Shown here one piece after another: positions 1 through 64,000 of a DNA stretch of 64,000 nt (positions within the stretch are counted from its first letter, which is position 1; each line of letters starts with the position of its first letter). The notes under the pieces are model-generated. The model worked only from the letters and a program-made list of their open reading frames with translations, was not told the origin of the DNA and did not search any database. Origin of the DNA: Synechococcus sp. (GTDB lineage Bacteria > Cyanobacteriota > Cyanobacteriia > PCC-6307 > Cyanobiaceae); contig JBJBEO010000001.1 of the NCBI GenBank assembly GCA_047284725.1, forward strand, positions 888,203 through 952,202, in the 5' to 3' direction. The position numbers were made by a program, and so were the translations under genes.

Positions 1-2
1 CG

Positions 3-329
3 GTTCTGAGTTCAGCAGCGTTGGCCCGTTGTGGTTGGCAGGCTCTGTGGCCCCTGGAGCTGGTGTTGCGTCATCAGCTCTATCAGTTCGGCCTGGGCCG
101 GTTGATGGACTTCAACGCAACGCTTCTACGCACCCACTTCGCCACCTTTTTCTCCTTGCCGCGTGAAGAGTGGTTTGGCTTCCTGACCAACACCTTGCCT
201 CTGCCACGGCTGATGGCGGTGATGCTCAGGTTGTTCGCGCTCTCTCCCTGGGAGTTGCGTAGGGGCCTAGTGCTGGGGGCAGCGTCGCAGCAGAGGCCTC
301 GGTGGGGTGAGCTGACCGCTGACCGTTGA
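3..329 (+). CDS. crtL: Lycopene cyclase (CrtL family), C-terminal part; gene starts before the window
   Basis: Frame open from base 3; WQALWP..RHQLYQFGLGRLM..F..FFSLP..W.GFL is the typical CrtL C-terminus. Confidence 0.8.
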   Translation, partial: VLSSAALARCGWQALWPLELVLRHQLYQFGLGRLMDFNATLLRTHFATFFSLPREEWFGFLTNTLPLPRLMAVMLRLFALSPWELRRGLVLGAASQQRPRWGELTADR

Positions 330-335
330 CCGCGC

Positions 336-1910
336 TCAGGCCTTTACCCTCACCCAATCCGCTGGCTGAATCAGCGGGAACAGGGCGTCCTCCTGCTCCA
401 CGGCGTTGAGCCATCCCTCAGGCAGATCCTTGTCACCAGTGATGGCGCCCATCAGTTGCCAGAAGCGGTCGAGGTGGCGCTGCACCCGTTCTTTGGCCAG
501 TTCGGTGGTGGTTCCCGATCGCAGAATGAAACTCCAATCACTTGATTGGGCGAGGAGGAGTTCGCGACCGGCTTGATGAAGAAGCCTCAGCCCCAGTTCA
601 CTCCCCACCCCGCGGCTGCAGCGATCCACCATGGCCTCGCAGGCTTTGCTCCATTCGGGAATGATCCAGGCATTGGTGTCGTTCAGCCAGTAATCGTGAA
701 ACCCGCCGCGGCCCCAGCTGGAGGGGCAGGGGTCACACACCTGAAGGTTGGGGGTTCCGGAGAGGGCACTGCGCAGGCTGGAGAACTGCACTCCTTCCGT
801 TGGGCCTTGGCGGAACAGTTCTGCCAGGAACCTGGGCCCCTCGAACCACCAGTGGCCGAAGAGTTCAGCATCAAAGGGCGCCACCAGAAGTGGCTCGATG
901 CTCATGCTGGATTGGAGATGGTCGAGCTGGAGCCGACGTCCCTGCAGGAAGTGCTGGGCATGGTGCCTGGTGCGCTCGAACGCCAGCTCCGGCTGGTAAG
1001 GCTGTTTGGCGTCCAGAGGGGCGCTCTGGTCGCTGACGCGGTGCAGCTTCAGACCGAGCGGGCGTTGCCCGGGTAAACCGTGGGCGGCAACCCGTTCAGG
1101 GGGCAAGTCCCAGCCCAGGTCACGGTGGAATTCGCGGTAAAGGGGATCACCGGGATAGCCATCTTTGGCTGACCACACCGGCAGGGTGGCATCGCTGTCA
1201 CGGCCAAAAAAAGCAACGCCGTTGCTGCTCACGATCGGGGCATAAACCCCATAGCGCGGTCTGGGTTTGGCGTGCAGCAGGCCATGGCCATCCAGGATTG
1301 CGTAGCGCAGGCCGGCATCACGCATCCAGAGATCAAGCCCTTCGTAGTAAGCGCATTCCGGTAGCCAGATGCCGAGCGGACGTTCGCCGATCAGGCGGTG
1401 GTGTTCACGCACTGCCGTGCGGAGCTGAGCGCGGACGGCTTCAGGGTGCTCCCGCAGCAGAGGTAAGTAACCGTGGGTGGCTCCGCAGGTGAGCAGATCC
1501 ACGACGCCCCTGCGCTGCAGGGCGGCGAAGCGGCCGATCAGGTCGCCTTCACAGGCCTGCCAGTTGGCGAGATGTCGCCGAATCGTCTGATCCAGATGCT
1601 CGGCGGCTTCGCGACGATCGCTGGGGGCTTCCTGGAGAAGGCCAAGCCGAGCTTCGAGCCAAGCGGGAAAGCGTTGCTGAAGCGTGGAGTCGGCGAGCAG
1701 GGACAACAGGGTGGGCGATGTGCCCATGGTCAGCTGGGGCTGCTGGCGTGGATCGGCCGCTGCTGCCTCAAGGGTCTCCAGGAGCGGCAGGTAACACTCG
1801 ATCAGGGCCTGAAAGAACCAGTCTTCCTCGAGGGAATTCGGCTCGCTGCCACGGACGTAGGGCAAATGGGCATGGAGAACAAGAGCCAGTGCTCCGTGAC
1901 TCACATCCAC
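336..1910 (-). CDS. Glycoside hydrolase family 57 (branching-enzyme-like, DUF1957 C-terminus)
   Basis: [42 protein letters not shown] and [10 protein letters not shown] motifs. Confidence 0.9.
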
Positions 1911-2031
1911 TCCCCATCCATCGCACGAATGTACTGGTATTTCCGGTCCTGATCGCAGGATTGGCGGCGGCCTCTCGCTTAGACTGGGCTATCTCATAGT
2001 CAATCCGACTAGCGCCCCTCTCGAGGTTGCC

Positions 2032-3657
2032 ATGGCCAAGGACCCCGGCCGCGTCTTGATCTTCGACACCACCCTCAGGGATGGTGAGCAGTCTCCTGGA
2101 GCCAGCCTCAATCTGGAGGAGAAGCTGGCGATTGCCCAGCAGCTGGCGCGCCTTGGGGTGGACGTGATCGAAGCGGGTTTCCCTTTTGCAAGCCCCGGAG
2201 ACTTTGCTGCCGTGCAGCGCATTGCCCAGCAGGTGGGCGGTGAGACCGGTCCGATCATTTGTGGCCTGGCCAGAGCATCACGCGCTGATATCAAGGCCTG
2301 TGCTGATGCGGTGGCTCCGGCTCCCCGTCGTCGTATCCACACCTTCATCGCCACCAGTGACATTCACCTCAAGCACAAGCTGCGCAAAAGCAGGCAGGAG
2401 GTGCTGGCGATCGTGCCTGACATGGTTGCCTATGCCCGCTCCCTCGTTGATGACGTGGAGTTCTCCTGTGAAGACGCTGGTCGTAGTGATCCCGAGTTCC
2501 TCTACGACGTGATCGAGGCGGCGATCGCCGCCGGAGCAAGCACCATCAACATCCCCGACACCGTTGGCTACACCACCCCCTCGGAGTTCGGCGGCCTGAT
2601 CACCGGGATCGACCAGCATGTGCCCAACATCGATGAAGCTGTGCTGTCGGTGCATGGTCATAACGACCTGGGCCTGGCGGTGGCCAACTTCCTTGAAGCC
2701 GTCAAAGGTGGCGCTCGCCAGTTGGAATGCACGATCAACGGCATCGGCGAGAGGGCGGGGAACGCGGCTCTCGAAGAGCTGGTGATGGCGTTGCATGTGC
2801 GCCGTCGCTATTTCAATCCCTTTTTCGGGCGTGAGGACGACTCCCCCACGCCCCTCACCGCTGTGCGCACCGAGGAAATCACCAAGACCTCGCGTCTGGT
2901 GTCAAATCTCACCGGCATGGTGGTGCAGCCCAACAAGGCGATTGTGGGAGCGAATGCGTTTGCCCACGAGTCGGGGATTCATCAGGACGGTGTCCTCAAA
3001 AACCGCCTGACTTATGAAATCGTCGATGCCCAGACGGTGGGCCTCAGCGACAACCGGATCTCTCTGGGCAAGCTCAGTGGCCGTAGCGCGGTGCGGGCAC
3101 GGCTTGAAGAACTCGGCTACGACCTCAGTCGCGATGATCTGGATGAGGCCTTTGCCCGTTTCAAGGATCTGGCCGACCGAAAGAGAGAAATCACCGATCG
3201 GGATCTCGAAGCGATCGTGAGTGAACAGGTGCAGCAGCCGGAAGCCCGCTACCAGCTCAAGCTGGTGCAGGTGAGCTGTGGCAGCAGCCTCCAGCCCACG
3301 GCCACGGTCACCCTTGCTGATGAGGATGGTCAGGAGCAAACAACCGCTGCGATTGGCACCGGCCCTGTCGATGCCGTCTGCCAGGCGTTGAATGCCCTCG
3401 CCGGTGAGCCCAATGAACTGGTGGAATTCTCTGTGAAGTCAGTGACCGAAGGCATCGATGCCATCGGAGAAGTGACGATTCGCCTGCGTCGTGATGGACA
3501 GCTGTTCTCCGGCCATGCCGCTGACACCGATGTGGTGGTGGCTGCGGCCCAGGCGTTCGTGAATGCCCTCAACCGCTTGGTGGCAGTCCAGCACCAGCAG
3601 CCCATTCATCCCCAGCGCGATGCTGCCGATGTCGCGGCAGCCCGCCCCAGCCTCTGA
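2032..3657 (+). CDS. leuA: 2-isopropylmalate synthase
   Basis: [41 protein letters not shown]; regulatory domain with GTGPVDA. Confidence 0.97.
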
Positions 3658-4497
3658 GTGATGTCAGCTTCTGTGCGTGCCAGGGCCAGCGCGATCCTGC
3701 AGCTTCTGCTCTTGATCCTCTTGGCTCTGGTGGTGCTGGTGCCGTTGCTCTGGTTGGTGAGCACGTCCCTCAAGGGTCCGGCTGAAGACATCTTCAGTTC
3801 ACCGCCAGCACTGTTGCCTTCGCAGCCAAGTCTGAATGCCTACGTTCAGGTGTTTGGCTCCAATCCGCTTGGGACTTATCTCCTCAACAGCACGATCGTG
3901 AGTGGATTGGCCGTGACGGCCAATCTGTTGTTCTGTTCTCTGGCTGCCTACCCGCTGGCGCGGATGCGCTTCAAGGGGCGCGGCTTCGTGCTGGCGCTGG
4001 TGGTGGCCACGATCCTCATCCCTTTCCAGGTGGTGATGATCCCCCTCTACCTGTTGATGGTGCAGCTGGGTTTACGCAATACCCTGATGGCTCTGGTGAT
4101 CCCTCAGGCTGCCACGGCCTTTGGCTTGTATTTATTGCGCCAGAGCTTTCTGGCCGTGCCGGTGGAGTTGGAGGAGGCAGCACGAATCGATGGCTGCAGC
4201 AAGCTCGGTGAATGGTGGAACGTGATGATTCCTGCCGCCCGGGCCGATCTGATCACCCTGGGAATGTTTGTGTTTATCGGCACCTGGAGTGACTTCCTCT
4301 GGCCTCTTGTCATCGTTGACGACCCAGCGCTCTACACCCTGCCCATCGGCTTGCAGCAGCTGGCCAGCAGTTTTTCGCTGGATTGGCGCCTTGTGGCAGC
4401 AGGTTCGGTGGTGTCGATCCTGCCGGTGTTGGTGTTGTTTGTGGTTTTGCAGCGTTTCATCCTCCCCAGCGCCAGCAGTGATGCGGTGAAGGGTTGA
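3658..4497 (+). CDS. Carbohydrate ABC transporter permease (CUT1, MalG/LacG-like)
   Basis: Several hydrophobic segments and EAA loop ELEEAARIDGCS; WSDFLWPL. Confidence 0.9.
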   Translation: MMSASVRARASAILQLLLLILLALVVLVPLLWLVSTSLKGPAEDIFSSPPALLPSQPSLNAYVQVFGSNPLGTYLLNSTIVSGLAVTANLLFCSLAAYPLARMRFKGRGFVLALVVATILIPFQVVMIPLYLLMVQLGLRNTLMALVIPQAATAFGLYLLRQSFLAVPVELEEAARIDGCSKLGEWWNVMIPAARADLITLGMFVFIGTWSDFLWPLVIVDDPALYTLPIGLQQLASSFSLDWRLVAAGSVVSILPVLVLFVVLQRFILPSASSDAVKG

Positions 4498-4498
4498 T

Positions 4499-4894
4499 TC
4501 AGGGACTCTGCGTCAGCGGTGTTGTTGGTGTGATCTCGAAGGGATCTGGTTCAGGGGTGGGCTGAAGAAGGTTCTGTTCCAGCCGGAGCTGATCGCTGTG
4601 TTGCTGAGCGGTGCGGCTGATCCGATCCTCCAGCTCCCGTTGGTTGTTCTGCACCTGCTTGAGCTGTTGCGCCAGGAGTTCAGTGCTGACGGATGGATTG
4701 TCCTGGAGGGTTTGTTCGACATCGCTGAGCCGTTGCTGCAACTTGTTGATGCTGGTGGTCTGTTCGCCAATCGCTTGCCAAAAAACAACGAACAGAACGC
4801 TGAGCATGCTCATGCCCGTCACGGGGATCAACATCAAGGCCGCCTGTCTCCACTGCATGGGCCTCAGCCGATCTCCGCCAGTGGTAGCAGGCAC
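4499..4894 (-). CDS. Hypothetical membrane-anchored coiled-coil protein (start may be later, at MQWRQ)
   Basis: N-terminal hydrophobic helix, Gln/Leu heptads, Pro-rich tail; fills the gap between neighbouring genes. Confidence 0.55.
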   Translation of the reverse strand: MPATTGGDRLRPMQWRQAALMLIPVTGMSMLSVLFVVFWQAIGEQTTSINKLQQRLSDVEQTLQDNPSVSTELLAQQLKQVQNNQRELEDRISRTAQQHSDQLRLEQNLLQPTPEPDPFEITPTTPLTQSP

Positions 4895-4926
4895 CGCGTC
4901 AGGATGGAACCCATCGCATAAATGGG

Positions 4927-5175
4927 TTGATGGCGCTTGCCGATTTGGATCAGTTGCTGGCGTTGCGCAACAGCGATCAGGCCCTGGCGGAACGCATGGA
5001 GGGCCCCCTTGATCTGGAGGAGCTGATCGCGCTTGCCGCGGAGCGGGGTCTCGAGGTGTCGGAGTCCGATGTTTTTGAGGCTCAGCGGCGCGAACAGCAG
5101 AGGCGCTCGGCCACTGAGCTGCAACAGGATGCGGCTCAAGAGTCGCGCCGGTTGCGCCATTTCATTCAGGGCTGA
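4927..5175 (+). CDS. Nif11-like leader-peptide domain protein
   Basis: LDQLLALRNSDQALAERM...LEELIALAAERGLEVSESDV fits the Nif11 helical pattern. Confidence 0.65.
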   Translation: MMALADLDQLLALRNSDQALAERMEGPLDLEELIALAAERGLEVSESDVFEAQRREQQRRSATELQQDAAQESRRLRHFIQG

Positions 5176-5388
5176 TCAGCGCAGCATCACCACATCCGGT
5201 GTGACGCCAAGAATCTGACCGATCCAGATGGCGTGGGTCACGGCACCTTCATGGGTGTGAAAGGTCCAGGCCTGTTGCGGTGATGTGACGGTTTCGATGC
5301 GTTCATCGTCGCCCGTCACTCTCAGATAGGCCCCAGCCCGGGGACAGCGGAGCACGAAACGCTCGAAGGCAAAGGTGGAAATCCCCAT
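5176..5388 (-). CDS. Small hypothetical protein
   Basis: 70-aa ORF with ATG start abutting the Nif11 gene; globular composition. Confidence 0.55.
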   Translation of the reverse strand: MGISTFAFERFVLRCPRAGAYLRVTGDDERIETVTSPQQAWTFHTHEGAVTHAIWIGQILGVTPDVVMLR

Positions 5389-5485
5389 GATCGTTCTCGC
5401 TGAGACTCACTCCTGCCATAGCGGTCTACTGGCAGGGTCCCTGGGTCATGACCGGATTTTCTCCAGGTCTGTGATGCGGCTGGTC

Positions 5486-5929
5486 TCAGCCCGAGGCTGT
5501 CTCGCTGGTTGGCATCGGTGAGCTTCGGATCCACTGCAGTCCGTTCGGTGCCACAAGGGTGCTCTGGTGGCCGCCCTCACGAAACCAGCTCCCTTCACGA
5601 GGTTGAAGCGCCGGAAGGTCCATGTCCCACTGTTGGCGGAAGTAGGCCCGTTCGGCGTCTTGGCTGGCGGGGGAAGAGTGACGCCAGTGCACCAGCGTGA
5701 GTTCAATCGCTTGGATTGACACCACGGCCAGGCGTTCTCCCTCGCTGCTACCGGCAACGATCTGCTCGTCCACGTTTTCCTGGCTGATGAACAGCCTGAG
5801 CCTGCTGCTGGTGTCGCGGCCGTCGAGTGGATACTTGCTGAGGTACAGCGAACGTGCCCGTTTGAACAAGGCAGATGGCGCTCGTTGCATCAGGCTTTCA
5901 AAGGCCTGTTGAAGCCTGGTGCTTGGCAT
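5486..5929 (-). CDS. Hypothetical protein (MPSTRLQQAFESLMQRAP...)
   Basis: Only the last 147 aa of the 348-aa track ORF look protein-like; ATG at 5929. Confidence 0.55.
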   Translation of the reverse strand: MPSTRLQQAFESLMQRAPSALFKRARSLYLSKYPLDGRDTSSRLRLFISQENVDEQIVAGSSEGERLAVVSIQAIELTLVHWRHSSPASQDAERAYFRQQWDMDLPALQPREGSWFREGGHQSTLVAPNGLQWIRSSPMPTSETASG

Positions 5930-6214
5930 CGGCACGGTGACCTGAGTGATACTGGTGACAGTTTGCCGTCTGGACCAGTGGGAGAGCGTCGTCGGCTTCG
6001 CTATCGACTCGTTGCACTGGATGGCAGCCCCCATCCTGTGCTCGACGCTCCCTATGAGTCGATGGAAGCGGCGGCGGCGGCGGCGCAGCGTTGGTGTACG
6101 GGGCAGGGGCGCCAGTTGGCGATGGGGGACAACGGAATTGGCGTGGAGGTGCAGACCAGCTGTGGTGCATGGCGTACGGTCGACTACCCCCTCAGTTGCC
6201 TGCGATCCCGCTAG
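5885..6214 (+). CDS. Small hypothetical protein; true start probably downstream of 5930
   Basis: RYRLVALDGSPHPVLDAPYES...GIGVEVQTSCGAWRTV resembles a picocyanobacterial conserved hypothetical. Confidence 0.55.
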   Translation: MHQAFKGLLKPGAWHRHGDLSDTGDSLPSGPVGERRRLRYRLVALDGSPHPVLDAPYESMEAAAAAAQRWCTGQGRQLAMGDNGIGVEVQTSCGAWRTVDYPLSCLRSR

Positions 6215-6240
6215 ACCAGGGCTGCGAGTGGCTGGCTGTG

Positions 6241-6549
6241 ATGTGGGTGAGCGTGGATCTGTGTGTGGTGCCCCTGGGGGTGGGCGTGTCGTTGGCTCCC
6301 TATGTGGCGGCCTGTCAGCGCGAGATTGAGCGGGCTGGCCTGGAGCATGAGCTCGGCCCCAACGGCACGGCGATTGAGGGTGACTGGGATGCGGTGTTCG
6401 CCTGTGTGCAGGCCTGTCACGCCGCGGTGCATGCCCTAGGAGCCCCTCGGGTCTACACCACGCTGAAGCTGAACACCCGCACCGATCGGCAGCAGAGCTT
6501 CCGCGACAAGGTGGCCAGTGTCCAGGCCGCATCGGACGCTCGTCCCTAA
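6241..6549 (+). CDS. MTH1187/YkoF family thiamine-binding protein
   Basis: MWVSVDLCVVPLGVGVSLAPYVA...GPNGTAIEGDWD...RVYTTLKLNTRTD; ATG at 6241. Confidence 0.85.
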   Translation: MWVSVDLCVVPLGVGVSLAPYVAACQREIERAGLEHELGPNGTAIEGDWDAVFACVQACHAAVHALGAPRVYTTLKLNTRTDRQQSFRDKVASVQAASDARP

Positions 6550-6653
6550 GGAGGGGTTGGCGTTCTCGAGGCTTGAAAACCGGAGAACTTCCAACGAAAT
6601 GAGGCCCAATCCCCTGACAACGGGTCCAATGAGACCAGGAATGGGATCAATGA

Positions 6654-7172
6654 ATGGTGAGGTTTCGTTCCTTTGGACTGCCCTTGGCGCTGGGGTTGAT
6701 TCTTGGTGTGGGGGCTGGTCCTGAGGTCAGGGCTGAAACCTGGGATCGCATCGGCAGCTTTGCGGCCACGCTCCGTCGGGCGGGCACGTCCACGCTCGTG
6801 GCTCGCGATTGCCCAAGCAGTCTTCTTGGTGCTTTCCACTCCCAACGCAATGCTCTGCTGATCTGTGCCAACAATCTCCCCAATGATCCGGTGGAGATTT
6901 GGGGGGTGTTGGCCCATGAGGCCGCCCATGTGATGCAGCACTGTCGGGGCGGGCCGCTGCTCGTTGATGGCCAGCTTGAACGCGCGATCGCCCGGGTGCA
7001 GGCCAGATCGCCACAGATTTTGAAGGAGCTGAAGCTTTATCACCGCAGCCAGTATCGCGATGAAGTGGAGGCACGCCTGGTTCAGACGCTGCCTGCCGAC
7101 CAGGTGGAGGCTCTCTTCGCACGGTTCTGCGCTGATCGCCTTGCTTCCCCCTTGGAGGACCCAGCTCTCTAG
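6654..7172 (+). CDS. Exported hypothetical protein with HExxH zinc motif
   Basis: Signal-peptide-like N-terminus, LAHEAAHVMQHC and downstream EVEAR. Confidence 0.65.
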   Translation: MVRFRSFGLPLALGLILGVGAGPEVRAETWDRIGSFAATLRRAGTSTLVARDCPSSLLGAFHSQRNALLICANNLPNDPVEIWGVLAHEAAHVMQHCRGGPLLVDGQLERAIARVQARSPQILKELKLYHRSQYRDEVEARLVQTLPADQVEALFARFCADRLASPLEDPAL

Positions 7173-7247
7173 GGGAGCGACGCCTCCGTCGTCAGGCGAC
7201 TGAAGCCGCGCTTCTACCGTGTGGTGGCGAAGATCGGGCCGGCAGCC

Positions 7248-7652
7248 ATGAACACCAGTGTGCGCGGTTATTGGACCATGACCTGGTTGGGGTTGGTGGG
7301 CAATGTGCTCGCCCTGCCTCTGATCGCCTGGTTTGCCTTTTTCACCCCTGAGGCCTTCAGGGTCGCCAATGTCAGCCTGGCGTTTGCATTGGCCTGGCCC
7401 GCTGCGGTGGTGGGGATCGTGGCGTCGGCCGGGTTGTTGGCGGCGCGCCGCTGGGGCTCCGTCGTGGCGCTCGTGGCCTTGTCGATGGCCCTGGCGGCCT
7501 CTCTTCCCTACGGCATCGTGCGTTTTGCGCTGTATTGGATCGGCGGTGATGCCTGGTCGATGGGTGCCATCGCCGTCCTGTTGGCGCTCTTGAATCTGCT
7601 GGCGTTGCTGTACTGGTGCCAGCCCTCGTTGCGTCGGGGTGGGCCGCTCTAA
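7248..7652 (+). CDS. Hypothetical four-TM membrane protein
   Basis: Four hydrophobic segments; stop codon abuts the RluA start. Confidence 0.65.
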   Translation: MNTSVRGYWTMTWLGLVGNVLALPLIAWFAFFTPEAFRVANVSLAFALAWPAAVVGIVASAGLLAARRWGSVVALVALSMALAASLPYGIVRFALYWIGGDAWSMGAIAVLLALLNLLALLYWCQPSLRRGGPL

Positions 7653-8300
7653 ATGCCCAGTCTTGGCGGCTGTCCTTTGCTGTACAGCGATCCATGGCTG
7701 CTGGTGGTGGACAAACCGGCGGGTTTGCTCTGTCAGCCGGGTCTTGGCCCTGCACTGGCCGATTCCTTGATCAGTCGTCTGCAGCTTGAGGAGCCGGGCT
7801 TGCGCTTGATTCATCGCCTCGATCGCGACACGTCAGGTCTGCTGCTGGTGGCTCGCTGTGCTGAGGCCTTGTCGACCTTCAGCACAGCCTTCGCTCACCG
7901 CCGCATTCACAAGTTGTATGTGGCTGATGTTTGTGCTGATCCGCCTGCCCTCTCTGGTGTTGTGGATGCTCCCTTGGCGCGGTTGCAGCGCTCACCGCCC
8001 CGCTATGGGCCCCATCCCCAGGGGCGTCCCAGTCGGACGCGCTGGCGTTCCTGGGCTTGGTCCAATGGTGGCCGGCGGCTGTGGCTTCAACCCCTCACAG
8101 GTCGGTCTCATCAGTTGCGGGCCCACCTTGCTGACCTGGCTTGCCCGATTCAGGGGGATCCGATCTATGGCTGCACTGGCGAGCCCTGCGCATCGGGGCG
8201 CATGCATCTGCACGCCACAGCCCTGAGTCTGCGCCATCCCTTCAGTGGTGAACGGTTGCGATGCCGCAGTGAAGTGCCGTTTCGGCGCTTACCGGTGTGA
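7653..8300 (+). CDS. RluA-family RNA pseudouridine synthase
   Basis: VDKPAGL, IHRLDRDTSGLL (catalytic Asp), TGRSHQLRAHL, GDPIYG, LHATAL. Confidence 0.93.
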   Translation: MPSLGGCPLLYSDPWLLVVDKPAGLLCQPGLGPALADSLISRLQLEEPGLRLIHRLDRDTSGLLLVARCAEALSTFSTAFAHRRIHKLYVADVCADPPALSGVVDAPLARLQRSPPRYGPHPQGRPSRTRWRSWAWSNGGRRLWLQPLTGRSHQLRAHLADLACPIQGDPIYGCTGEPCASGRMHLHATALSLRHPFSGERLRCRSEVPFRRLPV

Positions 8301-8328
8301 TGAGTGAGTCAGCGTTGTGTCTGATCCT

Positions 8329-10458
8329 TCAGGCCGGGAAGCCCCGTTTGTAACTGGGGATTGGATAGGGGATGCGGCGATGACGCATGCGCCGCCACAC
8401 CCTCACAAAGGCGCGAATCACGAGCTCCAGTTCAGCGCGACTGAGGCTGCTCAACTGCAGCTGTCCATCCCACTGCCGGGCCTCCACAATGCGACGCACT
8501 GTGCGTTTGGCATCGGCATCACTGGTGTCGGGGGGCAGGGACCGGAGGGCGGCTTCGCAGCCATCGGCCAGCATCAGGATCCCCGTTTCCCGTGACCGTG
8601 GGCGTGGTCCCTTGTAGCGGAAGCGGGCTTCAGGGATGGCGGGGTCGGCTTCCCGTGCCTTATGCAGGAAATAGCCCATCTTCAGTGTGCCCTGGTGCTC
8701 TGGAATGAAGTCGGCCAGGGGGCGGGGCAGGCGATGGCGGCGCGCCAGTTTCAGTCCTTCATCCACATGGGCCTGGAGAACCCCGGCACTGGCCAAGGGG
8801 TCGTTCAACCGATCGTGGGGGTTGACCGCATCACCCACCTGATTCTCGATAAACCATTCCGGCGCATGCAGCTTGCCCACATCGTGATAGAGGGAACCGG
8901 TTCGGATCAAGTCAATATCGGCGCCGATGGCCCTGGCCCCTTCCTCCGCCAGGCCACAGATCATCAAGGTGTGTTCGAAGGTGCCTGGCGCTTCTGAGGA
9001 CAGGCGGCGGAGCAGCGGGCGCTCTTGGTCGGCCAGTTCCATCAGCCGGGCCCTGGTGAGCAGGCCGAAGGAGCTTTCCAGGATGGGCAGCAACAGGATG
9101 GCCACCATCAACAGAATGCCCAGCAGCAAGGCTTCTGAAGCGAGCTCGCCGGCGTCAGGTGCTAATCGTGTCCAGGCGCTGACGCCGGCATTGATCTGGC
9201 TGCGCAGCAACAACCACTTCACCGCGAGGGCTGCCAAGGGCAGCACCACGGTCAGTTGGAGCAGCTGGGCACGACTGCGCACGCGGCCGGCTTGAAGGGC
9301 CGCTACCACGGCAATCGCCGCTGCGATCATCAGCCGACCTTCCCCCAGACCATTCACCGGTTGCGGCCACAGCAGGCTGGCAATGGCCAGCCAGGCCAGG
9401 CCACAGCTGGTGCCCAGCCCCTGGGCCAGCAGCAGCGTGGGGGGCACCAGCAGCGCAAGAGGACTCACCGCCGCGCCGAACCAGATCTTGCTGCCCTGCA
9501 CTAGCAACAGCAGCCCCAGGGCCAGCAGGCCGTGGGACTGCTCCAGGCAGGGACGCTCACGCCGCATGATCAGCAGCATCACGGCGCAACCCGCCAATGC
9601 TTCCGTGAAGCGAGCCAGCCAGATCTCCAGCCTGGGGCTGCGGCTCACAAACCCGAAGTAATCGAGCACGTCGTAGGCCTGGGGGCTGATCGGCTCTCCT
9701 TTGCTGGTGATCAGGCTGCCCTTGGTCACCTTGATGGGGGGAACGCCTTGCTGCGTAATCAAGGTTTCGATCTTGCGCTGGCTCAGCAGAGCGTCGGTGC
9801 GCAGATTGCTCGAGCCCTGAAAGGCCGTGGCGAGGAGCTTGCTGCCGATGGTGCGGGCGGGGGTGCTGGCGTCCCCGAGTTCCTCCAGTTGGAGCGACGC
9901 CGCATCGCGTAGTTCGCTCACCGCCAGGCTGTTGACCAGGCCTTGGCTCAGCATGCGTTTCGCCGCCTTGCGCACTGCTTGATGCCACTGTTCTGTGGTT
10001 TGCGGCGTCTGGTTGGTGAGCCAGAGCTGTTCCACAGGGGTGAGATTCACGGGCCCGACGCGATCAGCTTCGTCGCTGCGGGCCACCCGCTCCAGTTCGC
10101 TCAACTGACGTTCGAGACGCTCACGCAGGCGTTGGCTTTCCTGTTGGTCAATGACCTGGACAAAGGTGTGAGGGACCAGGCTGGAGCGGCGTTGCTCCAG
10201 GGCCTCGCTGTCGGGAACCAGGGCGTCTTTGGGGGCGACTTCATCAAAGGGAGCGGGCATGCCTGGGCGCAGATTCGGCTCCACCAGCCATGGCCAGCTC
10301 GACACCATGGCCACCAGCAGACAAACCAGAAGAAGACCGGCTTTTTGCGATCGCTTCCACCGCAGCACGGGCCGTCGGGGGGATTCATTGCGCAACCAGC
10401 TTTGCCAGAGCCGATGCAGGCGATGAAGGCGTGCCACAGCAGGGTGCGTTGAATTCAA
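8329..10458 (-). CDS. 7TM-HD (HDIG) phosphohydrolase, PgpH-like cyclic-di-AMP phosphodiesterase family
   Basis: Extracellular domain, multiple TM helices, APGTFEH, YHDVGK, FIENQ, EHQGT, RYKGPRP, MLADGCEAA. Confidence 0.9.
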   Translation of the reverse strand: MNSTHPAVARLHRLHRLWQSWLRNESPRRPVLRWKRSQKAGLLLVCLLVAMVSSWPWLVEPNLRPGMPAPFDEVAPKDALVPDSEALEQRRSSLVPHTFVQVIDQQESQRLRERLERQLSELERVARSDEADRVGPVNLTPVEQLWLTNQTPQTTEQWHQAVRKAAKRMLSQGLVNSLAVSELRDAASLQLEELGDASTPARTIGSKLLATAFQGSSNLRTDALLSQRKIETLITQQGVPPIKVTKGSLITSKGEPISPQAYDVLDYFGFVSRSPRLEIWLARFTEALAGCAVMLLIMRRERPCLEQSHGLLALGLLLLVQGSKIWFGAAVSPLALLVPPTLLLAQGLGTSCGLAWLAIASLLWPQPVNGLGEGRLMIAAAIAVVAALQAGRVRSRAQLLQLTVVLPLAALAVKWLLLRSQINAGVSAWTRLAPDAGELASEALLLGILLMVAILLLPILESSFGLLTRARLMELADQERPLLRRLSSEAPGTFEHTLMICGLAEEGARAIGADIDLIRTGSLYHDVGKLHAPEWFIENQVGDAVNPHDRLNDPLASAGVLQAHVDEGLKLARRHRLPRPLADFIPEHQGTLKMGYFLHKAREADPAIPEARFRYKGPRPRSRETGILMLADGCEAALRSLPPDTSDADAKRTVRRIVEARQWDGQLQLSSLSRAELELVIRAFVRVWRRMRHRRIPYPIPSYKRGFPA

Positions 10459-10480
10459 ACGCTAGCTCCAACGAGCGGGC

Positions 10481-11416
10481 ATGCTGGAAGCAGTGATGAC
10501 CTCGCCCATGGCCCTGAGGTTGGATGGCAAACAACTCGCCTCAGAGTTGGAAATCCGTCTTCGGCGGGAGATCGAGGTCGCAACCGTGCACGCGGGGCGA
10601 CCTCCAGGGCTGGCGGTGCTTCGGGTGGGTGATGACCCCGCCAGCGGGGTCTACGTGGCCAACAAAGAAAAAGCCTGCGCGCGCATCGGCGTGGCGAGCT
10701 ACGGCTCCCACCTGCCTGGCTCCAGTTCCCAGCACGACGTGCTGGCCGCCATCGCTTCCCTCAACACTGATGAGCGCGTTGACGGCATTCTGCTGCAGCT
10801 TCCCTTGCCTTCAGGCCTTGACGAGGGGCCTCTGCTGGCGGCGATTGACCCCGACAAAGACGCCGATGGCTTGCACACCCTCAACCTTGGTCGCCTCCTC
10901 AAAGGTGAACCGGGGCCGCGCAGCTGCACCCCGGCCGGAGTGATGGCGCTTCTGGCCCGTCAGCAGGTGCCGCTTGAGGGAAAACGGGCTGTCGTGGTTG
11001 GCCGCAGCATTCTGGTGGGACAGCCGATGGCCCTGATGTTGCAGGCGGCCAATGCCACGGTGACGGTGGCCCATTCCCGTACCACCAATTTGGCGGAGAT
11101 CACCCGGCAAGCGGATGTGCTGGTGGTGGCGGCCGGTCGGCCACGGATGATCGGTGCCGACCACGTGCGTCCCGGTGCCGTTGTGGTGGATGTGGGCATT
11201 CACCGGTTACCTCCACCCGCCGATGCTCCTGAAGGCACCAGAGCGAAGCTCTGCGGCGATGTGCGCGCTGAGGAGCTCGAGTCGATCGCCTCGGCTCTTT
11301 CGCCAGTGCCCGGCGGCGTTGGCCCGATGACCGTGACGATGCTGCTGGTCAATACCGTGGTGGCCTGGGCGAAGCGCCATGGCATCAGCCATGGTCTCGG
11401 GGATCTGGTGGTTTGA
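10481..11416 (+). CDS. folD: Methylenetetrahydrofolate dehydrogenase/cyclohydrolase
   Basis: [55 protein letters not shown]. Confidence 0.97.
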
Positions 11417-11474
11417 GTTGGCGCCAACGCAACTCGTTCTGTGTCCAGCCCCCCACGCTTGTCCCTTGGCCTGA

Positions 11475-12969
<1,495 letters not shown>

Positions 12970-12973
<4 letters not shown>

Positions 12974-14469
12974 CCGATCCAAACGATCACGGAACCAGCA
13001 GCATCAATGCTGCCGACCTCACGGCAGATCAGCGGGAGGCAGCTGCTGCCTTCAGCCAATGGCTGGCCAGTGCCGAGCATGGTGTTCCCTTTGTGCTCAG
13101 CGGTTTTGCCGGCAGCGGTAAGACGTTTCTGTCGATGCGACTGCTACGCATGGTGGAGGCCACCGGCCTCTGCTGGACGGTGGTGGCTCCTACCCACAAG
13201 GCGGTGGGGGTGCTGCGTCAGGCGCTGGCCTTGGAGGGTCTGCAGCCCACCTGGTACCCCTCCACCATCCACCGGCTCCTTCGTCTCAAGCTCAAGCGCC
13301 AGGGTGATCGCGAAGTGTGCGAGCCCACCGAACAGACCGCCATGGCCCTTGAACATCTCGGGCTGGTGCTGATCGATGAGGCGTCCATGGTCGACAGCAG
13401 CTTGCTGTCGATCGCCCTGCAATGTGCCCATCCCTTCCGGACGCGGCTGGTGTTTGTGGGGGATCCGGCCCAGTTGCCGCCTGTCGGGGAAGCCGATAGC
13501 CCCGTGTTTTCCATGGATCGGGTCAGTGCTTCCTGCCTCACGGAGGTGGTGCGCCATCAGGGTCCGGTGCTGCAGCTTGCCAGCTGTCTGCGGGATGGAC
13601 GCTTGGCCTGTGAACGTCCGCCCCTGTTGCCAGCCGTCTCCACCGCGATGGGCAGCGTCGCCAGCCTTGACCGTGCCGCTTGGCTGGTGCGGGCCAAGGA
13701 GGCGTTGAAGCAGGCCTCTGTGAGCGATAACCCTGATGCCGCTCGGATTCTCTGCTGGACCAACCGCAGCCTTGAGGAGCTCGTGCCCCATGCCCGCCGG
13801 GCCATCCATGGCGTGATGGCGGATCAAATGCCGGTCCTGCCGGGGGAGGTGTTGATCACCCGCACGGCGGTGATGGCTCCGGCCTCCCGGGATGGCGGTG
13901 AAACCGGGGAGGAACCCGATCTGGTGCTGGGCTCCAACCGTGAGCTCGTGGTGGAGGATGTGAGCCCGGAACGTTGTGATCTGGCGGATTTCGGCCTCAG
14001 TGATGCGGAACTCCATGGCGGTCAACTGACCCTCGACGGCCTTGGGTCTCCGGTGATTGACACCCTCAATGCCCGTGTGCGTTGCGGAGACTTGGAACTA
14101 ACCTTGCGGATGCTTCCAGCCGTTGGCAGCGAGGCACGCCAGCAGTTGGATCGGGTGATGCAGCGGCTGCGCACCCAGGCCCGGGACGCCGGCAAGCGCA
14201 ACGGCCGTTCGCTTTGGCGGCGATTCTTTCTGCTGCGTGATGCTTTTGCCTCGCTCGGTCCAGCCGCAGTCCTTACCGTGCATCGCAGTCAGGGCAGCAG
14301 TTTCGGTGAGGTCTTTGTCGCTGATGACGTGTTCTGGCCCCAAGACCGGGCCTTGCGCCGACAACTCGTGTACGTGGCGGTGAGCCGGGCTCGCCATGGG
14401 GTTTATCTGGTGGGACGCCCATCCAACGATCCAGAAACCTGGAAGCAGGCTCTTGCTGAGACCCCCTAG
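12970..14469 (+). CDS. RecD-like SF1B DNA helicase
   Basis: GFAGSGKT, APTHKA, IDEASMV, VGDPAQLPPV, LTVHRSQGS, YVAVSRA. Confidence 0.9.
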
Positions 14470-14561
14470 TCCGTCCTCAGTTGTTCGTTTCGATTCACTG
14501 TTTTGGTCAAGGGCTCGCTTGTTGTCACGTTGACTGATTGATCAGGTCTGAAGTCGCAATC

Positions 14562-14600
14562 GACTTGCCTCCTCGCTTCCTACGAGGCGAAGAGGCGGTC
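14562..14600. terminator. Stem-loop between convergent genes; possible bidirectional terminator
   Basis: GCCTCCTCGCTTC-CTAC-GAGGCGAAGAGGC (14567-14596): 13-position stem with one mismatch and one wobble; no U-tract. Confidence 0.35.
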
Positions 14601-14651
14601 AGAGTGAAGAACGAGCCTGACGACTGAGGTGAAGAGCGTTTCTGATTCAAC

Positions 14652-15446
14652 CTACGAACGGTTGCGGTACCAATTGAAAAGCCAGTCGCTCAAACGTTTG
14701 CGTTGACCGGAGGGCAAAGATTCATTGGAGATGGCTCTTTGCTCTGGATCCTGTTCGTTGACAACTGTTGAGGGAGTGAAGGAGTTGTCGAAAAGGAGGG
14801 CTGTGTCAGGCTCGTCGTTGTTCTGTTGCTCAAAACTCAGTCCAGTTTCGAGTGTCTCATTGTGCATGGCGACCAGGTAATCATCATGGGTGTAATCGCT
14901 TTCGTCGTGATGATCAGAATCGATTTGAATTCTTGTGCCTGGGGATAATGTTTCGCTCATAACACTTGATTCATGATCGGACGTGTCATGGTCCAACCCA
15001 AGTGCATGTCCGATTTCGTGCATGAAGACAGACAGAAGATCAATTTGTTGTGCTGCTTCGCTGCCGCCGAGAGCGAGTCGTGTGCCATCTGGCTGAACCT
15101 GGTATTCACTGGAATCCAAGGGAGTGGAATCGATAAACCAGCCATGTCCTGATGCATCACGATCCATGGGGATTCGGGAGTAGGAGTAACTCGCCAAAGC
15201 CATCCCATCCCATCTAAATCGTCAACTCTGATGTCCATTGATTGGAGATCGTTGAGTTGTTGAGTGGTCATTGAATGGGATGTGGACCAGTGACGCACTG
15301 CAGCGTCGTAAACCGCTCGAATCAGATCAGGCTCTATTTCGGAGAGATCATGAACAAGGGGGGTGGTGAGGTGATGCCCCTTGTTGCCGTGCTGCCGTCA
15401 CCGTCAACCAAAGCTGAGAGTTGGCTGAATAGAAATCCTTTGTCAT
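14652..15446 (-). pseudogene. Frameshifted orphan paralogue of the giant protein's C-terminal HExGHxxGxxH domain
   Basis: Two frames align without gaps to the giant C-terminus once one unit of (CCATC)3 at 15200-15214 is removed; HEIGHALGLDH at 14988-15020; 5' end uncertain (possible second slip at G6, 15358-15363; candidate ATG 15446). Confidence 0.75.
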
Positions 15447-15682
15447 TGGTTCTGACTTCAAGTCGTCAAGCTTGCTACGGTTCCAGGCATAGAAAGAGTG
15501 CCAAATCTGTAAAACTCGTAAAAGGGGCATGCCAGTCTGGTCAACAAAGTTACAATTGAACGGTAAAGTGTCGTTTTTGGCCTGCGAATGAAGCAATGCT
15601 TGCGCAAGAGTTTTATTTTGCGACGCACTTCTCATCTCGTTACGGTTTGCAAGATCATCCTCAGCTACGAAACTCATCCTTG

Positions 15683-16753
15683 ATGACATCACTGCCGAGT
15701 CGCAACATAGATCTCTTTTCAGCACGCGAGACGTTTTCCGATTATTTAGTTGTTGATAGGTTTTTGCGTGACTTGGTGGGCATGCGTGGCCTGAAAACGG
15801 CCTTCGACCGACAAGTTGTCGATGCACTCGTCGATGGGCCGAAATCCATGACTGAGTTGACCAATCGCTTGGGTGCTGATCAAGCAGGAGCCCAACTCCT
15901 CTTAGGCATCCTTGCCGTAAGCGACGTGGTTGAACGAATCGGCGATAAGTTCATGTTGACGTCTAGCTTCAGGCAGGCACTCCAGTTTCGCGATCTTCTG
16001 GAAGCGAAGTTGGACTTCGCCGGTTTTGTCCTTCTTGACTTCATCGATAAGTTTGACTATTTGGTGAATGATTCTTCAAGGTTCCAGGGTGAGGCTCAAC
16101 TCTTTAGATTATTTGATTACCAGAAGGCAAAGAATCCCACAGTTCAGAGCTACGCCTGGACAAAGGTTTGGATAAGGCTCACGACTTCATTGACTCGCTA
16201 CGAAGCTAAAGCTGCACTCAATATCTATGATTTTGGTAAGCACAAAAATCTGCTTGATATCGGCGGCAATAGCGGTGAGTTTGTACTTCGTATCTGCAAG
16301 GCACACGATGATATGCGTGCCACCGTGATGGATCTTCCAGTCGTCTGCGAGTTCGGTCATGATCACATCCTGGTCGAGCCAGAGCGGGAAAGAATCGGAT
16401 TTTTGGCTGGTAGTGCTCTGATCGACCCGATTCCTCAGGGTTATGACCTTATCTGTTTCAAATCCATGTTGCACGATTGGCCTGATGGAGATGTTTGCCT
16501 GTTTTTGCAGCGCGCCGCTGAGGCCTTGGATCCTGGAGGGACGCTTTTGATCTACGAACGAGCCCCTCTCGAATTCACCAAACGTTCATTGTCAATAGGG
16601 CAACTTCCCGTCTTACTTTTTTCACGCTGGTATCGCACAGAGCAATTGTACTGTGTACAACTTGAAAACCTTGGTTTTAAAGACATCAAAGTGCACTATT
16701 TGCAGCTCGACAGCCCCTTCTTCATCGTGGCAGCACAAAAACCAGAGATTTGA
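15683..16753 (+). CDS. SAM-dependent O-methyltransferase (class I, Methyltransf_2 type with N-terminal dimerisation domain)
   Basis: LLDIGGNSGEF, MDLPVV, FKSMLHDWPD, ALDPGGTLLIYE; ATG 15683 preferred over 15596. Confidence 0.85.
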   Translation: MTSLPSRNIDLFSARETFSDYLVVDRFLRDLVGMRGLKTAFDRQVVDALVDGPKSMTELTNRLGADQAGAQLLLGILAVSDVVERIGDKFMLTSSFRQALQFRDLLEAKLDFAGFVLLDFIDKFDYLVNDSSRFQGEAQLFRLFDYQKAKNPTVQSYAWTKVWIRLTTSLTRYEAKAALNIYDFGKHKNLLDIGGNSGEFVLRICKAHDDMRATVMDLPVVCEFGHDHILVEPERERIGFLAGSALIDPIPQGYDLICFKSMLHDWPDGDVCLFLQRAAEALDPGGTLLIYERAPLEFTKRSLSIGQLPVLLFSRWYRTEQLYCVQLENLGFKDIKVHYLQLDSPFFIVAAQKPEI

Positions 16754-16756
16754 ATC

Positions 16757-17737
16757 ATGCATTCTTTCATAGGTCCTGAATCCTCAGTTGGTCCGAGATT
16801 TAATCCAACACGTCTGAAACATTTATTTCACTACGACGATTATGTTGAAGTGACTATGCACTTCAAGTGCAATCTGAAGTGCGTTCATTGCATGATAGAA
16901 AATACTATGGATTGGCTAGAGCCTGAAGGCCTGACTCGTCTCGAAGAAGTATGTGCCTATAACGACCAATATCGACGCTGGAGGGGAATTATCTTTACTG
17001 GTTCAGAAGTCACTCTTAATGCAGACTTGCCAAAGTGGGTAAATATGGCACGTCATCATGGTTTCGAGCGAGTGCGGATCCAGACCAACGGTATTCGATT
17101 GTCTGACTACGCATATTGCCGAGAGTTAATTGATGGCGGTGTCAATGAATTCTTCATAAGTGTCACAGCGGCCGATGCCGAAACCCATGATTCGATTACG
17201 AAAGTCAAGGGGTCGTTTGAAAAGACAATTCGTGGTTTGCATAATCTCGATTCATTCAATGATGTTGTCTCGATCACAAATACTGTCGTTACCACTCTCT
17301 CCTTCACACACTTGCCAATACTTGTGCGAGAACTTGGACACCTGAAGAACCTGGCTCGTATGGACTTCTGGAATTTCTGGCCGATGAATGAAAATGACGA
17401 CAAGGATCTGATTGCTTCTCATCTGGATGTCTTGCCATGCCTTCGAGACGCCATCGCAGAGGCACACAAGCTCGGTCGAGCCGTCGAAGTTAAGAACTTT
17501 CCCGAATGTTTGCTTGCTGATGATGGTCAATCATTAGATAATGGACAGCCAAAGCTTGTGATTGATCCAGCCTTCTGGCCTGAGTTTATGCGTAATGGAT
17601 TCAATCAGTGTGTCTTTCGTGACCAGTGTGGTTCTGTTAAATGTCTAGGTTTGAATACCGCTTATGTGAAGAAGTACGGATGGCACGAAGATGTTTTGGT
17701 GCCATTGCCTGTTCTGGAGTCCTTCGACAATGCATGA
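16757..17737 (+). CDS. Radical SAM enzyme, HxsC-like, with C-terminal Cys cluster
   Basis: CNLKCVHC (CxxxCxxC), FTGSEVT, IQTNG, NFPEC, CVFRDQCGSVKCLG. Confidence 0.85.
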   Translation: MHSFIGPESSVGPRFNPTRLKHLFHYDDYVEVTMHFKCNLKCVHCMIENTMDWLEPEGLTRLEEVCAYNDQYRRWRGIIFTGSEVTLNADLPKWVNMARHHGFERVRIQTNGIRLSDYAYCRELIDGGVNEFFISVTAADAETHDSITKVKGSFEKTIRGLHNLDSFNDVVSITNTVVTTLSFTHLPILVRELGHLKNLARMDFWNFWPMNENDDKDLIASHLDVLPCLRDAIAEAHKLGRAVEVKNFPECLLADDGQSLDNGQPKLVIDPAFWPEFMRNGFNQCVFRDQCGSVKCLGLNTAYVKKYGWHEDVLVPLPVLESFDNA

Positions 17738-18923
17738 ATCCTCTTCGATAAATGCTGATGCCGTTCGGATCTTTATTGAAGCAGACGGCATTGTGCTTGA
17801 GCTCGGGCACAAAGTAACCCCAGATGGAAGTGAATCTGATGTGATTAAAGGCCTATCTCGTATAAAGCTCACTCCACAGACCTTTCGTCGTTTTGGACTG
17901 GCATTGCATGATGCAATAAGTCTGTTGCCCAAAGAGTCTGTTCTTCGTTCTGGATCGATTCCGACTCCAACGCCACAACGCTCTTCCGCTGCAAAAGCCT
18001 CGCTGGAAGAGTTGCTTGATCCCACCATCAACCTTTCCTCATCCTCAGCGCCGACACCGATTTCAAGCCAGGATGCACAGCGGGTGTTCAAGCTGATTGC
18101 CAGTCTCGGTGCACCTTATGTCCATGAGCGCTCTTTTCGGTTCCGTGAAGGAGAGTTATTGCCCAATCGATTCCTGCTGACTGTTGGACGCTCAGGCAAC
18201 GGCAGCACTTCCGATGATGCTTTGATGGACCTATTCACTAACCTTTCCCTTCCTGCACCATTCCTCGAAGCTGCCCGCCAGCACATTTCGGCGGCCCGCT
18301 GTATACATGTTGGCTTTGAGGGAGACGGCGACAGTCCGCTGCTGAAGGTCTATTTGGAGATTGGAGGTCCTGACCAAATTAATCAGTCAACGCCTGATGC
18401 CGCAGTCCTTGAGCACATTGCGTACAAGTGGGACGTAAGAAACAGGGAACGACGAACCGTTGCTCGTTACTGGTGGTATCCATACCTAAATGCCAGTGAA
18501 TTGAAGAAACGAGTTGTTGAATTGTATGCAGATCATGATTTAGAGGCTCAGGATATTGCCCTTGGTGCCATTGAAATGGCAGCGCAAAAGATGCCTGAAC
18601 GTGACATTCACTACCTTGAGGTCGAAGAAGAGGGCAACCCAAGGCGTTCTTACTCGATCAATTTTTATGATGCGGGACTTCAGGTCCGGGATTTGCATAC
18701 ATTGCTGGCACGCATGAGAAACTATTTTGATGTATCGCCAGGGAAGTTTCAGATGCTCTATGACCAGATTAAGACAAGGCGTTTGGGACACATCGCTGGA
18801 GGAATTCACCGCAATGGAAAAGGCTTTTTTAATGTCTACTATGGTCCTCAGTTCATGGATTACGATTGTCAGGGCCATTGGCGCAGTGCTGTGTTTAGGG
18901 GCAAAGACAACTGCGATTTCTGA
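17730..18923 (+). CDS. DUF3467-like domain fused to a PatF/LynF-like (ABBA) prenyltransferase-type domain
   Basis: ATG overlaps the rSAM stop by 8 bp; N-terminal ~65 aa align to the DUF3467 at 20488; HERSFRFREGELLPNRFLL, VGFEG..LLKVYLE, FFNVYY. Confidence 0.6.
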   Translation: MHESSSINADAVRIFIEADGIVLELGHKVTPDGSESDVIKGLSRIKLTPQTFRRFGLALHDAISLLPKESVLRSGSIPTPTPQRSSAAKASLEELLDPTINLSSSSAPTPISSQDAQRVFKLIASLGAPYVHERSFRFREGELLPNRFLLTVGRSGNGSTSDDALMDLFTNLSLPAPFLEAARQHISAARCIHVGFEGDGDSPLLKVYLEIGGPDQINQSTPDAAVLEHIAYKWDVRNRERRTVARYWWYPYLNASELKKRVVELYADHDLEAQDIALGAIEMAAQKMPERDIHYLEVEEEGNPRRSYSINFYDAGLQVRDLHTLLARMRNYFDVSPGKFQMLYDQIKTRRLGHIAGGIHRNGKGFFNVYYGPQFMDYDCQGHWRSAVFRGKDNCDF

Positions 18924-18925
18924 CT

Positions 18926-19795
18926 ATGCATATCAACGACCGCTTCGAATATATCACTGAGAAAGATTTATATCATAATTATTGCCTCTGGCCCTACCTG
19001 CCAGTTACTGCTTCCATCGACAAGTTTCGCTCTATCAATCTTCTCTATCACGCTTTTGACGTTGCAGAAATCGATCACCGTATTTTTGATTTTGTCGAGG
19101 CGATACGTGATGGCATTGGCAGCTTCCGCACGGTGTGGGGAACTAAACTCATTAACAATAATTTGGCATGGGAATTTTACTTCTATGACTATGGGAGGCG
19201 TGTACGCGAGCTTTCGATCAGCAGGTTGATCAAGATTTTGGCGCCATTCACGCACTGCTCCGTTTCAGTCAACGAAAATATCAATTATTTTATGTTTTCG
19301 TTTGATGTCGATCAAGAGCTGATTACAGGTGCTCGTCAGCTTGATATTGTTCACATGTATCTCGGTAATGCTGGAAGCACTGTCTCCTCAGGAATTTCCT
19401 ACGCCCTGAGCCAGCAGTCATCCCGCCTCGAGAATCTGTATTACTTCTTCGAAGTGCCGTCCATGTTGCAACAGGTGATGGACAAGGTTGGTGACTCGGC
19501 CTACGTCGATGAAGCAGCGATTCCTATGGATTTTTTGGTGTGGCCGGAGCTTCGATCATGCACCACTATCTGTGTGGCCAACAAACAGAGCAATGACACA
19601 ATTTACTTTTCTGGGTGCACTGTAGATCAGCTTTTGTACTTTCTGATTCGGATTGGGTATCCAAGTAAGATCATTGACTTTGTGCAGTCTAATCGCAATA
19701 ATCTTGACCATCTTCTTTACGACGTGGGTTATGATTACCGCACGAAGGGTGATAAGGTTGAGATCGTCAAGAGTGGCTATTACGGGATATTTTGA
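18926..19795 (+). CDS. Hypothetical aromatic-rich protein, possible ABBA/PT-barrel fold
   Basis: 289 aa; starts 2 bp after the previous stop; five apparent beta-hairpins separated by helices; fold is inference. Confidence 0.6.
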   Translation: MHINDRFEYITEKDLYHNYCLWPYLPVTASIDKFRSINLLYHAFDVAEIDHRIFDFVEAIRDGIGSFRTVWGTKLINNNLAWEFYFYDYGRRVRELSISRLIKILAPFTHCSVSVNENINYFMFSFDVDQELITGARQLDIVHMYLGNAGSTVSSGISYALSQQSSRLENLYYFFEVPSMLQQVMDKVGDSAYVDEAAIPMDFLVWPELRSCTTICVANKQSNDTIYFSGCTVDQLLYFLIRIGYPSKIIDFVQSNRNNLDHLLYDVGYDYRTKGDKVEIVKSGYYGIF

Positions 19796-20418
19796 ATCAA
19801 TCCTATTCGACAAGAATAGTCGTGGCTGTTTCTGCACCGGTTGGTGGTGGTAAAACCTCTCTGGTGCGTGGTCTGGCGCAGGCTATGGATGGTGTTCCTT
19901 TTCATTTCGATCACTACGAAGACCTGACTCAATTGCCGCTTGAAGAAGTGAAGGCATGGCTCCATTTCGGTGCCGAGATTGCAGACCTTTCGATTCCCGC
20001 ACTGACGGATGACCTGATGGATCTGAAGCATGCCAGCTCACCGGCCGTACCCGCCAGTGGAGTGGCCATTCAAACCGCTCAATTTGTCTTTTTTGAGACC
20101 CCGTTTGCCCGGTGCCACCTTGAGTTAGATAATCTCATTGACTTAGCGATCTGGATTGACACACCTCTCGACGTCGCTTTGGCCCGCAACATACGGGAGT
20201 TCATGCGGCAACCTGAGTTGAGATCGAAATTGTCTGCGTGGCTTCCTGACTACCTTGATGGCTATCTCGACGCAGTGCGTGACATGCTGTTGATGCAGCA
20301 GGAGACTGTTGGTCGTGCAGCAGATATCACCCTTGATGGGACAGCCGATCTAGCGACAAACTTATCCATCGCAGAAAGAGAGATACGCAGGCTTCTGAAA
20401 AACAGATCATGCGACTGA
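19792..20418 (+). CDS. P-loop kinase, uridine/nucleoside-kinase-like
   Basis: VVAVSAPVGGGKTSL Walker A, FDHY, WIDTPLDVALAR, ADITLDG; TTG start overlaps previous TGA. Confidence 0.75.
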   Translation: MNQSYSTRIVVAVSAPVGGGKTSLVRGLAQAMDGVPFHFDHYEDLTQLPLEEVKAWLHFGAEIADLSIPALTDDLMDLKHASSPAVPASGVAIQTAQFVFFETPFARCHLELDNLIDLAIWIDTPLDVALARNIREFMRQPELRSKLSAWLPDYLDGYLDAVRDMLLMQQETVGRAADITLDGTADLATNLSIAEREIRRLLKNRSCD

Positions 20419-20487
20419 TATTTGACTCCTATTGGACAGTGTCTTCTTTCTGAATCAATGTGGGCAAAGCCTATGGCTCCGGTTCCT

Positions 20488-20781
20488 TTAACCTTTGAAT
20501 GCGCCGTAACGCTTGACATGCTCTGACAATACGGTTTGGCTGACCTTGGCTAGTTCCTTGGCGACAGATGGGGTTAGGTGAATTCGATCGGTGAGCTTAG
20601 CTTGCCACTCACCCTCAGTTAATCCGGGCTCAGTGCGTCCAAATAGCAAGGTTATATCCTCACCAGAGCACGACACATTGCAGACATCTGCGAAGGACGT
20701 TGACAGGTTCTTGTCGTCCCAGGGGGCTTTACGGCTCTGGCTAGAAAGTTGCATGCTCGCAGAGGAATTAGGGGGGGTCAT
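20488..20781 (-). CDS. DUF3467 domain protein
   Basis: WDDKNLSTSFADVCNVSCSGEDITLLFG...LTDRIHLTPSVAKEL...EHVKRYG; starts 22 bp after the giant gene stop. Confidence 0.8.
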   Translation of the reverse strand: MTPPNSSASMQLSSQSRKAPWDDKNLSTSFADVCNVSCSGEDITLLFGRTEPGLTEGEWQAKLTDRIHLTPSVAKELAKVSQTVLSEHVKRYGAFKG

Positions 20782-21253
20782 GAGAAGTTAATGGTAGTAA
20801 TAATCACTTCCGGCGAAAGAGGCCTAACAATGGATCCAAGAGCTCCTGCCCCCAGCCGAGAACGTGAAGCCTCCTTCTTGCCTCTGGGGCCGTAGGAATG
20901 TGATTTTTAATTCTCGCCTCTTTTAACGTGTTATCTGGACTCCTCCTGTCAGAGGTGACCTCGGCAGTAGTCAGTGTTGAAGTTTCCAGCTCAACATCTT
21001 GAACATCGATCGTGTCAAGGAGTCTGCGCTGCTCTGCGCTGAGTCGACGCTTCTGCTCCCAAATTGCAATCGCAGCAGCGCGTGTGTTCTCCAGAATCTG
21101 TGGCTGGATGTTTGGCAGCGATTTGCTCCCGTCCCCAGATTCAGTTAGCCTGTCTGCATCAGGATTCACGCTGGCGATGAGGTTTTCCTCATGCATCTCA
21201 GGCAGATGGCGCACACCAGCTTCCAGCATCTGTTCCATGAGCCCCTTCTCCTC

Positions 21254-21286
21254 ATGGGATATACCGATAAGGTGTCCGATCTCGTG
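21254..21286 (-). other. Metzincin-type zinc motif HEIGHLIGISH near the giant protein C-terminus
   Basis: HExxHxxGxxH followed by GLM (possible Met-turn); preceded by DAAGHGWFID. Confidence 0.8.
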
Positions 21287-21714
21287 GAGCTGCACAGTTA
21301 AGAGATCCATTTGGTCGTAGGCGGACGATTCACTTGCCGCAACATAGAAGCCTTCGTCAATTTCTTCGAACTCCTCATTGACATTAGGAGTTGCATCAAT
21401 GAACCAGCCATGACCGGCCGCATCGAAATCGAGCGTGATGGTGTTGCCCTCAGCTGTTGCAAGGATGGAACCTTCAAGATCGTCCACACGTAGATCCACC
21501 GAATCAAGGAAGGTGAGTTGGGATTCAGATAGCTGGGCGGACTGATCCCAAAGATCGATGGCTGTTGAGAAGGTGCTGTAAAGCAGCTTGCGGTCCACCT
21601 CATATAGTCCTTCGCTGTTGGTTTCTGCTCCGGTAACTCCTGCTCTCGAGTCGGGGGTACCACCGGCAAGAATGTTTTCGGAGTCTTGATGGGCCAAGTT
21701 GGGAGTATTCGTTC

Positions 21715-22770
21715 TAATGCGGAAGTTATCGAAAATACTGCTCCCGCCCAGGGTCATAAGGCCTACCTCACCGTCTACGACTATGCCGTTGTAGTTGTAG
21801 CCGATGACCGCATTGCCGTTTACGTTGACACTCACGGATCGGCCTTTGAGCGACACTTCGAGGTCATACTCGGTCAGCTCGTTTAGAGTCCATGCCGCCG
21901 AGGCGTCGTGGATTATTCCGGAATCCCTGTAGTGACCAATGACCACCTGGTCGGCGTCTTCATCCAGGATGGCGAACTTGAAGTCATCTTCCTTGTAGTA
22001 GTCGAATACCACTCCACCGAAGGATTTGACTTTGAGATCAGTCCAGATGTTGAGGTACGAATCGTAGGCAATGTTCAAGCCGATGGTCGACAGTGCCACG
22101 TTGTCGCCAATTGCTGTGGCTTCGTACTTCTCGGTTTGCGAGTTGACCGTCCACGTGTCTTTTTGGACCACGAAGTCATCGGCGATGCCGTCGGAAAAGT
22201 CTTCGGTCTCATCGTAGGTGTAATCCGGAGGCAAAACCTTGACGAAGACATCGTCAATGCGGGCCTTGGAGTCATAAGAGCCGATACCTATTAGTCCGTT
22301 ATTGAGGTTGTACTGGAAACCATCATCATCGATACGTGGCTCGTAAACGTGGGTGAAGATATCCTTGCCATCAATTACTAACGATGCCGTTAAGCCGTTG
22401 ATTGACAGAAGCACGCTGTAGTCCTTGTTGGGCCTGAGCTTGGCATTCGTCTGTTTGATCTCGTGCCAGCCGCTCGCATCGCGATAGCCCATTTCCAACT
22501 TGTCGTTGGAAATGTTGACCCCGGCCCACTTGAAGTCTGTTGGGTTCTGGTAGTCGAAGACGATGTAGCTGTTCGCTTTCGAGCCGCCGATGGGCTTGGC
22601 GGCGTTGATCGTCGCCTCGATTTCGTAGTAGATCGGCAGGTACTCGTCGAGGTAGTAAACAGCAACGGCATCCCCGCCGGGCGTAGCTGGTGCCACCTCG
22701 AGACGGCCCTGATTGACGTTGAAGACTCCGCTGTCGACCAGGAATCGCTCATTGGTGCCATTGTTGAAGT
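21715..22770 (-). other. Two tandem concanavalin/LamG-like beta-sandwich domains (approximate limits)
   Basis: Paired motifs YIVFDYQNPTDFKWAG and GVVFDYYKEDDFKFAI, ending GLIGIG..ARIDDV and GEVGL..SIFDNF. Confidence 0.55.
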
Positions 22771-23049
22771 CGGCACCTCGCAGCACGTCGCGGCTGCCGC
22801 CAGGGATGTTGCCTGGCTGCGGATCCTGAGGAGCACCTGTCTGTTCTTGCCATAGAGCATTGTCTTTCTGGGTGGTCAGCCCCAGTTCTCCGTTGGGCTC
22901 CCCATTGCGATCGGGGTTGTTGAACGTGTCTGCCGCGCGCGTCTGATCGGCGCCTTGGCTCTCCGAAAGGTCATAGAGGAAGTCGAACAGCGCTGGCGTG
23001 ACTTGACGACTCACAGTACCAAGGCCGAATGCCGCGAACGGCACCAAAT

Positions 23050-25870
23050 AGCTGTTGTACTCGCCGACCCAGTCAATCAGACGGTCGCCACCTGTATTGG
23101 CGATGAGCACATCCATCCCCGCGCCACCGAAGGCTCGATCCTCCCAGAAAGGATGGGTCTCCGGCTGGTCGTTGAGCTCACCGTTGGTGCCCAAGACATC
23201 GTCGGCGTTGAGCACGTCATTGCCCCAGCCACCGTAGATGCTGTCAGTTCCCGTACCTCCGACCAGCCAATCGTTGCCAAGGTCACCAAAAAGTACGTCA
23301 GCGCCATCGTCGAATGCGGTTCCGTACTCCAGATGTTGCTGTAATTTCGCACCTGTGTCTTTGTCGTCGAAGTTCAGGAACCACTCGAAGCCGTCGGTGG
23401 TTTTGTTGAGCGAGCCGTCAACGTTAAGCTCGATCTTGCGCAGTGGATCGAACTCGTCGTAAACCGCGAACTCTCCGTCGCGCTCACTTGAAAAGCGCAG
23501 TGCGTCCCCTGGGTTGAACGGTCTTGCCCAGTCGCTGCGCTGGATGGTGATGATGCCGTTGCCATCGTCGACCTGCGTGTAAGCCAGGGTCAGCGCCTCG
23601 GCTCCCGACATCGCGTCATCACCCGAGCCGCCGTGCAGGAAGTCGGCCTGAAGGCCGCCGAAGATGATGTCGTTGTAATTGTCCGAGGCGTCCCAGAGCT
23701 GATTGTCGAAGCCTTGGGTGATCGGGTTCACGTTGAACGGCGTCAGGTTGACGCTCTTCTTCAGCGCACCGGACACGTTGATCGTAGCCTGTTGCGCCTG
23801 GCCCGGCGTAGAAATTTCGAGGTCGAGGTTGCCCGCATCGATGGCGTCGATGCCGAAGAACGACTCGCCCGTCGAGGCATTGCGGCTGGTGTAGATACGT
23901 CCGTCATCACCGATCACGCCGTCCTGGCCAGTGCCACCGGAGATCCAGTCGTTGCCGTAGCCACCGATCAGGTCGTCGTCGTCGGCATCACCGAAAAGCA
24001 CGTCGTTGCCGACCATGCCGTAGATGAAGTCGTCACCCGACTCACCGTGGATCTCGTCGCCGGCGCCGATGTCGCTCTCCTGGCTGGCAGGGTCGTGATC
24101 GATGCCGCCCTGGGTGTAGTCGACCAGGTCGACGGCGCGAACGACGATGCGCTCGCTGCCGCGATTCTCGGAACTCGAGGACTGGTCGTAGGTAAACGCG
24201 AGCATCGCACCGCTGGAGTCGACCAGGCGGTAGATATTGGCGTTGTCACCGGCGATGGCATCGGAGTCGCGCCCGTGGCGTTCCTCGAACACCAGGTCGA
24301 CCGCCTGATCCTCGACGGTGTACTCGTTGCGATTGATGCGCGTCGCCGCGCCGCCGAAGATCAGGTCCGCCGCGTCCGGACGATCCGTCGGATCGACCAA
24401 GCCGAACAGAATCGAGCTGCCGCCGATGATGTCGTCCTGGCCAAGGTTGCCGAAGATGACATCGGAGCCGCCGTTGCCCTCGATGTAGTCGTCACCGTCG
24501 TCGACGCCCTCTATCGAGGCGTTGACTACCAGCAGACCGTCACTGTCGCGGTACGCACCGACCGTCGTCTGGGCGACGTTGCCGGCGTCGAGTTCGATGA
24601 ACGAGTCACCCTGTATGGTGTCGTCACCGAGCTGACCGAAGATTTCGTCATCGTCAGCGCCACCCGCGATGTAGTCGTCACCGAAGCTGCCGGCGAACGG
24701 AGTATCGGAGTGGTCGAGCAGGACGATGTCGCGTGCCGTATCTCCGCTCGGGTCGAGCTCCGCCGCACCGGCGATCAGCGCCTTTCCGTCGGTGCCACCG
24801 ACGATGTCCTCGCCGTAGATGGTGCTGCCCTGCAGCTGGCGGAAGCGTTTGCGCAACGAATCGCCGCGACGAACGATGGTCGCGTTGTCACCGGCGATGG
24901 CGTCGTTTCCGGCGCCGCCGTCGATGAAGTCGCCCGCGTCCTGGCCATTGGCGACGTTGTGCCCCCCGATGATGTCATCATCGCCGTTGTTGCCGAAGAT
25001 TGTGTCGCTACCCTGCTGACCAAGGATAATGTCGTCGCCGGCATCGCCGGTGATGAAGTCCGCGTCGCCGAGCAGGTCGTCGAGAGGGAACCACACGCTG
25101 CTTCCGAGAGTTTCGGTCTCGATGGCGGTGAAGGTGAATGGCGGAGTCATCGTCGCTTGCGGCAGGGACGCCGGATCCAGCACACCTCCGAGCGTCTGCT
25201 CGATGCGGCCGTTGTCGCCGAAGATGAGGTCCTCACCGTCGTTACCCGAGATGGTGTCGCGACCGGCGCCACCGAGGACGATGTCATTGCCCTCGTCACC
25301 GGCAATTCTGTCGTCGTCGGGACGTGTGATGAACGTCTGAATACGATCGACCGCGGCGTCGGCGTCAAGAGCTAGGTCCATGGTGCCGTGATCGCCGAAG
25401 ATCAGGTCGTTGCCGGTGTTGCCGTGGATGTCATCACCGCCGGTCCCACCAAAGATCAGGTCGTCGCCGGCATCACCGAAGATGAAGTCGCCCGCGCCGT
25501 TGTCGGGGATGGTGCTGGTGATGAAAGTCACCTGCTCCGTTGTGCGGATGCGCTCCGTACCCGGCTGCAGGTCGATACGACCGTGGTCGCCGAAGATGAT
25601 GTCGCCATCATCTCCGCCGTGGATGGTGTCCGAACCGGTCGCCATGTCGTCGCGGCTACGCGAGTCGGCTGTGTCGACGTCGACTACGCTCAGCCACAGC
25701 GTGGTGCCGTCGCGGTGCGGCAGGTCAACGTTGAAGCCGGAGTCGCCGTAAATGTGGTCGGTGCCTTTCTGGCCGAAGATCTCGTCGTTACCGGAACCGC
25801 CGGCGATGTGGTCACCGTCCATGCTGCCGAAGATGGTGTCGTCGCCACCACCACCGAAGATGGTGATGCC
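23050..25870 (-). repeat. RTX-type Ca-binding nonapeptide cluster (GGxGxDxIxG)
   Basis: Many units such as GGGGDDTIFG, GGSGNDEIFG, GNTGNDLIFG, GGYGNDWISG, GGTGTDSIYG; a further degenerate cluster at ~28360-29500. Confidence 0.9.
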
Positions 25871-27119
25871 GCCGGTGAACTCAAAGGTGCCGTCTTGCTC
25901 GTCGGTGTCGACGCTGGAGATACCGCTCCAGGCCGACGCATCGATGATGTCGTTGCCGGTGCGATCGAAGGCGATGGCGTTGCTGGTGATGCCGGTGACC
26001 ATCGTGATGGTGGCGTCGACGCCGAGTTCTTCGACCGTCAGGCCGCCTGTCAGCGTTAATGTTGTCGCGGTGACGTCTGCGATCTCGTAAGCGCCGTCGT
26101 TGGCGATGCTGCCCTCGATCTCCACCGGGCGACCGACAACGTAGCCGTCGTCAAGCCAGCTGCCGCCGTCGTTGCGGCTGATGGAGCCCGCAGCACCCAG
26201 ATCGACGTTGGCCTCCACTTTGATCGGCGCCGAAGGCACCGAGTCGTAGCGGCTTCCATCTTGCGAAGTGTCGCCGTAGACCACCAGCACGCCGGTGGCC
26301 TTATTAATTACAATTGAATCGCCGCCGACGATGGCTTCGCCTGTATCTGAGACGACCTTGGTCAAGGTCCCGCGGATGGTCTCGGTGGTAAGTGCTCCAA
26401 CTACAGTGATAACGTCGCCATTGATGTCCGCGATCTCATAGGTCGCATTGTTGTCGTCGGTGTCGGTGACCTTGATTGTGTCGCCGACCTCGAAGCCCTC
26501 ATCGATCCAAGAGGTGCCGTCAACGCGGGTGATATCGCTGCCGTCGAAACCGAGGTCGTTGTTGACCTCGAAGATGCTATTACCACCACCGTGAATTACG
26601 GTGACGAGTCGTTCCGCCGCGCCCACCGTGCCGTGGCTGGTGTCGTCGACCTGGAAGTTGTCGTTGCCGACACCCAGCATGATCTCTGTCACCTCGATGT
26701 CGTCGAAGGTGATACCACCCTCGAAGGTCACCAGCTCGCTGCCATCCTGCGCGATGCTGATGTCGAAGGTAGTGGTCGGCCCCATGCCCAACCCCTCGAG
26801 ATTGGTCGGGTTGTCGAGAACGATGATCGGGTTGTTGTCCAGCGTCGTCGAGTGCAGGCGACCCGAATCGTCGGCGAAACTGTTGTCGTTGTAGACATTT
26901 AGCGTGTCAGTCTTGGTGGTCTCGTCGGTGTCATCGACGAAGACGTTGGGCTCGGTGGTCGACTCGGTCGGCAAGACGACAGCCTTCGACAGCGACCGGT
27001 CGCGACCCAGCGCGACACCACCCTCGATGACCACCGGACCTTCGATGGTGTTGAGGCGGTGCTGACCGAGGGTCGGGGCGCGCTCGACATCCTGTCCTGC
27101 CGTGGCCTTGAAATCGGGG

Positions 27120-28200
27120 TTCTGATCGATCACGACAGTCTGTTCTTGGAACCAGTCGGTGTCGGTGAACACCATTTCCGTGGTCAGTTCACCCGTCGCG
27201 ATATTGCCGAGCAACGAGAGGATCGACTGGCCGTCGGAGAACGCGCTCACCGTGACATCGGTGTCCGGCTGGCTCAGTAGGCGCACCGTGTAGGTGTCGG
27301 TGCCGGCGCCCACGACATTGTCCTCGATGACCAGCGTGCTGCCGTTGGACTGCTGTACCAGAATCCCTGGGGTGTCGTCGTCGAGTACGCGGATGCGCAG
27401 CTCGTTGGCATCGGCGTCGACATACACGCTGTCGCCCTCGTTAGCCGTGCCCTCGAACGAGCTGGTCAACAAGTGGTCGATACGGACTGATTCCGGGTTC
27501 TCCTCGGTAGCGTCGTCGCTGGCCTTCACGAACACCGTCTGCTTCACGTCGAAGGTGCTGGCGTCGAAGGTGAGTGCACTGAGCGTCGTGGTGAAGGTCG
27601 CGTCGGTGTAGAACTCCACCTCAGCGTTGCTTTCGATGTTCACTGTGACGATCTCACCGGCCTCAGGCGCCACCGCAAGGCGCACGTCGTAGGTATCGGT
27701 GATCGCACCGGCGCCGACTACCCCTTCGAGAACAAGTGTGCCGCCGTCGGTCTCGTCGATAATGACGCTGCCGAGATCGTCGTCGCGTACCAGCACGACG
27801 GCATTCTTGATTTTGGCGCCGTTGTACGGCTCGTCGGCGCTGTGAATCATGTGGCTGACCATGACGTTGCGGTCGCCCTCGATGACGTCGTCACCGATGG
27901 CGCGGACGAAGACTTCTTGGTCGCTGTCCCAGTCGACGCCCGCGGTAAAGGTCAGAACCACGGCTTCGAAGAAGTTGACGCCATCGGTCGAGACCAGCAC
28001 GGTGCCGGCGTCGCGGCTGCCACCGTCGCGTTTCGGCAGTCGCCTGTCGTGCGAGGACGAGGACGCCGCCGACACCGTGATGTAGACCTCGGTGCCGTCA
28101 GTCACGTCGGCGTCGGCGACCGACAGACCAACCATGTAGGAGTCCTCGTTGTCGACGCTGTCCTCGGTGACGACAATTTCGCCGTCAATGTTGTCGATAA
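27120..28200 (-). repeat. Three Calx-beta-like Ig domains (approximate limits)
   Basis: Repeated V.E....D[ST]Y.V.L...P...V.V ... LTF....W...QxVxV...DD pattern. Confidence 0.6.
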
Positions 28201-31200
28201 CCACCAGGCCGAGCGTCGGGGTGGCGACGTTGAACGGCACGCCCTCGATCAGCAGGCCGTCGTAGTCGGCGTCGCCGCTCATCGAGGCGTGGTTGATGGC
28301 CGCGCTGCGACCCTCGAGGTCCTGGCTCACCACGCGCTCGGTGACGTCGCCGCTGATGTTGAACGTATCCGAACCCAGACCGCCGATGATGGTGGTGACC
28401 GCGTTGGCGCGCGTGCCGAGTACGAAGAAGGTGTCGTCGCCCTCGAGTCCATCGACCTCGACTGCTTCCTCGACGCCATCAAGGCGAATGTTCAGGCCAG
28501 CTCCGAAGATGCCGTCCGGTGTGATGATGAAGGCATCGTCGGCCTCCGTTCCTATTGCCACCACCGTATCGAAGCCGTCACCACCGTTGATGCTCACTGG
28601 CGCGTTGACGTTGTACTCGATCTGGTCTTCGCCGTCGCCGGAGTTGACCTCGATCTCGCCATCGGCCACGAAGGCGCGTACCACGAACAGGTCGTTGCCC
28701 GACTCACCCTCCATGCGCAGCTCGGCCTTATTGGAAAAGACGTTGAACTCGTCCTGGCCCTCGCCACCCTGCAGCACCGCCGCTTCACTGATGCCGAAGC
28801 TCAGCCAGTTGTCGTTGGTGATGCCAGTTAAGCGGATCTCGTCGGAGTCCGAGGTCAGGTCGATGCCTTCCTCCCACGGAGCCGTTCCCGGCACCGCGAT
28901 CGGCACCGAACCGAACACCTGGCCGACCTGGAACATGTCGTCGCCCTCGCCGGCGTCGATAGTCATAACTGTGCTGGTGTCGTCGATGTAGAACTCGTCG
29001 TCCGCGTTGCCGGAGAGGATCTCCAGACGGCCGTTCGTGGTGCCGTCGTAGTTAATACGCTCGACTTCCGGATTTAGCACCGTGGCATCGTCGCTGACCG
29101 GGTTGAGCCACGCCACGAAGTGCTCGCGAATGAGGAAGTAGTCCTTGCCGTCAGCATTGTTGGCGTCTCCGATTTCTGTACCGACGATGGTGAGCTTGTC
29201 GGCACCGTCGTTCTCGGCGCCCGTATCGTGAACGTTGATCAGGTACTCGGTGCGGCCACCCGTGACGTTGATAACGACGCGGTCGGTCTCGGCACCGCCG
29301 TCGATGTCTAAAGTGTCACGAACTTGTTTGTTGCCCACGGGCACACCGTTGACCAGCTTGTCATCATCGAACTGCCGATCGTGGCGCGTGGTCATCCTCG
29401 TCATGTGATCGACGGTGATGAGGTCTTCACCCTCCTGGCCGAATACCTGGGTATGTCCGATGATGCCGGCTTCGGTGGTACCACCTTCCGGACGAATCTC
29501 GATCTCGTCGTCGTCGGCCTCCCCGAGGATGTCGATACGCTGGGCATACGTCTTGCCCTCAAGTATTATTAGTGCCCCGACGCCTGTGTCGTCGTCAAGA
29601 TAATCACCTTCGATCCGTATATAATCGGTCGCATTGATCAGGCTAGTGGCGGCTAGGTGCAGGTTGTCGCCGGCGCGCAGGAAAATGCCGTTTGAGTCGA
29701 TCGGCAACTGGGTCGCCAGCTGCGTCGGGATGACGTCGGCCGCCAGGACGGTACTGTTGGTCGAGACCAGTAAGTCGTCCCCCGCGGTGAGCGTGACGTC
29801 AGCGGTGGTCGCGTGAACCAAGCTGAACTGTCGCAACGTGATGTCGGTGCCGGCGTCGCCAGTAATGTTGATGAAACCGGTGATGGCAGCGTTGTTCTCG
29901 ATGATCAACGCTGCCGCGGTCGCATCGATATCTACCGAACCCGTCGTAGCCGTGACGTCAGAGTCGTCGATGGTGACGCTCTGCGCGGCGGTCAGAGAAA
30001 CATCGGTCCCGGCGATCAGCACTGAGTTGTCAAGGCCCTGAGCCGGTGCATCAACGTCGTCGTTGGTGTCATCAGCGATGGTGAGGTTCATGCCAGCCAT
30101 CGCCACAATCGCGTCGGAGGCACTGACTGTTGATCGGTTCACGACCAGTACGTCATTACCGGCGGTGAGCGTTACAGCGCCACCTTGCGCCGTCACATCC
30201 GAGTCGTCAATGGTGACGTCATCGTTGGCGGTCAACACCACGAAGGTGCCTGCCGTGATGATCGAGTTGTCTTCGCGATCGACGGTTTCGCCTATGTCGT
30301 CAGCATTGTCATCCTGGATTGTGAAATTAGTGCCTGCATTAGCCGTCAACGATATTGCAGCAGTCGCGGTTGAAGTGTTGGTGATGTTGATGTTGCCGCT
30401 AGTGGCCTCTAGATCCACATCGCCCTGTGTCGCCACCACTTCGGAATTGTCGATTGTGAGGTCGGCACCCGCTGTCATAAAGACGTGAGTCGCGGCGTTC
30501 ATCACCGATGCCCGCGCGATCACGACATCGCGCCCGGCATCGATCAGAACCGAGGTGCCCGTGGTGATGTCGGTAGTGTTGTCGAATAGGACATCCTGCG
30601 TGGCTTCCGCAATAAGTGAGGAACCGGCATTGATGGTTGCGTCGATTGCCCTGATTGAACCGCTGGATCCGTCGGCGCTGTTGTAGTCGGCTTCCAGGAC
30701 GATGGCTTTTGCTGCGGTGACCTGTGTGTTGGTCTCGAGGAATAGGTCGTCGCCGGCGAACAGCGAAACATCACCGCCAGTGGACTGAATCTTGATCAAC
30801 GTCTTGACGGTGAGGTCATCACCAATCGAAGCGGATTCGTACGCGTGTACGACTATGTTGCCGCCGGCGGTAATGTTTTCGGCCACCGTGATCGGGCTCT
30901 GCGCCTCGAACAGAACGTCGCCGAATGCCTCGATACCGGTGGCGGACTGGTCGTTGTGTGAGATGGTCACCCCACCGACGTCGACCGCACCGCTGTTGTC
31001 GATGTAAACGTCGCCGCCGGTGGACTTGGCCTCAATGCGCTGCGCCTGCGTGTTGATCGACGCGCCGTTGGAGCCGATGCTGCCGACCGCGAACAGCCAT
31101 AAGTGGCCCGACAGCACGTTGGTCGACGACAGGTCGGCGTCGAAGATGCCACCCTCGGGCGAGGTGATGAAGGCGTTGTTTCCGTTAGAGTCGATCTGGT

Positions 31201-34200
31201 CGAGGTAGAGATGCTGTGTGCCCGAACCGGTGGCCGAACGCTCGGTGATGTAGATGTTGCCGAGCACGCCATTGCTGGTGGCTTTGAGGCTTCCGGTGCC
31301 GGAGTACGAGCTATCGATGTCGAGATCGTTGCCTAGCTGACCGATCGCTCCTGGAAGACCGGTGCCGGCGACCAGGGTGATGTGGTTACCGATGACATCG
31401 GCCTTGGTCTGTGCATCGATGCCGGTGGCGTCTGTGGAGTCCGGATCGAGCGGATTAACGAGGTCAACCGCGTCGAGGATCGACGCGTCCGCTTCGAGCC
31501 AAACGTCTCCGCCAGTCGAAAGAATGTTGCGGACGTTCATCGCCCCCGACGTTTCCGCCAGGAAGATGTCACCGCTTGCCGTGGCCGTGATGGTTCCGGA
31601 AACAGTGTCGAAGTCGAGCAGGTTGCCGGATGCGCCGATGCCATCGAGCGCCCAGAGAATGATGTTCTGGGCCTGGATGTTGGTGAAGTTGTTCTCCAGT
31701 CCATCGAGGATCGAGCCGTCGGCGGCGATCAACACCGCGTCGCCGCCTCCAGCGAACACTGTGCCCACATTCAGATCACTGGCGTCTTCGATGATGAATA
31801 CATCTGCCGCGGCACGTGCGGTGAGGATTCCGCCGCCTACCAGGTCAACGTGGATTTCCTCGCCGTCCTCTCCGATGGTGCCGCTGCCGGCCTCAAGGAT
31901 CAGGTTGTTGGCACGGAAGTTTGTATCTGTATCGCCGATATCCGCCGTCAGGATGCTGGTCCCGACCTTGACACGGACCTCATCGCCAGTGACGGTGTCG
32001 CCCGACTTGATGGAATCGACGTAGATGGTGCCCTCGGAACCGAGGAACACCTGCTCGTCGGCATCGACGTTGACGACTCCGCTGGCCTCGATGTCGATGT
32101 CCTCCACAAGGTTGATGCGGCTGATGTCGATCTGCTGGGTGAAGCCGCCCGCGATATCTACCGTGACTCCGGTCTCGTCGTCGAGCGTGCCGCCGCTGTT
32201 GAGCGTCAGCTTGCTGGCGGTGACATTCTCGATAAGGAAGAACTCGTTGGTGCCAGTGACGTTGGCGCTGTTGCCGGAAATGCTGATCACCATGCCGGCC
32301 TGGAAGCCATCGGCCATCCAGCTGCCGCTGTTCCGGGTGATGGTGTCCTGCCCGGAAATCTCGTCAGCAAAGCTCACCACCACTGCGGTGGCAGTGGCGC
32401 TGACCACCGGCGCGTTCGGGTCAGGAACCACATTCAGCAGCTGAACCGTGGCGAGTTCAGCGGAAAGCGCCTGATCCAGCGTGATGACGTTACCCACCAC
32501 GCTCTCGATCCTATAGGTCTCAAAATCTTCGTTCGCGTTGACGGCATTGCCGACGACCTGGATGAAGTCTCCAGCAGTGAACGCGGCGAAGAGGTCTCCC
32601 GAAATGCGCGTCAGCGTGCCTTTGCCATCACTGTTGCCGAACGCCACCTCCGAAGTAATCGGTGCGCTCTTGAGGTAAGTGACATCGTTACGCTCGGCAG
32701 CCGCCAGCGTCACACGCTCATCATCGGTAAGGGTGATGGTGACGTCGACGTCGACGTTGCTTGCCGTGTTGAACGAAGCCGGCACAACAACGTTATCATC
32801 GTCATCGATGAAGCCGACCGTCAGCACGTTGGTGTTAATCGCAGTGATGATGTAGCTGCCGTTGTCGTGGCCCTCGACGAAGACCTGATCATTAACCGAG
32901 AAGCCCGACCAACCGCCTGAGAAGGTGATGTCCGAACCGGAGAAGCTCATCAGGCCTGACTTCGGTGCAGTGCGGAGCTTGGCGACGTCGATGTCGATGA
33001 AGCCCGAGGTCTCACCGATGCCTCCCCCGACGATCAATGTCACATCGTTACCAGTGATGTTGGCCTCTTCTTCACTGACCGTGGTGTCCGAGACGCCTTT
33101 CAGCAGACCGGCACTGATGCTGAACAACAGCTCTGCCTCTGTCCACACCTTGAAGTTGCCCTCGACGTCCTGTTCTTCGGCGGCCGACAGTTCATACGAG
33201 AAGGCCTCATCAAAGGTATCGACGTCTGAAACGACGCCTAGGTTCTCAAGCAGCGTGTGAAGCGCGTGGTATTGGTCGGTGCGTGATTGCTCGAGCGCCT
33301 GCACCTGCAGCTCGTCGTAGTTGAGCCCAGTCGGGTCGGTGTAGAAGGCGAACTCTTCGGCCGTCAGCGCGACCTGGAAGTCGGCATCGTACGTTCCAGG
33401 GTCGGATTGCATGTTGCGGAACTGCCAGTACGAGCGATATTCCTGCGTACGCTGCGACTCCACCTCGATCTTGGCGTTCTCGATCTTGTCGAGGGCACCG
33501 AGCTCTTCGGTGAGGGAAAGATCCGACCACACGCCGCCCTTGAGTTCGTTGTATGTGCGTTCGTCTCGGGTCTGATCGTCGTTGACGTCGAGCAGATTGC
33601 CGTTGTCGACCTTCACCCAGACATCGCCTCCGGTGATGATCTCTTCGAGGCGAAGGTCACCATCGACCTCTTCGACGTACACGTCACCGGCAGCCTGGAT
33701 GCTGACCTTGTCCTTCAGGAACGTTGGCGATATGGCGGAGTTGATCTCAAGCGGAGTGGCGGCGCTGTTGCCAACGCCACCGGTGGCTGAGGTCAGTGTG
33801 ATGCTGCCACCGGTGATGTGGCTGCCGCCGAACGGCGTGCGGAGGTCAGTTTCCCCAACCCTGATCGCACCCGGCGCAAACAGCTCGACGTCGCCGCCAT
33901 TCTCTGCGGTTATCTCTTCGATCGCCAACTCGCCGATCTGTTCCCTAATGTAGATATCGCCATTCTGGGTTGTTGCTTTCAGGCTCGAAGGATTGACGAC
34001 GGCAGAGGTACCGGTACCGACCGCGGTGACGTCCGCCGTTTCGTCTGTAAGTGAAGCCGCTGCGTTAAGCGTGAGCACCTGCTGTGTGACGTTGTCGATG
34101 AGGTATGTACCGTCGTTCTTGTTGGAACCCACGATGGTGATTGTGTTTCCGGCCTGGAAGCCGTCGAGGGTCCAGTCACCACTGGGGCGTGAAATGAGGT

Positions 34201-37200
34201 CATTGCCGAGGTGGGCGAGATCGTCGAAGAACAAACGGCCTTCGTACTCCTGCGTCGGGGAGTCCGTCACTCGCGTGACCAGCGGGTTGTCGTCATCAGT
34301 GCCTATTCCACTTAGGGCCTCGAGCTCAACCCGGCGGCCGCCGACGTAGGCGCTCAAGCCCACTGTTTCGATATCCTGCTGCGACACCACCCGGGTCAAA
34401 CCTGTCGGATTGGCGATCGGTCCAATGATTTCGACAGCGCCTGTTCCAGTGGAGTTGACGATGATCCGCCCTTCGTCGTAGCCGAGGAAGGCAATGTCGA
34501 TGGGACGATCGGCCTCGACCGAGTGCGTGTCGGTGACACCCTGCGTCTCGGTCTGCTTGTACTTGACGGTGATGGTCTTTTTCCCATACCAGCTCGTATT
34601 GGTCTTGCTCGACAGCACACCGTCGTCGTCGGTGCCGTATACGCCGTCGGGGCCGGCCGGGTACTGGATACCGAGCGTCACGACCTCTTCGACGTGGTCG
34701 TACTGCGAGGTGTTGTCAATGTCCTTGTAGTAGTAGCCCGCTTCGTCCTCGAGCGTCGGCTGGTTTTCGATCTCGGTGCGATCCCAAGGACCGTCGAAAT
34801 CTGTGCCAAGTGGGATGAACGCCCAGCTTGAATCGACTTGAGTGGCGGTGCGGATGATCTTCTGGGTCAAGCCGACCGTCCAGCCGAAACGCCAGCCCTC
34901 ATCAGGCTGGTAGTTGGACAGGTCCTCGCTTTCCACAGCGGAGGTGTCGAGATTGTCGAGGTTGTTGAGTGAGTCACCGGCATAGACCGTTGAACCCGAG
35001 TTGTTGCTCTCGGTCACCGTGAATCCTTCGGCAGTCTGCTGGTAGATCGTCACCAGCGGATCCTCTGAGGTGCCGCGGGCCTTATCTCTGATGATGATTG
35101 TGCCTGCACCACGTTGCGAAGCGTCCAGCTCGTGGATCTTTAAGTTGTAGTTGGTGGAGTTATTGACTTCGATGTAGCCGTAGCCACCAAGCGCTCGAAT
35201 CTTGCCATTGGCAGTATTCAGGATGTGTCCTGTGAGGTCGATGGAGCCGCCGCTGACCCTCAGGTCAAGCACCTCGATGGTGTTCGTCGAGGCGTCGTAG
35301 ATGAGGCCGAAGGACTCGCTGCGCAACGAGCTGTCTGGCAGAAAGAAACGACCCGTCTTCCCCCGCTCGAGCAGCGTGTTGATCTCGCTCTGCACGAACG
35401 AGTCGATGTTGAGAACGTAGTCTTCAACTCCGCTCTGGATGATGCCGTTGATGTTGAGGTATTCGGCATCGATAACGATCTTGTCCGCGTACAGGCCGAG
35501 GTAGCCACCGCCCGGTGCTTCCGCAGCTACCAGCTCAGCTTCGATCCGAGCGATATCGGATTCGAGCGTCGCCTCGAGGGAGGAGCCGGCAGCAGCGTCC
35601 ACAAGCGATGACTTCGCGGCCTCCAGCTCGGCGGTGAGCTCGGCAACCAACTCGCGCTGCGCGGCCGTCGATCCCGCCGGCTCGGTTGCGAACACGGTGT
35701 TCTGATTAGACGTGCTCGCCTCCGCGGTCCACGCCGCGGAACTGGAACCGTCGCCGATCGGGCCAGTCGTGGCGTCCGCCCATGCGGTGTAGGGTTTGCC
35801 TTGTGCCTCGAGCTGGGAAACGTCGGGGATAAATAAGGTCCCGCCGGCGACAACGCGGAGGTTACCGGCGATGACCTCGGCCTCGATGATGACGTCACCA
35901 TCACCGGCAGAGTTGGTTTCAAGAACCACGGTCGAAGTTGGAGCGATGATTCCGTCGCCGCTGATCGTCAGATCTGGCCACGGGTAGGTGACATTGACCT
36001 CTGCGGTCACCGGCGTCACCGTGATGGTGACGTTGTCACCGACGCCGAACGGATCGGAGAAGGTCACGCTGTCGCCAGCGACGTATCCGGTACCGAGGCC
36101 GGCGACGCTGAAGTCGATGTCACCGCTTGAGTCAACGAATACCTCGAGCGCGAGGCCTTCTCCAATGCCACTGGTTGAGGACTGTTCGATGCGCTGATGG
36201 AAGAAGCTCGTCCCCGGATCGGTGGGATCATCGGGATCGTCAGTGCCCCAGCCGACGCTGGTGGCCTCGCTGGCGCTGAGCGTCATGTTGACCACCTGGG
36301 TGAACGTTCCACCGGCGGCCGCTGGGTCTCGAACGTCAAGGAGGTTCTGGACTGTGATGGTCGGTGCGTCCTCGCTGCTATCGGGAATCTGCGAGAAGTC
36401 CGCCGTCACTGCATTCCAGTTGCCCTCGTTTTGGTTGAAGGCGTTGTCCTCGTCGACCAGCGTCTGGTTATCAGAGGTGATCTTGGCGTTGCTGGTGACC
36501 TCGTTGCCGTTGAAGAACAGGCCGCCGTTGACCTCAGGAATGGTGATGCCGAGGATGCGCAGGAACGCGGGGGTGTGGTTCTGGATCGTGACGTCCGCGT
36601 CACCCGGCGCTATCCACTCTCCGCTGCCGTATAGCTGATCGCCACGGATGTCGATCATGCCAGCCTCGGCATGCACGGGGTTGATCGTCACAGTCATGAC
36701 GAACTGCTCGTTGGCTACCTGAGCACCCGCGTTCGGGCCGTCGGGCACGGTTTCGAGCAGACCGAGCGCTTCGAGCTCCGCCGTGATGCGAGACACCTCA
36801 CTGGAGTAGAAGGTCACCAGCTCTTCGTTCTCCGGGTACGTGCTGAGCTGCGACTGCGCGAAATCGAGCTCTCGCAATAGACTGTTTTCGAGCTTCTCCT
36901 GATTTTGGGTGAAGCTGATATCGCCTTCATCGACCATGTCGTCGTCGGAATCACGGCTGATCACTGTGACAAGGCCAGTTGTGCGATCCCAGTCCTCCAG
37001 GATGAGTGTCTGCTTGCGCTTGATACCGGTCTCGACGGTGCCGTTATTGATGACTACGGCGTGCGCTTCCGCCAGGCTGTTGCCGACGTCGGCGAACTTG
37101 CTCGGTGCCGAGAACAGGTTTGCCGCCCAGCTGTGGCCCGCGTTAGTCGCCGCAACGTTGCTGAGGCCGACTTCTTCAGCGTGCAACCGCACTTCACGCG

Positions 37201-40200
37201 CTGACTGAAGATGTGCCCCGCTGGCGATGTTGATCTCGTTTTCTTGGAACAGGAATGCCTCTGCGTCGAGATCGTCCACCGGGATCGCCGCCGATGAGTA
37301 GCTGTCGACGCGCGACTCGATGTCATACCAGTCCTCGGAGAAGTCACCATCCTCCGCAACCGCGAAGCGGATGTCGCCGTCGGCGAGAATGTTTGCGCCG
37401 GAGCGAATGATGATCTCGTTCTCAGGGTTGATGTCGACGAGTGATTCCCCGATCACCACACCCACACCGCCGTTGGCTTCGGCACTGTTCTGGATCGATA
37501 TGTCGCCCTCGCCCCGCGCCGTCGCGAGGAACATTCCCGAGCTGTAGATATCGGCATCACCAATATCGATCCGCGCGATGTCGTTGAGTGTACGGATCGT
37601 GGAGCTGGTTTTGGCGCCGGCACCCAGGCCAGAGGCCTCGAAGGTGATCTTGTCGTATGCCGTTATTTTGTTTTTGGCCTTGAGGGTTAAGACCTGGTCG
37701 TTGGTGGGCAGGCCGACGATGTCGATATCGGCGTCGTCTTCAATCTTGACGATCGTGACCAGATCCAGGTCGGTGTCGCTGTCGGCACCCGCGCCGCTGA
37801 TCAGCGCCTTGGCCGAGCCGTCTAGGTTCGACGAGCCGCCGCTGAGAGCAGGCTTGTCGATTATGTTGTTAGCCTCCATTTCCAGTGCGAAGGCGACCAG
37901 ATCGGCACCATGGCCGATCTTCGCTGTGACGTCGGAGTCGATGTCGTGGTCGGAATCGCCTCCTGCGCCGGACAGGAAGCCCGCAGCGTTGGCCACAATT
38001 CGCGAGTTAAAGATCGCCTTGTGGTCAGCCTTGACCACGACCTGGCTGCCTTCAGTTGACGATAGGTCGACATCGGAATTGGCGCCGATCTCAGCGGTGA
38101 CCACTGCATTGTTCTCGGTTCGCGGACGCGCGGAGGCCCCCGACACCACGCCACCCGAGCCGGCGGTGGTGTCGGCAAAATTGTCGTCCTCGCCCGTCGC
38201 GGTGACAGAGAGTGCGCCGCCGTTCACGGTCACGTTGCTGCCGAGATAAGCGAGGGTGGTGGTGGTGGCGATCGCCTCTGACTGGGTGACACCGGCGGCG
38301 ATCAGGCCGAAGGCGTCGCTCGAGGAATCCGCTACCTGACGCGTCTTGTTGTTGGCGTTGACGGTGACATCGTCGACGTTGAGCGTTGTGCTGGCGACGA
38401 CGTAGCTATTCAGCGTCGAGGTGGTCTGCGCCAGGGTCAAGGTGGCATCGAAACCCAGCAGAAGGCCACCGGCGGAACCGACAGCAAATGCATTGGCGGT
38501 GTCATCACTGCCCGGCAACAGTGTCTTGGCCTGCACCGAAAGGCTGTCGGCAGTGATGGTCTTGCCGGAGCCGCCGACATACGCATCCACCGTGGCGGCG
38601 ACCTTCGAAGTCGCGCTCGACACACCCATCGACACACCGCTGCTGACGCTGAATCCCCGTGCCGTGGTTTCGGCTCTCGGTGTCGCCTTGGCTTCAACAG
38701 TGATGTCGTCGGCGTCGACGTCGGCGCCGCTGATGTACGCCTCGACGGTGGGGGTAACAGTCGCCACCCCGAGCGATCCTGATGCCGCTGCAGCGATGAG
38801 CCCGAACGCAGCCGAGGTGGCCTGCACCTCGGAAATGGCGGTCGTGGTGGCATGCGCATCGATGTCGAGATCGCCGGAGAGGCTCAGCACTCCGTTCAGC
38901 ACATAGGCACGGGTCTGGGTGAGCACAGTCCCAGTCGTGGAGGCGCCGCCACCGGAGAGGGAGGCACCGATGCTGACGCTGGCCGAGAGGGCCGCAGCTT
39001 GGGCTGTGGCGGTGATCGTTGCAGTTTCATCGGCGGCAATGGTCAGGCCATCCGGTGCGCCATCGATCTCGGCGTCTCGGACCGAGGCTTCCACGTCATT
39101 GGCGATGGAATTCCCGGCCAGGGAGACACCGATCGCAACGGATGCGCCGATCAGGCCAACGGAGCCCGCGATTGAGGCGGCTTCCGTGCTGGCCGTGATT
39201 GTGGAGAGATCATTGGCGGTCACACTCATGGCACGACCGATGTCGATATGGCCTCCGCGGGTCCCATTGACGACACTCTTGACGTTAATCGCCATCAGGT
39301 TGAGGACGTCGGCACCGGCTCCACTGGCCGCCCCCGCCACGGCCCCTCCCGCCAAGGCGGCTGAGAAGGCGGCGACATCGGCGATGATCGTCTCCACTGC
39401 GTCGGCATCGAGGATCAGATCGCGTGCCGCATCGATGCTGGAATTGATCACCCAGGTCTGCACCCCGGCCGGCTGCGGCACGCTCCCCGCCGTGTACCCG
39501 ATGAAGTTCTTAGCGACGGCACTGCCGATCGATACACCACCACCTACGCCACCAGCACCAACCGCGGCAGAGGCACCGACCACAAGTGCATTGATGGTCG
39601 AGGTGTCGTCTGCCGTGATGGCCACATCACGGACGCTCAGGAGGTCGCTGTTTTCAACGCCGGCGTGCGTCAGGCTCAGGATGACATTGGTGGAGTCGGC
39701 TCCTGCCCCACTGATCGCGATCCCCGCAAAGAGCCCCGCACCCACGGCTGCGCTTGCCGCCGCAGATCTTGCAGTGATCTGAGAGGTGCTGGAGGCGTCG
39801 ATCGTGATGTCCCCTGTGGTGGAGGCGGCAGCTGTTGTGGTGAGGCCGACGTCGGAGATATCCGCCGGGTCGCCATCCACGTTGAGCACAAGGCTTTCGA
39901 CCTCGTTCGCGATTTCGTTGTAGGCCGTTGCCACGCCGATGGAAATCGAAGCGCCAGCGCCGAGCCCGACAGCCCCAGCCAGCGATGCAGCGCCGACATC
40001 GGCATTGATTGTCGAGTTATCGGTGGCGCGCAGCGACACAGTGCCGGCCTCGATGCCATGGATGACACTTGAATTCGGCGAGTCGCCATCGATGGTGGAT
40101 GTGATCAGGGTGCGGATGCGGTTGGTTGCCGAGGCTCCGGCACCTGCAGCGCCAAGACTGCCACCTCCCACAGCAACAGCAACGGATCCCGCCAGAACGG

Positions 40201-43200
40201 TGGCATTGATGCTGGCACTGCTGTCAGCGGAGAGAGACAATTCACCCACGGCATCAATGCTGGAGTCGGTGATGGAGGTCAGCACCTCGGAGAGACCATC
40301 AGACCCATCGAGGTTGTAGCCGATGAGATTTTTGGCGATCGCTAGTCCGACGGATGCCCCGATACCCGCCGTGCCGACACCCACAGCAGCACTGGCCGAG
40401 GCGACAAGCGCACTGATTGATGCGGTGCTGGCGGCGTGAAGGGAAACATCACCGGCACTGATGAGAAGGCTGTCGTCGACCCGTGCCCTCGTTGTGGTGA
40501 GGATCACATTGCGTGCTTCCGTACCAGCTCCACTCAGGGAGATACCGGCAAGGCCTCCACCAGCCAGGGCCACGGACACCGCTGCTGTCCGGGCTTGGAT
40601 CGTTGCGTCTTCTGCAACAGCAAGGGAGATGTCTCCAGTCTCGGAAGTAACGCTGCTGATGTTGGAGATCGATGTCTCGACAGCATTGCTGATCTGATTT
40701 TCTGCGAGGGTGATCCCAACTGACAGGGCTCCAGCACCTGTTCCGCCAAATCCGGCTGCGATGGAGACAGCCGCTGCATCGGAGGTGATCGTGGACGTAT
40801 CCGTGGCGCTCAGGCCAATCGTGGCGGCAGTGATGGTGTCTACAGGATCAGCTCCTGAAGAATCATCATCGACGCCATTGATGGAGGCGTTGATGGTGGT
40901 GGCAATCTTGTTCTGAGTTGAAATGCCAGCACCACTGAGGCCGATACCGGCGGTTCCACCGGCAGCCAATGCTGCAGAACCGGCCAGTGAAAGTGCATCA
41001 ATTTTGCTGTCGGCTGTGGCATTCAGGTTCAGATCGCCGCTCGCTGTGAGCGAGGAGTTATTGATGTAGGCCTGCACCTCGGAGAGCGCTCCCTCTGCAT
41101 TGGTGCTGTTGCCGCTGCCATCCCAACCAATACGGTTGGTGACCACCGAGGCGCCGATCGAGGCCCCCACTCCGGCACTTCCTCCGGCGCCGAGCGCCAC
41201 AGAGACAGCGCCGACCTGGGCTGTGATGATTGACTGGTTGGAGGCGCTGATGTCGACACCGACGGCATTCCTGACGGTGCTGTCGTCGATGAACGCATTG
41301 GTGCGGGTGAGAATCGCATTGGTGGAAACGGCACCAGCGCCGCTGATGGCGACCCCGGCACTTCCACCGAATGAGGCACTGATCGATGCCGCTGCTGCGC
41401 GGGCGGTGATGCTGCCATCGGCCAACTCCCAGAGCCTGGTGTCTGAGTAATCCTCTGCGCCAAGATCTCGCAAGTATCCATTGAACAGAACCCATTCATT
41501 AGGATTTGCTGCAAAATCAATATTTCCGAGATAGATTTCCGCTTCATCGCCAATGTATCGGTAAATATTGCCATTAACCAGCTCAACCGTATTACCCTCG
41601 CGCAGGAGGAGAGCATCATCATTGCGCTCATCGGCCGTCGTTCCGTCAGCTCCGTCGCCGTCGAAGTCGGCATTAAGAACTCCATTATCATTCAAGCTGA
41701 AGTCAGCCACATAGCCCCGGAACCTGTACAGGCGATCACCTTGGCCCCCGTTGCCATGAGTCGCATCAGTTCTGACGGTGTCACCCACATTCAAGGTCTG
41801 CAGTCCGGCACCGCTTGTATACGTTGGAGCATCCGCACTGGACGGCATCGCATGGGCATCGATTCGGATGTCTCCCGCAGAGTTAACATTCGAGACATCT
41901 TTGATAAAGGCGTTGACGTCGTTGTTGACTTCGTTGATGGCCAACGTCAGGCCGATTGAAACGCCAACACCTGTCGAGCCGCCCAGCGATGCACCAACAC
42001 TTGCTGCAAGGGCGTCGGCGTTGATCGACGACATGTCCCGGGCCAGCAGGGAGACCACACCGCCATCGGTCATGATGCCGTTGACAGGTGATCCAGCAGG
42101 CCCATTGCCCTCGATGTAGGCCTGCACAGATGTGCCAATACGATTTTCGCTGTAGACGCCAGCCGCGCTAAGACTCACTCCCGTACTGGCCGCCAGGGCA
42201 ACCGCTGCTGAAATCGCCTGGACAGTCGCATCAATCGCTGCCAGTGAGATGGCTGAAAGGTCAATGCTGCCTTCAGCGTGGATGTCGGAGTCTTTGATGT
42301 AAGCGTGTGTCGTCAGAGGGGAGAGGGTTCGCGAGCCACCAAACGAGCTTGTATCGAGATCAAGCGACCCATCGAAACCGATGAAGTTTTCAGCCACCGA
42401 GATCCCAATTGATCCGGCTACTGAAGAACTGATCCCTCCTGCAGCAGCGATGGACTTGCTGTCGATCAATGCACCAATGATGGAGCGATTGTCGGCCTCA
42501 ATGATGACATTACCCTCATCGCTGACGAGAGTCCATTCAGTATCATCAAAGTTCTGAGTCGAGAGATCGACGATCCCTGGTGTTCCTCCGGTGAACTTGT
42601 AGACACCACCAGGGACGCCTCCCCCTTGGTGGTCGGAGTCAACCCGAACCCGATCGTTCAACGCGAGATCGACTTCACCATGGTTGCTGGTGTATTCATA
42701 ACCGACTGGTGATGAGGCTCTGGCATGAACATTGCTTCCAGTGATATGAGCCTCGGAACCGCCTTGGATGCTATTGATGGCTACAGCACCACCACCGCTG
42801 AAGCCCCTACCACCACTCACACCAACGACTACGGCAATGGATGAAGCTGAAGCGGTCGATTGAATCTCAGCCTCAGTATCAGCAGTGACGATGACACTTC
42901 CGGAAAGTGCGTCCACCGTGTTGACATTTCTGATGTAGGAGTCAAGGTCGTTGTGAATTTCGTTGCGAGCAATGGCAAGGCCCAATGACACGCCATTGGA
43001 TCCCGACAAGCTCGCTGATAACGCCATCGAGGAAACTGCCACCTCAGCATCGATGCCCGAATGATCATCAGCCTGCACGGCGATGTCACCGCCATGGGCA
43101 ATAAAGCTCATGGAGCTGGATGTCGTTTTATCCAAATACGCCTTAACGTCGGTGCTGACTTTGTTCAGCGCAAGCACCGCTCCCACTGAGATCGATGTGC

Positions 43201-44846
43201 TGCTGGCCAGCGTTGCTGAGGTGGATACCGCAGCACTTTGGATCATGGCGTCGATGCTCGCGTCAGACGTCGCCGTTACGTTGATCTTTCCGTCTGCATC
43301 GACGGTGGAATCGCGGATAAAGGCCCTGGTCTGCGCCGCGTCCTGATCAGCAAGTGGAGTGTCGAGGAAGATATCGGCGATGTTGAACAGGAAATTCTGG
43401 GGCTCAATACCAACGGTGTTGAAAGCCGCCGTCACACCTACCGAAACACTCGTACCACCGCCGAAGACGGTGGTCTCACTCGTGGTATTGGCATTGATGA
43501 TCGAGCTGTTGCTGGCAGAAACAGTGACATCGCCACCTCCAGTGGTGGTGATGTCACTGTCTGTGACGGAGGCATTGGCGTCGGAGAGGACAACGTTGGT
43601 CACAATCACCGCATTGACGGCCACTGTCGTGCCGCCAACGAATGCGCTACCCCCATCAGACTTGGCAACGCTGTCGTTCATCGCGTCAATTGTGGCGCGC
43701 TCCTTCGCTATGACCTGTACCGCTCCAAAGACATCCACATCAGCGTTCTGGATGTAGCTATCAACCGATCCGCGAACATCGTTCAAAACGATCAGGCCAC
43801 CGATCGCTACGGCATCTGAAGAACTCACATTGAGATTGAGCTGAGCAGGCACCCAACTCAGAAGGTCTGTGGCATCGACCTTTTCCCAATCTGATGAGCC
43901 CTCGAAATCAAAGTCGCTTAAGTTGAATGTCGCTGCCGCAGTTCCTTGGTAGGCATAGACATCTCCTGGGGTATGTCCTGAAATATCGAAGTCCGAGGCC
44001 AAATAGACAAGCTCGCCCTCTCTGACGGTCTGAACTCCCGACTTAGTGGTGTATTGATACTCATTGGTTGCAGCTCCGATGTAATCAGCCGCGATGCTCG
44101 CTCCACCGTCATTGGTGGTTGTTGACAGTGCCTTCAGCAGGTTATCGGCACTGATCGAAGCATTATCATCAGCGATGATCGTCAGAGCATTGCCGGCATC
44201 GATATCGTTGCTGGATCCTCCGATAGAGGCAACCGTCGAGCTATTGACCTTGTTGGTGGCAATGATTGCTCCGACGGCCATGCCGCTTGCTCCAAACAGA
44301 GCGGAAGCCGCTGAACTTGTTTCATTGCTGATGTTTGAAGTGATCGATGCCGTGGTCTGGGCAGAGACATCGATGCTGCCTTCTGCATTGACTGTTGCAT
44401 TCTTGATCAAGGCCTCTACTGACGCCGGTTTCTCATTGACAAGCGCCGGAGTTCCAATGATGGCATCGATGGTATTAAACAGAATGTTGGAGGGTCTCCA
44501 GCCGATCGAGTTGAACGCCAGGGTCACACCCACGGCGGTGTCGCCGCTGGTCGTCATGCTGAGGTTGGTGGCGTCAAGATCCGAAGAATTGACAGCTGAC
44601 ACTCCTACGTTGCCGAGGCCTCCACCGGTTGTATTGGCATCGATGGTGCTGTCCTCGAGAACCGCCTTTGCTGAGCTCAGAATTAGGTTCGTGGCAATCG
44701 TGCCATTGACCGCCAGGGAGGTGCCGGTGCCGTAGGCGCTGCCGCCGGAGGAACTGGCGGTGCTGTCAACGGTGGCTTGAATCGTCGCGGATTCATCGGC
44801 CGTGACATTCACATCCCCGTTCACCGTGTTAACCAATGAGCCCTTG

Positions 44847-47800
44847 AGGGACGCCTCGACATCGGCGCGCACATCGTTCAGGACGACGATGCCGCCGATG
44901 GCGATCGAATCCGACCCGCTGACGTTGAGACCCTGGGGGATCAGCTGGCTCTCGGGCACTTCCTTCCAGTACCCCAGGTCGCTGTAATTCAACCGACTCA
45001 GATCGCTCGAGCCGGCTAAGCCGCTGGCCGGGTCGATCCCGTCGGCCCCCATGAATTCATAGACAGAGCCGGCACTGCCGCTGATCTCGACCCAGTCGAG
45101 GCTGCTGCCGTAGTCCAGGGTCACCAGATCGACAACCGTCGGGGGATCCTGCTCCTCGCCCACGTACTGATACACGCTGCCGACGGTGCCGTCGCCTGTG
45201 GCCTCCTCGGTCACCTCCACGACCATTCCGTCGATCAGGCCCTGCTCATTCGTGCTCAGACCCAGCTGCGGTGTCGTGCTGTGGGTCGGCACCGCGTAAT
45301 CATCGGCCAGCCGCACCCGATCACCGAACTCCAGGGTCACGCTGGTGGCGTCGGAGGTGTGGTCCACCTCGAGGAGATCATTGATGCTTTCCTGCAGCAC
45401 CGACGCGCCACCGTCATTGGTGGTGGTCGATGAGGAGACGATCTTGGTGTTGGAGTAAACGCCGGCGCTGTCGCTGGCGGTGATTGCGACGCTGCCACCA
45501 GCCTCCACCGCGGTGCTGACGGCATCTCCGCCATCGCTGTCCTCCACGTAGGCCCGCGTGGCGGTGCTGACCTTGTTGCTCGCCAGAATCGCACTGGTGC
45601 TCATGCCCATCGCACCGAACAGGGCCGAGGCTTCTGAGATCGCGGCGTTGGAGACGGTCGCGTTCAGCCCGGCATCGTTCACCGCGCTCACCGTCAGGTC
45701 GCCGCTGAGCTTGAGGGTGGAATCCTCGATCGCGGCGATCACCGTGGCCGGATCCTCACGGCCGATCAAGCTGTCGCCCACCAACGCATCAATGGCGTTG
45801 AAGAGCACGTTCTGCGACTGCCAGCCGATCGTGTTGAAGGCCAGCGTGACCCCGACCGCCGTATCCCCCGAGCTGGTCGAGCCCAAGATGGTGGCATCGA
45901 TGGCGGAGGTGTTCTCGGCCGTCACCGCAACAGCGCCGCCGATGGCGGTTGTGCCGTCACCGATCTCGCTGTCGGTGATGGTGGCCTCGGTCGTGCTCTG
46001 CACCAGGTTGGTGGCGATCGTGCCGTTGACCGCCAGGGAGGTGCCGGTGCCGTAGGCACTGCCACCGGAGGAGGACACCTCACTGAGGATCGTGGCGGCG
46101 ATCTGCGCATTGGAGAGCGCCGCGACTGTCAGATCACCGCCCGCCGCAACATCGGCGTTATCGATGAAGACGTCGACACGGCTTCTGACATCGTTGCGCA
46201 CGACCACACCGCCGATGGCCACCGAATCGGAGCCCGTCACATTGCCGACATTGGGGATGTAGTCGGCGGTGCTTTCGGTCACCTTGACCCAATCGCCGGA
46301 GGTCTCGTAATCAATCGTGCCCAGATCAATCTGGGCGGCTTGTGCCCCCTCGTAGCGGTAGATCCCGCCCTCATCTCCACCGTTGCTGTAACCGGGACCC
46401 ACCCGCACCCTGGTGGATTCGGCCGCACCCTGCCGGCTCCAGAACGTTGTGTCGTTGTAGTTCTGGCTGGCCAGATCCAGCGTGTCGTCAACAAGGTCAC
46501 CGTCACCGAGGTATTCATAGACCGCACCTTCCTCGCCGCTGATCTCCTGCCACAGTGTTGCGTCGGTGAAATCCTGCGCGGTGAGGTCGAGGGTTCCGCC
46601 CTGTCCGACGTATCGGTAATAGCCGCTGCCGACGCGCACGATGGTGGTGTCCTTCACCACGGTGGCACTCTCGGCACCGCTGTCGGTGGTGGTGTAGTCG
46701 GGGGTGATGGCCTCGAAATAGCCGTAGTCGACCTTGACCCGATCGCCGAGTGCGACCACGGTGCTGCCCTCACCGGTGCTGTGGTCGTAGCTGGGCAGCC
46801 CGACGAGCACGGACCCCGATTCGGTGGTGAAGTCGTACTGCCTGTCCAGGTTGGCCAGCGCGTCTTGCAGCAGGCTCACGCCGCCGTCATTGGTGGTCAC
46901 CGACACCGAGGTGATGTCGCTGCTGGAGAGGACGCCGGCCTCGTCGCTGGCCGTGACCGTCACATGGCCGAGCGCACTGACATCGCCCTGGGCGCCGCTG
47001 AAGGCGATGAAGGCATCCGCCGCGCTGCTCACCAGGTTGCTGGCCAGCACCCCGGAGGTGCTCATCCCCGTCGCCCCGAAGAGCGCCGACGCTGCACTGT
47101 CGGCCTGATTGGTGATGGTTGCGTCCAGCTGCGCCGCATTGCGTGCCGTCACGCTGATGTCAGCGGCGGCGGTGAGCTGGCTGTCGCGGCTGTAGGCCGT
47201 GACCTGCGCCGGTGCCTCCTGGCCGAGCACCGAATCACCGAGCAGGGCATCGAGCGTGTTGAACAGCAGGTTCTGGGGCTGCCAGCCGATCGTGTTGAAG
47301 GCGAGCGTGACCCCGACCGCCGTATCCCCCGAGGTGGTGGCACTCAGCACCGACGCGTCGATGGCGGAGGTGTTCTCGGCCTCCACCGCGATGGTGCCCG
47401 CCTCGGTGGTGCCGCCCGCTGCGTCCTGGGCTTCCACCGTGCTGTCGGTGATCCGCGCGCTCGCCGCACTCAACACCGTGTTGGTGGCGATGAGGCCGTT
47501 GATCGCCAGGGAGGTGCCGGTGCCGTAGGCGCTGCCGCCGGAGGAGGAGGCGGCGCTCTCTGCCGTGGCGGTGATGGCGGCGATCTCGCTGGCCTCGACC
47601 GTGACATGGCCGTCCCTGGCCAGGACGGTGGCGTCGTTGATGTAGGCATCGACGGTGCCGCGCACGTCGTTGCGCACCACCAGGCCGCCGATGCCGATCG
47701 AATCCGAACCGCTGACGTTCAGGCCACTGGGGATGATGTTGGTCTGATCGAGCGGCTTCCAGAGCCCATAGTCGCTGTAATCCTGGGCGCCGAGATCACG

Positions 47801-50800
47801 GGCCTGGCTCTCACCCATGTACTGGAAGATCTGACCTGCCGGATCGAAGGAGCTATCAACAACTTCGTTGAAGCTGTAGTCATCATCTACACGGACCCGA
47901 TCACCGAAGTTCAGCTCAGGCGTGCCTGACTGGCTGGTGAACTGATAGTCATCGAGCAGTGTCTGTGCCAGGCCATTGAGAATGCCGGCACCACCGTCAT
48001 TGCTCGTTGACGACGCCGACACCACCTGGCTTGTGGCCTCGATCGTCGCGCTGTCGGCCGCCGAGACCGCAATGCCGCCGGCCGCAACGTCCGTCGAGAG
48101 ATCCAGCCAGTTGGTCGTGTCGGTTGTGTAGTTCTGGCTGCCGGTGCTCAGATCCACCGACGACTGAAGATTCTCGCCCTGATATTGGTAGTAGTCACCG
48201 TTGAACCCGACAATGTCGTTCTGGTTCAGCTGGGTCGGTGTATCGCTGTCTGTATAAAGCGTGCTCCCCGGGAGCAGTGTGGGGCTGCTAGTGCCAATGT
48301 CGAGCCAATCATTGTTACTGGCATAGTTCTGTGCTGTGTTGCTCAGATCCAGCGACGACTCGATTGGCGCTGTGCCCTGATATTCATAGACATCGCCGGA
48401 ATCGAGGCGTACCCGATCCCCGATGTTCAAGGTCACCGGACCATCGCTCGGGGCGTAATCCCAGGCATGCCCGAGATGGGCATCCGTCGTGGTGCTGACC
48501 ATGTTGCCGGCCAGCACACCGGCGAAGCTCATGCCGGTGGCGCCAAAGAGGGCGGAAGCCGCCGAGGTGGCCTCGTTGCCGACCGTGGCGGTGATCGCCG
48601 CGCCGGTCTCGGCATTCACGGTGACGCTGCCCACCGCATCGACCGAGGTGTTGTCGATCAGCGCCAGCGTCTCGAAGGGATCCTCGCTGCCGATGCTGCT
48701 GCCGAGCAGCGTGTCGATCGCATTGAAGAGAACGTTCTGGGACTGCCAGCCGATCGTGTTGAAGGCCAGCGTCACCCCCACCGCGGTGTCGCCGCTGGAG
48801 GTGGCGCTCAGGTTGCTCGCCTCGATCGCAGCGGTGTTGAGCGCCGTGACCTCAAGATCGCCGCCCAGGGGGGTGAGGGTGCTGTCCTGGACAAGCGCAC
48901 GCGCTGATCCCAGCACGGTGTTGGTGGCGATCACGCCATTGACCGCCAGGGAGGTGCCGCTGCCGTAGGCACTGCCGCCGGAGGACGATACCGTCGCATC
49001 GGCCGTCGCCTGGATCGTGGCGTTCTCCGACGCGCTCACCACCACGTCATCACCGGCCTGCAGGGTGATGGAGTTCAGGGACGCCTCGACATCGGCGCGC
49101 ACATCGTTCAGGACGACGATGCCGCCGATGGCGATCGAATCCGACCCGCTGACGTTGAGACCCTGGGGGATCAGCTGGCTCTCGGGCACTTCCTTCCAGT
49201 ACCCCAGGTCGCTGTAATTCAACCGACTCAGATCGCTCGAGCCGGCTAAGCCGCTGGCCGGGTCGATCCCGTCGGCCCCCATGAATTCATAGACAGAGCC
49301 GGCACTGCCGCTGATCTCGACCCAGTCGAGGCTGCTGCCGTAGTCCAGGGTCACCAGATCGACAACCGTCGGGGGATCCTGCTCCTCGCCCACGTACTGA
49401 TACACGCTGCCGACGGTGCCGTCGCCTGTGGCCTCCTCGGTCACCTCCACGACCATTCCGTCGATCAGGCCCTGCTCATTCGTGCTCAGACCCAGCTGCG
49501 GTGTCGTGCTGTGGGTCGGCACCGCGTAATCATCGGCCAGCCGCACCCGATCACCGAACTCCAGGGTCACGCTGGTGGCGTCGGAGGTGTGGTCCACCTC
49601 GAGGAGATCATTGATGCTTTCCTGCAGCACCGACGCGCCACCGTCATTGGTGGTGGTCGATGAGGAGACGATCTTGGTGTTGGAGTAAACGCCGGCGCTG
49701 TCGCTGGCGGTGATTGCGACGCTGCCACCAGCCTCCACCGCGGTGCTGACGGCATCTCCGCCATCGCTGTCCTCCACGTAGGCCCGCGTGGCGGTGCTGA
49801 CCTTGTTGCTCGCCAGAATCGCACTGGTGCTCATGCCCATCGCACCGAACAGGGCCGAGGCTTCTGAGATCGCGGCGTTGGAGACGGTCGCGTTCAGCCC
49901 GGCATCGTTCACCGCGCTCACCGTCAGGTCGCCGCTGAGCTTGAGGGTGGAATCCTCGATCGCGGCGATCACCGTGGCCGGATCCTCACGGCCGATCAAG
50001 CTGTCGCCCACCAACGCATCAATGGCGTTGAAGAGCACGTTCTGCGACTGCCAGCCGATCGTGTTGAAGGCCAGCGTGACCCCGACCGCCGTATCCCCCG
50101 AGCTGGTCGAGCCCAAGATGGTGGCATCGATGGCGGAGGTGTTCTCGGCCGTCACCGCAACAGCGCCGCCGATGGCGGTTGTGCCGTCACCGATCTCGCT
50201 GTCGGTGATGGTGGCCTCGGTCGTGCTCTGCACCAGGTTGGTGGCGATCGTGCCGTTGACCGCCAGGGAGGTGCCGGTGCCGTAGGCACTGCCACCGGAG
50301 GAGGACACCTCACTGAGGATCGTGGCGGCGATCTGCGCATTGGAGAGCGCCGCGACTGTCAGATCACCGCCCGCCGCAACATCGGCGTTATCGATGAAGA
50401 CGTCGACACGGCTTCTGACATCGTTGCGCACGACCACACCGCCGATGGCCACCGAATCGGAGCCCGTCACATTGCCGACATTGGGGATGTAGTCGGCGGT
50501 GCTTTCGGTCACCTTGACCCAATCGCCGGAGGTCTCGTAATCAATCGTGCCCAGATCAATCTGGGCGGCTTGTGCCCCCTCGTAGCGGTAGATCCCGCCC
50601 TCATCTCCACCGTTGCTGTAACCGGGACCCACCCGCACCCTGGTGGATTCGGCCGCACCCTGCCGGCTCCAGAACGTTGTGTCGTTGTAGTTCTGGCTGG
50701 CCAGATCCAGCGTGTCGTCAACAAGGTCACCGTCACCGAGGTATTCATAGACCGCACCTTCCTCGCCGCTGATCTCCTGCCACAGTGTTGCGTCGGTGAA

Positions 50801-53800
50801 ATCCTGCGCGGTGAGGTCGAGGGTTCCGCCCTGTCCGACGTATCGGTAATAGCCGCTGCCGACGCGCACGATGGTGGTGTCCTTCACCACGGTGGCACTC
50901 TCGGCACCGCTGTCGGTGGTGGTGTAGTCGGGGGTGATGGCCTCGAAATAGCCGTAGTCGACCTTGACCCGATCGCCGAGTGCGACCACGGTGCTGCCCT
51001 CACCGGTGCTGTGGTCGTAGCTGGGCAGCCCGACGAGCACGGACCCCGATTCGGTGGTGAAGTCGTACTGCCTGTCCAGGTTGGCCAGCGCGTCTTGCAG
51101 CAGGCTCACGCCGCCGTCATTGGTGGTCACCGACACCGAGGTGATGTCGCTGCTGGAGAGGACGCCGGCCTCGTCGCTGGCCGTGACCGTCACATGGCCG
51201 AGCGCACTGACATCGCCCTGGGCGCCGCTGAAGGCGATGAAGGCATCCGCCGCGCTGCTCACCAGGTTGCTGGCCAGCACCCCGGAGGTGCTCATCCCCG
51301 TCGCCCCGAAGAGCGCCGACGCTGCACTGTCGGCCTGATTGGTGATGGTTGCGTCCAGCTGCGCCGCATTGCGTGCCGTCACGCTGATGTCAGCGGCGGC
51401 GGTGAGCTGGCTGTCGCGGCTGTAGGCCGTGACCTGCGCCGGTGCCTCCTGGCCGAGCACCGAATCACCGAGCAGGGCATCGAGCGTGTTGAACAGCAGG
51501 TTCTGGGGCTGCCAGCCGATCGTGTTGAAGGCGAGCGTGACCCCGACCGCCGTATCCCCCGAGGTGGTGGCACTCAGCACCGACGCGTCGATGGCGGAGG
51601 TGTTCTCGGCCTCCACCGCGATGGTGCCCGCCTCGGTGGTGCCGCCCGCTGCGTCCTGGGCTTCCACCGTGCTGTCGGTGATCCGCGCGCTCGCCGCACT
51701 CAACACCGTGTTGGTGGCGATGAGGCCGTTGATCGCCAGGGAGGTGCCGGTGCCGTAGGCGCTGCCGCCGGAGGAGGAGGCGGCGCTCTCTGCCGTGGCG
51801 GTGATGGCGGCGATCTCGCTGGCCTCGACCGTGACATGGCCGTCCCTGGCCAGGACGGTGGCGTCGTTGATGTAGGCATCGACGGTGCCGCGCACGTCGT
51901 TGCGCACCACCAGGCCGCCGATGCCGATCGAATCCGAACCGCTGACGTTCAGGCCACTGGGGATGATGTTGGTCTGATCGAGCGGCTTCCAGAGCCCATA
52001 GTCGCTGTAATCCTGGGCGCCGAGATCACGGGCCTGGCTCTCACCCATGTACTGGAAGATCTGACCTGCCGGATCGAAGGAGCTATCAACAACTTCGTTG
52101 AAGCTGTAGTCATCATCTACACGGACCCGATCACCGAAGTTCAGCTCAGGCGTGCCTGACTGGCTGGTGAACTGATAGTCATCGAGCAGTGTCTGTGCCA
52201 GGCCATTGAGAATGCCGGCACCACCGTCATTGCTCGTTGACGACGCCGACACCACCTGGCTTGTGGCCTCGATCGTCGCGCTGTCGGCCGCCGAGACCGC
52301 AATGCCGCCGGCCGCAACGTCCGTCGAGAGATCCAGCCAGTTGGTCGTGTCGGTTGTGTAGTTCTGGCTGCCGGTGCTCAGATCCACCGACGACTGAAGA
52401 TTCTCGCCCTGATATTGGTAGTAGTCACCGTTGAACCCGACAATGTCGTTCTGGTTCAGCTGGGTCGGTGTATCGCTGTCTGTATAAAGCGTGCTCCCCG
52501 GGAGCAGTGTGGGGCTGCTAGTGCCAATGTCGAGCCAATCATTGTTACTGGCATAGTTCTGTGCTGTGTTGCTCAGATCCAGCGACGACTCGATTGGCGC
52601 TGTGCCCTGATATTCATAGACATCGCCGGAATCGAGGCGTACCCGATCCCCGATGTTCAAGGTCACCGGACCATCGCTCGGGGCGTAATCCCAGGCATGC
52701 CCGAGATGGGCATCCGTCGTGGTGCTGACCATGTTGCCGGCCAGCACACCGGCGAAGCTCATGCCGGTGGCGCCAAAGAGGGCGGAAGCCGCCGAGGTGG
52801 CCTCGTTGCCGACCGTGGCGGTGATCGCCGCGCCGGTCTCGGCATTCACGGTGACGCTGCCCACCGCATCGACCGAGGTGTTGTCGATCAGCGCCAGCGT
52901 CTCGAAGGGATCCTCGCTGCCGATGCTGCTGCCGAGCAGCGTGTCGATCGCATTGAAGAGAACGTTCTGGGACTGCCAGCCGATCGTGTTGAAGGCCAGC
53001 GTCACCCCCACCGCGGTGTCGCCGCTGGAGGTGGCGCTCAGGTTGCTCGCCTCGATCGCAGCGGTGTTGAGCGCCGTGACCTCAAGATCGCCGCCCAGGG
53101 GGGTGAGGGTGCTGTCCTGGACAAGCGCACGCGCTGATCCCAGCACGGTGTTGGTGGCGATCACGCCATTGACCGCCAGGGAGGTGCCGCTGCCGTAGGC
53201 ACTGCCGCCGGAGGACGATACCGTCGCATCGGCCGTCGCCTGGATCGTGGCGTTCTCCGACGCGCTCACCACCACGTCATCACCGGCCTGCAGGGTGATG
53301 GAGTTCAGGGACGCCTCGACATCGGCGCGCACATCGTTCAGGACGACGATGCCGCCGATGGCGATCGAATCCGACCCGCTGACGTTGAGACCCTGGGGGA
53401 TCAGCTAGCTCTCGGGCACTTCCTTCCAGTACCCCAGGTCGCTGTAATTCAACCGACTCAGATCGCTCGAGCCGGCTAAGCCGCTGGCCGGGTCGATCCC
53501 GTCGGCCCCCATGAATTCATAGACAGAGCCGGCACTGCCGCTGATCTCGACCCAGTCGAGGCTGCTGCCGTAGTCCAGGGTCACCAGATCGACAACCGTC
53601 GGGGGATCCTGCTCCTCGCCCACGTACTGATACACGCTGCCGACGGTGCCGTCGCCTGTGGCCTCCTCGGTCACCTCCACGACCATTCCGTCGATCAGGC
53701 CCTGCTCATTCGTGCTCAGACCCAGCTGCGGTGTCGTGCTGTGGGTCGGCACCGCGTAATCATCGGCCAGCCGCACCCGATCACCGAACTCCAGGGTCAC

Positions 53801-53905
53801 GCTGGTGGCGTCGGAGGTGTGGTCCACCTCGAGGAGATCATTGATGCTTTCCTGCAGCACCGACGCGCCACCGTCATTGGTGGTGGTCGATGAGGAGACG
53901 ATCTT
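44847..53905. repeat. Near-perfect intragenic tandem repeat; period 4230 bp (1410 aa); ~2.14 copies
   Basis: Offset 4230 throughout (44941 = 49171 = 53401); duplicated ORF-track entries in several frames; identity ends at 44846/49076 and 53906/49676; only difference noticed is at 53407. Confidence 0.95.
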
Positions 53906-56551
53906 TGAATTTGAATAGATACCCGACTCATCCGTGGCACGGACTATGGCATTTCTGACAGCATTCACATCGGTCGTGATCGAGTCATCAGTGTCCTGAT
54001 CAGCGATATAGGCGAATGCACCACTATTGATCTTGTTGGATGCGAAAATCCCTCCAGAGCCAACGCTCGATGCGCCGAAGATGCTGTCGGCAGTGCTTGC
54101 GGCTGCATTACTGACCGTTGCGTTGAACTTGCTCTTGGCGTCGGCACTGAGCAGCACATCTTGTGCCGAGACGACGCTGGAGTCGATAATGTATGCGCTC
54201 ACGTCGGAGCGTTCGAAGCTTCCAGGGCCAGGGCCAAGAAGAGCATCGAGCGTCTGGATACCAGGCACGACGCGCCAGCCTATGGAGTTGAAGGCAACTG
54301 AGGCACCTAGGCTGAATCCGGTTCCGCCCAAGGAGATCTCGGGTGTTTGAGATGTCGCCGAAGCGCCCGATTTTGCGTCAACGCCTGATGTGTCCTCAGC
54401 CCTAACAAGTACATCGCCACTTGTCAGCGTTTTGATATCACTGTCGTTCTCAATGTAGGCAGTGGTACTGCCGATCAGTGTGTTGGAGGAATATGTTCCG
54501 CCGATGCTGATGCTTCCTGTGAAAGGTAGTGATGCAGCAACCGAAGTGGTTTTCGCTTGCGCACCCAACTGCGCTTGCTTGGTCGCTTCGATTGTGATAT
54601 CGGCACCGGTCGCCTCCAAGGCGGAATTGGTGATGAACGCTTCGACGTTCCGATCCAACAGATTCTGCGCCGATGCAACATTCACCGAGACCGGCAGGAC
54701 GACTGAATCGAGGTTGACGATCTGTTCCGGTGCTGCCGCCGTGAGCATCGCTAGATCGTTCGCGGCAACTGATACTCCGCCGGCTCCGGCATTCACCGAG
54801 CTTCCTTCGATCGAAGCCTTCACGTCACCATCGATCTCGTTCAGCGCAGAAACGGCAAAAGCGCTGTAGTTGGTTTGTGTGGTGGCGTCTATCGAAAGTC
54901 CACCTACATTGATGGTATTAGTGGAATTCTTGATTGATGCCACCGCGCTCTCGGTGAACCGATTCACAGTCGAAATCGTCGACGCTGAACGCACCTTGCC
55001 CTGGGTCGTTGCCGACAGAGAGAACGTTGTTGCCGTGATGCTGCCGCCATCAACGTGGACACTCGCGCTTGAATCCGCCGTGAGGTCAATGGGAAGAGGC
55101 GTGGAAATGTTGATGTCACGTTTCACCGTGGCACTAGCGGTCACATTGCCTGTGGCGTTGATGTCACCAGCGATGTTGATGCTGGCCTGAAGGTTGCTTA
55201 CATTGGCAGCATTGGTGATCTGGTTTGATTCTTCTGCGATCGCGTTAAAAAGTACGCTGCCCAGGCCCGATAGGCTGGCCCCAGTCGCCACATTGATTCT
55301 TTCTGCGTGGATCTCCAGGTTGTTCCCTTCGAGATCAACAGTTCCTGTGAGCACCACCGAGTCGGTGCCCGCGCCGCCGCGAATTGTTAGCTTGGCGTCA
55401 ATGTCAGCCGTTGCGATCTCGAGGACGTCGTCGGCGCCGCCGAGGTCGATGATCAGCTCGGTGGTCGGCTTGACGAAATAAATGGTCTCGATGGTGGGGC
55501 TGACGTCCGGGTCGTTGCGCAGCACCAGATCGCTGGTGTTGGTGCTGTCGTCCTCGAGAATCAACGTGTCAGCAAGCGCCGCCGCTGGAGCCACCGTCTG
55601 CGGATTTTCGTTGGATCCGGCGTTGCCGGCGCTGTTCGCCGCGATTAGATCCGCGTCGATGGTGAGCGTCGCCACCGCGCTGTTGAGCGTGATCGGCTCA
55701 AGACCTTCGTAGTTGACCGTCTGCCCGTCGAGCGTCACTGAACCAGAATGCGGGCCGGATGCCTCGAAGCCGACGTTTGTATAGCTTTCTCCAACGAACA
55801 CAAGGCTGTCGAAGCCACCGTCGCCACCGTCGATACCGCCGCTGATGGCTCCTTGTTGCTCAAAGACAAACGTGTCTTCGTTGTCCGTGCCACCGGTGAG
55901 TTTCTCAACACCAGAAAATTGCACCACTGTGTTCACGTTGCCCTGATTGAGGGCGGTGACTGTCCATAGGCTGTCCATGCCGGGGCCGAACAGGGTGTCC
56001 GTCCCCAGGCCACCATCGAAATGCAGGCTTCCCCCGACCGCACCGAGGGCATTGATCAGCTCAGAACTAACGGTTAAAGCGTCATCGCCCTCTCCCAGTG
56101 CAACCGTGACACCAGCGGCTGTCAGAGGTGCGAGAACGATGACCTCCCCTGCTTGAACCGTTGCTGTGAGCTCACCGGCGTCGTTGGCATCAAGGGCAAG
56201 CGCCTGGCCTAGAGAGTCACCAACCAGTGAAATCTCACCACTGAGATCGTCGATCAGCCAATTGATGCCACTGGATTGAAGCGACGAACTTTCCTGAGGC
56301 GGACTGCCACCGTCAATGATGGGATCATGGGGCGAATCACTCAGCAAGTTCTCAGATACCTCGCCTTCAATTTCGGCTTCGGGGGTATCAACGGCTACCA
56401 ATAATTCGCTGTCGATTGAGCCTGAGTCCAGGAGCGACTCGCCAAGCTGAGGCCCGGATGAGTCACTCTCCAGCGCCGCTTCCTCCTCAAGTCCAGGCAG
56501 TAAATAGCCTTCTTGGAGTGCTTCCAGGGAAGGATCTTGAGGCACAGCCAT

Positions 56552-56805
56552 GGCTGAACGAATCGCCTAATCCTTTACTCATAAAGGGGCCAGCTTTGGC
56601 ACGCAATGTCGCATCCGCTTTTAAGTGGGCATGCCTAAAATCAGTGTTTAATCGGATTCTCACCAGTCTTTAAGATTCAAGTTTTTTAGTTGAGCTATAA
56701 GCATTTTGAAGTCTTAATTTGTCGCTTCAAATATTAAAAAACCGTGAGCAAATGTTCAATAATTTCTCGCTTTTGTTATGACTCAAGGGCCTTATTTCTT
56801 TGGTG
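56552..56805. promoter_or_regulatory. AT-rich divergent promoter region between the giant gene and sapC
   Basis: Head-to-head genes; strongly AT-rich sequence at 56640-56800; individual boxes not assigned. Confidence 0.55.
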
Positions 56806-57561
56806 ATGGCTCCACAGCTGCTGTTTTACAACGATGTTGTTCCTCTGAATAAGGAGCGTCATCAGGGCTGGTCTCTTAAGCAGGTTGATGATTATTCGTT
56901 TGCAGACAAGGCCAACTCTGTCCCTCTGATGTCTGTTGAGTTCTTCCAGGCCTCCGCTGATTATCCAATTGTCTTTGCTGGCGACGAAGAAGTCGTTTCT
57001 CCCGTGCTGTTGCTCGGATTGCAGCAGGCTCAGAATTTATTCCTGCAAAGCAATGGGTCATGGAGTGGTGGTTACATACCCGCCTTTATCAGAAGGTATC
57101 CATTCGTATTTACTCGCTCTGATGACGGTGAGCAATACTATCTATGCATCGATGAGTCGCATCCAGGTTTCAATCAATACGGTGAAGGTGAGGCTTTGTT
57201 GAACGAAGATGGTAATCCTACGGACTTCACCGACAACATCCTCAAGTTTCTGAGTAGCTACCAATATGAGTTCCAGAGGACGCAGGCATTTTGCAAGAAG
57301 CTGAAGGAGCTCAATCTCCTGGAGGCAAAGCAAGCTGATATTTCCCTTCCGGATGGTACCAAGAAGTCCTTGAAAGGTTTTTATACTGTTGAGCGACAAC
57401 GCCTGGCATCACTGTCGTCTGAGTCCATCGTGGAGCTTGTTCGGTCGGGTTACTATGAGATGATTTGTAGCCATCTCGCTTCATTGCGTAACTTCAAGCT
57501 TCTCAGTGATCTCAGCAATGAGCGAGTTAGCGAAAGTGGGGAATTGCATGCTGTGGTGTAG
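56806..57561 (+). CDS. sapC: SapC family protein
   Basis: LFYNDVVPLNKERH, VPLMSVEF..AS.DYPIVF, LLGL....NLF....W...YIPAFIRRYPF, LCIDE, GFYTVE..RL, HLASL.NF. Confidence 0.9.
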   Translation: MAPQLLFYNDVVPLNKERHQGWSLKQVDDYSFADKANSVPLMSVEFFQASADYPIVFAGDEEVVSPVLLLGLQQAQNLFLQSNGSWSGGYIPAFIRRYPFVFTRSDDGEQYYLCIDESHPGFNQYGEGEALLNEDGNPTDFTDNILKFLSSYQYEFQRTQAFCKKLKELNLLEAKQADISLPDGTKKSLKGFYTVERQRLASLSSESIVELVRSGYYEMICSHLASLRNFKLLSDLSNERVSESGELHAVV

Positions 57562-58221
57562 TTGGTTGGTGCATGATGTCTTTGGTGTGAGGTGAATTTT
57601 TCGTGGCACTGCCTCTCAACGATGCAGTGCTCTTTTTTTGTTCTGTCGTTTCGCTTCTCTGACCATCTGCTGTGTGATTGGAATGCTCCCGGTTTCTCGC
57701 TTGGGCTCGTTGCTGGCCGTCAGGCCTCAGGCATCGGTAGGGCTTGACGTTGATGGCATTGGCTCTGTTGTCTGCTGATCGTCGTTTTCCCAAGCAATCG
57801 ACGAGAAGCTGGCGTGCTGAAGTGTCTGTGGCAGTCCTATTTGCAAGTCTGTGATTGGTGTCAATGCTTTCTGCAGACTTGCTGGCTTTGATGCGTCGTG
57901 GTTCTGGGTGGTGGTGGTTGCCTGGAGCTGTAGTCTTCGGCTTGTCTTGTAGAAGCTTGGCGTGAATGTGTGAAGTTGGCGGCGTTTGCCCCTGTGTCAA
58001 GCACTACACATTTTGGCTCTTGTTGATTGATGATGGAGGAGATCGCCGCCTGTGGGTTCTGGCTTGTCTGTTGATCTTTTGATCAAGCCTTGCTTCTCAA
58101 GATCGATCGTTCGCTTTGGTTGGAGTGCTCTTGTTCCACACTCTGAATTGCAGGCGCCTGATGTTGAGTGCTTTTCAGAGTTGTTGTCTGACGATCTCAT
58201 CAAGAGTTCGATCTCCAGGAT

Positions 58222-58908
58222 CTAGTTCAACATCAGGCCGCTGACTCCCTGCCAGCCGAGATAGCCGCCAAGGCCCAGGCTCACAGCGCTCACCACCAGT
58301 TCTCCACGTGTAAAGAGAAGCTCTTTGCCTTTCTCTAAAACCGGCAGCACTTTGTTGCGGCCAATCACCACCGCCAGCAACGGCACCATCAGCAGCAGGC
58401 TGGCTCCGGCAGTGAAGGTCACCAACCCCACCAGTTCCTGCCAGCGCGGTAGCTGGGCCGCCAGCACGATGCCAGCCGATTTGGCGAACAGCAGCAGATC
58501 GTCAGGGCTGGCCACTTCGGTGAGGGCGCCGAGGCCGACCAACAGCGGCAGCGGCATGGCCACGAAGCGATCGATGCTGCGCGTCCAGCCGGGAGGGTGG
58601 TTGCCATCGGTCAAGGCCCTCAGCAGTTCCTTCACGCCGATCGCGATCAAGGCTCCGCCAGCGACAAGATCCAGGCCCGTGCGATGGTCGGAGCCCTGGG
58701 TCATGTCAAGCACCAAGGTGTGCCCCACAGTGAGCAGCAGGCTGACCGTGGCCAGGGTGGTGATCACCCAGCCGGTCACAAACCAACCGCCGCGTTGCAG
58801 GGGATTGGGGCCCAACAGCAGCAGCAGCAACACTGCCAGATGAATCGGGGAGAGGCTGATGCCAGTGCCGTAGGCCAGCAGCTCAGCCCAGAGAGTGGTG
58901 TCGCTCAT
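58222..58908 (-). CDS. GAP family (Sap-like) membrane protein
   Basis: GISLSP..LAVLLLLL..P......F..GW pattern with about six TM helices; ATG at 58908. Confidence 0.7.
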   Translation of the reverse strand: MSDTTLWAELLAYGTGISLSPIHLAVLLLLLLGPNPLQRGGWFVTGWVITTLATVSLLLTVGHTLVLDMTQGSDHRTGLDLVAGGALIAIGVKELLRALTDGNHPPGWTRSIDRFVAMPLPLLVGLGALTEVASPDDLLLFAKSAGIVLAAQLPRWQELVGLVTFTAGASLLLMVPLLAVVIGRNKVLPVLEKGKELLFTRGELVVSAVSLGLGGYLGWQGVSGLMLN

Positions 58909-58964
58909 CGCACGGGGGTGGGTGGGGGTCTGAGATGAATGCTGATGATGCCTGGGCTCTGTGT

Positions 58965-59561
58965 TCAGGGCCTGAACCAGGCGCCTGCAGGGGCATTCCA
59001 CCGCTTCACCACCCGGAGATGGTGTTCATGGCCGAGGACGCAGATCGAACCGGTGTCAAGGCGGAACAGCCTTCCCCCGTCCGCGCCGATGCCAAGCCAG
59101 GTGCCTGCGAGGGCTCGCAGCAGGTGGCCATGGGCAAACAACGCCACAGCACCCGCGTTCTGAATCGCCATGGCGTTGTCAATCACCGCGCAGCATCGCT
59201 TCTGCACAGTCGCGGCATCCTCACCCCCCGGGCAGCCGTGGCTCCAGATCGACCAATCCGGAACCGATTGCTGGATCTGAGGCGTGGTGAGACCCTCATA
59301 GTGGCCATAGTTCCATTCCCTCAACTCCTCAAGCAGCACAGCCTGTTGGCCAAGTCCTGCAAGCTCGCAGGTGCGTCGTGCTCGGTTCAGCGGTGAGCAA
59401 AAGACGGCTGCAAACGGCACCTGTTTCAGGACCGGTTGGAGCTCCTGGGCTTCCTGCTCACCCTCCGGGAGCAAGGGCAGATCCGTGCTGCCGGTGTGGC
59501 GTCCGTTGAGAGCCCATGCCGTGGCACCGTGCCGTAGCAACCACAGCTGACGTTCTTGCAC
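58965..59561 (-). CDS. Histidine phosphatase (phosphoglycerate mutase-like)
   Basis: LLRHGAT, SPLNRARRT, EWNYG.YEG, FAHGHLLR. Confidence 0.9.
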   Translation of the reverse strand: MQERQLWLLRHGATAWALNGRHTGSTDLPLLPEGEQEAQELQPVLKQVPFAAVFCSPLNRARRTCELAGLGQQAVLLEELREWNYGHYEGLTTPQIQQSVPDWSIWSHGCPGGEDAATVQKRCCAVIDNAMAIQNAGAVALFAHGHLLRALAGTWLGIGADGGRLFRLDTGSICVLGHEHHLRVVKRWNAPAGAWFRP

Positions 59562-59572
59562 AGATTGCAGCG

Positions 59573-60025
59573 CTAGGTGTGCTTGATTTCAAACCAGTCT
59601 TCGCCTGTGGTCGGTAACTGGCTCAGTCGCACCATGTGAACCTTGCTGCCGACGGGGCCCCGTTCACACCACATCCTCAGTTCGTTCAAAGCGAAGCTGC
59701 TGCCTTCCGCCTGCACTTCCACTTTTCCATCACTGAGGTTTTTCACCCAGCCACAAAGACCCAGTTCGGTGGCCCGTTGCAGGCAGGCGTTGCGGAACCC
59801 GACACCCTGCACATCTCCGATCACCATCAGTCTCCAGCGCTCGGGGTGCAGCTGCGGTTTGGCTTTCTGTCGGCTGAGGAAGCGGCCCCGGTCCTGATGG
59901 CTGCGGCTTCGACTGCGCCGCGCCATCGGCATGAGATCGTCGAGCATCCTCCCCAGTGGAGGTGGACCCAGCTGGCGTGAAGACTTGGATGACTCCATCC
60001 TTCCCTCCGTCGGGGAATGTGCCAC
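59573..60025 (-). CDS. Acylphosphatase (start uncertain; overlaps cobB 3' end)
   Basis: IGDVQGVGFR, GWVKNLSDGKVEV, GP..S.V..V. Confidence 0.8.
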   Translation of the reverse strand: MAHSPTEGRMESSKSSRQLGPPPLGRMLDDLMPMARRSRSRSHQDRGRFLSRQKAKPQLHPERWRLMVIGDVQGVGFRNACLQRATELGLCGWVKNLSDGKVEVQAEGSSFALNELRMWCERGPVGSKVHMVRLSQLPTTGEDWFEIKHT

Positions 60026-61296
60026 CCTTCAATTTGCCAAAGCGGTTGCAATCTGCCAACTGGTGGGATGTCCCCCGTTCCATCGCTGTCGGTGGGGGCG
60101 TCAGCACTCAGCTCCCATCGGTGGAATTCATGGCCCGTGAGCTGGTCCCCACGGCGGAGCAGCAGGCCATTGTGCTCCGCCTCCAAGCGGCGATAGCCCA
60201 CCTGAAGTTGGCCCTTGCGGGCGTGAAACGGGAGCAGGCCGGCCATCGCATGGGCCTTGCCTTGGGCATCGCTGAGGCTTTGCCCCAGCAGCAACATCCC
60301 CCCGCATTCGGCATAGATCGGTTTGCGGCCGAACCACCGCCGCAAGCTCTCGAGGCTGCGTCCGCACCGGCTGAGGTCTTCAGCATGCAGTTCGGGGAAC
60401 CCCCCCGGCAGAATCAATCCCTGGGCGTCCCGGGGAAGCGGTTCATCCGCCAAGGGTTGCCAGGGAAGGACCGGCAGCATGAGGGCATCAAGCCAGTCCT
60501 GCAGTTCCGGGTAGCGGAAGTGAAAAGCCTGGTCTTGGGCCACCGCGATGGGGATGGCTTGGTTGGTGCTGTGGTCAGCATGCTGCTCGAGCTGGCGTTG
60601 TACAGGGTTGGGGCCCTCGCTTGGGGCCGTGAGCAGCGGTAACAGGGCGTCGAGACGCAGGTGTTCCTCCGCGAGCTGGGCCCATGCATCCAAGCGCTGG
60701 CGCAGGCCGTCAAGTTCATGGGCTGGGGCAAGGCCGAGGTGGCGGCTGGGTAGATCGAGATCCACGTGGCGCGGCAGACAGCCCAGTAGGGGCACTTGGA
60801 TGCCGTCGAGCACCTCCTGCATCAGTTGGCGATGGCGGACCGTACTCACGCGATTGAGCACCACGCCAGCCAGATGCAGCGCGGGGTCATGGAGCTGGAA
60901 GCCCCGCACAACAGCCGCGAGCGACTGGGCCTGCCCCCCTGCGTCCACCACCAGCACAACCGGGAGGTTCAGCAGCTTGGCGATGGCGGCGCTGCTGCCC
61001 TCGCTGCTGGGACCGATGCCGTCGTACAGCCCCATGACCCCCTCCACCAGACAGAGGTCGGCTTGACCACCAAAGCTGTGGAAGCTGTCGTGCACCCAGG
61101 TGGGGCTGCACAGGGGCAGGTCAAGGTTTCGGCAAGGGCGACCGGCCGCTGCACTGAGCAGCTGGGGATCGAGGTAGTCAGGCCCTACCTTGAAAGGCTG
61201 CAGGCTCAGGCCTCGGCGTCGGGCCCAGGCCGTCAGGCTGAGGCTGAGAAGTGTTTTGCCGCTCCCACTGGCTGGAGCCGCGATCAGACAGGCCAT
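59827..61296 (-). CDS. cobB: Cobyrinate a,c-diamide synthase
   Basis: APASGSGKT, FKVGPDYLDP, EGVMGLYDG, SRHLGL, GGFPE, YAECGG, GHEFH. Confidence 0.93.
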   Translation of the reverse strand: MACLIAAPASGSGKTLLSLSLTAWARRRGLSLQPFKVGPDYLDPQLLSAAAGRPCRNLDLPLCSPTWVHDSFHSFGGQADLCLVEGVMGLYDGIGPSSEGSSAAIAKLLNLPVVLVVDAGGQAQSLAAVVRGFQLHDPALHLAGVVLNRVSTVRHRQLMQEVLDGIQVPLLGCLPRHVDLDLPSRHLGLAPAHELDGLRQRLDAWAQLAEEHLRLDALLPLLTAPSEGPNPVQRQLEQHADHSTNQAIPIAVAQDQAFHFRYPELQDWLDALMLPVLPWQPLADEPLPRDAQGLILPGGFPELHAEDLSRCGRSLESLRRWFGRKPIYAECGGMLLLGQSLSDAQGKAHAMAGLLPFHARKGQLQVGYRRLEAEHNGLLLRRGDQLTGHEFHRWELSADAPTDSDGTGDIPPVGRLQPLWQIEGWHIPRRREGWSHPSLHASWVHLHWGGCSTISCRWRGAVEAAAIRTGAASSADRKPNRSCTPSAGD

Positions 61297-61336
61297 GGTC
61301 GGCGGGGGCGTTGAACGTCATCCCGCCATGGGCGGT

Positions 61337-62620
61337 TCAGTGGAGAAGCTTGGCAGCCAGAGGCGCAGCGGCTGCCAACAGGGGATTGGTGGTGTCGTGT
61401 CCTCCCTCCAGAACACGGGCCACGTCGTCTTCGACCGTGGTCTGCGAAAGCGGCACCACTTCCTCGATCAGTTCCATGCTGGCCATCCCACCGGCTTCCA
61501 GACGCATGCAGCCTCCGGATTCGGCACAGAGAATCACGCACGCCGCCGGGCTTGCGTCGGGTTGGCAGATCATCCGCAAGCCCACGATCTGGCCTGGGTG
61601 AATGCTCGGTTGCCCCATCGGGATGGGGGCGACCCGAAGGTTGACGGGGGTGCCATCGTTGCGATGGAAGGTGGCGGTGAGACTGCCGTCACTCTCTTTC
61701 TGGCTGCTGTTCAGTTGCCAGCCGAGCCGATCAGCGATCCAAGCCCCGAGCAGCAGACCCTGCACGGGATGGTCGCTCTCCACGTCGAGATCCAGTTGCA
61801 CCACATGGCTGAGGGCATGACGCCGTTGCGGTGGATCGAACACCATCGCCAGGGTTTCGCGCCAGCCCCGCAGTCGCAACCAGTTGAGATCGTTCACTGA
61901 CTGACCGGCTTCGATGCGGTCCTTGAGCAGGTCGAGGCAGTGGCGAGGATCGCCCAGGGCTGAATCGAGAATTAATCGTCTGTTGCGAATGGCGAGCTGC
62001 TGCAGCAGTTCTGGGGCCTCATCGATGCTGCCGTTCCACCAAACCCAGGAAGGCATGTCATCGGGGAGCAGTGGCTGAAGCAGTCCCAGGCCCTGGGTGA
62101 GGTTGGTCTGGCCGCCCCGCAGCACCACCACATCGCCGCAGGCGGCGCTGGCGCCACCTTCCTCCGGCAGGGGGCAGTAAGCCGCCACCAGGGTTTGAAG
62201 AGGTTGCTCCGTCTGCAGACTCGGTGCCAAGGTGATCAGGCGCCTGGGTCGGAGGGCGCTGATGGCGGCGTCGACATGTTGGCCGCGCAGATCTTCACTC
62301 AGTTGATCACCGCTGAGGTTGCTGAGGGCATCCGCCACTGTGGTCGTGAGCGGGGGTGTGCTCAGGGGTAGATCGCTGTCGATCACCACCTGCCGCGCTT
62401 GGCTGATCACCTCATCCCGTTGGGCTCCGAGGACGGGTCCATGCAGGCGGCCGGTGCGCACGAGCTGCTGCTCCACCCAGGCGGGCTCCCACACCAGCAG
62501 GCAGAAGGTGTGGGCCCCCAGGTTGTTGCCCGATTCTTCAGTCCAGAGTTTGTCCAGATAGCCGGAGACTTCGGCGGGGGGAAGCCCCAGGGGGGTTTGG
62601 AGCGTGAGCTGGGGTGACAT
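61337..62620 (-). CDS. opcA: Glucose-6-phosphate dehydrogenase assembly protein OpcA
   Basis: MSPQLTLQTP, AAYCP, ACGD, WVWW, DLNWLRL..W, GWIADRLGW; directly downstream of zwf. Confidence 0.93.
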   Translation of the reverse strand: MSPQLTLQTPLGLPPAEVSGYLDKLWTEESGNNLGAHTFCLLVWEPAWVEQQLVRTGRLHGPVLGAQRDEVISQARQVVIDSDLPLSTPPLTTTVADALSNLSGDQLSEDLRGQHVDAAISALRPRRLITLAPSLQTEQPLQTLVAAYCPLPEEGGASAACGDVVVLRGGQTNLTQGLGLLQPLLPDDMPSWVWWNGSIDEAPELLQQLAIRNRRLILDSALGDPRHCLDLLKDRIEAGQSVNDLNWLRLRGWRETLAMVFDPPQRRHALSHVVQLDLDVESDHPVQGLLLGAWIADRLGWQLNSSQKESDGSLTATFHRNDGTPVNLRVAPIPMGQPSIHPGQIVGLRMICQPDASPAACVILCAESGGCMRLEAGGMASMELIEEVVPLSQTTVEDDVARVLEGGHDTTNPLLAAAAPLAAKLLH

Positions 62621-62672
62621 GGTGGCCTCAGACGTAAGGACGGCAGAAACAGATCGAAAGGGATTTCACGCG

Positions 62673-64000
62673 TCAGGGGCGGCGCCAGAGCAGGCCGTCA
62701 CGGCCCAGCATGGCGTCGGCAGCGGCCGGTCCCCAGGTGCGTGATTCATAGGGGTGAATCGGCAATCGCCAGGGGCTGTCCTCGATCAGCTCCAGCAGCG
62801 GGGTATAAAGGCGCCACGCAGCCTCCACCTCATCACTGCGGGTGAACAACGTGGGGTCGCCGAGCATGGCGTCCGCCAGCAGGCGCACATAGCCTTCATC
62901 GGAGGGTTCGCCGAAGGATTCGTCGTAGGAGAACTCCATCTCCACCGGTCGGCTGCGCATGCCTGATCCGGGCGATTTCACATCAAAGCGGAATTCCGCC
63001 CCTTCATCGGGCTGGATCCGCAGGATCAGTTGGTTGGCAGTGGGGCTGCCACCAGCGGCATCAAACAGATGCACCGGCGCCTCCCGGAAGGTCAGCACCA
63101 CTTCGCTGAGGCGTTTCGCCAGCCGTTTACCCGTGCGTACATAGAAGGGCACGCCCTGCCAACGCCAGTTGTCGATGAACAGCTTCATCGCCACGTAGGT
63201 CTCGGTGGTGCTGTTGGGATCTACACCCGGTTCTTGCCGGTATCCCTTCAGTGGTGCCGACTGGCTGCCCCCTGGCCCGTACTGGCCACGGATGCAGCAG
63301 TTCCAGGGTTCCTCTTCATCGGCGAGACGGGCCGCCTGCAACACTTTGGCCTTTTCGCTGCGGATCGCTTCAGGGTCAAACCGCCCCGGCGTTTCCATGG
63401 CGGTCATCGCCAGCATCTGGGTGAGGTGGTTCTGCACCATGTCGCGCAGTGCGCCAGAACTCTCGTAGTAACCGGCCCGTTCCTCGACCCCAACGGTTTC
63501 GGCGGCGGTGATCTGAACGCTCGAGATGAAATTGCGGTTCCAGAGCGGCTCGAAGATCGTGTTGGCAAAACGCAGAACCATGATGTTCTGAACCGTTTCC
63601 TTGCCCAGGTAATGGTCGATCCGGAAGATCTGGTTCTCTTTGCCGCAGGACTGCACCACTTTGTTGAGTGCCTGGGCGCTGCTGTAGTCCCGACCGAAGG
63701 GTTTTTCGATCACCACCCGGCTGCGATCTGCGTCCTGCAACAGGCCTGCATCAGCGAGGGCCCGGCATCCGCTTGCGTAAAACTTCGGAGAGACCGAGAG
63801 ATAAAAGGTGCGGTTGCCGCGGGTGGCGCGTTGCCGATCAATGGCGGCCAGTCGCACCCCCAACTGCACGACATCGTCGGGTTTTTGCAGGTCGACAGGC
63901 TCGTAGAACAGTCCTGCTGAGAACTGCTTCCAGGCCTGAGGGTGATCCTTGATCTTATCGACCATGGCCTCGGCCATCTTGCTGCGGAACTCCTCGTCGC
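62673..64000 (-). CDS. zwf: Glucose-6-phosphate 1-dehydrogenase, 5' end outside the window
   Basis: IEKPFG, RIDHYLGKETVQN, RDMVQNH, NWRWQGVPFYVRTGK. Confidence 0.97.
   Translation of the reverse strand, partial: DEEFRSKMAEAMVDKIKDHPQAWKQFSAGLFYEPVDLQKPDDVVQLGVRLAAIDRQRATRGNRTFYLSVSPKFYASGCRALADAGLLQDADRSRVVIEKPFGRDYSSAQALNKVVQSCGKENQIFRIDHYLGKETVQNIMVLRFANTIFEPLWNRNFISSVQITAAETVGVEERAGYYESSGALRDMVQNHLTQMLAMTAMETPGRFDPEAIRSEKAKVLQAARLADEEEPWNCCIRGQYGPGGSQSAPLKGYRQEPGVDPNSTTETYVAMKLFIDNWRWQGVPFYVRTGKRLAKRLSEVVLTFREAPVHLFDAAGGSPTANQLILRIQPDEGAEFRFDVKSPGSGMRSRPVEMEFSYDESFGEPSDEGYVRLLADAMLGDPTLFTRSDEVEAAWRLYTPLLELIEDSPWRLPIHPYESRTWGPAAADAMLGRDGLLWRRP

Follow-up and report, generated by a model that had tools for sequence, protein, structure and literature searches.

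A giant RTX-type exoprotein gene beside a candidate tailoring operon in a low-GC island of Synechococcus sp.

Do the enzymes of an operon found beside the gene of a giant surface protein act on that protein, or do the two merely share an island? This question is raised by a low-GC island (~14.6-57.6 kb) in a genome of cyanobacterial type, which carries a giant RTX-type surface-protein gene and a five-enzyme operon. The GC content of the operon is 46-47%, compared with 60-65% in the flanks. The window, i.e. the whole stretch of DNA analyzed, comprises 64,000 nucleotides. All components listed in the initial annotation were recovered in their places, with four amendments concerning the reading frame of the giant gene, an "orphan copy" of its C-terminal domain, the LEPR-XLL motif, and the likeness of operon products to prenyltransferases and HxsC. 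Relatives were drawn from a census of 32 loci (designated L plus a number) containing the motif of the X family, named after the third operon gene; 33 were confirmed among 121 pattern matches.

Organization of the island

The operon is composed of five genes on the + strand (15596..20418), encoding, in order, an O-methyltransferase, a radical SAM enzyme, proteins X and Y, and a P-loop kinase. The genes are tightly packed, the successive junctions being +3, -8, +2 and -4 nt. It is convergent with the giant gene (20804-56551, - strand). A standalone DUF3467 gene (20488..20781, - strand) starts 22 nt past the stop of the giant gene, and sapC (56800..57561, + strand) is divergent from its start, with 248 nt between them. 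This arrangement, with DUF3467 behind the giant gene and the operon facing it, differs from the usual order in relatives.

No ABC transporter, HlyD-type adaptor, TolC or other secretion gene was detected among the 30 window ORFs scanned; HlyD, TolC and SecA-like genes adjoin the relatives in L002, L009, L026 and L031. The window ORFs include no NRPS, PKS, terpene synthase or other core scaffold-forming enzyme, and no NRPS or PKS was found in the ORF maps of relatives.

The giant exoprotein gene and its relic

The giant gene comprises 11,915 codons up to its final stop and is split by one in-frame TAG (53405-53407) into two ORFs: an N-terminal part of 1048 codons ending in this TAG (53405..56551, - strand) and a downstream part of 10,842 aa counted from the first GTG (20804..53332, - strand). 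The TAG is located in the partial third copy of a 4230-bp tandem repeat (44844..53905; two complete copies that differ at a single nt, and ~600 nt of the third), and both other copies have CAG at this position. The giant may thus have been inactivated, and because of this premature stop the system may be inactive in this genome.

RTX nonapeptide repeats were identified in the last 3642 residues of the giant (Pfam HemolysinCabind, E 4.1e-33, 8 stretches), which also partially matches the NCBIfam model RTX_toxin. The 53-residue unit LktA_tand_53 (NF012206) scored 57.8, 293 and 175.8 bits in three segments, above its cut-off of 50. The C-terminal domain is matrixin-like (Peptidase_M10, 26.8 bits, cut-off 24), and its translation contains an HExxHxxGxxH motif; the motif is degenerate in the L009 giant, and the corresponding region is unconserved in L024.

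The LEPR-XLL motif (NF012209, LEPxEPRxLLSAD), with which the initial annotation had associated the giant, gave no NCBIfam match at E<=0.01 in its N-terminal 1048 aa, and a local profile of the N-termini of 13 relatives matched nothing in any of the three frames. The LEPR-XLL model matches 11 cassette-linked giants, and the motif is present in all 13 aligned N-termini of relatives, L002 and L013 included. The N-terminal part of the window giant is collinear (27-32% identity) with the N-terminal region of P0222, a homologous LEPR-XLL giant from the databases (3798 aa) which ends in a fused C-terminal half of Y. The C-terminal third of the window giant matches giant ends located beside the cassette in L009 (E 4e-218), L024 (E 0) and L025 (E 0; phmmer).

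The 3′ end of a giant gene is present as a frameshifted relic (14652..15346, - strand), which was distinguished by tblastn and Peptidase_M10 similarity. Its description as an orphan copy of the giant C-terminal domain was correct as to similarity, but the copy is diverged (38-41% identity over 93-113 aa) and its similarity covers two frames, from ~14931 to ~15346. When the last 1000 aa of the giant were used as tblastn query, residues 734-826 (E 4e-08) and 778-866 (E 2e-17) matched in different frames; the frame change falls in a run of three GATGG units, and the annotated ORF 14652-15203 represents the downstream frame. The relic scores 37.4 bits with Peptidase_M10 (cut-off 24), and its translation contains HExxHxxGxxH.

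Methyltransferase, radical SAM enzyme and kinase

The first operon gene (15596..16753, + strand) encodes a class I O-methyltransferase (Methyltransf_2 plus dimerisation domain; PF00891, E 6e-23), which shares 42-56% identity with cassette homologues from 20 loci. Its nearest solved relatives are Plu4895, DSYB, MmcR and DnrK (E ~1e-19 to ~1e-16), and small-molecule enzyme names are borne by all 60 solved relatives among the matches listed.

The radical SAM enzyme (16757..17737, + strand; PF04055, E 1.4e-17) contains a CX3CX2C motif and is MoaA/HxsC-like. Among the 22 loci having such an enzyme, its identity across phyla is 61-71% in 21 and 36% in L020. The previously noted likeness to HxsC was observed, but at scores far below the cut-offs: the best NCBIfam match, HxsC4, reached 102.6 bits against 500, and HxsC 59.3 against 267.9. 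A Pfam/NCBIfam scan of the operon found no hxsA, hxsB or hxsD partner genes, and a His-Xaa-Ser maturase identity (HxsC/HxsC4) was rejected on the basis of these scores and missing partners; by NCBIfam cut-offs the enzyme falls in no curated family. Its three solved relatives, including GDGT-MAS and BlsE, have lipid or nucleoside substrates.

The last gene (19792..20418, + strand) encodes a P-loop kinase-like protein of uridine-kinase/PRK08233 type (Walker A GGGKTS; NCBIfam PRK08233 88.7 bits, cut-off 198; weak Pfam PRK match), homologues of which occur in 7 of the 32 loci.

X and Y are predicted PT-barrel proteins

No Pfam or NCBIfam family matched X (17730..18923, + strand) or Y (18926..19795, + strand), whose sequences are unrelated to each other. 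In the AlphaFold2 models (pLDDT 87.3 for X, 96.5 for Y) helix pairs alternate with strand pairs, giving a predicted ten-strand antiparallel barrel of alpha-beta-beta-alpha repeats (ABBA fold), which in X follows an N-terminal DUF3467-like domain (~residues 11-64). The top Foldseek matches of X were LimF, PagF, KgpF and PatF (E 9e-08 to 5e-06, TM 0.34-0.54), and those of Y were KgpF, DciF, AmbP3 and LimF (E 3e-07, TM 0.45-0.56); matches of the two models to LimF, PagF, KgpF and DciF had a probability of 1.00. Profile searches of the PDB with X and Y found no prenyltransferase by sequence, and in the Atlas clusters of Y look-alikes the share of PTase_Orf2 was a minority (11-41%). Invariant Lys, Arg, Tyr, His and Glu residues map to predicted barrel strands of the models. 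Y is 45-67% identical across phyla and has 426 cluster representatives, some of which are fusions of the form X+Y or rSAM+rSAM+Y.

According to these models, X and Y share the PT-barrel fold and are closest in the PDB to cyanobactin peptide prenyltransferases; prenyl transfer is a putative activity. The resemblance to PatF/LynF-type enzymes proposed initially therefore applies at the level of fold, and to two genes, but not as membership in a sequence family.

DUF3467, free and fused, and SapC

The standalone protein is a clear DUF3467 member (PF11950, 47.1 bits, gathering score 25; E 2.5e-12). The suggestion that one enzyme carries a DUF3467-like domain, as a shared module, is supported for X: comparison of family alignments by hhalign gave 96.1% probability (E 3e-09) between its N-domain and standalone DUF3467, and PF11950 was found in 12 of 59 X-family members scanned. 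With a clean profile of standalone DUF3467, the N-terminus of X was detected in 16 loci and also in that of the window (E 0.0026), where X itself had no Pfam match to DUF3467 and BLASTP against the window's DUF3467 returned nothing. The N-domain is modelled as three strands and one helix. Forms of ~700 aa with the architecture DUF3467+X+X also exist. Occurrence both as a free protein and fused to X is the pattern of a recognition module.

Standalone DUF3467 genes (~75-150 codons) are located directly upstream of the methyltransferase gene in 11 loci and directly downstream in L020. In most relatives DUF3467 is thus an enzyme-operon gene, and its placement behind the giant in the window is the exception. 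We found no other conserved small ORF that might encode a precursor (leader plus variable core) in the ORF maps of the window and relatives, which agrees with the initial annotation; DUF3467 itself is a folded domain.

SapC matches PF07277 over profile positions 1-218 of 220 (253.5 bits, gathering score 28.9; E 2e-75), and SapC genes adjoin the cassette in L005, L009, L010 and L031.

Neighbourhoods of related loci

The earlier proposal would have been refuted had operon homologues usually lain away from giants, sapC and DUF3467; it survived the census. A giant of the LEPR-XLL/LktA/RTX type lies beside the cassette or beside X in 16 of the 32 loci, standalone DUF3467 is present in 12 and SapC in 4. 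Giant N-terminal parts (LEPR-XLL and/or LktA_tand_53) were found downstream on the same strand in nine loci (L002, L006, L007, L011, L013, L015, L016, L018 and L019) and in divergent orientation in four (L027, L029, L030 and L032), and in L009, L024 and L025 the cassette or X is immediately preceded by an RTX-type C-terminal end. Among the real ORFs of at least 1000 aa in the census loci, 15 of 17 are such giants. The loci belong to groups including Acetobacteraceae, Stellaceae, Burkholderiales, Solirubrobacteraceae, Dormiibacterota, Planctomycetaceae, Gammaproteobacteria and Hydrogenophilaceae. Giant, SapC and DUF3467 are all absent from L003, L004, L023 and L028 (~7-10 kb of flank on each side); three of these hold the cassette, and L023 holds X, Y and a radical SAM gene.

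Several loci contain additional enzyme genes. GT41 genes are located between the giant and X in L027, L030 and L032, and the L027 product weakly resembles the protein N-glucosyltransferase model NF049992 (E 1.7e-15; 56.7 bits, cut-off 1000). In L009, L013 and L015 there are TPR proteins that weakly match Glyco_transf_9. The gene after X in L024 encodes a flavoenzyme that matches the CmlS halogenase best, followed by QhpG, GoxB and LodB, which are protein-Trp maturases; none of these matches reaches its cut-off. Genes of tryptophan halogenase, 2OG-FeII_Oxy_5 and TonB-receptor type join the cassette in L024, L025 and L028, and extended clusters also add B12-radical SAM and WelO5-like enzymes. 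With genes for a TonB-dependent receptor, tryptophan halogenase and WelO5-like enzyme among its neighbours, L028 resembles a metabolite cluster.

Since the operon is located next to related giants in many bacterial groups, the two probably work together. We are highly confident that the giant exoprotein and the enzyme cassette constitute a real gene partnership, which recurs across many bacterial groups. No description of it was found in our literature searches.

Possible function of the cassette

The island would then be a horizontally acquired copy of a widespread partnership. One partner would be the giant LktA-repeat/RTX exoprotein, with SapC as an occasional accessory; the other would be the cassette, for which the usual order elsewhere appears to be DUF3467, O-methyltransferase, radical SAM enzyme, DUF3467-X, Y and sometimes the kinase. 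We propose that the cassette enzymes may covalently modify the giant polypeptide in the cytoplasm, prior to export. The likely chemistry would comprise alkyl- or prenyl-type transfer by both barrels, radical and methyl chemistry, and possibly phosphorylation, and the DUF3467 modules (one free, one on X) may hold the unfolded substrate as recognition domains do in peptide-modifying pathways. Genomic context and predicted fold suggest such tailoring of the giant with DUF3467 as docking module, although our confidence in this reading is tentative and somewhat less than even.

Tailoring is supported by the recurrence of giants beside the cassette or X in half of the census loci, and by enzymes of protein-directed type which share operons with the cassette, namely the GT41 genes, the TPR/Glyco_transf_9-like proteins and the L024 flavoenzyme. 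The best PDB folds for X and Y, which are those of peptide-prenylating enzymes, and the fusion of half of Y to P0222 also count in its favour. So do the free and fused occurrence of DUF3467 and the lack, in the window and the ORF maps, of NRPS or PKS genes and of any conserved small precursor ORF besides DUF3467. Counting against it are the solved relatives of the methyltransferase and radical SAM enzyme, which are small-molecule, lipid and nucleoside enzymes, the four loci with no giant in their flanks, L028 with its metabolite-type neighbours among them, the TM values of X and Y (only 0.34-0.56), the profile searches of the PDB that found no prenyltransferase by sequence, and the window giant itself, which has an in-frame stop and lacks the LEPR-XLL motif invariant in cassette-linked relatives. 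The high conservation of the radical SAM enzyme and Y is more easily reconciled with a small substrate that does not vary than with hypervariable giants, unless the enzymes target a single conserved site.

A bolder version, which we consider speculative and rather doubtful, is that LEPR-XLL/RTX exoproteins of megadalton size undergo maturation in the manner of ribosomal natural products. In this view, DUF3467, both free and fused, would represent a new class of substrate-recognition domain, handing the nascent unfolded giant to a novel pair of PT-barrel alkyl/prenyl transferases, the radical SAM enzyme and the O-methyltransferase, and SapC would be a further tailoring enzyme rather than a secretion part. 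If true, giants would carry a conserved lipid-like or cross-linked modification required for surface retention or function.

The main rival explanation, possible if on the unlikely side, is that the cassette makes a small molecule, e.g. an aromatic or indole-type compound carrying prenyl and methyl groups. This could be a ligand, cargo or cofactor of the giant, or the two could merely be co-mobilised, with DUF3467 as scaffold or chaperone of the enzyme complex. It accords with the COMT/DnrK-type methyltransferase, the radical SAM relatives GDGT-MAS and BlsE, the strong conservation just mentioned, and the cassettes (a partial one in L023) with no giant in ~7-10 kb of flank on each side. The extended clusters point the same way, through their WelO5-like, tryptophan halogenase, B12-radical SAM and 2OG-FeII_Oxy_5 enzymes and the L028 TonB-dependent receptor, and they overlap the SapC/tryptophan halogenase/TonB-receptor neighbourhood presented by Iyer et al. 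2010 (PMC2938197). However, giants of a single family adjoin half of the census loci, in many cases as the neighbouring gene in the same orientation, GT41 genes share operons with the cassette, the best fold matches are peptide prenyltransferases, and the window contains no NRPS, PKS or terpene synthase.

Decay of the unit in this genome is conceivable but doubtful: the giant would be a pseudogene, the orphan a relic, and the operon idle or serving another target. The TAG, the frameshifted relic, the lack of LEPR-XLL and of secretion genes among the window ORFs scanned, and the non-canonical gene order fit this explanation. On the other hand, the five operon genes, DUF3467 and SapC are all full length, with family matches from end to end, and the 10,842-codon remainder of the giant stays open; moreover, the TAG is a single base in a 4.2-kb repeat otherwise differing at 1 of 4230 positions, a likely place for an assembly or sequencing error.

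It is improbable that the DUF3467 protein is itself the substrate, i.e. a RiPP-like precursor or scaffold peptide with the giant as a mere neighbour. Its gene is the sole conserved small ORF and, in 11 loci and L020, occupies the usual precursor place next to the methyltransferase gene, but the folded domain is conserved along its entire length, and its short C-terminal tail varies and shows neither a conserved core nor a cleavage motif. The domain is also fused to the X N-terminus, as recognition domains but not precursors are, and L001, L003, L004, L025 and L028 have the cassette without standalone DUF3467. Chance hitch-hiking of unrelated cargo, suggested by the accumulation of unrelated accessory genes and giant ORFs in marine picocyanobacterial islands (PMC2441476), is highly improbable and already disfavoured, given that half of the 32 loci, drawn from many bacterial groups and differing in gene order, show the same adjacency.

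Comparison with known systems

In RTX operons of the hlyCABD type the exoprotein is acylated in the cytoplasm by an adjacent dedicated acyltransferase and then exported; Kingella RtxA is reportedly acylated. The window resembles these in having an RTX-repeat exoprotein with enzyme genes alongside, its modification being only proposed here. It differs in lacking an HlyC-type acyltransferase and ABC/MFP export genes, in the nature of its enzymes, and in a candidate substrate of ~12,000 residues. The very large adhesin HMW1 is modified in the cytoplasm, before its secretion, by HMW1C/NGT, a GT41 N-glycosyltransferase encoded next to it. The three relatives with GT41 between the giant and X recall this system, whereas the window has no GT41 gene, and the export route and chemistry differ.

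X and Y have the predicted ten-strand PT-barrel in common with the cyanobactin F-family (PatF, LynF, PagF, LimF, KgpF and DciF) and other ABBA prenyltransferases, but at 8-16% identity and the above TM values, with no Pfam or PDB sequence-profile match. Unlike cyanobactin clusters, the operon has no cyanobactin protease, heterocyclase or precursor, and it pairs two different barrels, sometimes fused as X+Y or X+X. RiPP recognition elements are PqqD-like domains that occur free or on tailoring enzymes. A free DUF3467 at the operon head, together with an enzyme that carries a homologous domain, would be analogous, although the DUF3467-like fold (three strands and one helix) differs and no leader peptide was identified.

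In Campylobacter fetus, sapC of the sapCDEF genes lies near genes of secreted surface proteins. SapC among tailoring enzymes, with similar genes added in L024, L025 and L028, recalls the SapC/tryptophan halogenase/TonB-receptor/2OG-dioxygenase neighbourhoods of Iyer et al. 2010 (PMC2938197), for which the accessible text predicts SapC to be an enzyme and the product to be an unknown halogenated siderophore-like metabolite; giants are not mentioned there with SapC/tryptophan halogenase, and the window lacks the extra enzymes. By size and setting, the giant may be likened to SwmB and other giant ORFs of marine Synechococcus islands, a repeat protein of ~11,000 residues in a compositionally deviant island, for which the available portions of PMC2441476 and PMC9387257 mention no companion enzyme cassette. 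In the accessible text on Chlorobium chlorochromatii (10.64898/2026.03.19.712371), where SapC is regarded as a secretion component, no tailoring operon is mentioned ("radical SAM" and "methyltransferase" have 0 occurrences each); sapC (Cag_662) precedes the giants Cag_663 and Cag_665 and a TolC gene, and thus adjoins a giant exoprotein gene as it does in the window.

Organization of the island

The region at 14.6-57.6 kb of the window is compositionally distinct, its operon part having a GC content of 46-47% versus 60-65% in the flanks. Cyanobacterial-type core genes border it: a leuA-like gene, folD and genes for a polyprenyl synthase and a RecD-like helicase to the left, and genes for an SfLAP-family protein and a histidine phosphatase, a cobQ-like gene, opcA and zwf to the right. 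The leuA, folD, cobQ-type, opcA and zwf genes suggest that the genome is cyanobacterial. Scans of the island edges detected no tRNA gene and no Rfam family, nor was a border repeat found, and promoter and terminator signals at the borders were no more frequent than in shuffled sequence.

The components listed in the initial annotation were all located. A giant gene for an RTX/LktA-repeat exoprotein (20804-56551, minus strand) is transcribed divergently from sapC (56800-57561, plus strand), and a DUF3467 gene (20488-20781, minus strand) starts 22 nt past its stop codon. The five operon genes (15596-20418, plus strand), separated by junctions of +3, -8, +2 and -4 nt, encode an O-methyltransferase, a radical SAM enzyme, two proteins designated X and Y, and a P-loop kinase-like protein. 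PDB sequence searches with SapC or DUF3467 gave nothing significant. Giant ORFs of picocyanobacterial islands are well known (PMC2441476, PMC9387257) and sapC adjoins giant exoprotein genes in Chlorobium chlorochromatii (bioRxiv 10.64898/2026.03.19.712371). No description of the five-gene cassette or of its link to giant genes was found in searches of the openly accessible literature.

The giant gene and a relic of its C-terminal domain

The giant gene comprises 11,915 codons up to its final stop. Its product contains LktA_tand_53 repeats (57.8, 293 and 175.8 bits; cut-off 50) as well as RTX nonapeptide repeats (E 4e-33), and its C-terminal domain is matrixin-like and includes an HExxHxxGxxH motif. 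The gene agrees in length and repeat type with the initially described RTX-type gene of ~11.9 kaa, but one in-frame TAG codon (53405-53407) interrupts it. A 4230-bp tandem repeat is present here in two full copies, which differ at 1 of 4230 positions and both have CAG at the corresponding site, and in a partial third copy that contains the TAG codon. This codon may represent a true nonsense mutation, or the repeat, being difficult to assemble, may contain an error; the giant may be broken in this genome.

A short matrixin-like ORF (14652-15203), previously regarded as an orphan copy of the giant C-terminal domain, does share similarity with that domain, but as a two-frame relic and not as an intact copy. 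The similarity runs across two frames, from approximately 15346 to 14931 (E 4e-08 and 2e-17), with the frame switch inside a run of three GATGG units (approximately 15197-15211), a lesion of the slipped-strand type. The upstream part has no preceding start codon.

The window's giant has no match to the LEPR-XLL model. A true N-terminus, with a basic stretch and LEPR-XLL, was sought in another frame upstream of 56551, and this candidate was dropped, as a profile of the N-termini of 13 relatives gave no match in any frame. The N-terminal region is collinear with that of database protein P0222, a canonical LEPR-XLL giant (27-32% identity). P0222 (3798 aa) is an LktA-repeat protein homologous to the window's giant, and its end (approximately residues 3623-3797) corresponds to the C-terminal half of the Y family; this could be a real fusion, or an artefact of assembly or gene calling (a chimeric call).

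Conservation of the gene neighbourhood

The initial annotation had raised the question whether homologues of the operon proteins co-occur with giant, sapC and DUF3467 genes. A single scan of species-representative genomes, which samples only X homologues carrying one exact X-family motif, yielded 32 loci (of 121 pattern matches, 33 were confirmed), and features were counted by local searches with the window's proteins. The taxa named for these loci are Acidobacteriota, Acetobacteraceae, Stellaceae, Burkholderiales, Solirubrobacteraceae, Cyanobacteriota, Dormiibacterota, Desulfobacteraceae, Planctomycetaceae, Gammaproteobacteria, Chitinivibrionales, Hydrogenophilaceae and Magnetococcales. Y was present in 26/32 loci, the radical SAM enzyme in 22, the methyltransferase in 20 and the kinase in seven.

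Such co-occurrence was observed: 16 of the 32 loci have a giant ORF beside the cassette or X, 12 a standalone DUF3467 gene and four (L005, L009, L010 and L031) SapC beside the cassette. All 16 giant ORFs extend past the ends of the DNA examined. Giant N-terminal parts (LEPR-XLL and/or LktA_tand_53) lie downstream on the same strand in nine loci (L002, L006, L007, L011, L013, L015, L016, L018 and L019), and LEPR-XLL giants are divergent from a variant X operon in L027, L029, L030 and L032. Directly upstream in L009, L024 and L025 are RTX-type C-terminal ends homologous to that of the window's giant (phmmer E 4e-218, 0 and 0). Among the real ORFs of at least 1000 aa in all 32 loci, 15 of 17 are such giants. 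Given the presumed rarity of giants of this family, 16/32 would far exceed chance. The cassette and the giant genes form a conserved gene partnership, and it is at this level, and no further one, that the earlier claim of a new system is supported.

At least one of the giant, SapC and DUF3467 genes was found in 23/32 loci and none in the other nine. Three of these nine (L008, L021 and L022) lie on contigs no longer than 4.9 kb, and L001 and L026 end at most 0.6 kb from the cassette on one side. The remaining four (L003, L004, L023 and L028) have ~7-10 kb of flanking DNA on each side, yet lack all three genes. The closest relatives of the window's enzymes are encoded in the acidobacterial locus L001, which would fit horizontal acquisition of the cassette.

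Enzymes of the five-gene operon

The first gene encodes an O-methyltransferase of the Methyltransf_2 family, whose solved relatives, among the 60 matches listed, all carry the names of small-molecule enzymes (e.g. Plu4895, DSYB, MmcR and DnrK). The second product, a radical SAM enzyme, contains a CX3CX2C motif. It had been described as HxsC-like, and HxsC4 is indeed its best NCBIfam match, but with a score of 102.6 bits (cut-off 500) it does not qualify as a family member. The fifth, P-loop kinase-like protein scores under the cut-off for every family.

X and Y belong to no Pfam or NCBIfam family. Models built from family alignments (pLDDT 87.3 for X and 96.5 for Y) are barrels of repeated helix-pair plus strand-pair units, and both are best matched among PDB folds by the peptide prenyltransferases of cyanobactin pathways (LimF, PagF, KgpF, DciF and PatF), with other ABBA prenyltransferases ranking next (E 1e-7 to 1e-4, TM 0.34-0.56, 8-16% identity). 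Profile searches with X and Y found no prenyltransferase by sequence, so the likeness to PatF/LynF noted earlier holds for the modelled fold and not for the sequence family. A BLASTP comparison of X with Y gave nothing, the two being unrelated in sequence; they are predicted to act together, because database proteins combine them with each other or with other cassette domains: X+Y (P0122), DUF3467+X+X (P0006, P0039 and a set of ~700 aa) and two radical SAM domains with Y (P0157).

A tandem duplicate of X is present in L008 (1910-4328), and the DUF3467+X+X form occurs as a single ~700-aa protein in P0006, P0039 and P0272-P0292; the X barrel may therefore work as a pseudo-dimer. Many ~370-aa X homologues (P0043, P0046, P0055 and others) are named 'tryptophan halogenase' in one source, though they have no Pfam domain, and this label was probably carried over from neighbouring genes.

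Evidence for DUF3467 as a shared module

X begins with a region of 60-70 residues predicted to form three strands and a helix. BLASTP of the window's DUF3467 protein against X gave nothing. Nevertheless, the proposal that an operon enzyme carries a DUF3467-like module was supported by other comparisons. Alignment-to-alignment comparison of 13 standalone DUF3467-like proteins with 14 X N-termini gave a probability of 96.1% (E 3e-09), PF11950 was matched outright in 12 of the 59 X-family members scanned, and a trimmed profile built from standalone DUF3467 proteins only matched the X N-terminus in 16 loci and the window's X at E 0.0026. Of the 12 loci with a standalone DUF3467 gene, 11 have it immediately upstream of the gene for the methyltransferase, and L020 has it immediately downstream.

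In L012, two proteins of 323 and 368 aa (4551-5522 and 6844-7950) end in a DUF3467 domain; their N-terminal parts, which match no family, are further fusion partners of this module. A search for other fusions among longer DUF3467 proteins gave no matches, which is weak evidence, and an Atlas search with DUF3467, PF11950 excluded, provided no lead. Complex prediction for DUF3467, X and residues 1-90 of the giant from L013 gave a score of 0.00, which, being without controls, counts neither way.

Variant and extended clusters

Gene content was read for three variant operons. Those of L027 (7646-12765) and L030 consist of genes encoding a GT41 glycosyltransferase, a 241-313-aa protein of no assigned function, X, an FAD_binding_4 oxidase (cytokinin-dehydrogenase/DprE1-like) and an AAA_33 kinase, and L032 shares these genes up to and including the oxidase. 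Their X proteins lack the DUF3467 domain, and Y, the radical SAM enzyme and the O-methyltransferase are absent from these operons. In L027, the GT41 protein bears a weak resemblance to the protein N-glucosyltransferase model. L009, L013 and L015 encode TPR proteins that match Glyco_transf_9 weakly, and in L024 X is followed by a flavoenzyme with best matches to the CmlS halogenase and then to the protein-Trp maturases QhpG, GoxB and LodB, all under the cut-off.

Extended clusters (L015 5040-7436, L024 10752-14103, L025 11821-17044 and L028 11719-20433) add WelO5-like enzymes, B12-binding radical SAM, 2OG-FeII_Oxy_5 and Methyltransf_11 proteins, and flavoenzymes of the tryptophan-halogenase type; the L028 cluster also encodes a TonB-dependent receptor. 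They resemble and overlap the SapC/tryptophan halogenase/TonB-receptor neighbourhoods described by Iyer et al. 2010 (PMC2938197), where SapC is a predicted enzyme and these neighbourhoods are assigned to an unknown metabolite.

Possible function of the cassette

Many bacteria, marine picocyanobacteria among them, commonly have giant surface proteins, whose maturation is very little characterised. Secreted RTX toxins and adhesins are tailored by co-encoded enzymes (HlyC, HMW1C). A secreted giant protein with dedicated enzymes would be of this known type, with a realistic chance of something more unusual. We infer, tentatively and with somewhat less than even confidence, that the cassette enzymes would act on the giant polypeptide ahead of export. 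DUF3467, free and fused to X, would serve like a recognition domain; its role as a docking adaptor and that of the giant as substrate are hypotheses. We favour such tailoring because the gene next to the cassette is often that of the giant, the same operons contain protein-directed enzymes (GT41, TPR/Glyco_transf_9 and the L024 flavoenzyme), the best fold matches of X and Y work on peptides, and DUF3467 exists in both free and fused forms. Further arguments are the absence of a scaffold-forming enzyme or classical precursor and the half-Y terminus of P0222, itself a possible artefact.

The alternative, also raised in the initial annotation, is that the cassette makes a small molecule used alongside the giant. 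We consider this main rival less likely, but several points speak for it: the methyltransferase and the radical SAM enzyme resemble small-molecule enzymes, four well-flanked loci lack a giant, and the L028-type clusters are like neighbourhoods assigned to a metabolite in PMC2938197. The radical SAM enzyme is also 61-71% identical across phyla in 21/22 loci (36% in L020); such conservation could be compatible with a protein substrate if the target were one conserved site. A candidate is the E..EPR.L.SAD motif, invariant in the cassette-linked giants and missing from that of the window.

Tailoring of the giant would extend peptide-natural-product chemistry to megadalton proteins, while synthesis of a metabolite would point to an undescribed compound with a genetic link to giant exoproteins; either outcome would be new biology. 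The analysis delimits a compact, portable enzyme cassette travelling with one giant family, and for the first time places four uncharacterised families (DUF3467, SapC, X and Y) in a functional context.

Export-type genes near the cassette

Genes for a ~715-aa HExxH intramembrane metalloprotease and for one or two HlyD-type adaptors form a recurring set in the vicinity of the cassette (L005 5507-7654, L009 12115-17711, L026 551-9714 and L031 4410-8566). The protease gives HlyD- or MFP-type matches in L009, L026 and L031 and the protease match only in L005; a SecA paralogue is encoded in L009 and L026 and a TolC-type protein in L026. This set, of which no member was found in the window, may constitute machinery dedicated to exporting and processing LEPR-XLL giants. 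In L010, a contig of a cyanobacterial MAG, the gene for a SapC protein 63% identical to that of the window and a 426-aa ORF that belongs to no known family are arranged head to head (7362-9833), as are sapC and the giant gene in the window; the contig ends soon after.

What the first reader, a model, noticed from the sequence alone, without database searches (positions are those of the whole stretch)
17730..18923. DUF3467 fused to a cyanobactin-prenyltransferase-like domain
Seen: SSINADAVRIFIEADGIVLELG...RIKLTPQTFRRF aligns with STSFADVCNVSCSGEDITLLFG...RIHLTPSVAKEL of the stand-alone DUF3467, followed by a Ser/Pro linker. The next domain starts HERSFRFREGELLPNRFLL (18123-18179). As I recall it, the PatF/LynF/PagF family has E-x-S-x-K-x5-L-x3-R-F containing the catalytic Glu. 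Later VGFEG..LLKVYLE and terminal FFNVYY also fit ABBA barrel strands. No cyanobactin genes (PatA/PatG proteases, PatE) are in the window. Inference: a peptide or protein prenyltransferase-like enzyme with a new targeting domain.
Basis: partly seen in the sequence, partly recalled or inferred. Interest (0 to 1): 0.8.

Follow-up and report, generated by a model that had tools for sequence, protein, structure and literature searches.

The report
DUF3467–prenyltransferase-barrel protein beside giant gene
This gene encodes a small DUF3467-type domain joined to a prenyltransferase-type barrel, and it belongs to an unnamed four-gene enzyme cassette that in many bacterial phyla sits next to genes for giant secreted filament proteins, which it may help to modify.

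Summary
Window 17730-18923(+) encodes a 397-aa protein with three parts. The N-terminal β3-α domain is DUF3467-like by family profile, though not by Pfam on this sequence alone. A disordered Ser/Pro linker follows. The C-terminal part is a 10-stranded barrel whose best solved-structure matches are all ABBA prenyltransferases, led by the cyanobactin enzymes LimF and PagF (E 3e-8).

It is not a sequence member of any named prenyltransferase family, and no cyanobactin genes are present.

New findings:
- The next gene (18926-19795) is a second, unrelated-in-sequence prenyltransferase-type barrel.
- O-methyltransferase, radical-SAM enzyme, barrel 1 and barrel 2 form a cassette. Among 58 related loci, barrel 2 is present in 56, the radical-SAM gene in 47 and the methyltransferase in 38.
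- Barrel 1 and barrel 2 are one reading frame in four Planctomycetota loci.
- 28 of 58 loci, and this window, have a same-strand ORF of 1000 aa or more beside the cassette; 15 of 20 downstream giants carry the LEPR-XLL motif.
- DUF3467 is fused in 29 of 58 loci and also stand-alone in 13.

Best reading: a group-transfer (prenylation-type) subunit of a tailoring cassette linked to giant secreted proteins. Whether the acceptor is the protein or a small molecule stays open.

The parts
17730..18923 (+). The gene of the finding: 397 aa, made of a DUF3467-like domain, a linker and a prenyltransferase-type barrel ('barrel 1')
   Evidence: ORF and translation. Start-codon context. 286 relatives and 810 clusters at 50% identity. 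AF2 model with pLDDT 87.9.
17730..17933 (+). N-terminal DUF3467-like domain, residues 1-68 (three strands, one helix)
   Evidence: DSSP elements E11-17, E20-29, E38-47, H49-64. The family N-terminal HMM hits 5 of 5 stand-alone DUF3467 proteins. PF11950 is found in 42 of 121 relatives. This sequence itself has no Pfam hit.
17934..18059 (+). Ser/Pro-rich linker, residues 69-110, predicted disordered
   Evidence: pLDDT below 50 for residues 70-86. Length varies among relatives (alignment columns 100-230).
18060..18854 (+). Prenyltransferase-type (ABBA-like) barrel, residues 111-375: 10 strands and 7 helices
   Evidence: DSSP. All 35 Foldseek rows shown (ranks 1-50) are ABBA prenyltransferases, best LimF at E 3.2e-8. 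Atlas leads point to PF11468 and PF11991. 34 columns are invariant.
18926..19795 (+). Second prenyltransferase-type barrel protein ('barrel 2', 289 aa), with no sequence likeness to barrel 1
   Evidence: AF2 pLDDT 92.1, pTM 0.91. All 32 Foldseek rows shown are ABBA prenyltransferases, best AmbP1 at 3.1e-6. hhalign against barrel 1 gives probability 0.5%. Present in 56 of 58 loci. 1289 relatives, none named.
16757..17737 (+). Radical-SAM enzyme (326 aa, CxxxCxxC motif), overlapping the start of the finding's gene
   Evidence: PF04055 at 1.4e-17. Best NCBIfam matches are HxsC4 and MoaA, both far below their cut-offs. Present in 47 of 58 loci at 55-71% identity. Fused to barrel 1 in L039.
15596..16753 (+). 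O-methyltransferase of the small-molecule type
   Evidence: PF00891 at 6.2e-23. Present in 38 of 58 loci.
19792..20418 (+). P-loop kinase of the uridine-kinase/PRK type (208 aa)
   Evidence: NF006085 at 4.1e-25, below its cut-off. Present in 15 of 58 loci.
20488..20781 (-). Stand-alone DUF3467 protein (97 aa), directly downstream of the giant gene
   Evidence: PF11950 at 2.5e-12. A separate stand-alone copy exists in 13 of 58 loci.
20804..56551 (-). Giant RTX/filament protein: one reading frame of about 11,900 codons, broken by an in-frame TAG at 53405-53407 into 1048-aa and 10842-aa ORFs
   Evidence: ORFs. Stop codon. HemolysinCabind 3.8e-35 and Matrixin-like 1.8e-6 in the C-terminal 1500 aa. 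LktA_tand_53 at 9.4e-16 in the N-terminal part. Residues 9151-10708 are 41-46% identical to giants beside the cassette in other phyla.
56800..57561 (+). SapC-family protein on the far side of the giant gene
   Evidence: PF07277 at 2.1e-75. A SapC ORF cluster lies beside the cassette in 10 loci.
14652..15203 (-). 183-aa metzincin-like ORF resembling the C-terminal domain of the giant
   Evidence: PF00413 at 2.9e-9. tblastn hits fall inside the C-termini of giants in L044, L025, L030 and L015.

Best explanation
The gene encodes a two-domain protein. A DUF3467-family β3-α domain is joined by a flexible linker to a barrel of the prenyltransferase (PT, ABBA-like) type.

It is the third gene of a horizontally mobile cassette: O-methyltransferase, radical-SAM enzyme, barrel 1, barrel 2, and sometimes a P-loop kinase. 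I propose that barrel 1 is an active group-transfer enzyme. Its invariant Arg, Lys, Tyr and His residues inside the barrel would hold a diphosphate-activated (prenyl-type) donor, and it would alkylate a nucleophilic or aromatic acceptor.

I propose that it works in one pathway, and perhaps one complex, with barrel 2 and the radical-SAM enzyme. The product of that pathway would end up on, or act together with, the neighbouring giant secreted filament protein. My favoured acceptor is a residue of the giant itself, modified in the cytoplasm before export. The DUF3467 domain would serve as a docking module, binding the stand-alone DUF3467 protein or a segment of the substrate.

Shown here: the domain architecture, the fold, the cassette, the gene fusions, and the linkage to giant genes. 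Inferred: catalysis, the donor, the acceptor, and the role of DUF3467.
For: Fold:
- AF2 pLDDT is 87.9, with 10 strands between residues 130 and 375.
- All Foldseek rows shown are ABBA prenyltransferases, with peptide prenyltransferases on top.
- Language-model neighbours carry PF11468 or PF11991.

Active-site plausibility:
- 34 columns are invariant. Many are R/K/Y/H/E at alternating strand positions (HxGFE, KxYxE, RxSxxxNxY, GHxAGGxHR).
- This fits the statement, in a review of which I read passages, that ABBA enzymes neutralise the diphosphate with basic residues and tyrosines (PMC7973389).

Pathway partners:
- Barrel 2 is present in 56 of 58 loci, the radical-SAM gene in 47, and the methyltransferase in 38.
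- Barrel 1 and barrel 2 form one stop-free ORF in L030, L031, L034 and L043. The radical-SAM gene and barrel 1 form one ORF in L039.
- The start codon of barrel 1 overlaps the radical-SAM stop codon.

Link to giant proteins:
- 28 of 58 loci have a same-strand ORF of at least 1000 aa beside the cassette, and 20 of them have one of at least 2000 aa. These loci span Pseudomonadota, Cyanobacteriota, Planctomycetota, Actinomycetota and a deltaproteobacterial MAG.
- 15 of 20 downstream giants carry the LEPR-XLL motif NF012209.
- The C-terminal 1600 aa of the window's giant are 41-46% identical to giants directly upstream of the cassette in L025, L044, L035, L036 and L015.
- A plasmid carries barrel 2 and the radical-SAM gene right after a 3926-aa autotransporter-like gene.

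DUF3467:
- It is fused in 29 of 58 loci. A separate copy exists in 13 of 58, and 11 of those also have the fused copy, as the window does.

Island:
- GC is 0.46-0.53 between 14 and 22 kb, against 0.52-0.66 in the rest of the window, mostly 0.57-0.66.
Against: - No sequence membership in any prenyltransferase family: and 0 of 121 relatives.
- TM-scores to solved prenyltransferases are modest (0.35-0.53 by target) and rmsd is 5-11 Å.
- I had no coordinates, so I could not check whether the invariant residues overlay a diphosphate site.
- The barrel interior also carries five invariant acidic residues, which is unusual for the carbocation-shielding half of a prenyltransferase.
- No isoprenoid gene travels with the cassette. 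The polyprenyl synthetase at 11502-12452 lies outside the low-GC island, and none was seen in the loci I annotated.
- The methyltransferase is of the small-molecule kind (PF00891).
- Frequent accessory genes suit a free metabolite: WelO5-like Fe/2OG enzymes, a class I methyltransferase, a B12 radical-SAM enzyme, true FAD tryptophan halogenases and a TonB-dependent receptor.
- Several loci with full 10-kb flanks (L002, L003, L043, L047) show no giant gene.
- 30 of 58 loci have no giant in the DNA held, although many of these are short contigs.
- The window's giant does not score for LEPR-XLL and is interrupted by a stop codon.
Confidence: 0.5

Rival explanations
1. The cassette is an ordinary small-molecule gene cluster. 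It makes a prenylated, O-methylated and, in some hosts, halogenated and C-methylated aromatic or indole metabolite. Barrel 1 and barrel 2 would be aromatic prenyltransferases acting on the free compound. Any link to the giant genes would be indirect, for example co-regulation, a shared island, or a compound that acts on the same surface process.
For: - The methyltransferase is PF00891 with a dimerisation domain.
- WelO5-like enzymes form an ORF cluster in 13 loci, and B12 radical-SAM enzymes in 9.
- L002 carries kinase, WelO5-like enzyme, class I methyltransferase and B12 radical-SAM enzyme in a row and has no giant gene.
- True tryptophan halogenases (PF04820, E 1e-148 and 3e-157) lie beside the cassette in L043 and L055, and L055 also has a TonB-dependent receptor.
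- One relative has barrel 1 fused to an FAD-binding domain, and another to an FAD-binding domain plus a sulfotransferase.
- The enzymes are strongly conserved across phyla: the radical-SAM enzyme at 55-71% and barrel 2 at 49-67% identity.
Against: - It does not explain why giant genes of three different kinds sit next to the cassette in 28 of 58 loci from several phyla. The kinds are LEPR-XLL filament proteins, RTX proteins with a metzincin-like end, and an autotransporter-like protein.
- It does not explain why DUF3467 copies lie inside type I secretion operons in L040 and L042.
- Every accessory enzyme type is also known from peptide-modifying (RiPP, proteusin) pathways. This point is recalled and comes from no call.
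Confidence: 0.3
2. Barrel 1 keeps the prenyltransferase-type fold but not the chemistry. It would be a binding or scaffold subunit, for example one that holds a substrate for the radical-SAM enzyme. Alternatively it would use a different phosphorylated or anionic ligand rather than a prenyl diphosphate.
For: - No sequence link to active prenyltransferases.
- The barrel interior is very polar, with invariant E133, E197, E210, E297 and E300.
- No isoprenoid genes lie in the cassette.
- A nucleoside-kinase-like gene is present in 15 of 58 loci.
- The nearest named relatives of the radical-SAM enzyme include the nucleotide-acting MoaA.
- Barrel 2 has fewer invariant basic residues.
Against: - 34 invariant columns, mostly polar, over 72 sequences that are 31-78% identical to the query look like a catalytic site rather than a scaffold.
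- To my knowledge every solved protein of this fold is a prenyltransferase (recalled). All rows shown are prenyltransferases.
Confidence: 0.15
3. This is the first reader's narrow reading: a member of the cyanobactin prenyltransferase family (PatF/LynF/PagF) acting on a small ribosomal peptide.
For: The top Foldseek hits are cyanobactin enzymes: LimF, PagF, KgpF, PirF, DciF and PatF.
Against: - No NCBIfam or Pfam hit.
- No PatA/PatG-type protease or precursor gene among the scanned ORFs of the window, and none in the loci I annotated.
- No convincing short ORF upstream of the cassette.
- Small-molecule prenyltransferases score almost as well (CdpNPT at 5.7e-7).
Confidence: 0.03

Closest known systems
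Cyanobactin peptide prenyltransferases (LimF, PagF, KgpF, PirF, DciF, PatF)
   Same: They are the best structural matches to barrel 1 (E 3e-8 to 6e-6, probability 1.00). They are single-barrel enzymes of about 290 aa with a 10-stranded barrel. They act on residues of peptides.
   Different: No detectable sequence similarity and no family-model hit. One ααββ unit lacks its helices. The N-terminal DUF3467 domain and the linker are extra. The gene context is entirely different, with no protease, macrocyclase or precursor.
Small-molecule ABBA and DMATS prenyltransferases (NphB/Orf2, CloQ, EpzP, AmbP1/AmbP3, FgaPT2, CdpNPT)
   Same: Same fold for both barrel 1 and barrel 2. Atlas neighbours carry PF11468 or PF11991. 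WelO5-type enzymes also accompany AmbP-type prenyltransferases in hapalindole pathways (recalled).
   Different: No Pfam membership. Two unrelated barrels are paired, and sometimes fused, with a radical-SAM enzyme. The cassette is linked to giant secreted proteins.
DUF3467 (PF11950)
   Same: The N-terminal domain aligns with stand-alone DUF3467 proteins at profile level. Many relatives pass the Pfam cut-off.
   Different: Pfam describes a stand-alone protein of unknown function. Here it is fused to an enzyme domain, and a second, free copy is often encoded nearby. I found no paper on its function: one search returned one unrelated paper, of which I saw only the listing.
Dedicated modifying enzymes encoded beside large secreted proteins (HlyC with RTX toxins; Aah/TibC and HMW1C with adhesins). 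These examples are recalled and come from no call.
   Same: Cytoplasmic enzyme genes lie next to the gene of a large exported protein that they modify before export. This is the logic I propose for the cassette.
   Different: Those enzymes are acyl- or glycosyltransferases with no fold or sequence relation to this protein. No prenyltransferase-barrel or radical-SAM enzyme is known in that role.

Membership tests
ABBA / prenyltransferase-barrel superfamily | A 10-stranded antiparallel barrel wrapped by helices (ααββ repeats) | tested here: met
   The AF2 model (pLDDT 87.9) has 10 strands and 7 helices in residues 111-375. Foldseek probability is 1.00 to ABBA prenyltransferases in every row shown. 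TM-scores are only 0.35-0.53, so this is a divergent member of the fold.
ABBA / prenyltransferase-barrel superfamily | Sequence match to a curated prenyltransferase family (PF11468, PF11991, PF19156, or NCBIfam LynF/TruF/PatF models) | tested here: not met
   No hit at E<=1 for this protein. 0 of 121 relatives hit at E<=0.01. The family profile finds no prenyltransferase among PDB sequences. The only leads come from Atlas features.
ABBA / prenyltransferase-barrel superfamily | Basic and tyrosine residues lining the barrel that bind the prenyl diphosphate | tested here: inconclusive
   R147, K206, Y208, K233, Y247, R305, Y313, H354, H360, R361 and Y370 are invariant and lie on strands. No coordinates were available for a superposition.
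ABBA / prenyltransferase-barrel superfamily | Transfer of a prenyl group from DMAPP, GPP or FPP | not testable with these tools
   This needs an enzyme assay.
Cyanobactin prenyltransferases (PatF/LynF/PagF) | Encoded with PatA/PatG-type proteases and a PatE-type precursor | tested here: not met
   None among the window ORFs scanned, and none in the neighbours annotated in related loci.
   E133-R134-S135 and R147 are invariant. I held no cyanobactin prenyltransferase sequence to align, so the motif remains a recollection.
DUF3467 (PF11950) | This sequence scores above the Pfam gathering cut-off | tested here: not met
   No PF11950 hit at E<=1. BLASTP to the neighbouring DUF3467 protein finds nothing. 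The pairwise score is reached by 73 of 2000 shuffles.
DUF3467 (PF11950) | Homology to DUF3467 shown through the family profile | tested here: met
   The N-terminal HMM of A1 hits 5 of 5 stand-alone DUF3467 proteins at 17.7-38.1 bits. Aligned relatives reach PF11950 in 42 of 121, with a best E of 1.6e-16.

The most novel reading that the evidence does not exclude
The cassette would be RiPP-like tailoring machinery that works on megadalton proteins instead of small peptides. It comprises two prenyltransferase-type barrels, a radical-SAM enzyme and an O-methyltransferase. In some hosts it also includes halogenases, a B12 radical-SAM methylase and a kinase.

In this reading it prenylates and further modifies defined residues of LEPR-XLL/RTX giant filament proteins in the cytoplasm, before type I secretion. 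DUF3467, both fused and free, would be the element that recognises the substrate, for example the conserved N-terminal LEPR-XLL motif. This would be the first ABBA-type protein lipidation of a bacterial surface giant. It would also give functions to DUF3467 and to LEPR-XLL.
Probability: 0.2. Interest if true: 0.85.

Novelty: new variant of a known kind. Interest (0 to 1): 0.7.

Why it matters
Prenyltransferase-type barrels have so far been described as stand-alone enzymes of secondary metabolism or of cyanobactin peptides.

This work finds two large, unnamed and widely spread families of such barrels: 810 clusters at 50% identity for barrel 1 and 1289 relatives for barrel 2. They are paired with a radical-SAM enzyme and, in about half of the loci held, placed beside genes for giant secreted proteins whose biology is almost unknown. 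These include the LEPR-XLL class, for which I found no functional paper (listing only).

If the link is a modification of the giant protein, it would be a new kind of protein lipidation in bacteria. If the product is a metabolite, it would be a new, widespread biosynthetic pathway. Either way, DUF3467 gains its first functional context.

Tried and rejected
- Sequence routes to a named family gave nothing: Pfam and NCBIfam on the protein, phmmer and a family profile against PDB sequences, and BLASTP of the N-terminus against the neighbouring DUF3467 protein.
- Barrel 1 and barrel 2 as paralogues: rejected at sequence level (BLASTP; hhalign probability 0.5%).
- Complex prediction of barrel 1 (residues 105-397) with barrel 2 gave no verdict, with scores 0.00, 0.47 and 0.00. 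It counts neither for nor against binding.
- Atlas search for look-alikes of DUF3467 outside PF11950: no usable hit.
- My first crude ORF clustering produced a 'cluster 4' of minus-strand proteins. Codon-position GC showed these to be antisense artefacts of giant plus-strand genes.
- Search for a short precursor ORF upstream of the methyltransferase gene: nothing convincing.
- Literature searches returned 0 papers for 'radical SAM + SapC + RTX' and for 'ABBA + prenyltransferase + radical SAM + type I secretion'. DUF3467 returned 1 paper and LEPR-XLL returned 2, all incidental by their listings. The SwmB/Synechococcus listing was not followed up.
- The polyprenyl synthetase at 11502-12452 was considered as a donor supplier. 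It lies in host-GC DNA outside the island and has no counterpart in the other loci I annotated, so I treat its position as coincidence.
Full report
**1. The observation**

Window 17730-18923(+) is an open reading frame of 397 codons. HERSFRFREGELLPNRFLL is residues 132-150, which is nt 18123-18179.

An upstream ATG at 17691 is possible. ATG 17730 is the better start for three reasons: it overlaps the stop of the preceding radical-SAM gene (ATGCATGA), it has GGAG 10 nt upstream, and relatives start at the same place.

The gene lies in a low-GC stretch. GC is 0.46-0.53 between 14 and 22 kb, against 0.52-0.66 in the rest of the window, mostly 0.57-0.66.

**2. The N-terminal domain**

On its own sequence the protein does not score as DUF3467.
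- Pfam gives no hit at E<=1.
- BLASTP against the stand-alone DUF3467 gene of the window (20488-20781, minus strand; PF11950 at 2.5e-12) finds nothing.

The family settles the question.
- I aligned the query with 71 of the 120 listed hits. I chose single-barrel forms of 346-471 aa and left out tandem-barrel and truncated forms. This is alignment A1.
- An HMM of the N-terminal 68 residues of A1 hits all 5 stand-alone DUF3467 proteins tested, at 17.7-38.1 bits. The window's own scores 25.6 bits.
- PF11950 is found at the N-terminus of 7 of 72 A1 members and 6 of 14 other relatives.
- It is also found in 42 of 121 family representatives. Those 121 are from the 150 listed; the rest were left out for the size limit.

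The AF2 model shows three strands and a helix (residues 11-64). A segment with pLDDT below 50 follows (residues 70-86), which is the Ser/Pro linker.

**3. The C-terminal domain**

AF2 on A1 gives pLDDT 87.9 and pTM 0.72. Residues 130-375 form ten strands with seven helices, in the order α-ββ-αα-ββ-ββ-αα-ββ-αα-ββ.

Foldseek against the PDB returns only ABBA prenyltransferases in the 35 rows shown (ranks 1-50), all with probability 1.00:
- LimF at 3.2e-8 and PagF at 1.1e-7.
- KgpF, PirF, DciF and PatF.
- Then CdpNPT, DMATS enzymes, NphB/Orf2 and AmbP1.

TM-scores are modest (0.35-0.53 by target length) and rmsd is 5-11 Å. This is a divergent member of the fold. It lacks helices in one repeat.

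No sequence method links it to a named prenyltransferase family:
- No hit for the protein itself or for the family profile against PDB sequences.
- 0 of 121 relatives hit a prenyltransferase family.

An independent but soft lead comes from language-model features. The nearest named clusters carry PF11468 (score 0.96, 11% of members; score 0.90, 41% of members) or PF11991 (score 0.87).

Thirty-four columns are invariant across 72 sequences. Most are polar residues at alternating strand positions: E133, S135, R147, H193, E197, K206, Y208, E210, K233, Y247, E297, R305, S307, N311, Y313, H354, H360, R361 and Y370. Review passages say that ABBA enzymes hold the diphosphate with basic residues and tyrosines (PMC7973389), and this pattern fits. 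I had no coordinates, so I could not test the overlay. The many acidic residues are unusual.

**4. The neighbour is a second barrel**

ORF 18926-19795 (289 aa) has no Pfam or NCBIfam hit.

I aligned it with 40 translations from related loci, taken from the 56 loci that had a hit; these were the rows printed. This is alignment A2. AF2 on A2 gives pLDDT 92.1 and pTM 0.91.

All 32 Foldseek rows shown are again ABBA prenyltransferases: AmbP1 at 3.1e-6, then AmbP3, DciF, LimF and KgpF, with TM about 0.5.

The two barrels share no detectable sequence similarity (BLASTP; hhalign probability 0.5%).

Barrel 2 has 1289 relatives. Every name that a source gives in the listed rows is 'hypothetical protein'.

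**5. A conserved cassette**

A scan of one genome per species found 58 loci that encode a relative of barrel 1. tblastn with the window's proteins gave these counts:

| Gene | Loci with a hit (of 58) | Identity |
|---|---|---|
| Barrel 2 | 56 | 49-67% |
| Radical-SAM enzyme | 47 | 55-71% |
| O-methyltransferase | 38 | not summarised |
| P-loop kinase | 15 | not summarised |

The genes usually lie in the window's order.

Barrel 1 and barrel 2 form one stop-free ORF in L030, L031, L034 and L043, all Planctomycetota. The radical-SAM gene and barrel 1 form one ORF in L039.

Forms of about 700 aa carry DUF3467 plus two tandem copies of barrel 1. NCBI calls one of them only 'DUF3467 domain-containing protein'.

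DUF3467 is fused in 29 of 58 loci. A separate stand-alone copy lies in 13 of 58, after I removed second-domain echoes from the 19 that the script flagged. Eleven of those sit upstream of the methyltransferase gene. Two sit beside HlyD-type secretion genes. Eleven of the 13 also have the fused copy, as the window does.

**6. The link to giant proteins**

In the window the cassette abuts a giant gene on the opposite strand.
- The giant runs from 20804 to 56551, about 11,900 codons in one frame, broken by a TAG at 53405-53407.
- It carries RTX repeats and a Matrixin-like end, and LktA_tand_53 repeats.
- A SapC gene sits beyond it.

Among the 58 loci, 28 have a same-strand ORF of at least 1000 aa next to the cassette.
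- 22 are downstream and run off the held DNA, 5 are upstream, and one is complete.
- 20 are at least 2000 aa long.
- A further 3 loci have only antisense or unrelated long ORFs, and I did not count them.

Of the 20 downstream giants tested, 15 carry the N-terminal LEPR-XLL motif NF012209. Most also carry LktA_tand_53 repeats.

The upstream giants of L025, L044, L035, L036, L015 and L030 are 39-46% identical to the last 800-1600 residues of the window's giant. That region includes the Matrixin-like domain.

A Pontibrevibacter plasmid carries barrel 2 and the radical-SAM gene directly after a 3926-aa autotransporter-like gene. It has no barrel 1 and no methyltransferase.

Points against the link:
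- 30 of 58 loci show no giant gene. Many are short contigs, but L002, L003, L043 and L047 have full flanks.
- The window's giant does not score for LEPR-XLL. Its N-terminus reads SLEALQEGYLLPG.
- I ran no matched control for how often giant genes occur by chance. That proteins of 2000 aa or more are well under 1% of bacterial genes is my own knowledge and comes from no call.

**7. Accessory genes**

Crude ORF clusters and Pfam show these neighbours:
- WelO5-like Fe/2OG enzymes (13 loci).
- SapC (10 loci).
- B12 radical-SAM enzymes (9 loci).
- TPR proteins (7 loci).
- Type I secretion parts (OEP, HlyD).
- In the four giant-less loci that I annotated fully: a class I methyltransferase in three (L002, L043, L055), a true FAD tryptophan halogenase in two (L043, L055), and a TonB-dependent receptor in one (L055).

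These enzyme types suit a free indole or aromatic metabolite. They are also known from peptide-tailoring pathways; that point is recalled.

**8. Interpretation**

Shown here: the architecture, both folds, the cassette, the fusions, the two-copy pattern of DUF3467, and the recurrent adjacency to giant genes.

Inferred:
- Barrel 1 is an active transferase that uses a diphosphate-activated donor.
- It acts together with barrel 2 and the radical-SAM enzyme.
- The pathway serves the giant protein.

I favour direct modification of the giant before export, with DUF3467 as a docking module. I put only about 0.2-0.3 on that specific step. A small-molecule pathway is nearly as likely. A non-catalytic or differently liganded barrel cannot be excluded.

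**9. Novelty**

The fold is known. The new points are the DUF3467 fusion as a widespread architecture, the pairing of two unrelated barrels with a radical-SAM enzyme, and the link to giant genes.

As far as my searches reach, none of this is in print:
- DUF3467: 1 unrelated paper.
- LEPR-XLL: 2 incidental papers.
- Two combined searches: 0 papers.

For all of these I saw listings only, and subscription journals are not covered.

Still unchecked: the metagenome and viral contig collections (closed), AlphaFold DB folds, and any residue-level superposition.

Noticed in passing
window 53405-53407 (minus strand): The giant gene is one reading frame broken by a single in-frame TAG. The sequence reads YWKEVPES*LIPQGLNVSG, where the other copies of the same repeat within the gene have Q at that position. 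This splits it into ORFs of 1048 and 10842 aa. It could be a real nonsense change, a sequencing error, or read-through.
   Followed up: partly
window 56800-57561 (+): A SapC-family gene (PF07277, E 2.1e-75) in a low-GC patch on the far side of the giant gene. SapC genes also flank the cassette in Nostocales, Neptuniibacter, Kistimonas and a Xanthobacteraceae MAG.
   Followed up: partly
window 14652-15203 (-): A 183-aa ORF with a metzincin HExxHxxGxxH motif. It resembles the C-terminal Matrixin-like domain of the giant protein and of giants next to the cassette in L044, L025, L030 and L015. It may be a remnant or a spare copy.
   Followed up: partly
window 11502-12452 (+): A polyprenyl synthetase gene (PF00348, E 1.2e-58) lies 3 kb upstream of the island in host-GC DNA, next to folD. 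It is probably a housekeeping gene and not part of the cassette.
   Followed up: partly
relatives P0043, P0046, P0055 and others; P0183; L043:5422-6945, L055:11722-13227: JGI names many barrel-1 relatives 'tryptophan halogenase' although they have no such domain. One relative is a fusion of an FAD-binding domain with barrel 1. True tryptophan halogenase genes lie beside the cassette in two Planctomycetota loci. These may be the source of the name.
   Followed up: partly
L059 (plasmid NZ_CP049813.1) 2157-15801: A 3926-aa autotransporter-like protein with a signal peptide is followed directly by homologues of barrel 2 and the radical-SAM enzyme. Barrel 1 and the methyltransferase are absent. Barrel 2 plus the radical-SAM enzyme may be the minimal core.
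   Followed up: partly
L005:1910-2998 and 3201 onwards: Two full-length copies of the DUF3467–barrel gene lie in tandem in one Stellaceae contig. Elsewhere, single proteins of about 700 aa carry DUF3467 plus two barrels.
   Followed up: no
window 20804-53332 (-), N-terminal third: A block of roughly 2,400 residues, starting ADVEASLNSITLQAGDD, occurs twice with apparently identical sequence in the translation. This is either a very recent internal duplication or an assembly effect.
   Followed up: no
L020, L026, L048, L041, L014, L037, L042 giants, first ~130 residues: The N-terminal motif F-x-LE-x-LEPRLLLSAD is almost identical across Beta-, Gamma- and Alphaproteobacteria. Planctomycetota giants (L024, L058) have looser versions that the NCBIfam model does not score.
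   Followed up: partly

Follow-up and report, generated by a model that had tools for sequence, protein, structure and literature searches.

A single in-frame stop inside a near-perfect repeat of a giant, island-borne Synechococcus gene: probably a recent nonsense lesion with passive, one-way revertibility

The window, by which we mean the whole 64,000-nt stretch of DNA analyzed here, comes from a genome that we take to be that of a marine Synechococcus, assembled as one 2.58-Mb contig with 59% G+C and a cyanobacterial set of genes, and contains a giant gene of about 36 kb that takes up 1.4% of that genome. The gene occupies 20804-56551 on the minus strand as one frame of 11,915 codons, whose sole internal stop is a TAG at codon 1049 (53405-53407; coding strand 53407-53405). 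It is held by a genomic island of about 44 kb (14418-58230), the flanks of which adjoin in relatives: the island is missing at this site in all 29 well-assembled genomes of the genus, where the flanks lie at most 5.3 kb apart and, in 20 of the 29, within 0.3 kb of each other. A protein search of 45 other genomes of the genus returned no homologue of the giant protein, a DNA search of 60 found only a 32-base match in one of them, and the giant gene is accessory. A plus-strand cassette of five genes (15596-20418; methyltransferase, radical SAM, two unknowns and a kinase) converges on its 3' end, while the left edge of the island holds a small M10-type metallopeptidase gene (14652-15203), the family of which is that of the C-terminal motif in the giant protein. 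On the other side, a SapC-family gene (56800-57561, plus strand; PF07277, E 2e-75) is divergent from the giant gene and is a possible export or assembly helper. There is no exporter gene within the island; two HlyD genes scoring over the cut-off adjoin two other giant genes elsewhere in the genome (G000:C1:1084694-1099039 and 816141-825716). Both of these giant genes have an HlyD gene nearby and a perfect array of their own, one of 657 bp x 16 with no mismatch, the other of 489 bp x 14 with one N.

Read with an X at the break, the protein has a mass of about 1.22 MDa and, judged from its domains, is likely to be a secreted surface filament protein. The LktA_tand_53 model (NF012206, cut-off 50 bits) was passed in three consecutive pieces with 57.8, 106.8 and 319.6 bits. 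There are eight RTX calcium-binding stretches, the best of which (PF00353, 118.8 bits; 23210-23311, minus strand) marks the likely type I export region and lies downstream of the stop, and a Peptidase_M10-like stretch with the motif HExxHxxGxxH was found at 21221-21592 on the minus strand (PF00413, 27.1 bits, cut-off 24). The C-terminal calcium-binding nonapeptide repeats would fit a type I-secreted RTX-repeat protein, and export is predicted on this ground. Assignment as an RTX pore-forming hemolysin (NF033943) was rejected, as the match reached 75.6 bits against a cut-off of 1000 and covered calcium-binding repeats only. Likewise, the protein was not assigned to the LEPR-XLL domain proteins (NF012209), since its first 100 residues gave no match at E values up to 10 while three of three relatives did match, and the motif was not found in the frames upstream of the giant gene either. 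It is present in 47 of the 64 relatives with a closed 5' end; at the start of the giant gene (56252-56551) an acidic low-complexity leader stands where most relatives have a basic leader followed by the LEPR-XLL motif. The string LEALQEGYLLP in the giant gene may be what is left of that motif after decay. The same start is matched at about 95% identity by an environmental contig (X3). Third-position G+C is uneven along 20804-56551, rising from 0.65 in the 5' part to 0.82-0.84 within the repeat block and falling to 0.59 directly behind it, and this patchiness suggests that the gene is a mosaic of segments from different donors. The family as a whole is widespread, with relatives in many phyla and homologues named LEPR-XLL or DUF4347 proteins; the closest matches lie outside the cyanobacteria, for instance in Labrenzia alba (69% over 230 aa).

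The TAG separates an upstream piece of 1,048 aa (53408-56551, minus strand), comprising the acidic leader without the LEPR-XLL motif and LktA-type repeats with no RTX export region, from a downstream open frame of 10,866 codons (20804-53404, minus strand; 10,842 aa from a GTG at 53332), which carries LktA-type repeats, the RTX calcium-binding repeats and the M10-like metalloprotease motif. In the annotation, these two halves of a single gene appear as separate products of 1,048 aa and 10,842 aa.

The stop is located in a near-perfect repeat of the order A-B-A-B-A, in which A measures 599 bp and B 3,631 bp. Along the minus strand the copies are A1 at 53307-53905 (residues 883-1082, where 498 bp separate the 5' end from the stop), B1 at 49676-53306, A2 at 49077-49675, B2 at 45446-49076, which is identical to B1, and A3 at 44847-45445. 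At an offset of 4230, 4,828 of 4,829 positions agree over 49077-53905, the lone mismatch being 53407; at an offset of 8460 the match extends over 599 positions, again with a single mismatch at 53407. Direct comparison of the copies gave TCAGCTAGCT at 53401 and TCAGCTGGCT at both 49171 and 44941, and the equivalent codon is CAG (Gln) in A2 and A3. The preliminary description had reported an A in place of G at 53407 as the only difference among the copies, a product cut at 1,048 aa and 498 bp of identity ahead of the stop, all of which is confirmed; after the stop the identity continues for 4,330 bases at the shorter offset and 100 at the longer. The stop corresponds to a C-to-T change, that is, a C:G-to-T:A transition, and such transitions are the commonest class of spontaneous mutation. 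The change also creates an 8-base palindrome (AGCTAGCT), the arms of which are too short for a template-switch hotspot to be argued. A promoter and terminator scan of 52000-57000 revealed no excess over chance and nothing on the coding strand. Since the repeat span makes up 25% of the giant gene, the position of the stop inside it needs no explanation. Among 100 related loci near-perfect internal repeats were seen in one, an undercount because short-read contigs break at such repeats. In Labrenzia alba (L009, L011, L051), the closest relative, the assembly falls apart into small contigs within this module block, and 221 identical bases common to two of its contigs are a hint of near-perfect repeats in that genome as well.

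In the relatives the frame continues over the site. A query of 421 residues spanning the break produced 555 alignments over it, from 96 of the 100 related loci, many of the weaker ones loose, and none of these aligned module copies, all of them from distant relatives, has a stop in the column of codon 1049; the closest relatives (L009, L011 and L096) have Gln there within the same WKEV.E.Q.IPQG context. A natural split into two genes was rejected on this basis. Programmed read-through or amber recoding was rejected as well, because the stop is not conserved, no tRNA with a CUA anticodon occurs among the 50 tRNA and tmRNA genes of the genome, and no Rfam element was found in 52500-58500. Together, the relatives without a stop at the column and the lack of an amber tRNA or recoding RNA indicate that the TAG is no natural gene boundary. 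Broken copies do occur within the family: 10 of the 100 related loci are split over frames (3 of those with N), and two loci, L015 and L104, have in-frame TAGs at sites other than codon 1049. These TAGs replace different residues, and L015 is frameshifted in addition and looks decayed or poorly assembled, so that amber recoding within the family was discarded too. Both decayed copies are environment-derived records, and since broken family copies are not rare, loss of the protein need not be confined to culture.

If the stop is real, it might still be leaky or bypassed, with read-through or a restart at a downstream GTG or ATG giving a product that retains the C-terminal RTX region and is released rather than anchored; we regard this as improbable. 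Every export-related part lies downstream of the stop, 18 in-frame start codons occur between residues 1074 and 1434, and the two distant HlyD genes could act in trans, so that a restart could yield an exportable product of 10,800 aa. Moreover, the genome has no Rho over the cut-off; Rho polarity is therefore not expected, and the long transcript may still be made. However, TAG-C is an ordinary terminator in this genome (38 of the 155 ORFs that end in TAG, out of 1,785 called), neither a suppressor tRNA nor a structured recoding RNA was found, the GTG at 53332 lies in the middle of a module, 72 bases beyond the stop, and the relatives run through the site without interruption. The preliminary description had noted that this GTG has no evident ribosome binding site. 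No SD-like word was indeed found there, but the observation is weak evidence against a restart, since the true start of the gene also has no clear SD at normal spacing.

A more serious alternative, which we consider possible but clearly the weaker one, is that the A at 53407 was introduced by base calling or finishing, or belongs to a minor allele that was assigned to the wrong copy, and that the gene is intact, the number of B units perhaps being an estimate as well. The site lies in a 599-bp repeat present in three copies, 498 bp from unique sequence, in a genome with several long arrays whose copies are 100% identical, as would be expected if they had been filled from a consensus, and another repeat array of the assembly contains an N. 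In marine Synechococcus, short-read finishing breaks down at the repeats of giant genes or has to be completed there by manual reconstruction (PMC4559175, PMC7522525): one published genome-closing pipeline reconstructed swmB manually from estimated copy numbers (PMC4559175) and left its last gaps in repeat genes (PMC7522525). In addition, the only contig from which the truncated protein is recorded is that of the present assembly. The genome also shows three rRNA operons (G000:C1:268467-281327, 1964983-1971177), two of them in tandem with a period of 6,678 bp, 100% identity over 6,183 bp and a unique spacer of 495 bp, which represents either a duplication or a finishing artefact; two operons are the usual number for the group, with one example in PMC4559175.

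Several observations speak against an error. Filling from a consensus would give G in all copies, and a lone difference requires reads that show it. A random substitution in the repeat span was computed to create a stop in 2.0-2.8% of cases, which favors a real, selected loss over an error, although this figure is prone to ascertainment, as a silent difference would have gone unflagged. Finally, a control of 450 orthologue pairs against a second genome (G027; 127,088 aligned residues) contained no clear internal stop or frameshift. This control used a frame model and drew on 800 kb of the 2.66 Mb of G027; rows judged by eye to reflect pre-start extensions or wrong-frame ORFs were excluded, namely 24 stop rows in 17 ORFs, of which 22 fell within aligned residues 1-72 and two where the alignment was poor, and five frameshift-like rows, located in pre-start extensions. 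Being made of core genes, it covers no repeats and bounds substitution errors weakly, at an estimated rate of roughly <2e-4 per base.

Environmental data bear on the gene more than on the base. Seven sequencing runs share words with the sequence, none of them from the strain itself and none an RNA run, with a best share of 0.27. When environmental contigs from four of the seven runs were compared with 49700-60000, exact or near-exact pieces of B were found in X1, X2 and X4, which implies that the gene exists nearly unchanged in nature. The joint between B and A is present in X1 and X2, a joint that would arise in the same way from a single B unit as from two. Coverage of B exceeded that of the unique 5' part in X1, X2 and X4, where contig depth is no measure of copy number. 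One X1 contig matches 53183-53424 with three other letters and ends 17 bases past the stop. Among the 40 listed of 273 wild differences, 20 fall in the gene, 9 synonymous and 11 non-synonymous with no stop (P about 0.06 against 27% expected for these 20 listed). In metagenome scans the 5' query had no match and the B query found distant relatives only. Taken together, a rough weighing makes a real change about twice as probable as an error.

The reading that we favor as the probable one is therefore a real and very recent C-to-T nonsense lesion that is passively revertible in one direction, and not an evolved on/off switch. The duplication of 4,230 bp shows no other difference between its copies, and the TAG is the only lesion in 35.7 kb, which indicates that the stop is very young. 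It is probably younger than the duplication: an older stop would be expected in the middle A for about 498 of 598 A-to-A crossover positions, and it is not there. As a mechanism, the TAG would halt production of the full-length 1.2-MDa filament protein, and the 1,048-aa piece would probably not be exported, as the RTX region lies downstream of the stop. The stop would probably have persisted because cells in culture can do without so costly a protein, and selection there may have fixed it. Recombination with the downstream copies could then remove the stop once, and nothing would restore it. Of the possibilities raised in the preliminary description, culture-selected loss and sequencing error have remained the two leading ones, while a designed OFF state has found no support.

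The geometry proposed for reversion is nevertheless sound. Either downstream copy could serve as partner in a crossover or gene conversion that takes out the stop in frame, and the lengths predicted for the two deletion products are correct (11,915-1,410 = 10,505 and 11,915-2,820 = 9,095 aa). Perfect homology of 498 bp is ample for homologous recombination, and with an intact recA in the genome a real sequence should give rise to stop-free products, though at a low rate. If crossovers scale with the length of homology, about 10% of one-unit deletions (498/4,828) would remove the stop and about 90% would shorten the gene yet retain it, while the reciprocal products, or conversion in the opposite direction, would spread the stop among the copies. 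A revertant produced by deletion or conversion holds no stop-bearing copy, so that a return to OFF needs a new mutation and there is no toggling. One-way reversion of this kind is a side effect of any perfect intragenic repeat and is not phase variation.

It could still be supposed that the OFF state evolved to be unlocked by recombination, the repeat being maintained as a means of erasing a stop in the first copy whenever the protein is favored by grazers or phage. The in-frame route over 498 bp with an intact recA would permit this, environmental runs from several studies contain near-identical pieces of the gene, and giant Synechococcus proteins have been linked to grazing defence (PMC4949707). 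Nevertheless, we consider such an evolved state very improbable, and the revertible or bet-hedging system suggested earlier does not hold: the position is unremarkable given the share of the gene that is repeat, the stop recurs in none of the 555 aligned modules of distant relatives, most one-unit crossovers keep the stop (498 against 4,330 bp) and their reciprocals multiply it, no stop template is left after reversion, and near-perfect internal repeats are nearly absent from the related loci, with the undercount mentioned above. No repeat tract, recombinase site or silent cassette that could provide both states was seen at the stop site. It is similarly far-fetched that the stop is a wild polymorphism in the first of three identical repeats, with conversion among copies, chromosomes and incoming DNA moving a coat protein between OFF, full-length and shortened ON states without a dedicated recombinase. 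No description of a stop-in-repeat switch was found in the part of the literature that was searched.

As it stands, the finding matters little, being one isolated nonsense change, or an error, in a giant but accessory gene, and only if the same stop segregates in wild populations would it amount to a new kind of switch. As a practical warning under the favored reading of a recent lesion, the strain in culture probably fails to produce the largest of its proteins. Provided that the base is real, this locus lends itself to following rates of repeat recombination in a marine picocyanobacterium, and could also report whether grazers or phage select for the giant protein.

Giant, strain-specific, island-borne proteins are known from marine Synechococcus, where they have been linked to motility and grazing defence (PMC2441476, PMC4949707). 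SwmB (10,791 aa) and other 'giant ORFs' resemble the present gene in exceeding 10,000 residues and in being strain-specific, located in an island, repeat-rich and likely exported (PMC2441476, PMC4949707), and further in that their repeats trouble genome finishing (PMC4559175, PMC7522525). In contrast to SwmB, the gene described here belongs to another family, with LktA-type repeats and RTX, has no export genes beside it and carries a stop. The likeness to the LEPR-XLL/LktA_tand_53 filamentous proteins (NF012209, NF012206) consists in the three pieces over the NF012206 cut-off, while the acidic leader takes the place of the LEPR-XLL motif borne by most of these relatives. The nearest true switch is that of Mycoplasma gallisepticum hemadsorption, which, according to a study said to date from 2003, is reportedly governed by a reversible point mutation, a nonsense change in gapA. 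The two cases are alike in that a single base change decides whether an adhesin is on or off; in Mycoplasma, switching was reportedly measured both ways, whereas the recombination route predicted here is one-way. In its effect the lesion resembles premature stops that are confined to single isolates and hit accessory genes for surface or motility functions. Recent isolate-specific stops of this sort are described in flaR and inlA of Listeria, for which reversibility was proposed as a hypothesis (PMC2532693). Unlike those, the present stop was found in a single genome, that of a non-pathogenic marine host, and is located in a perfect intragenic repeat that offers a template for its repair.
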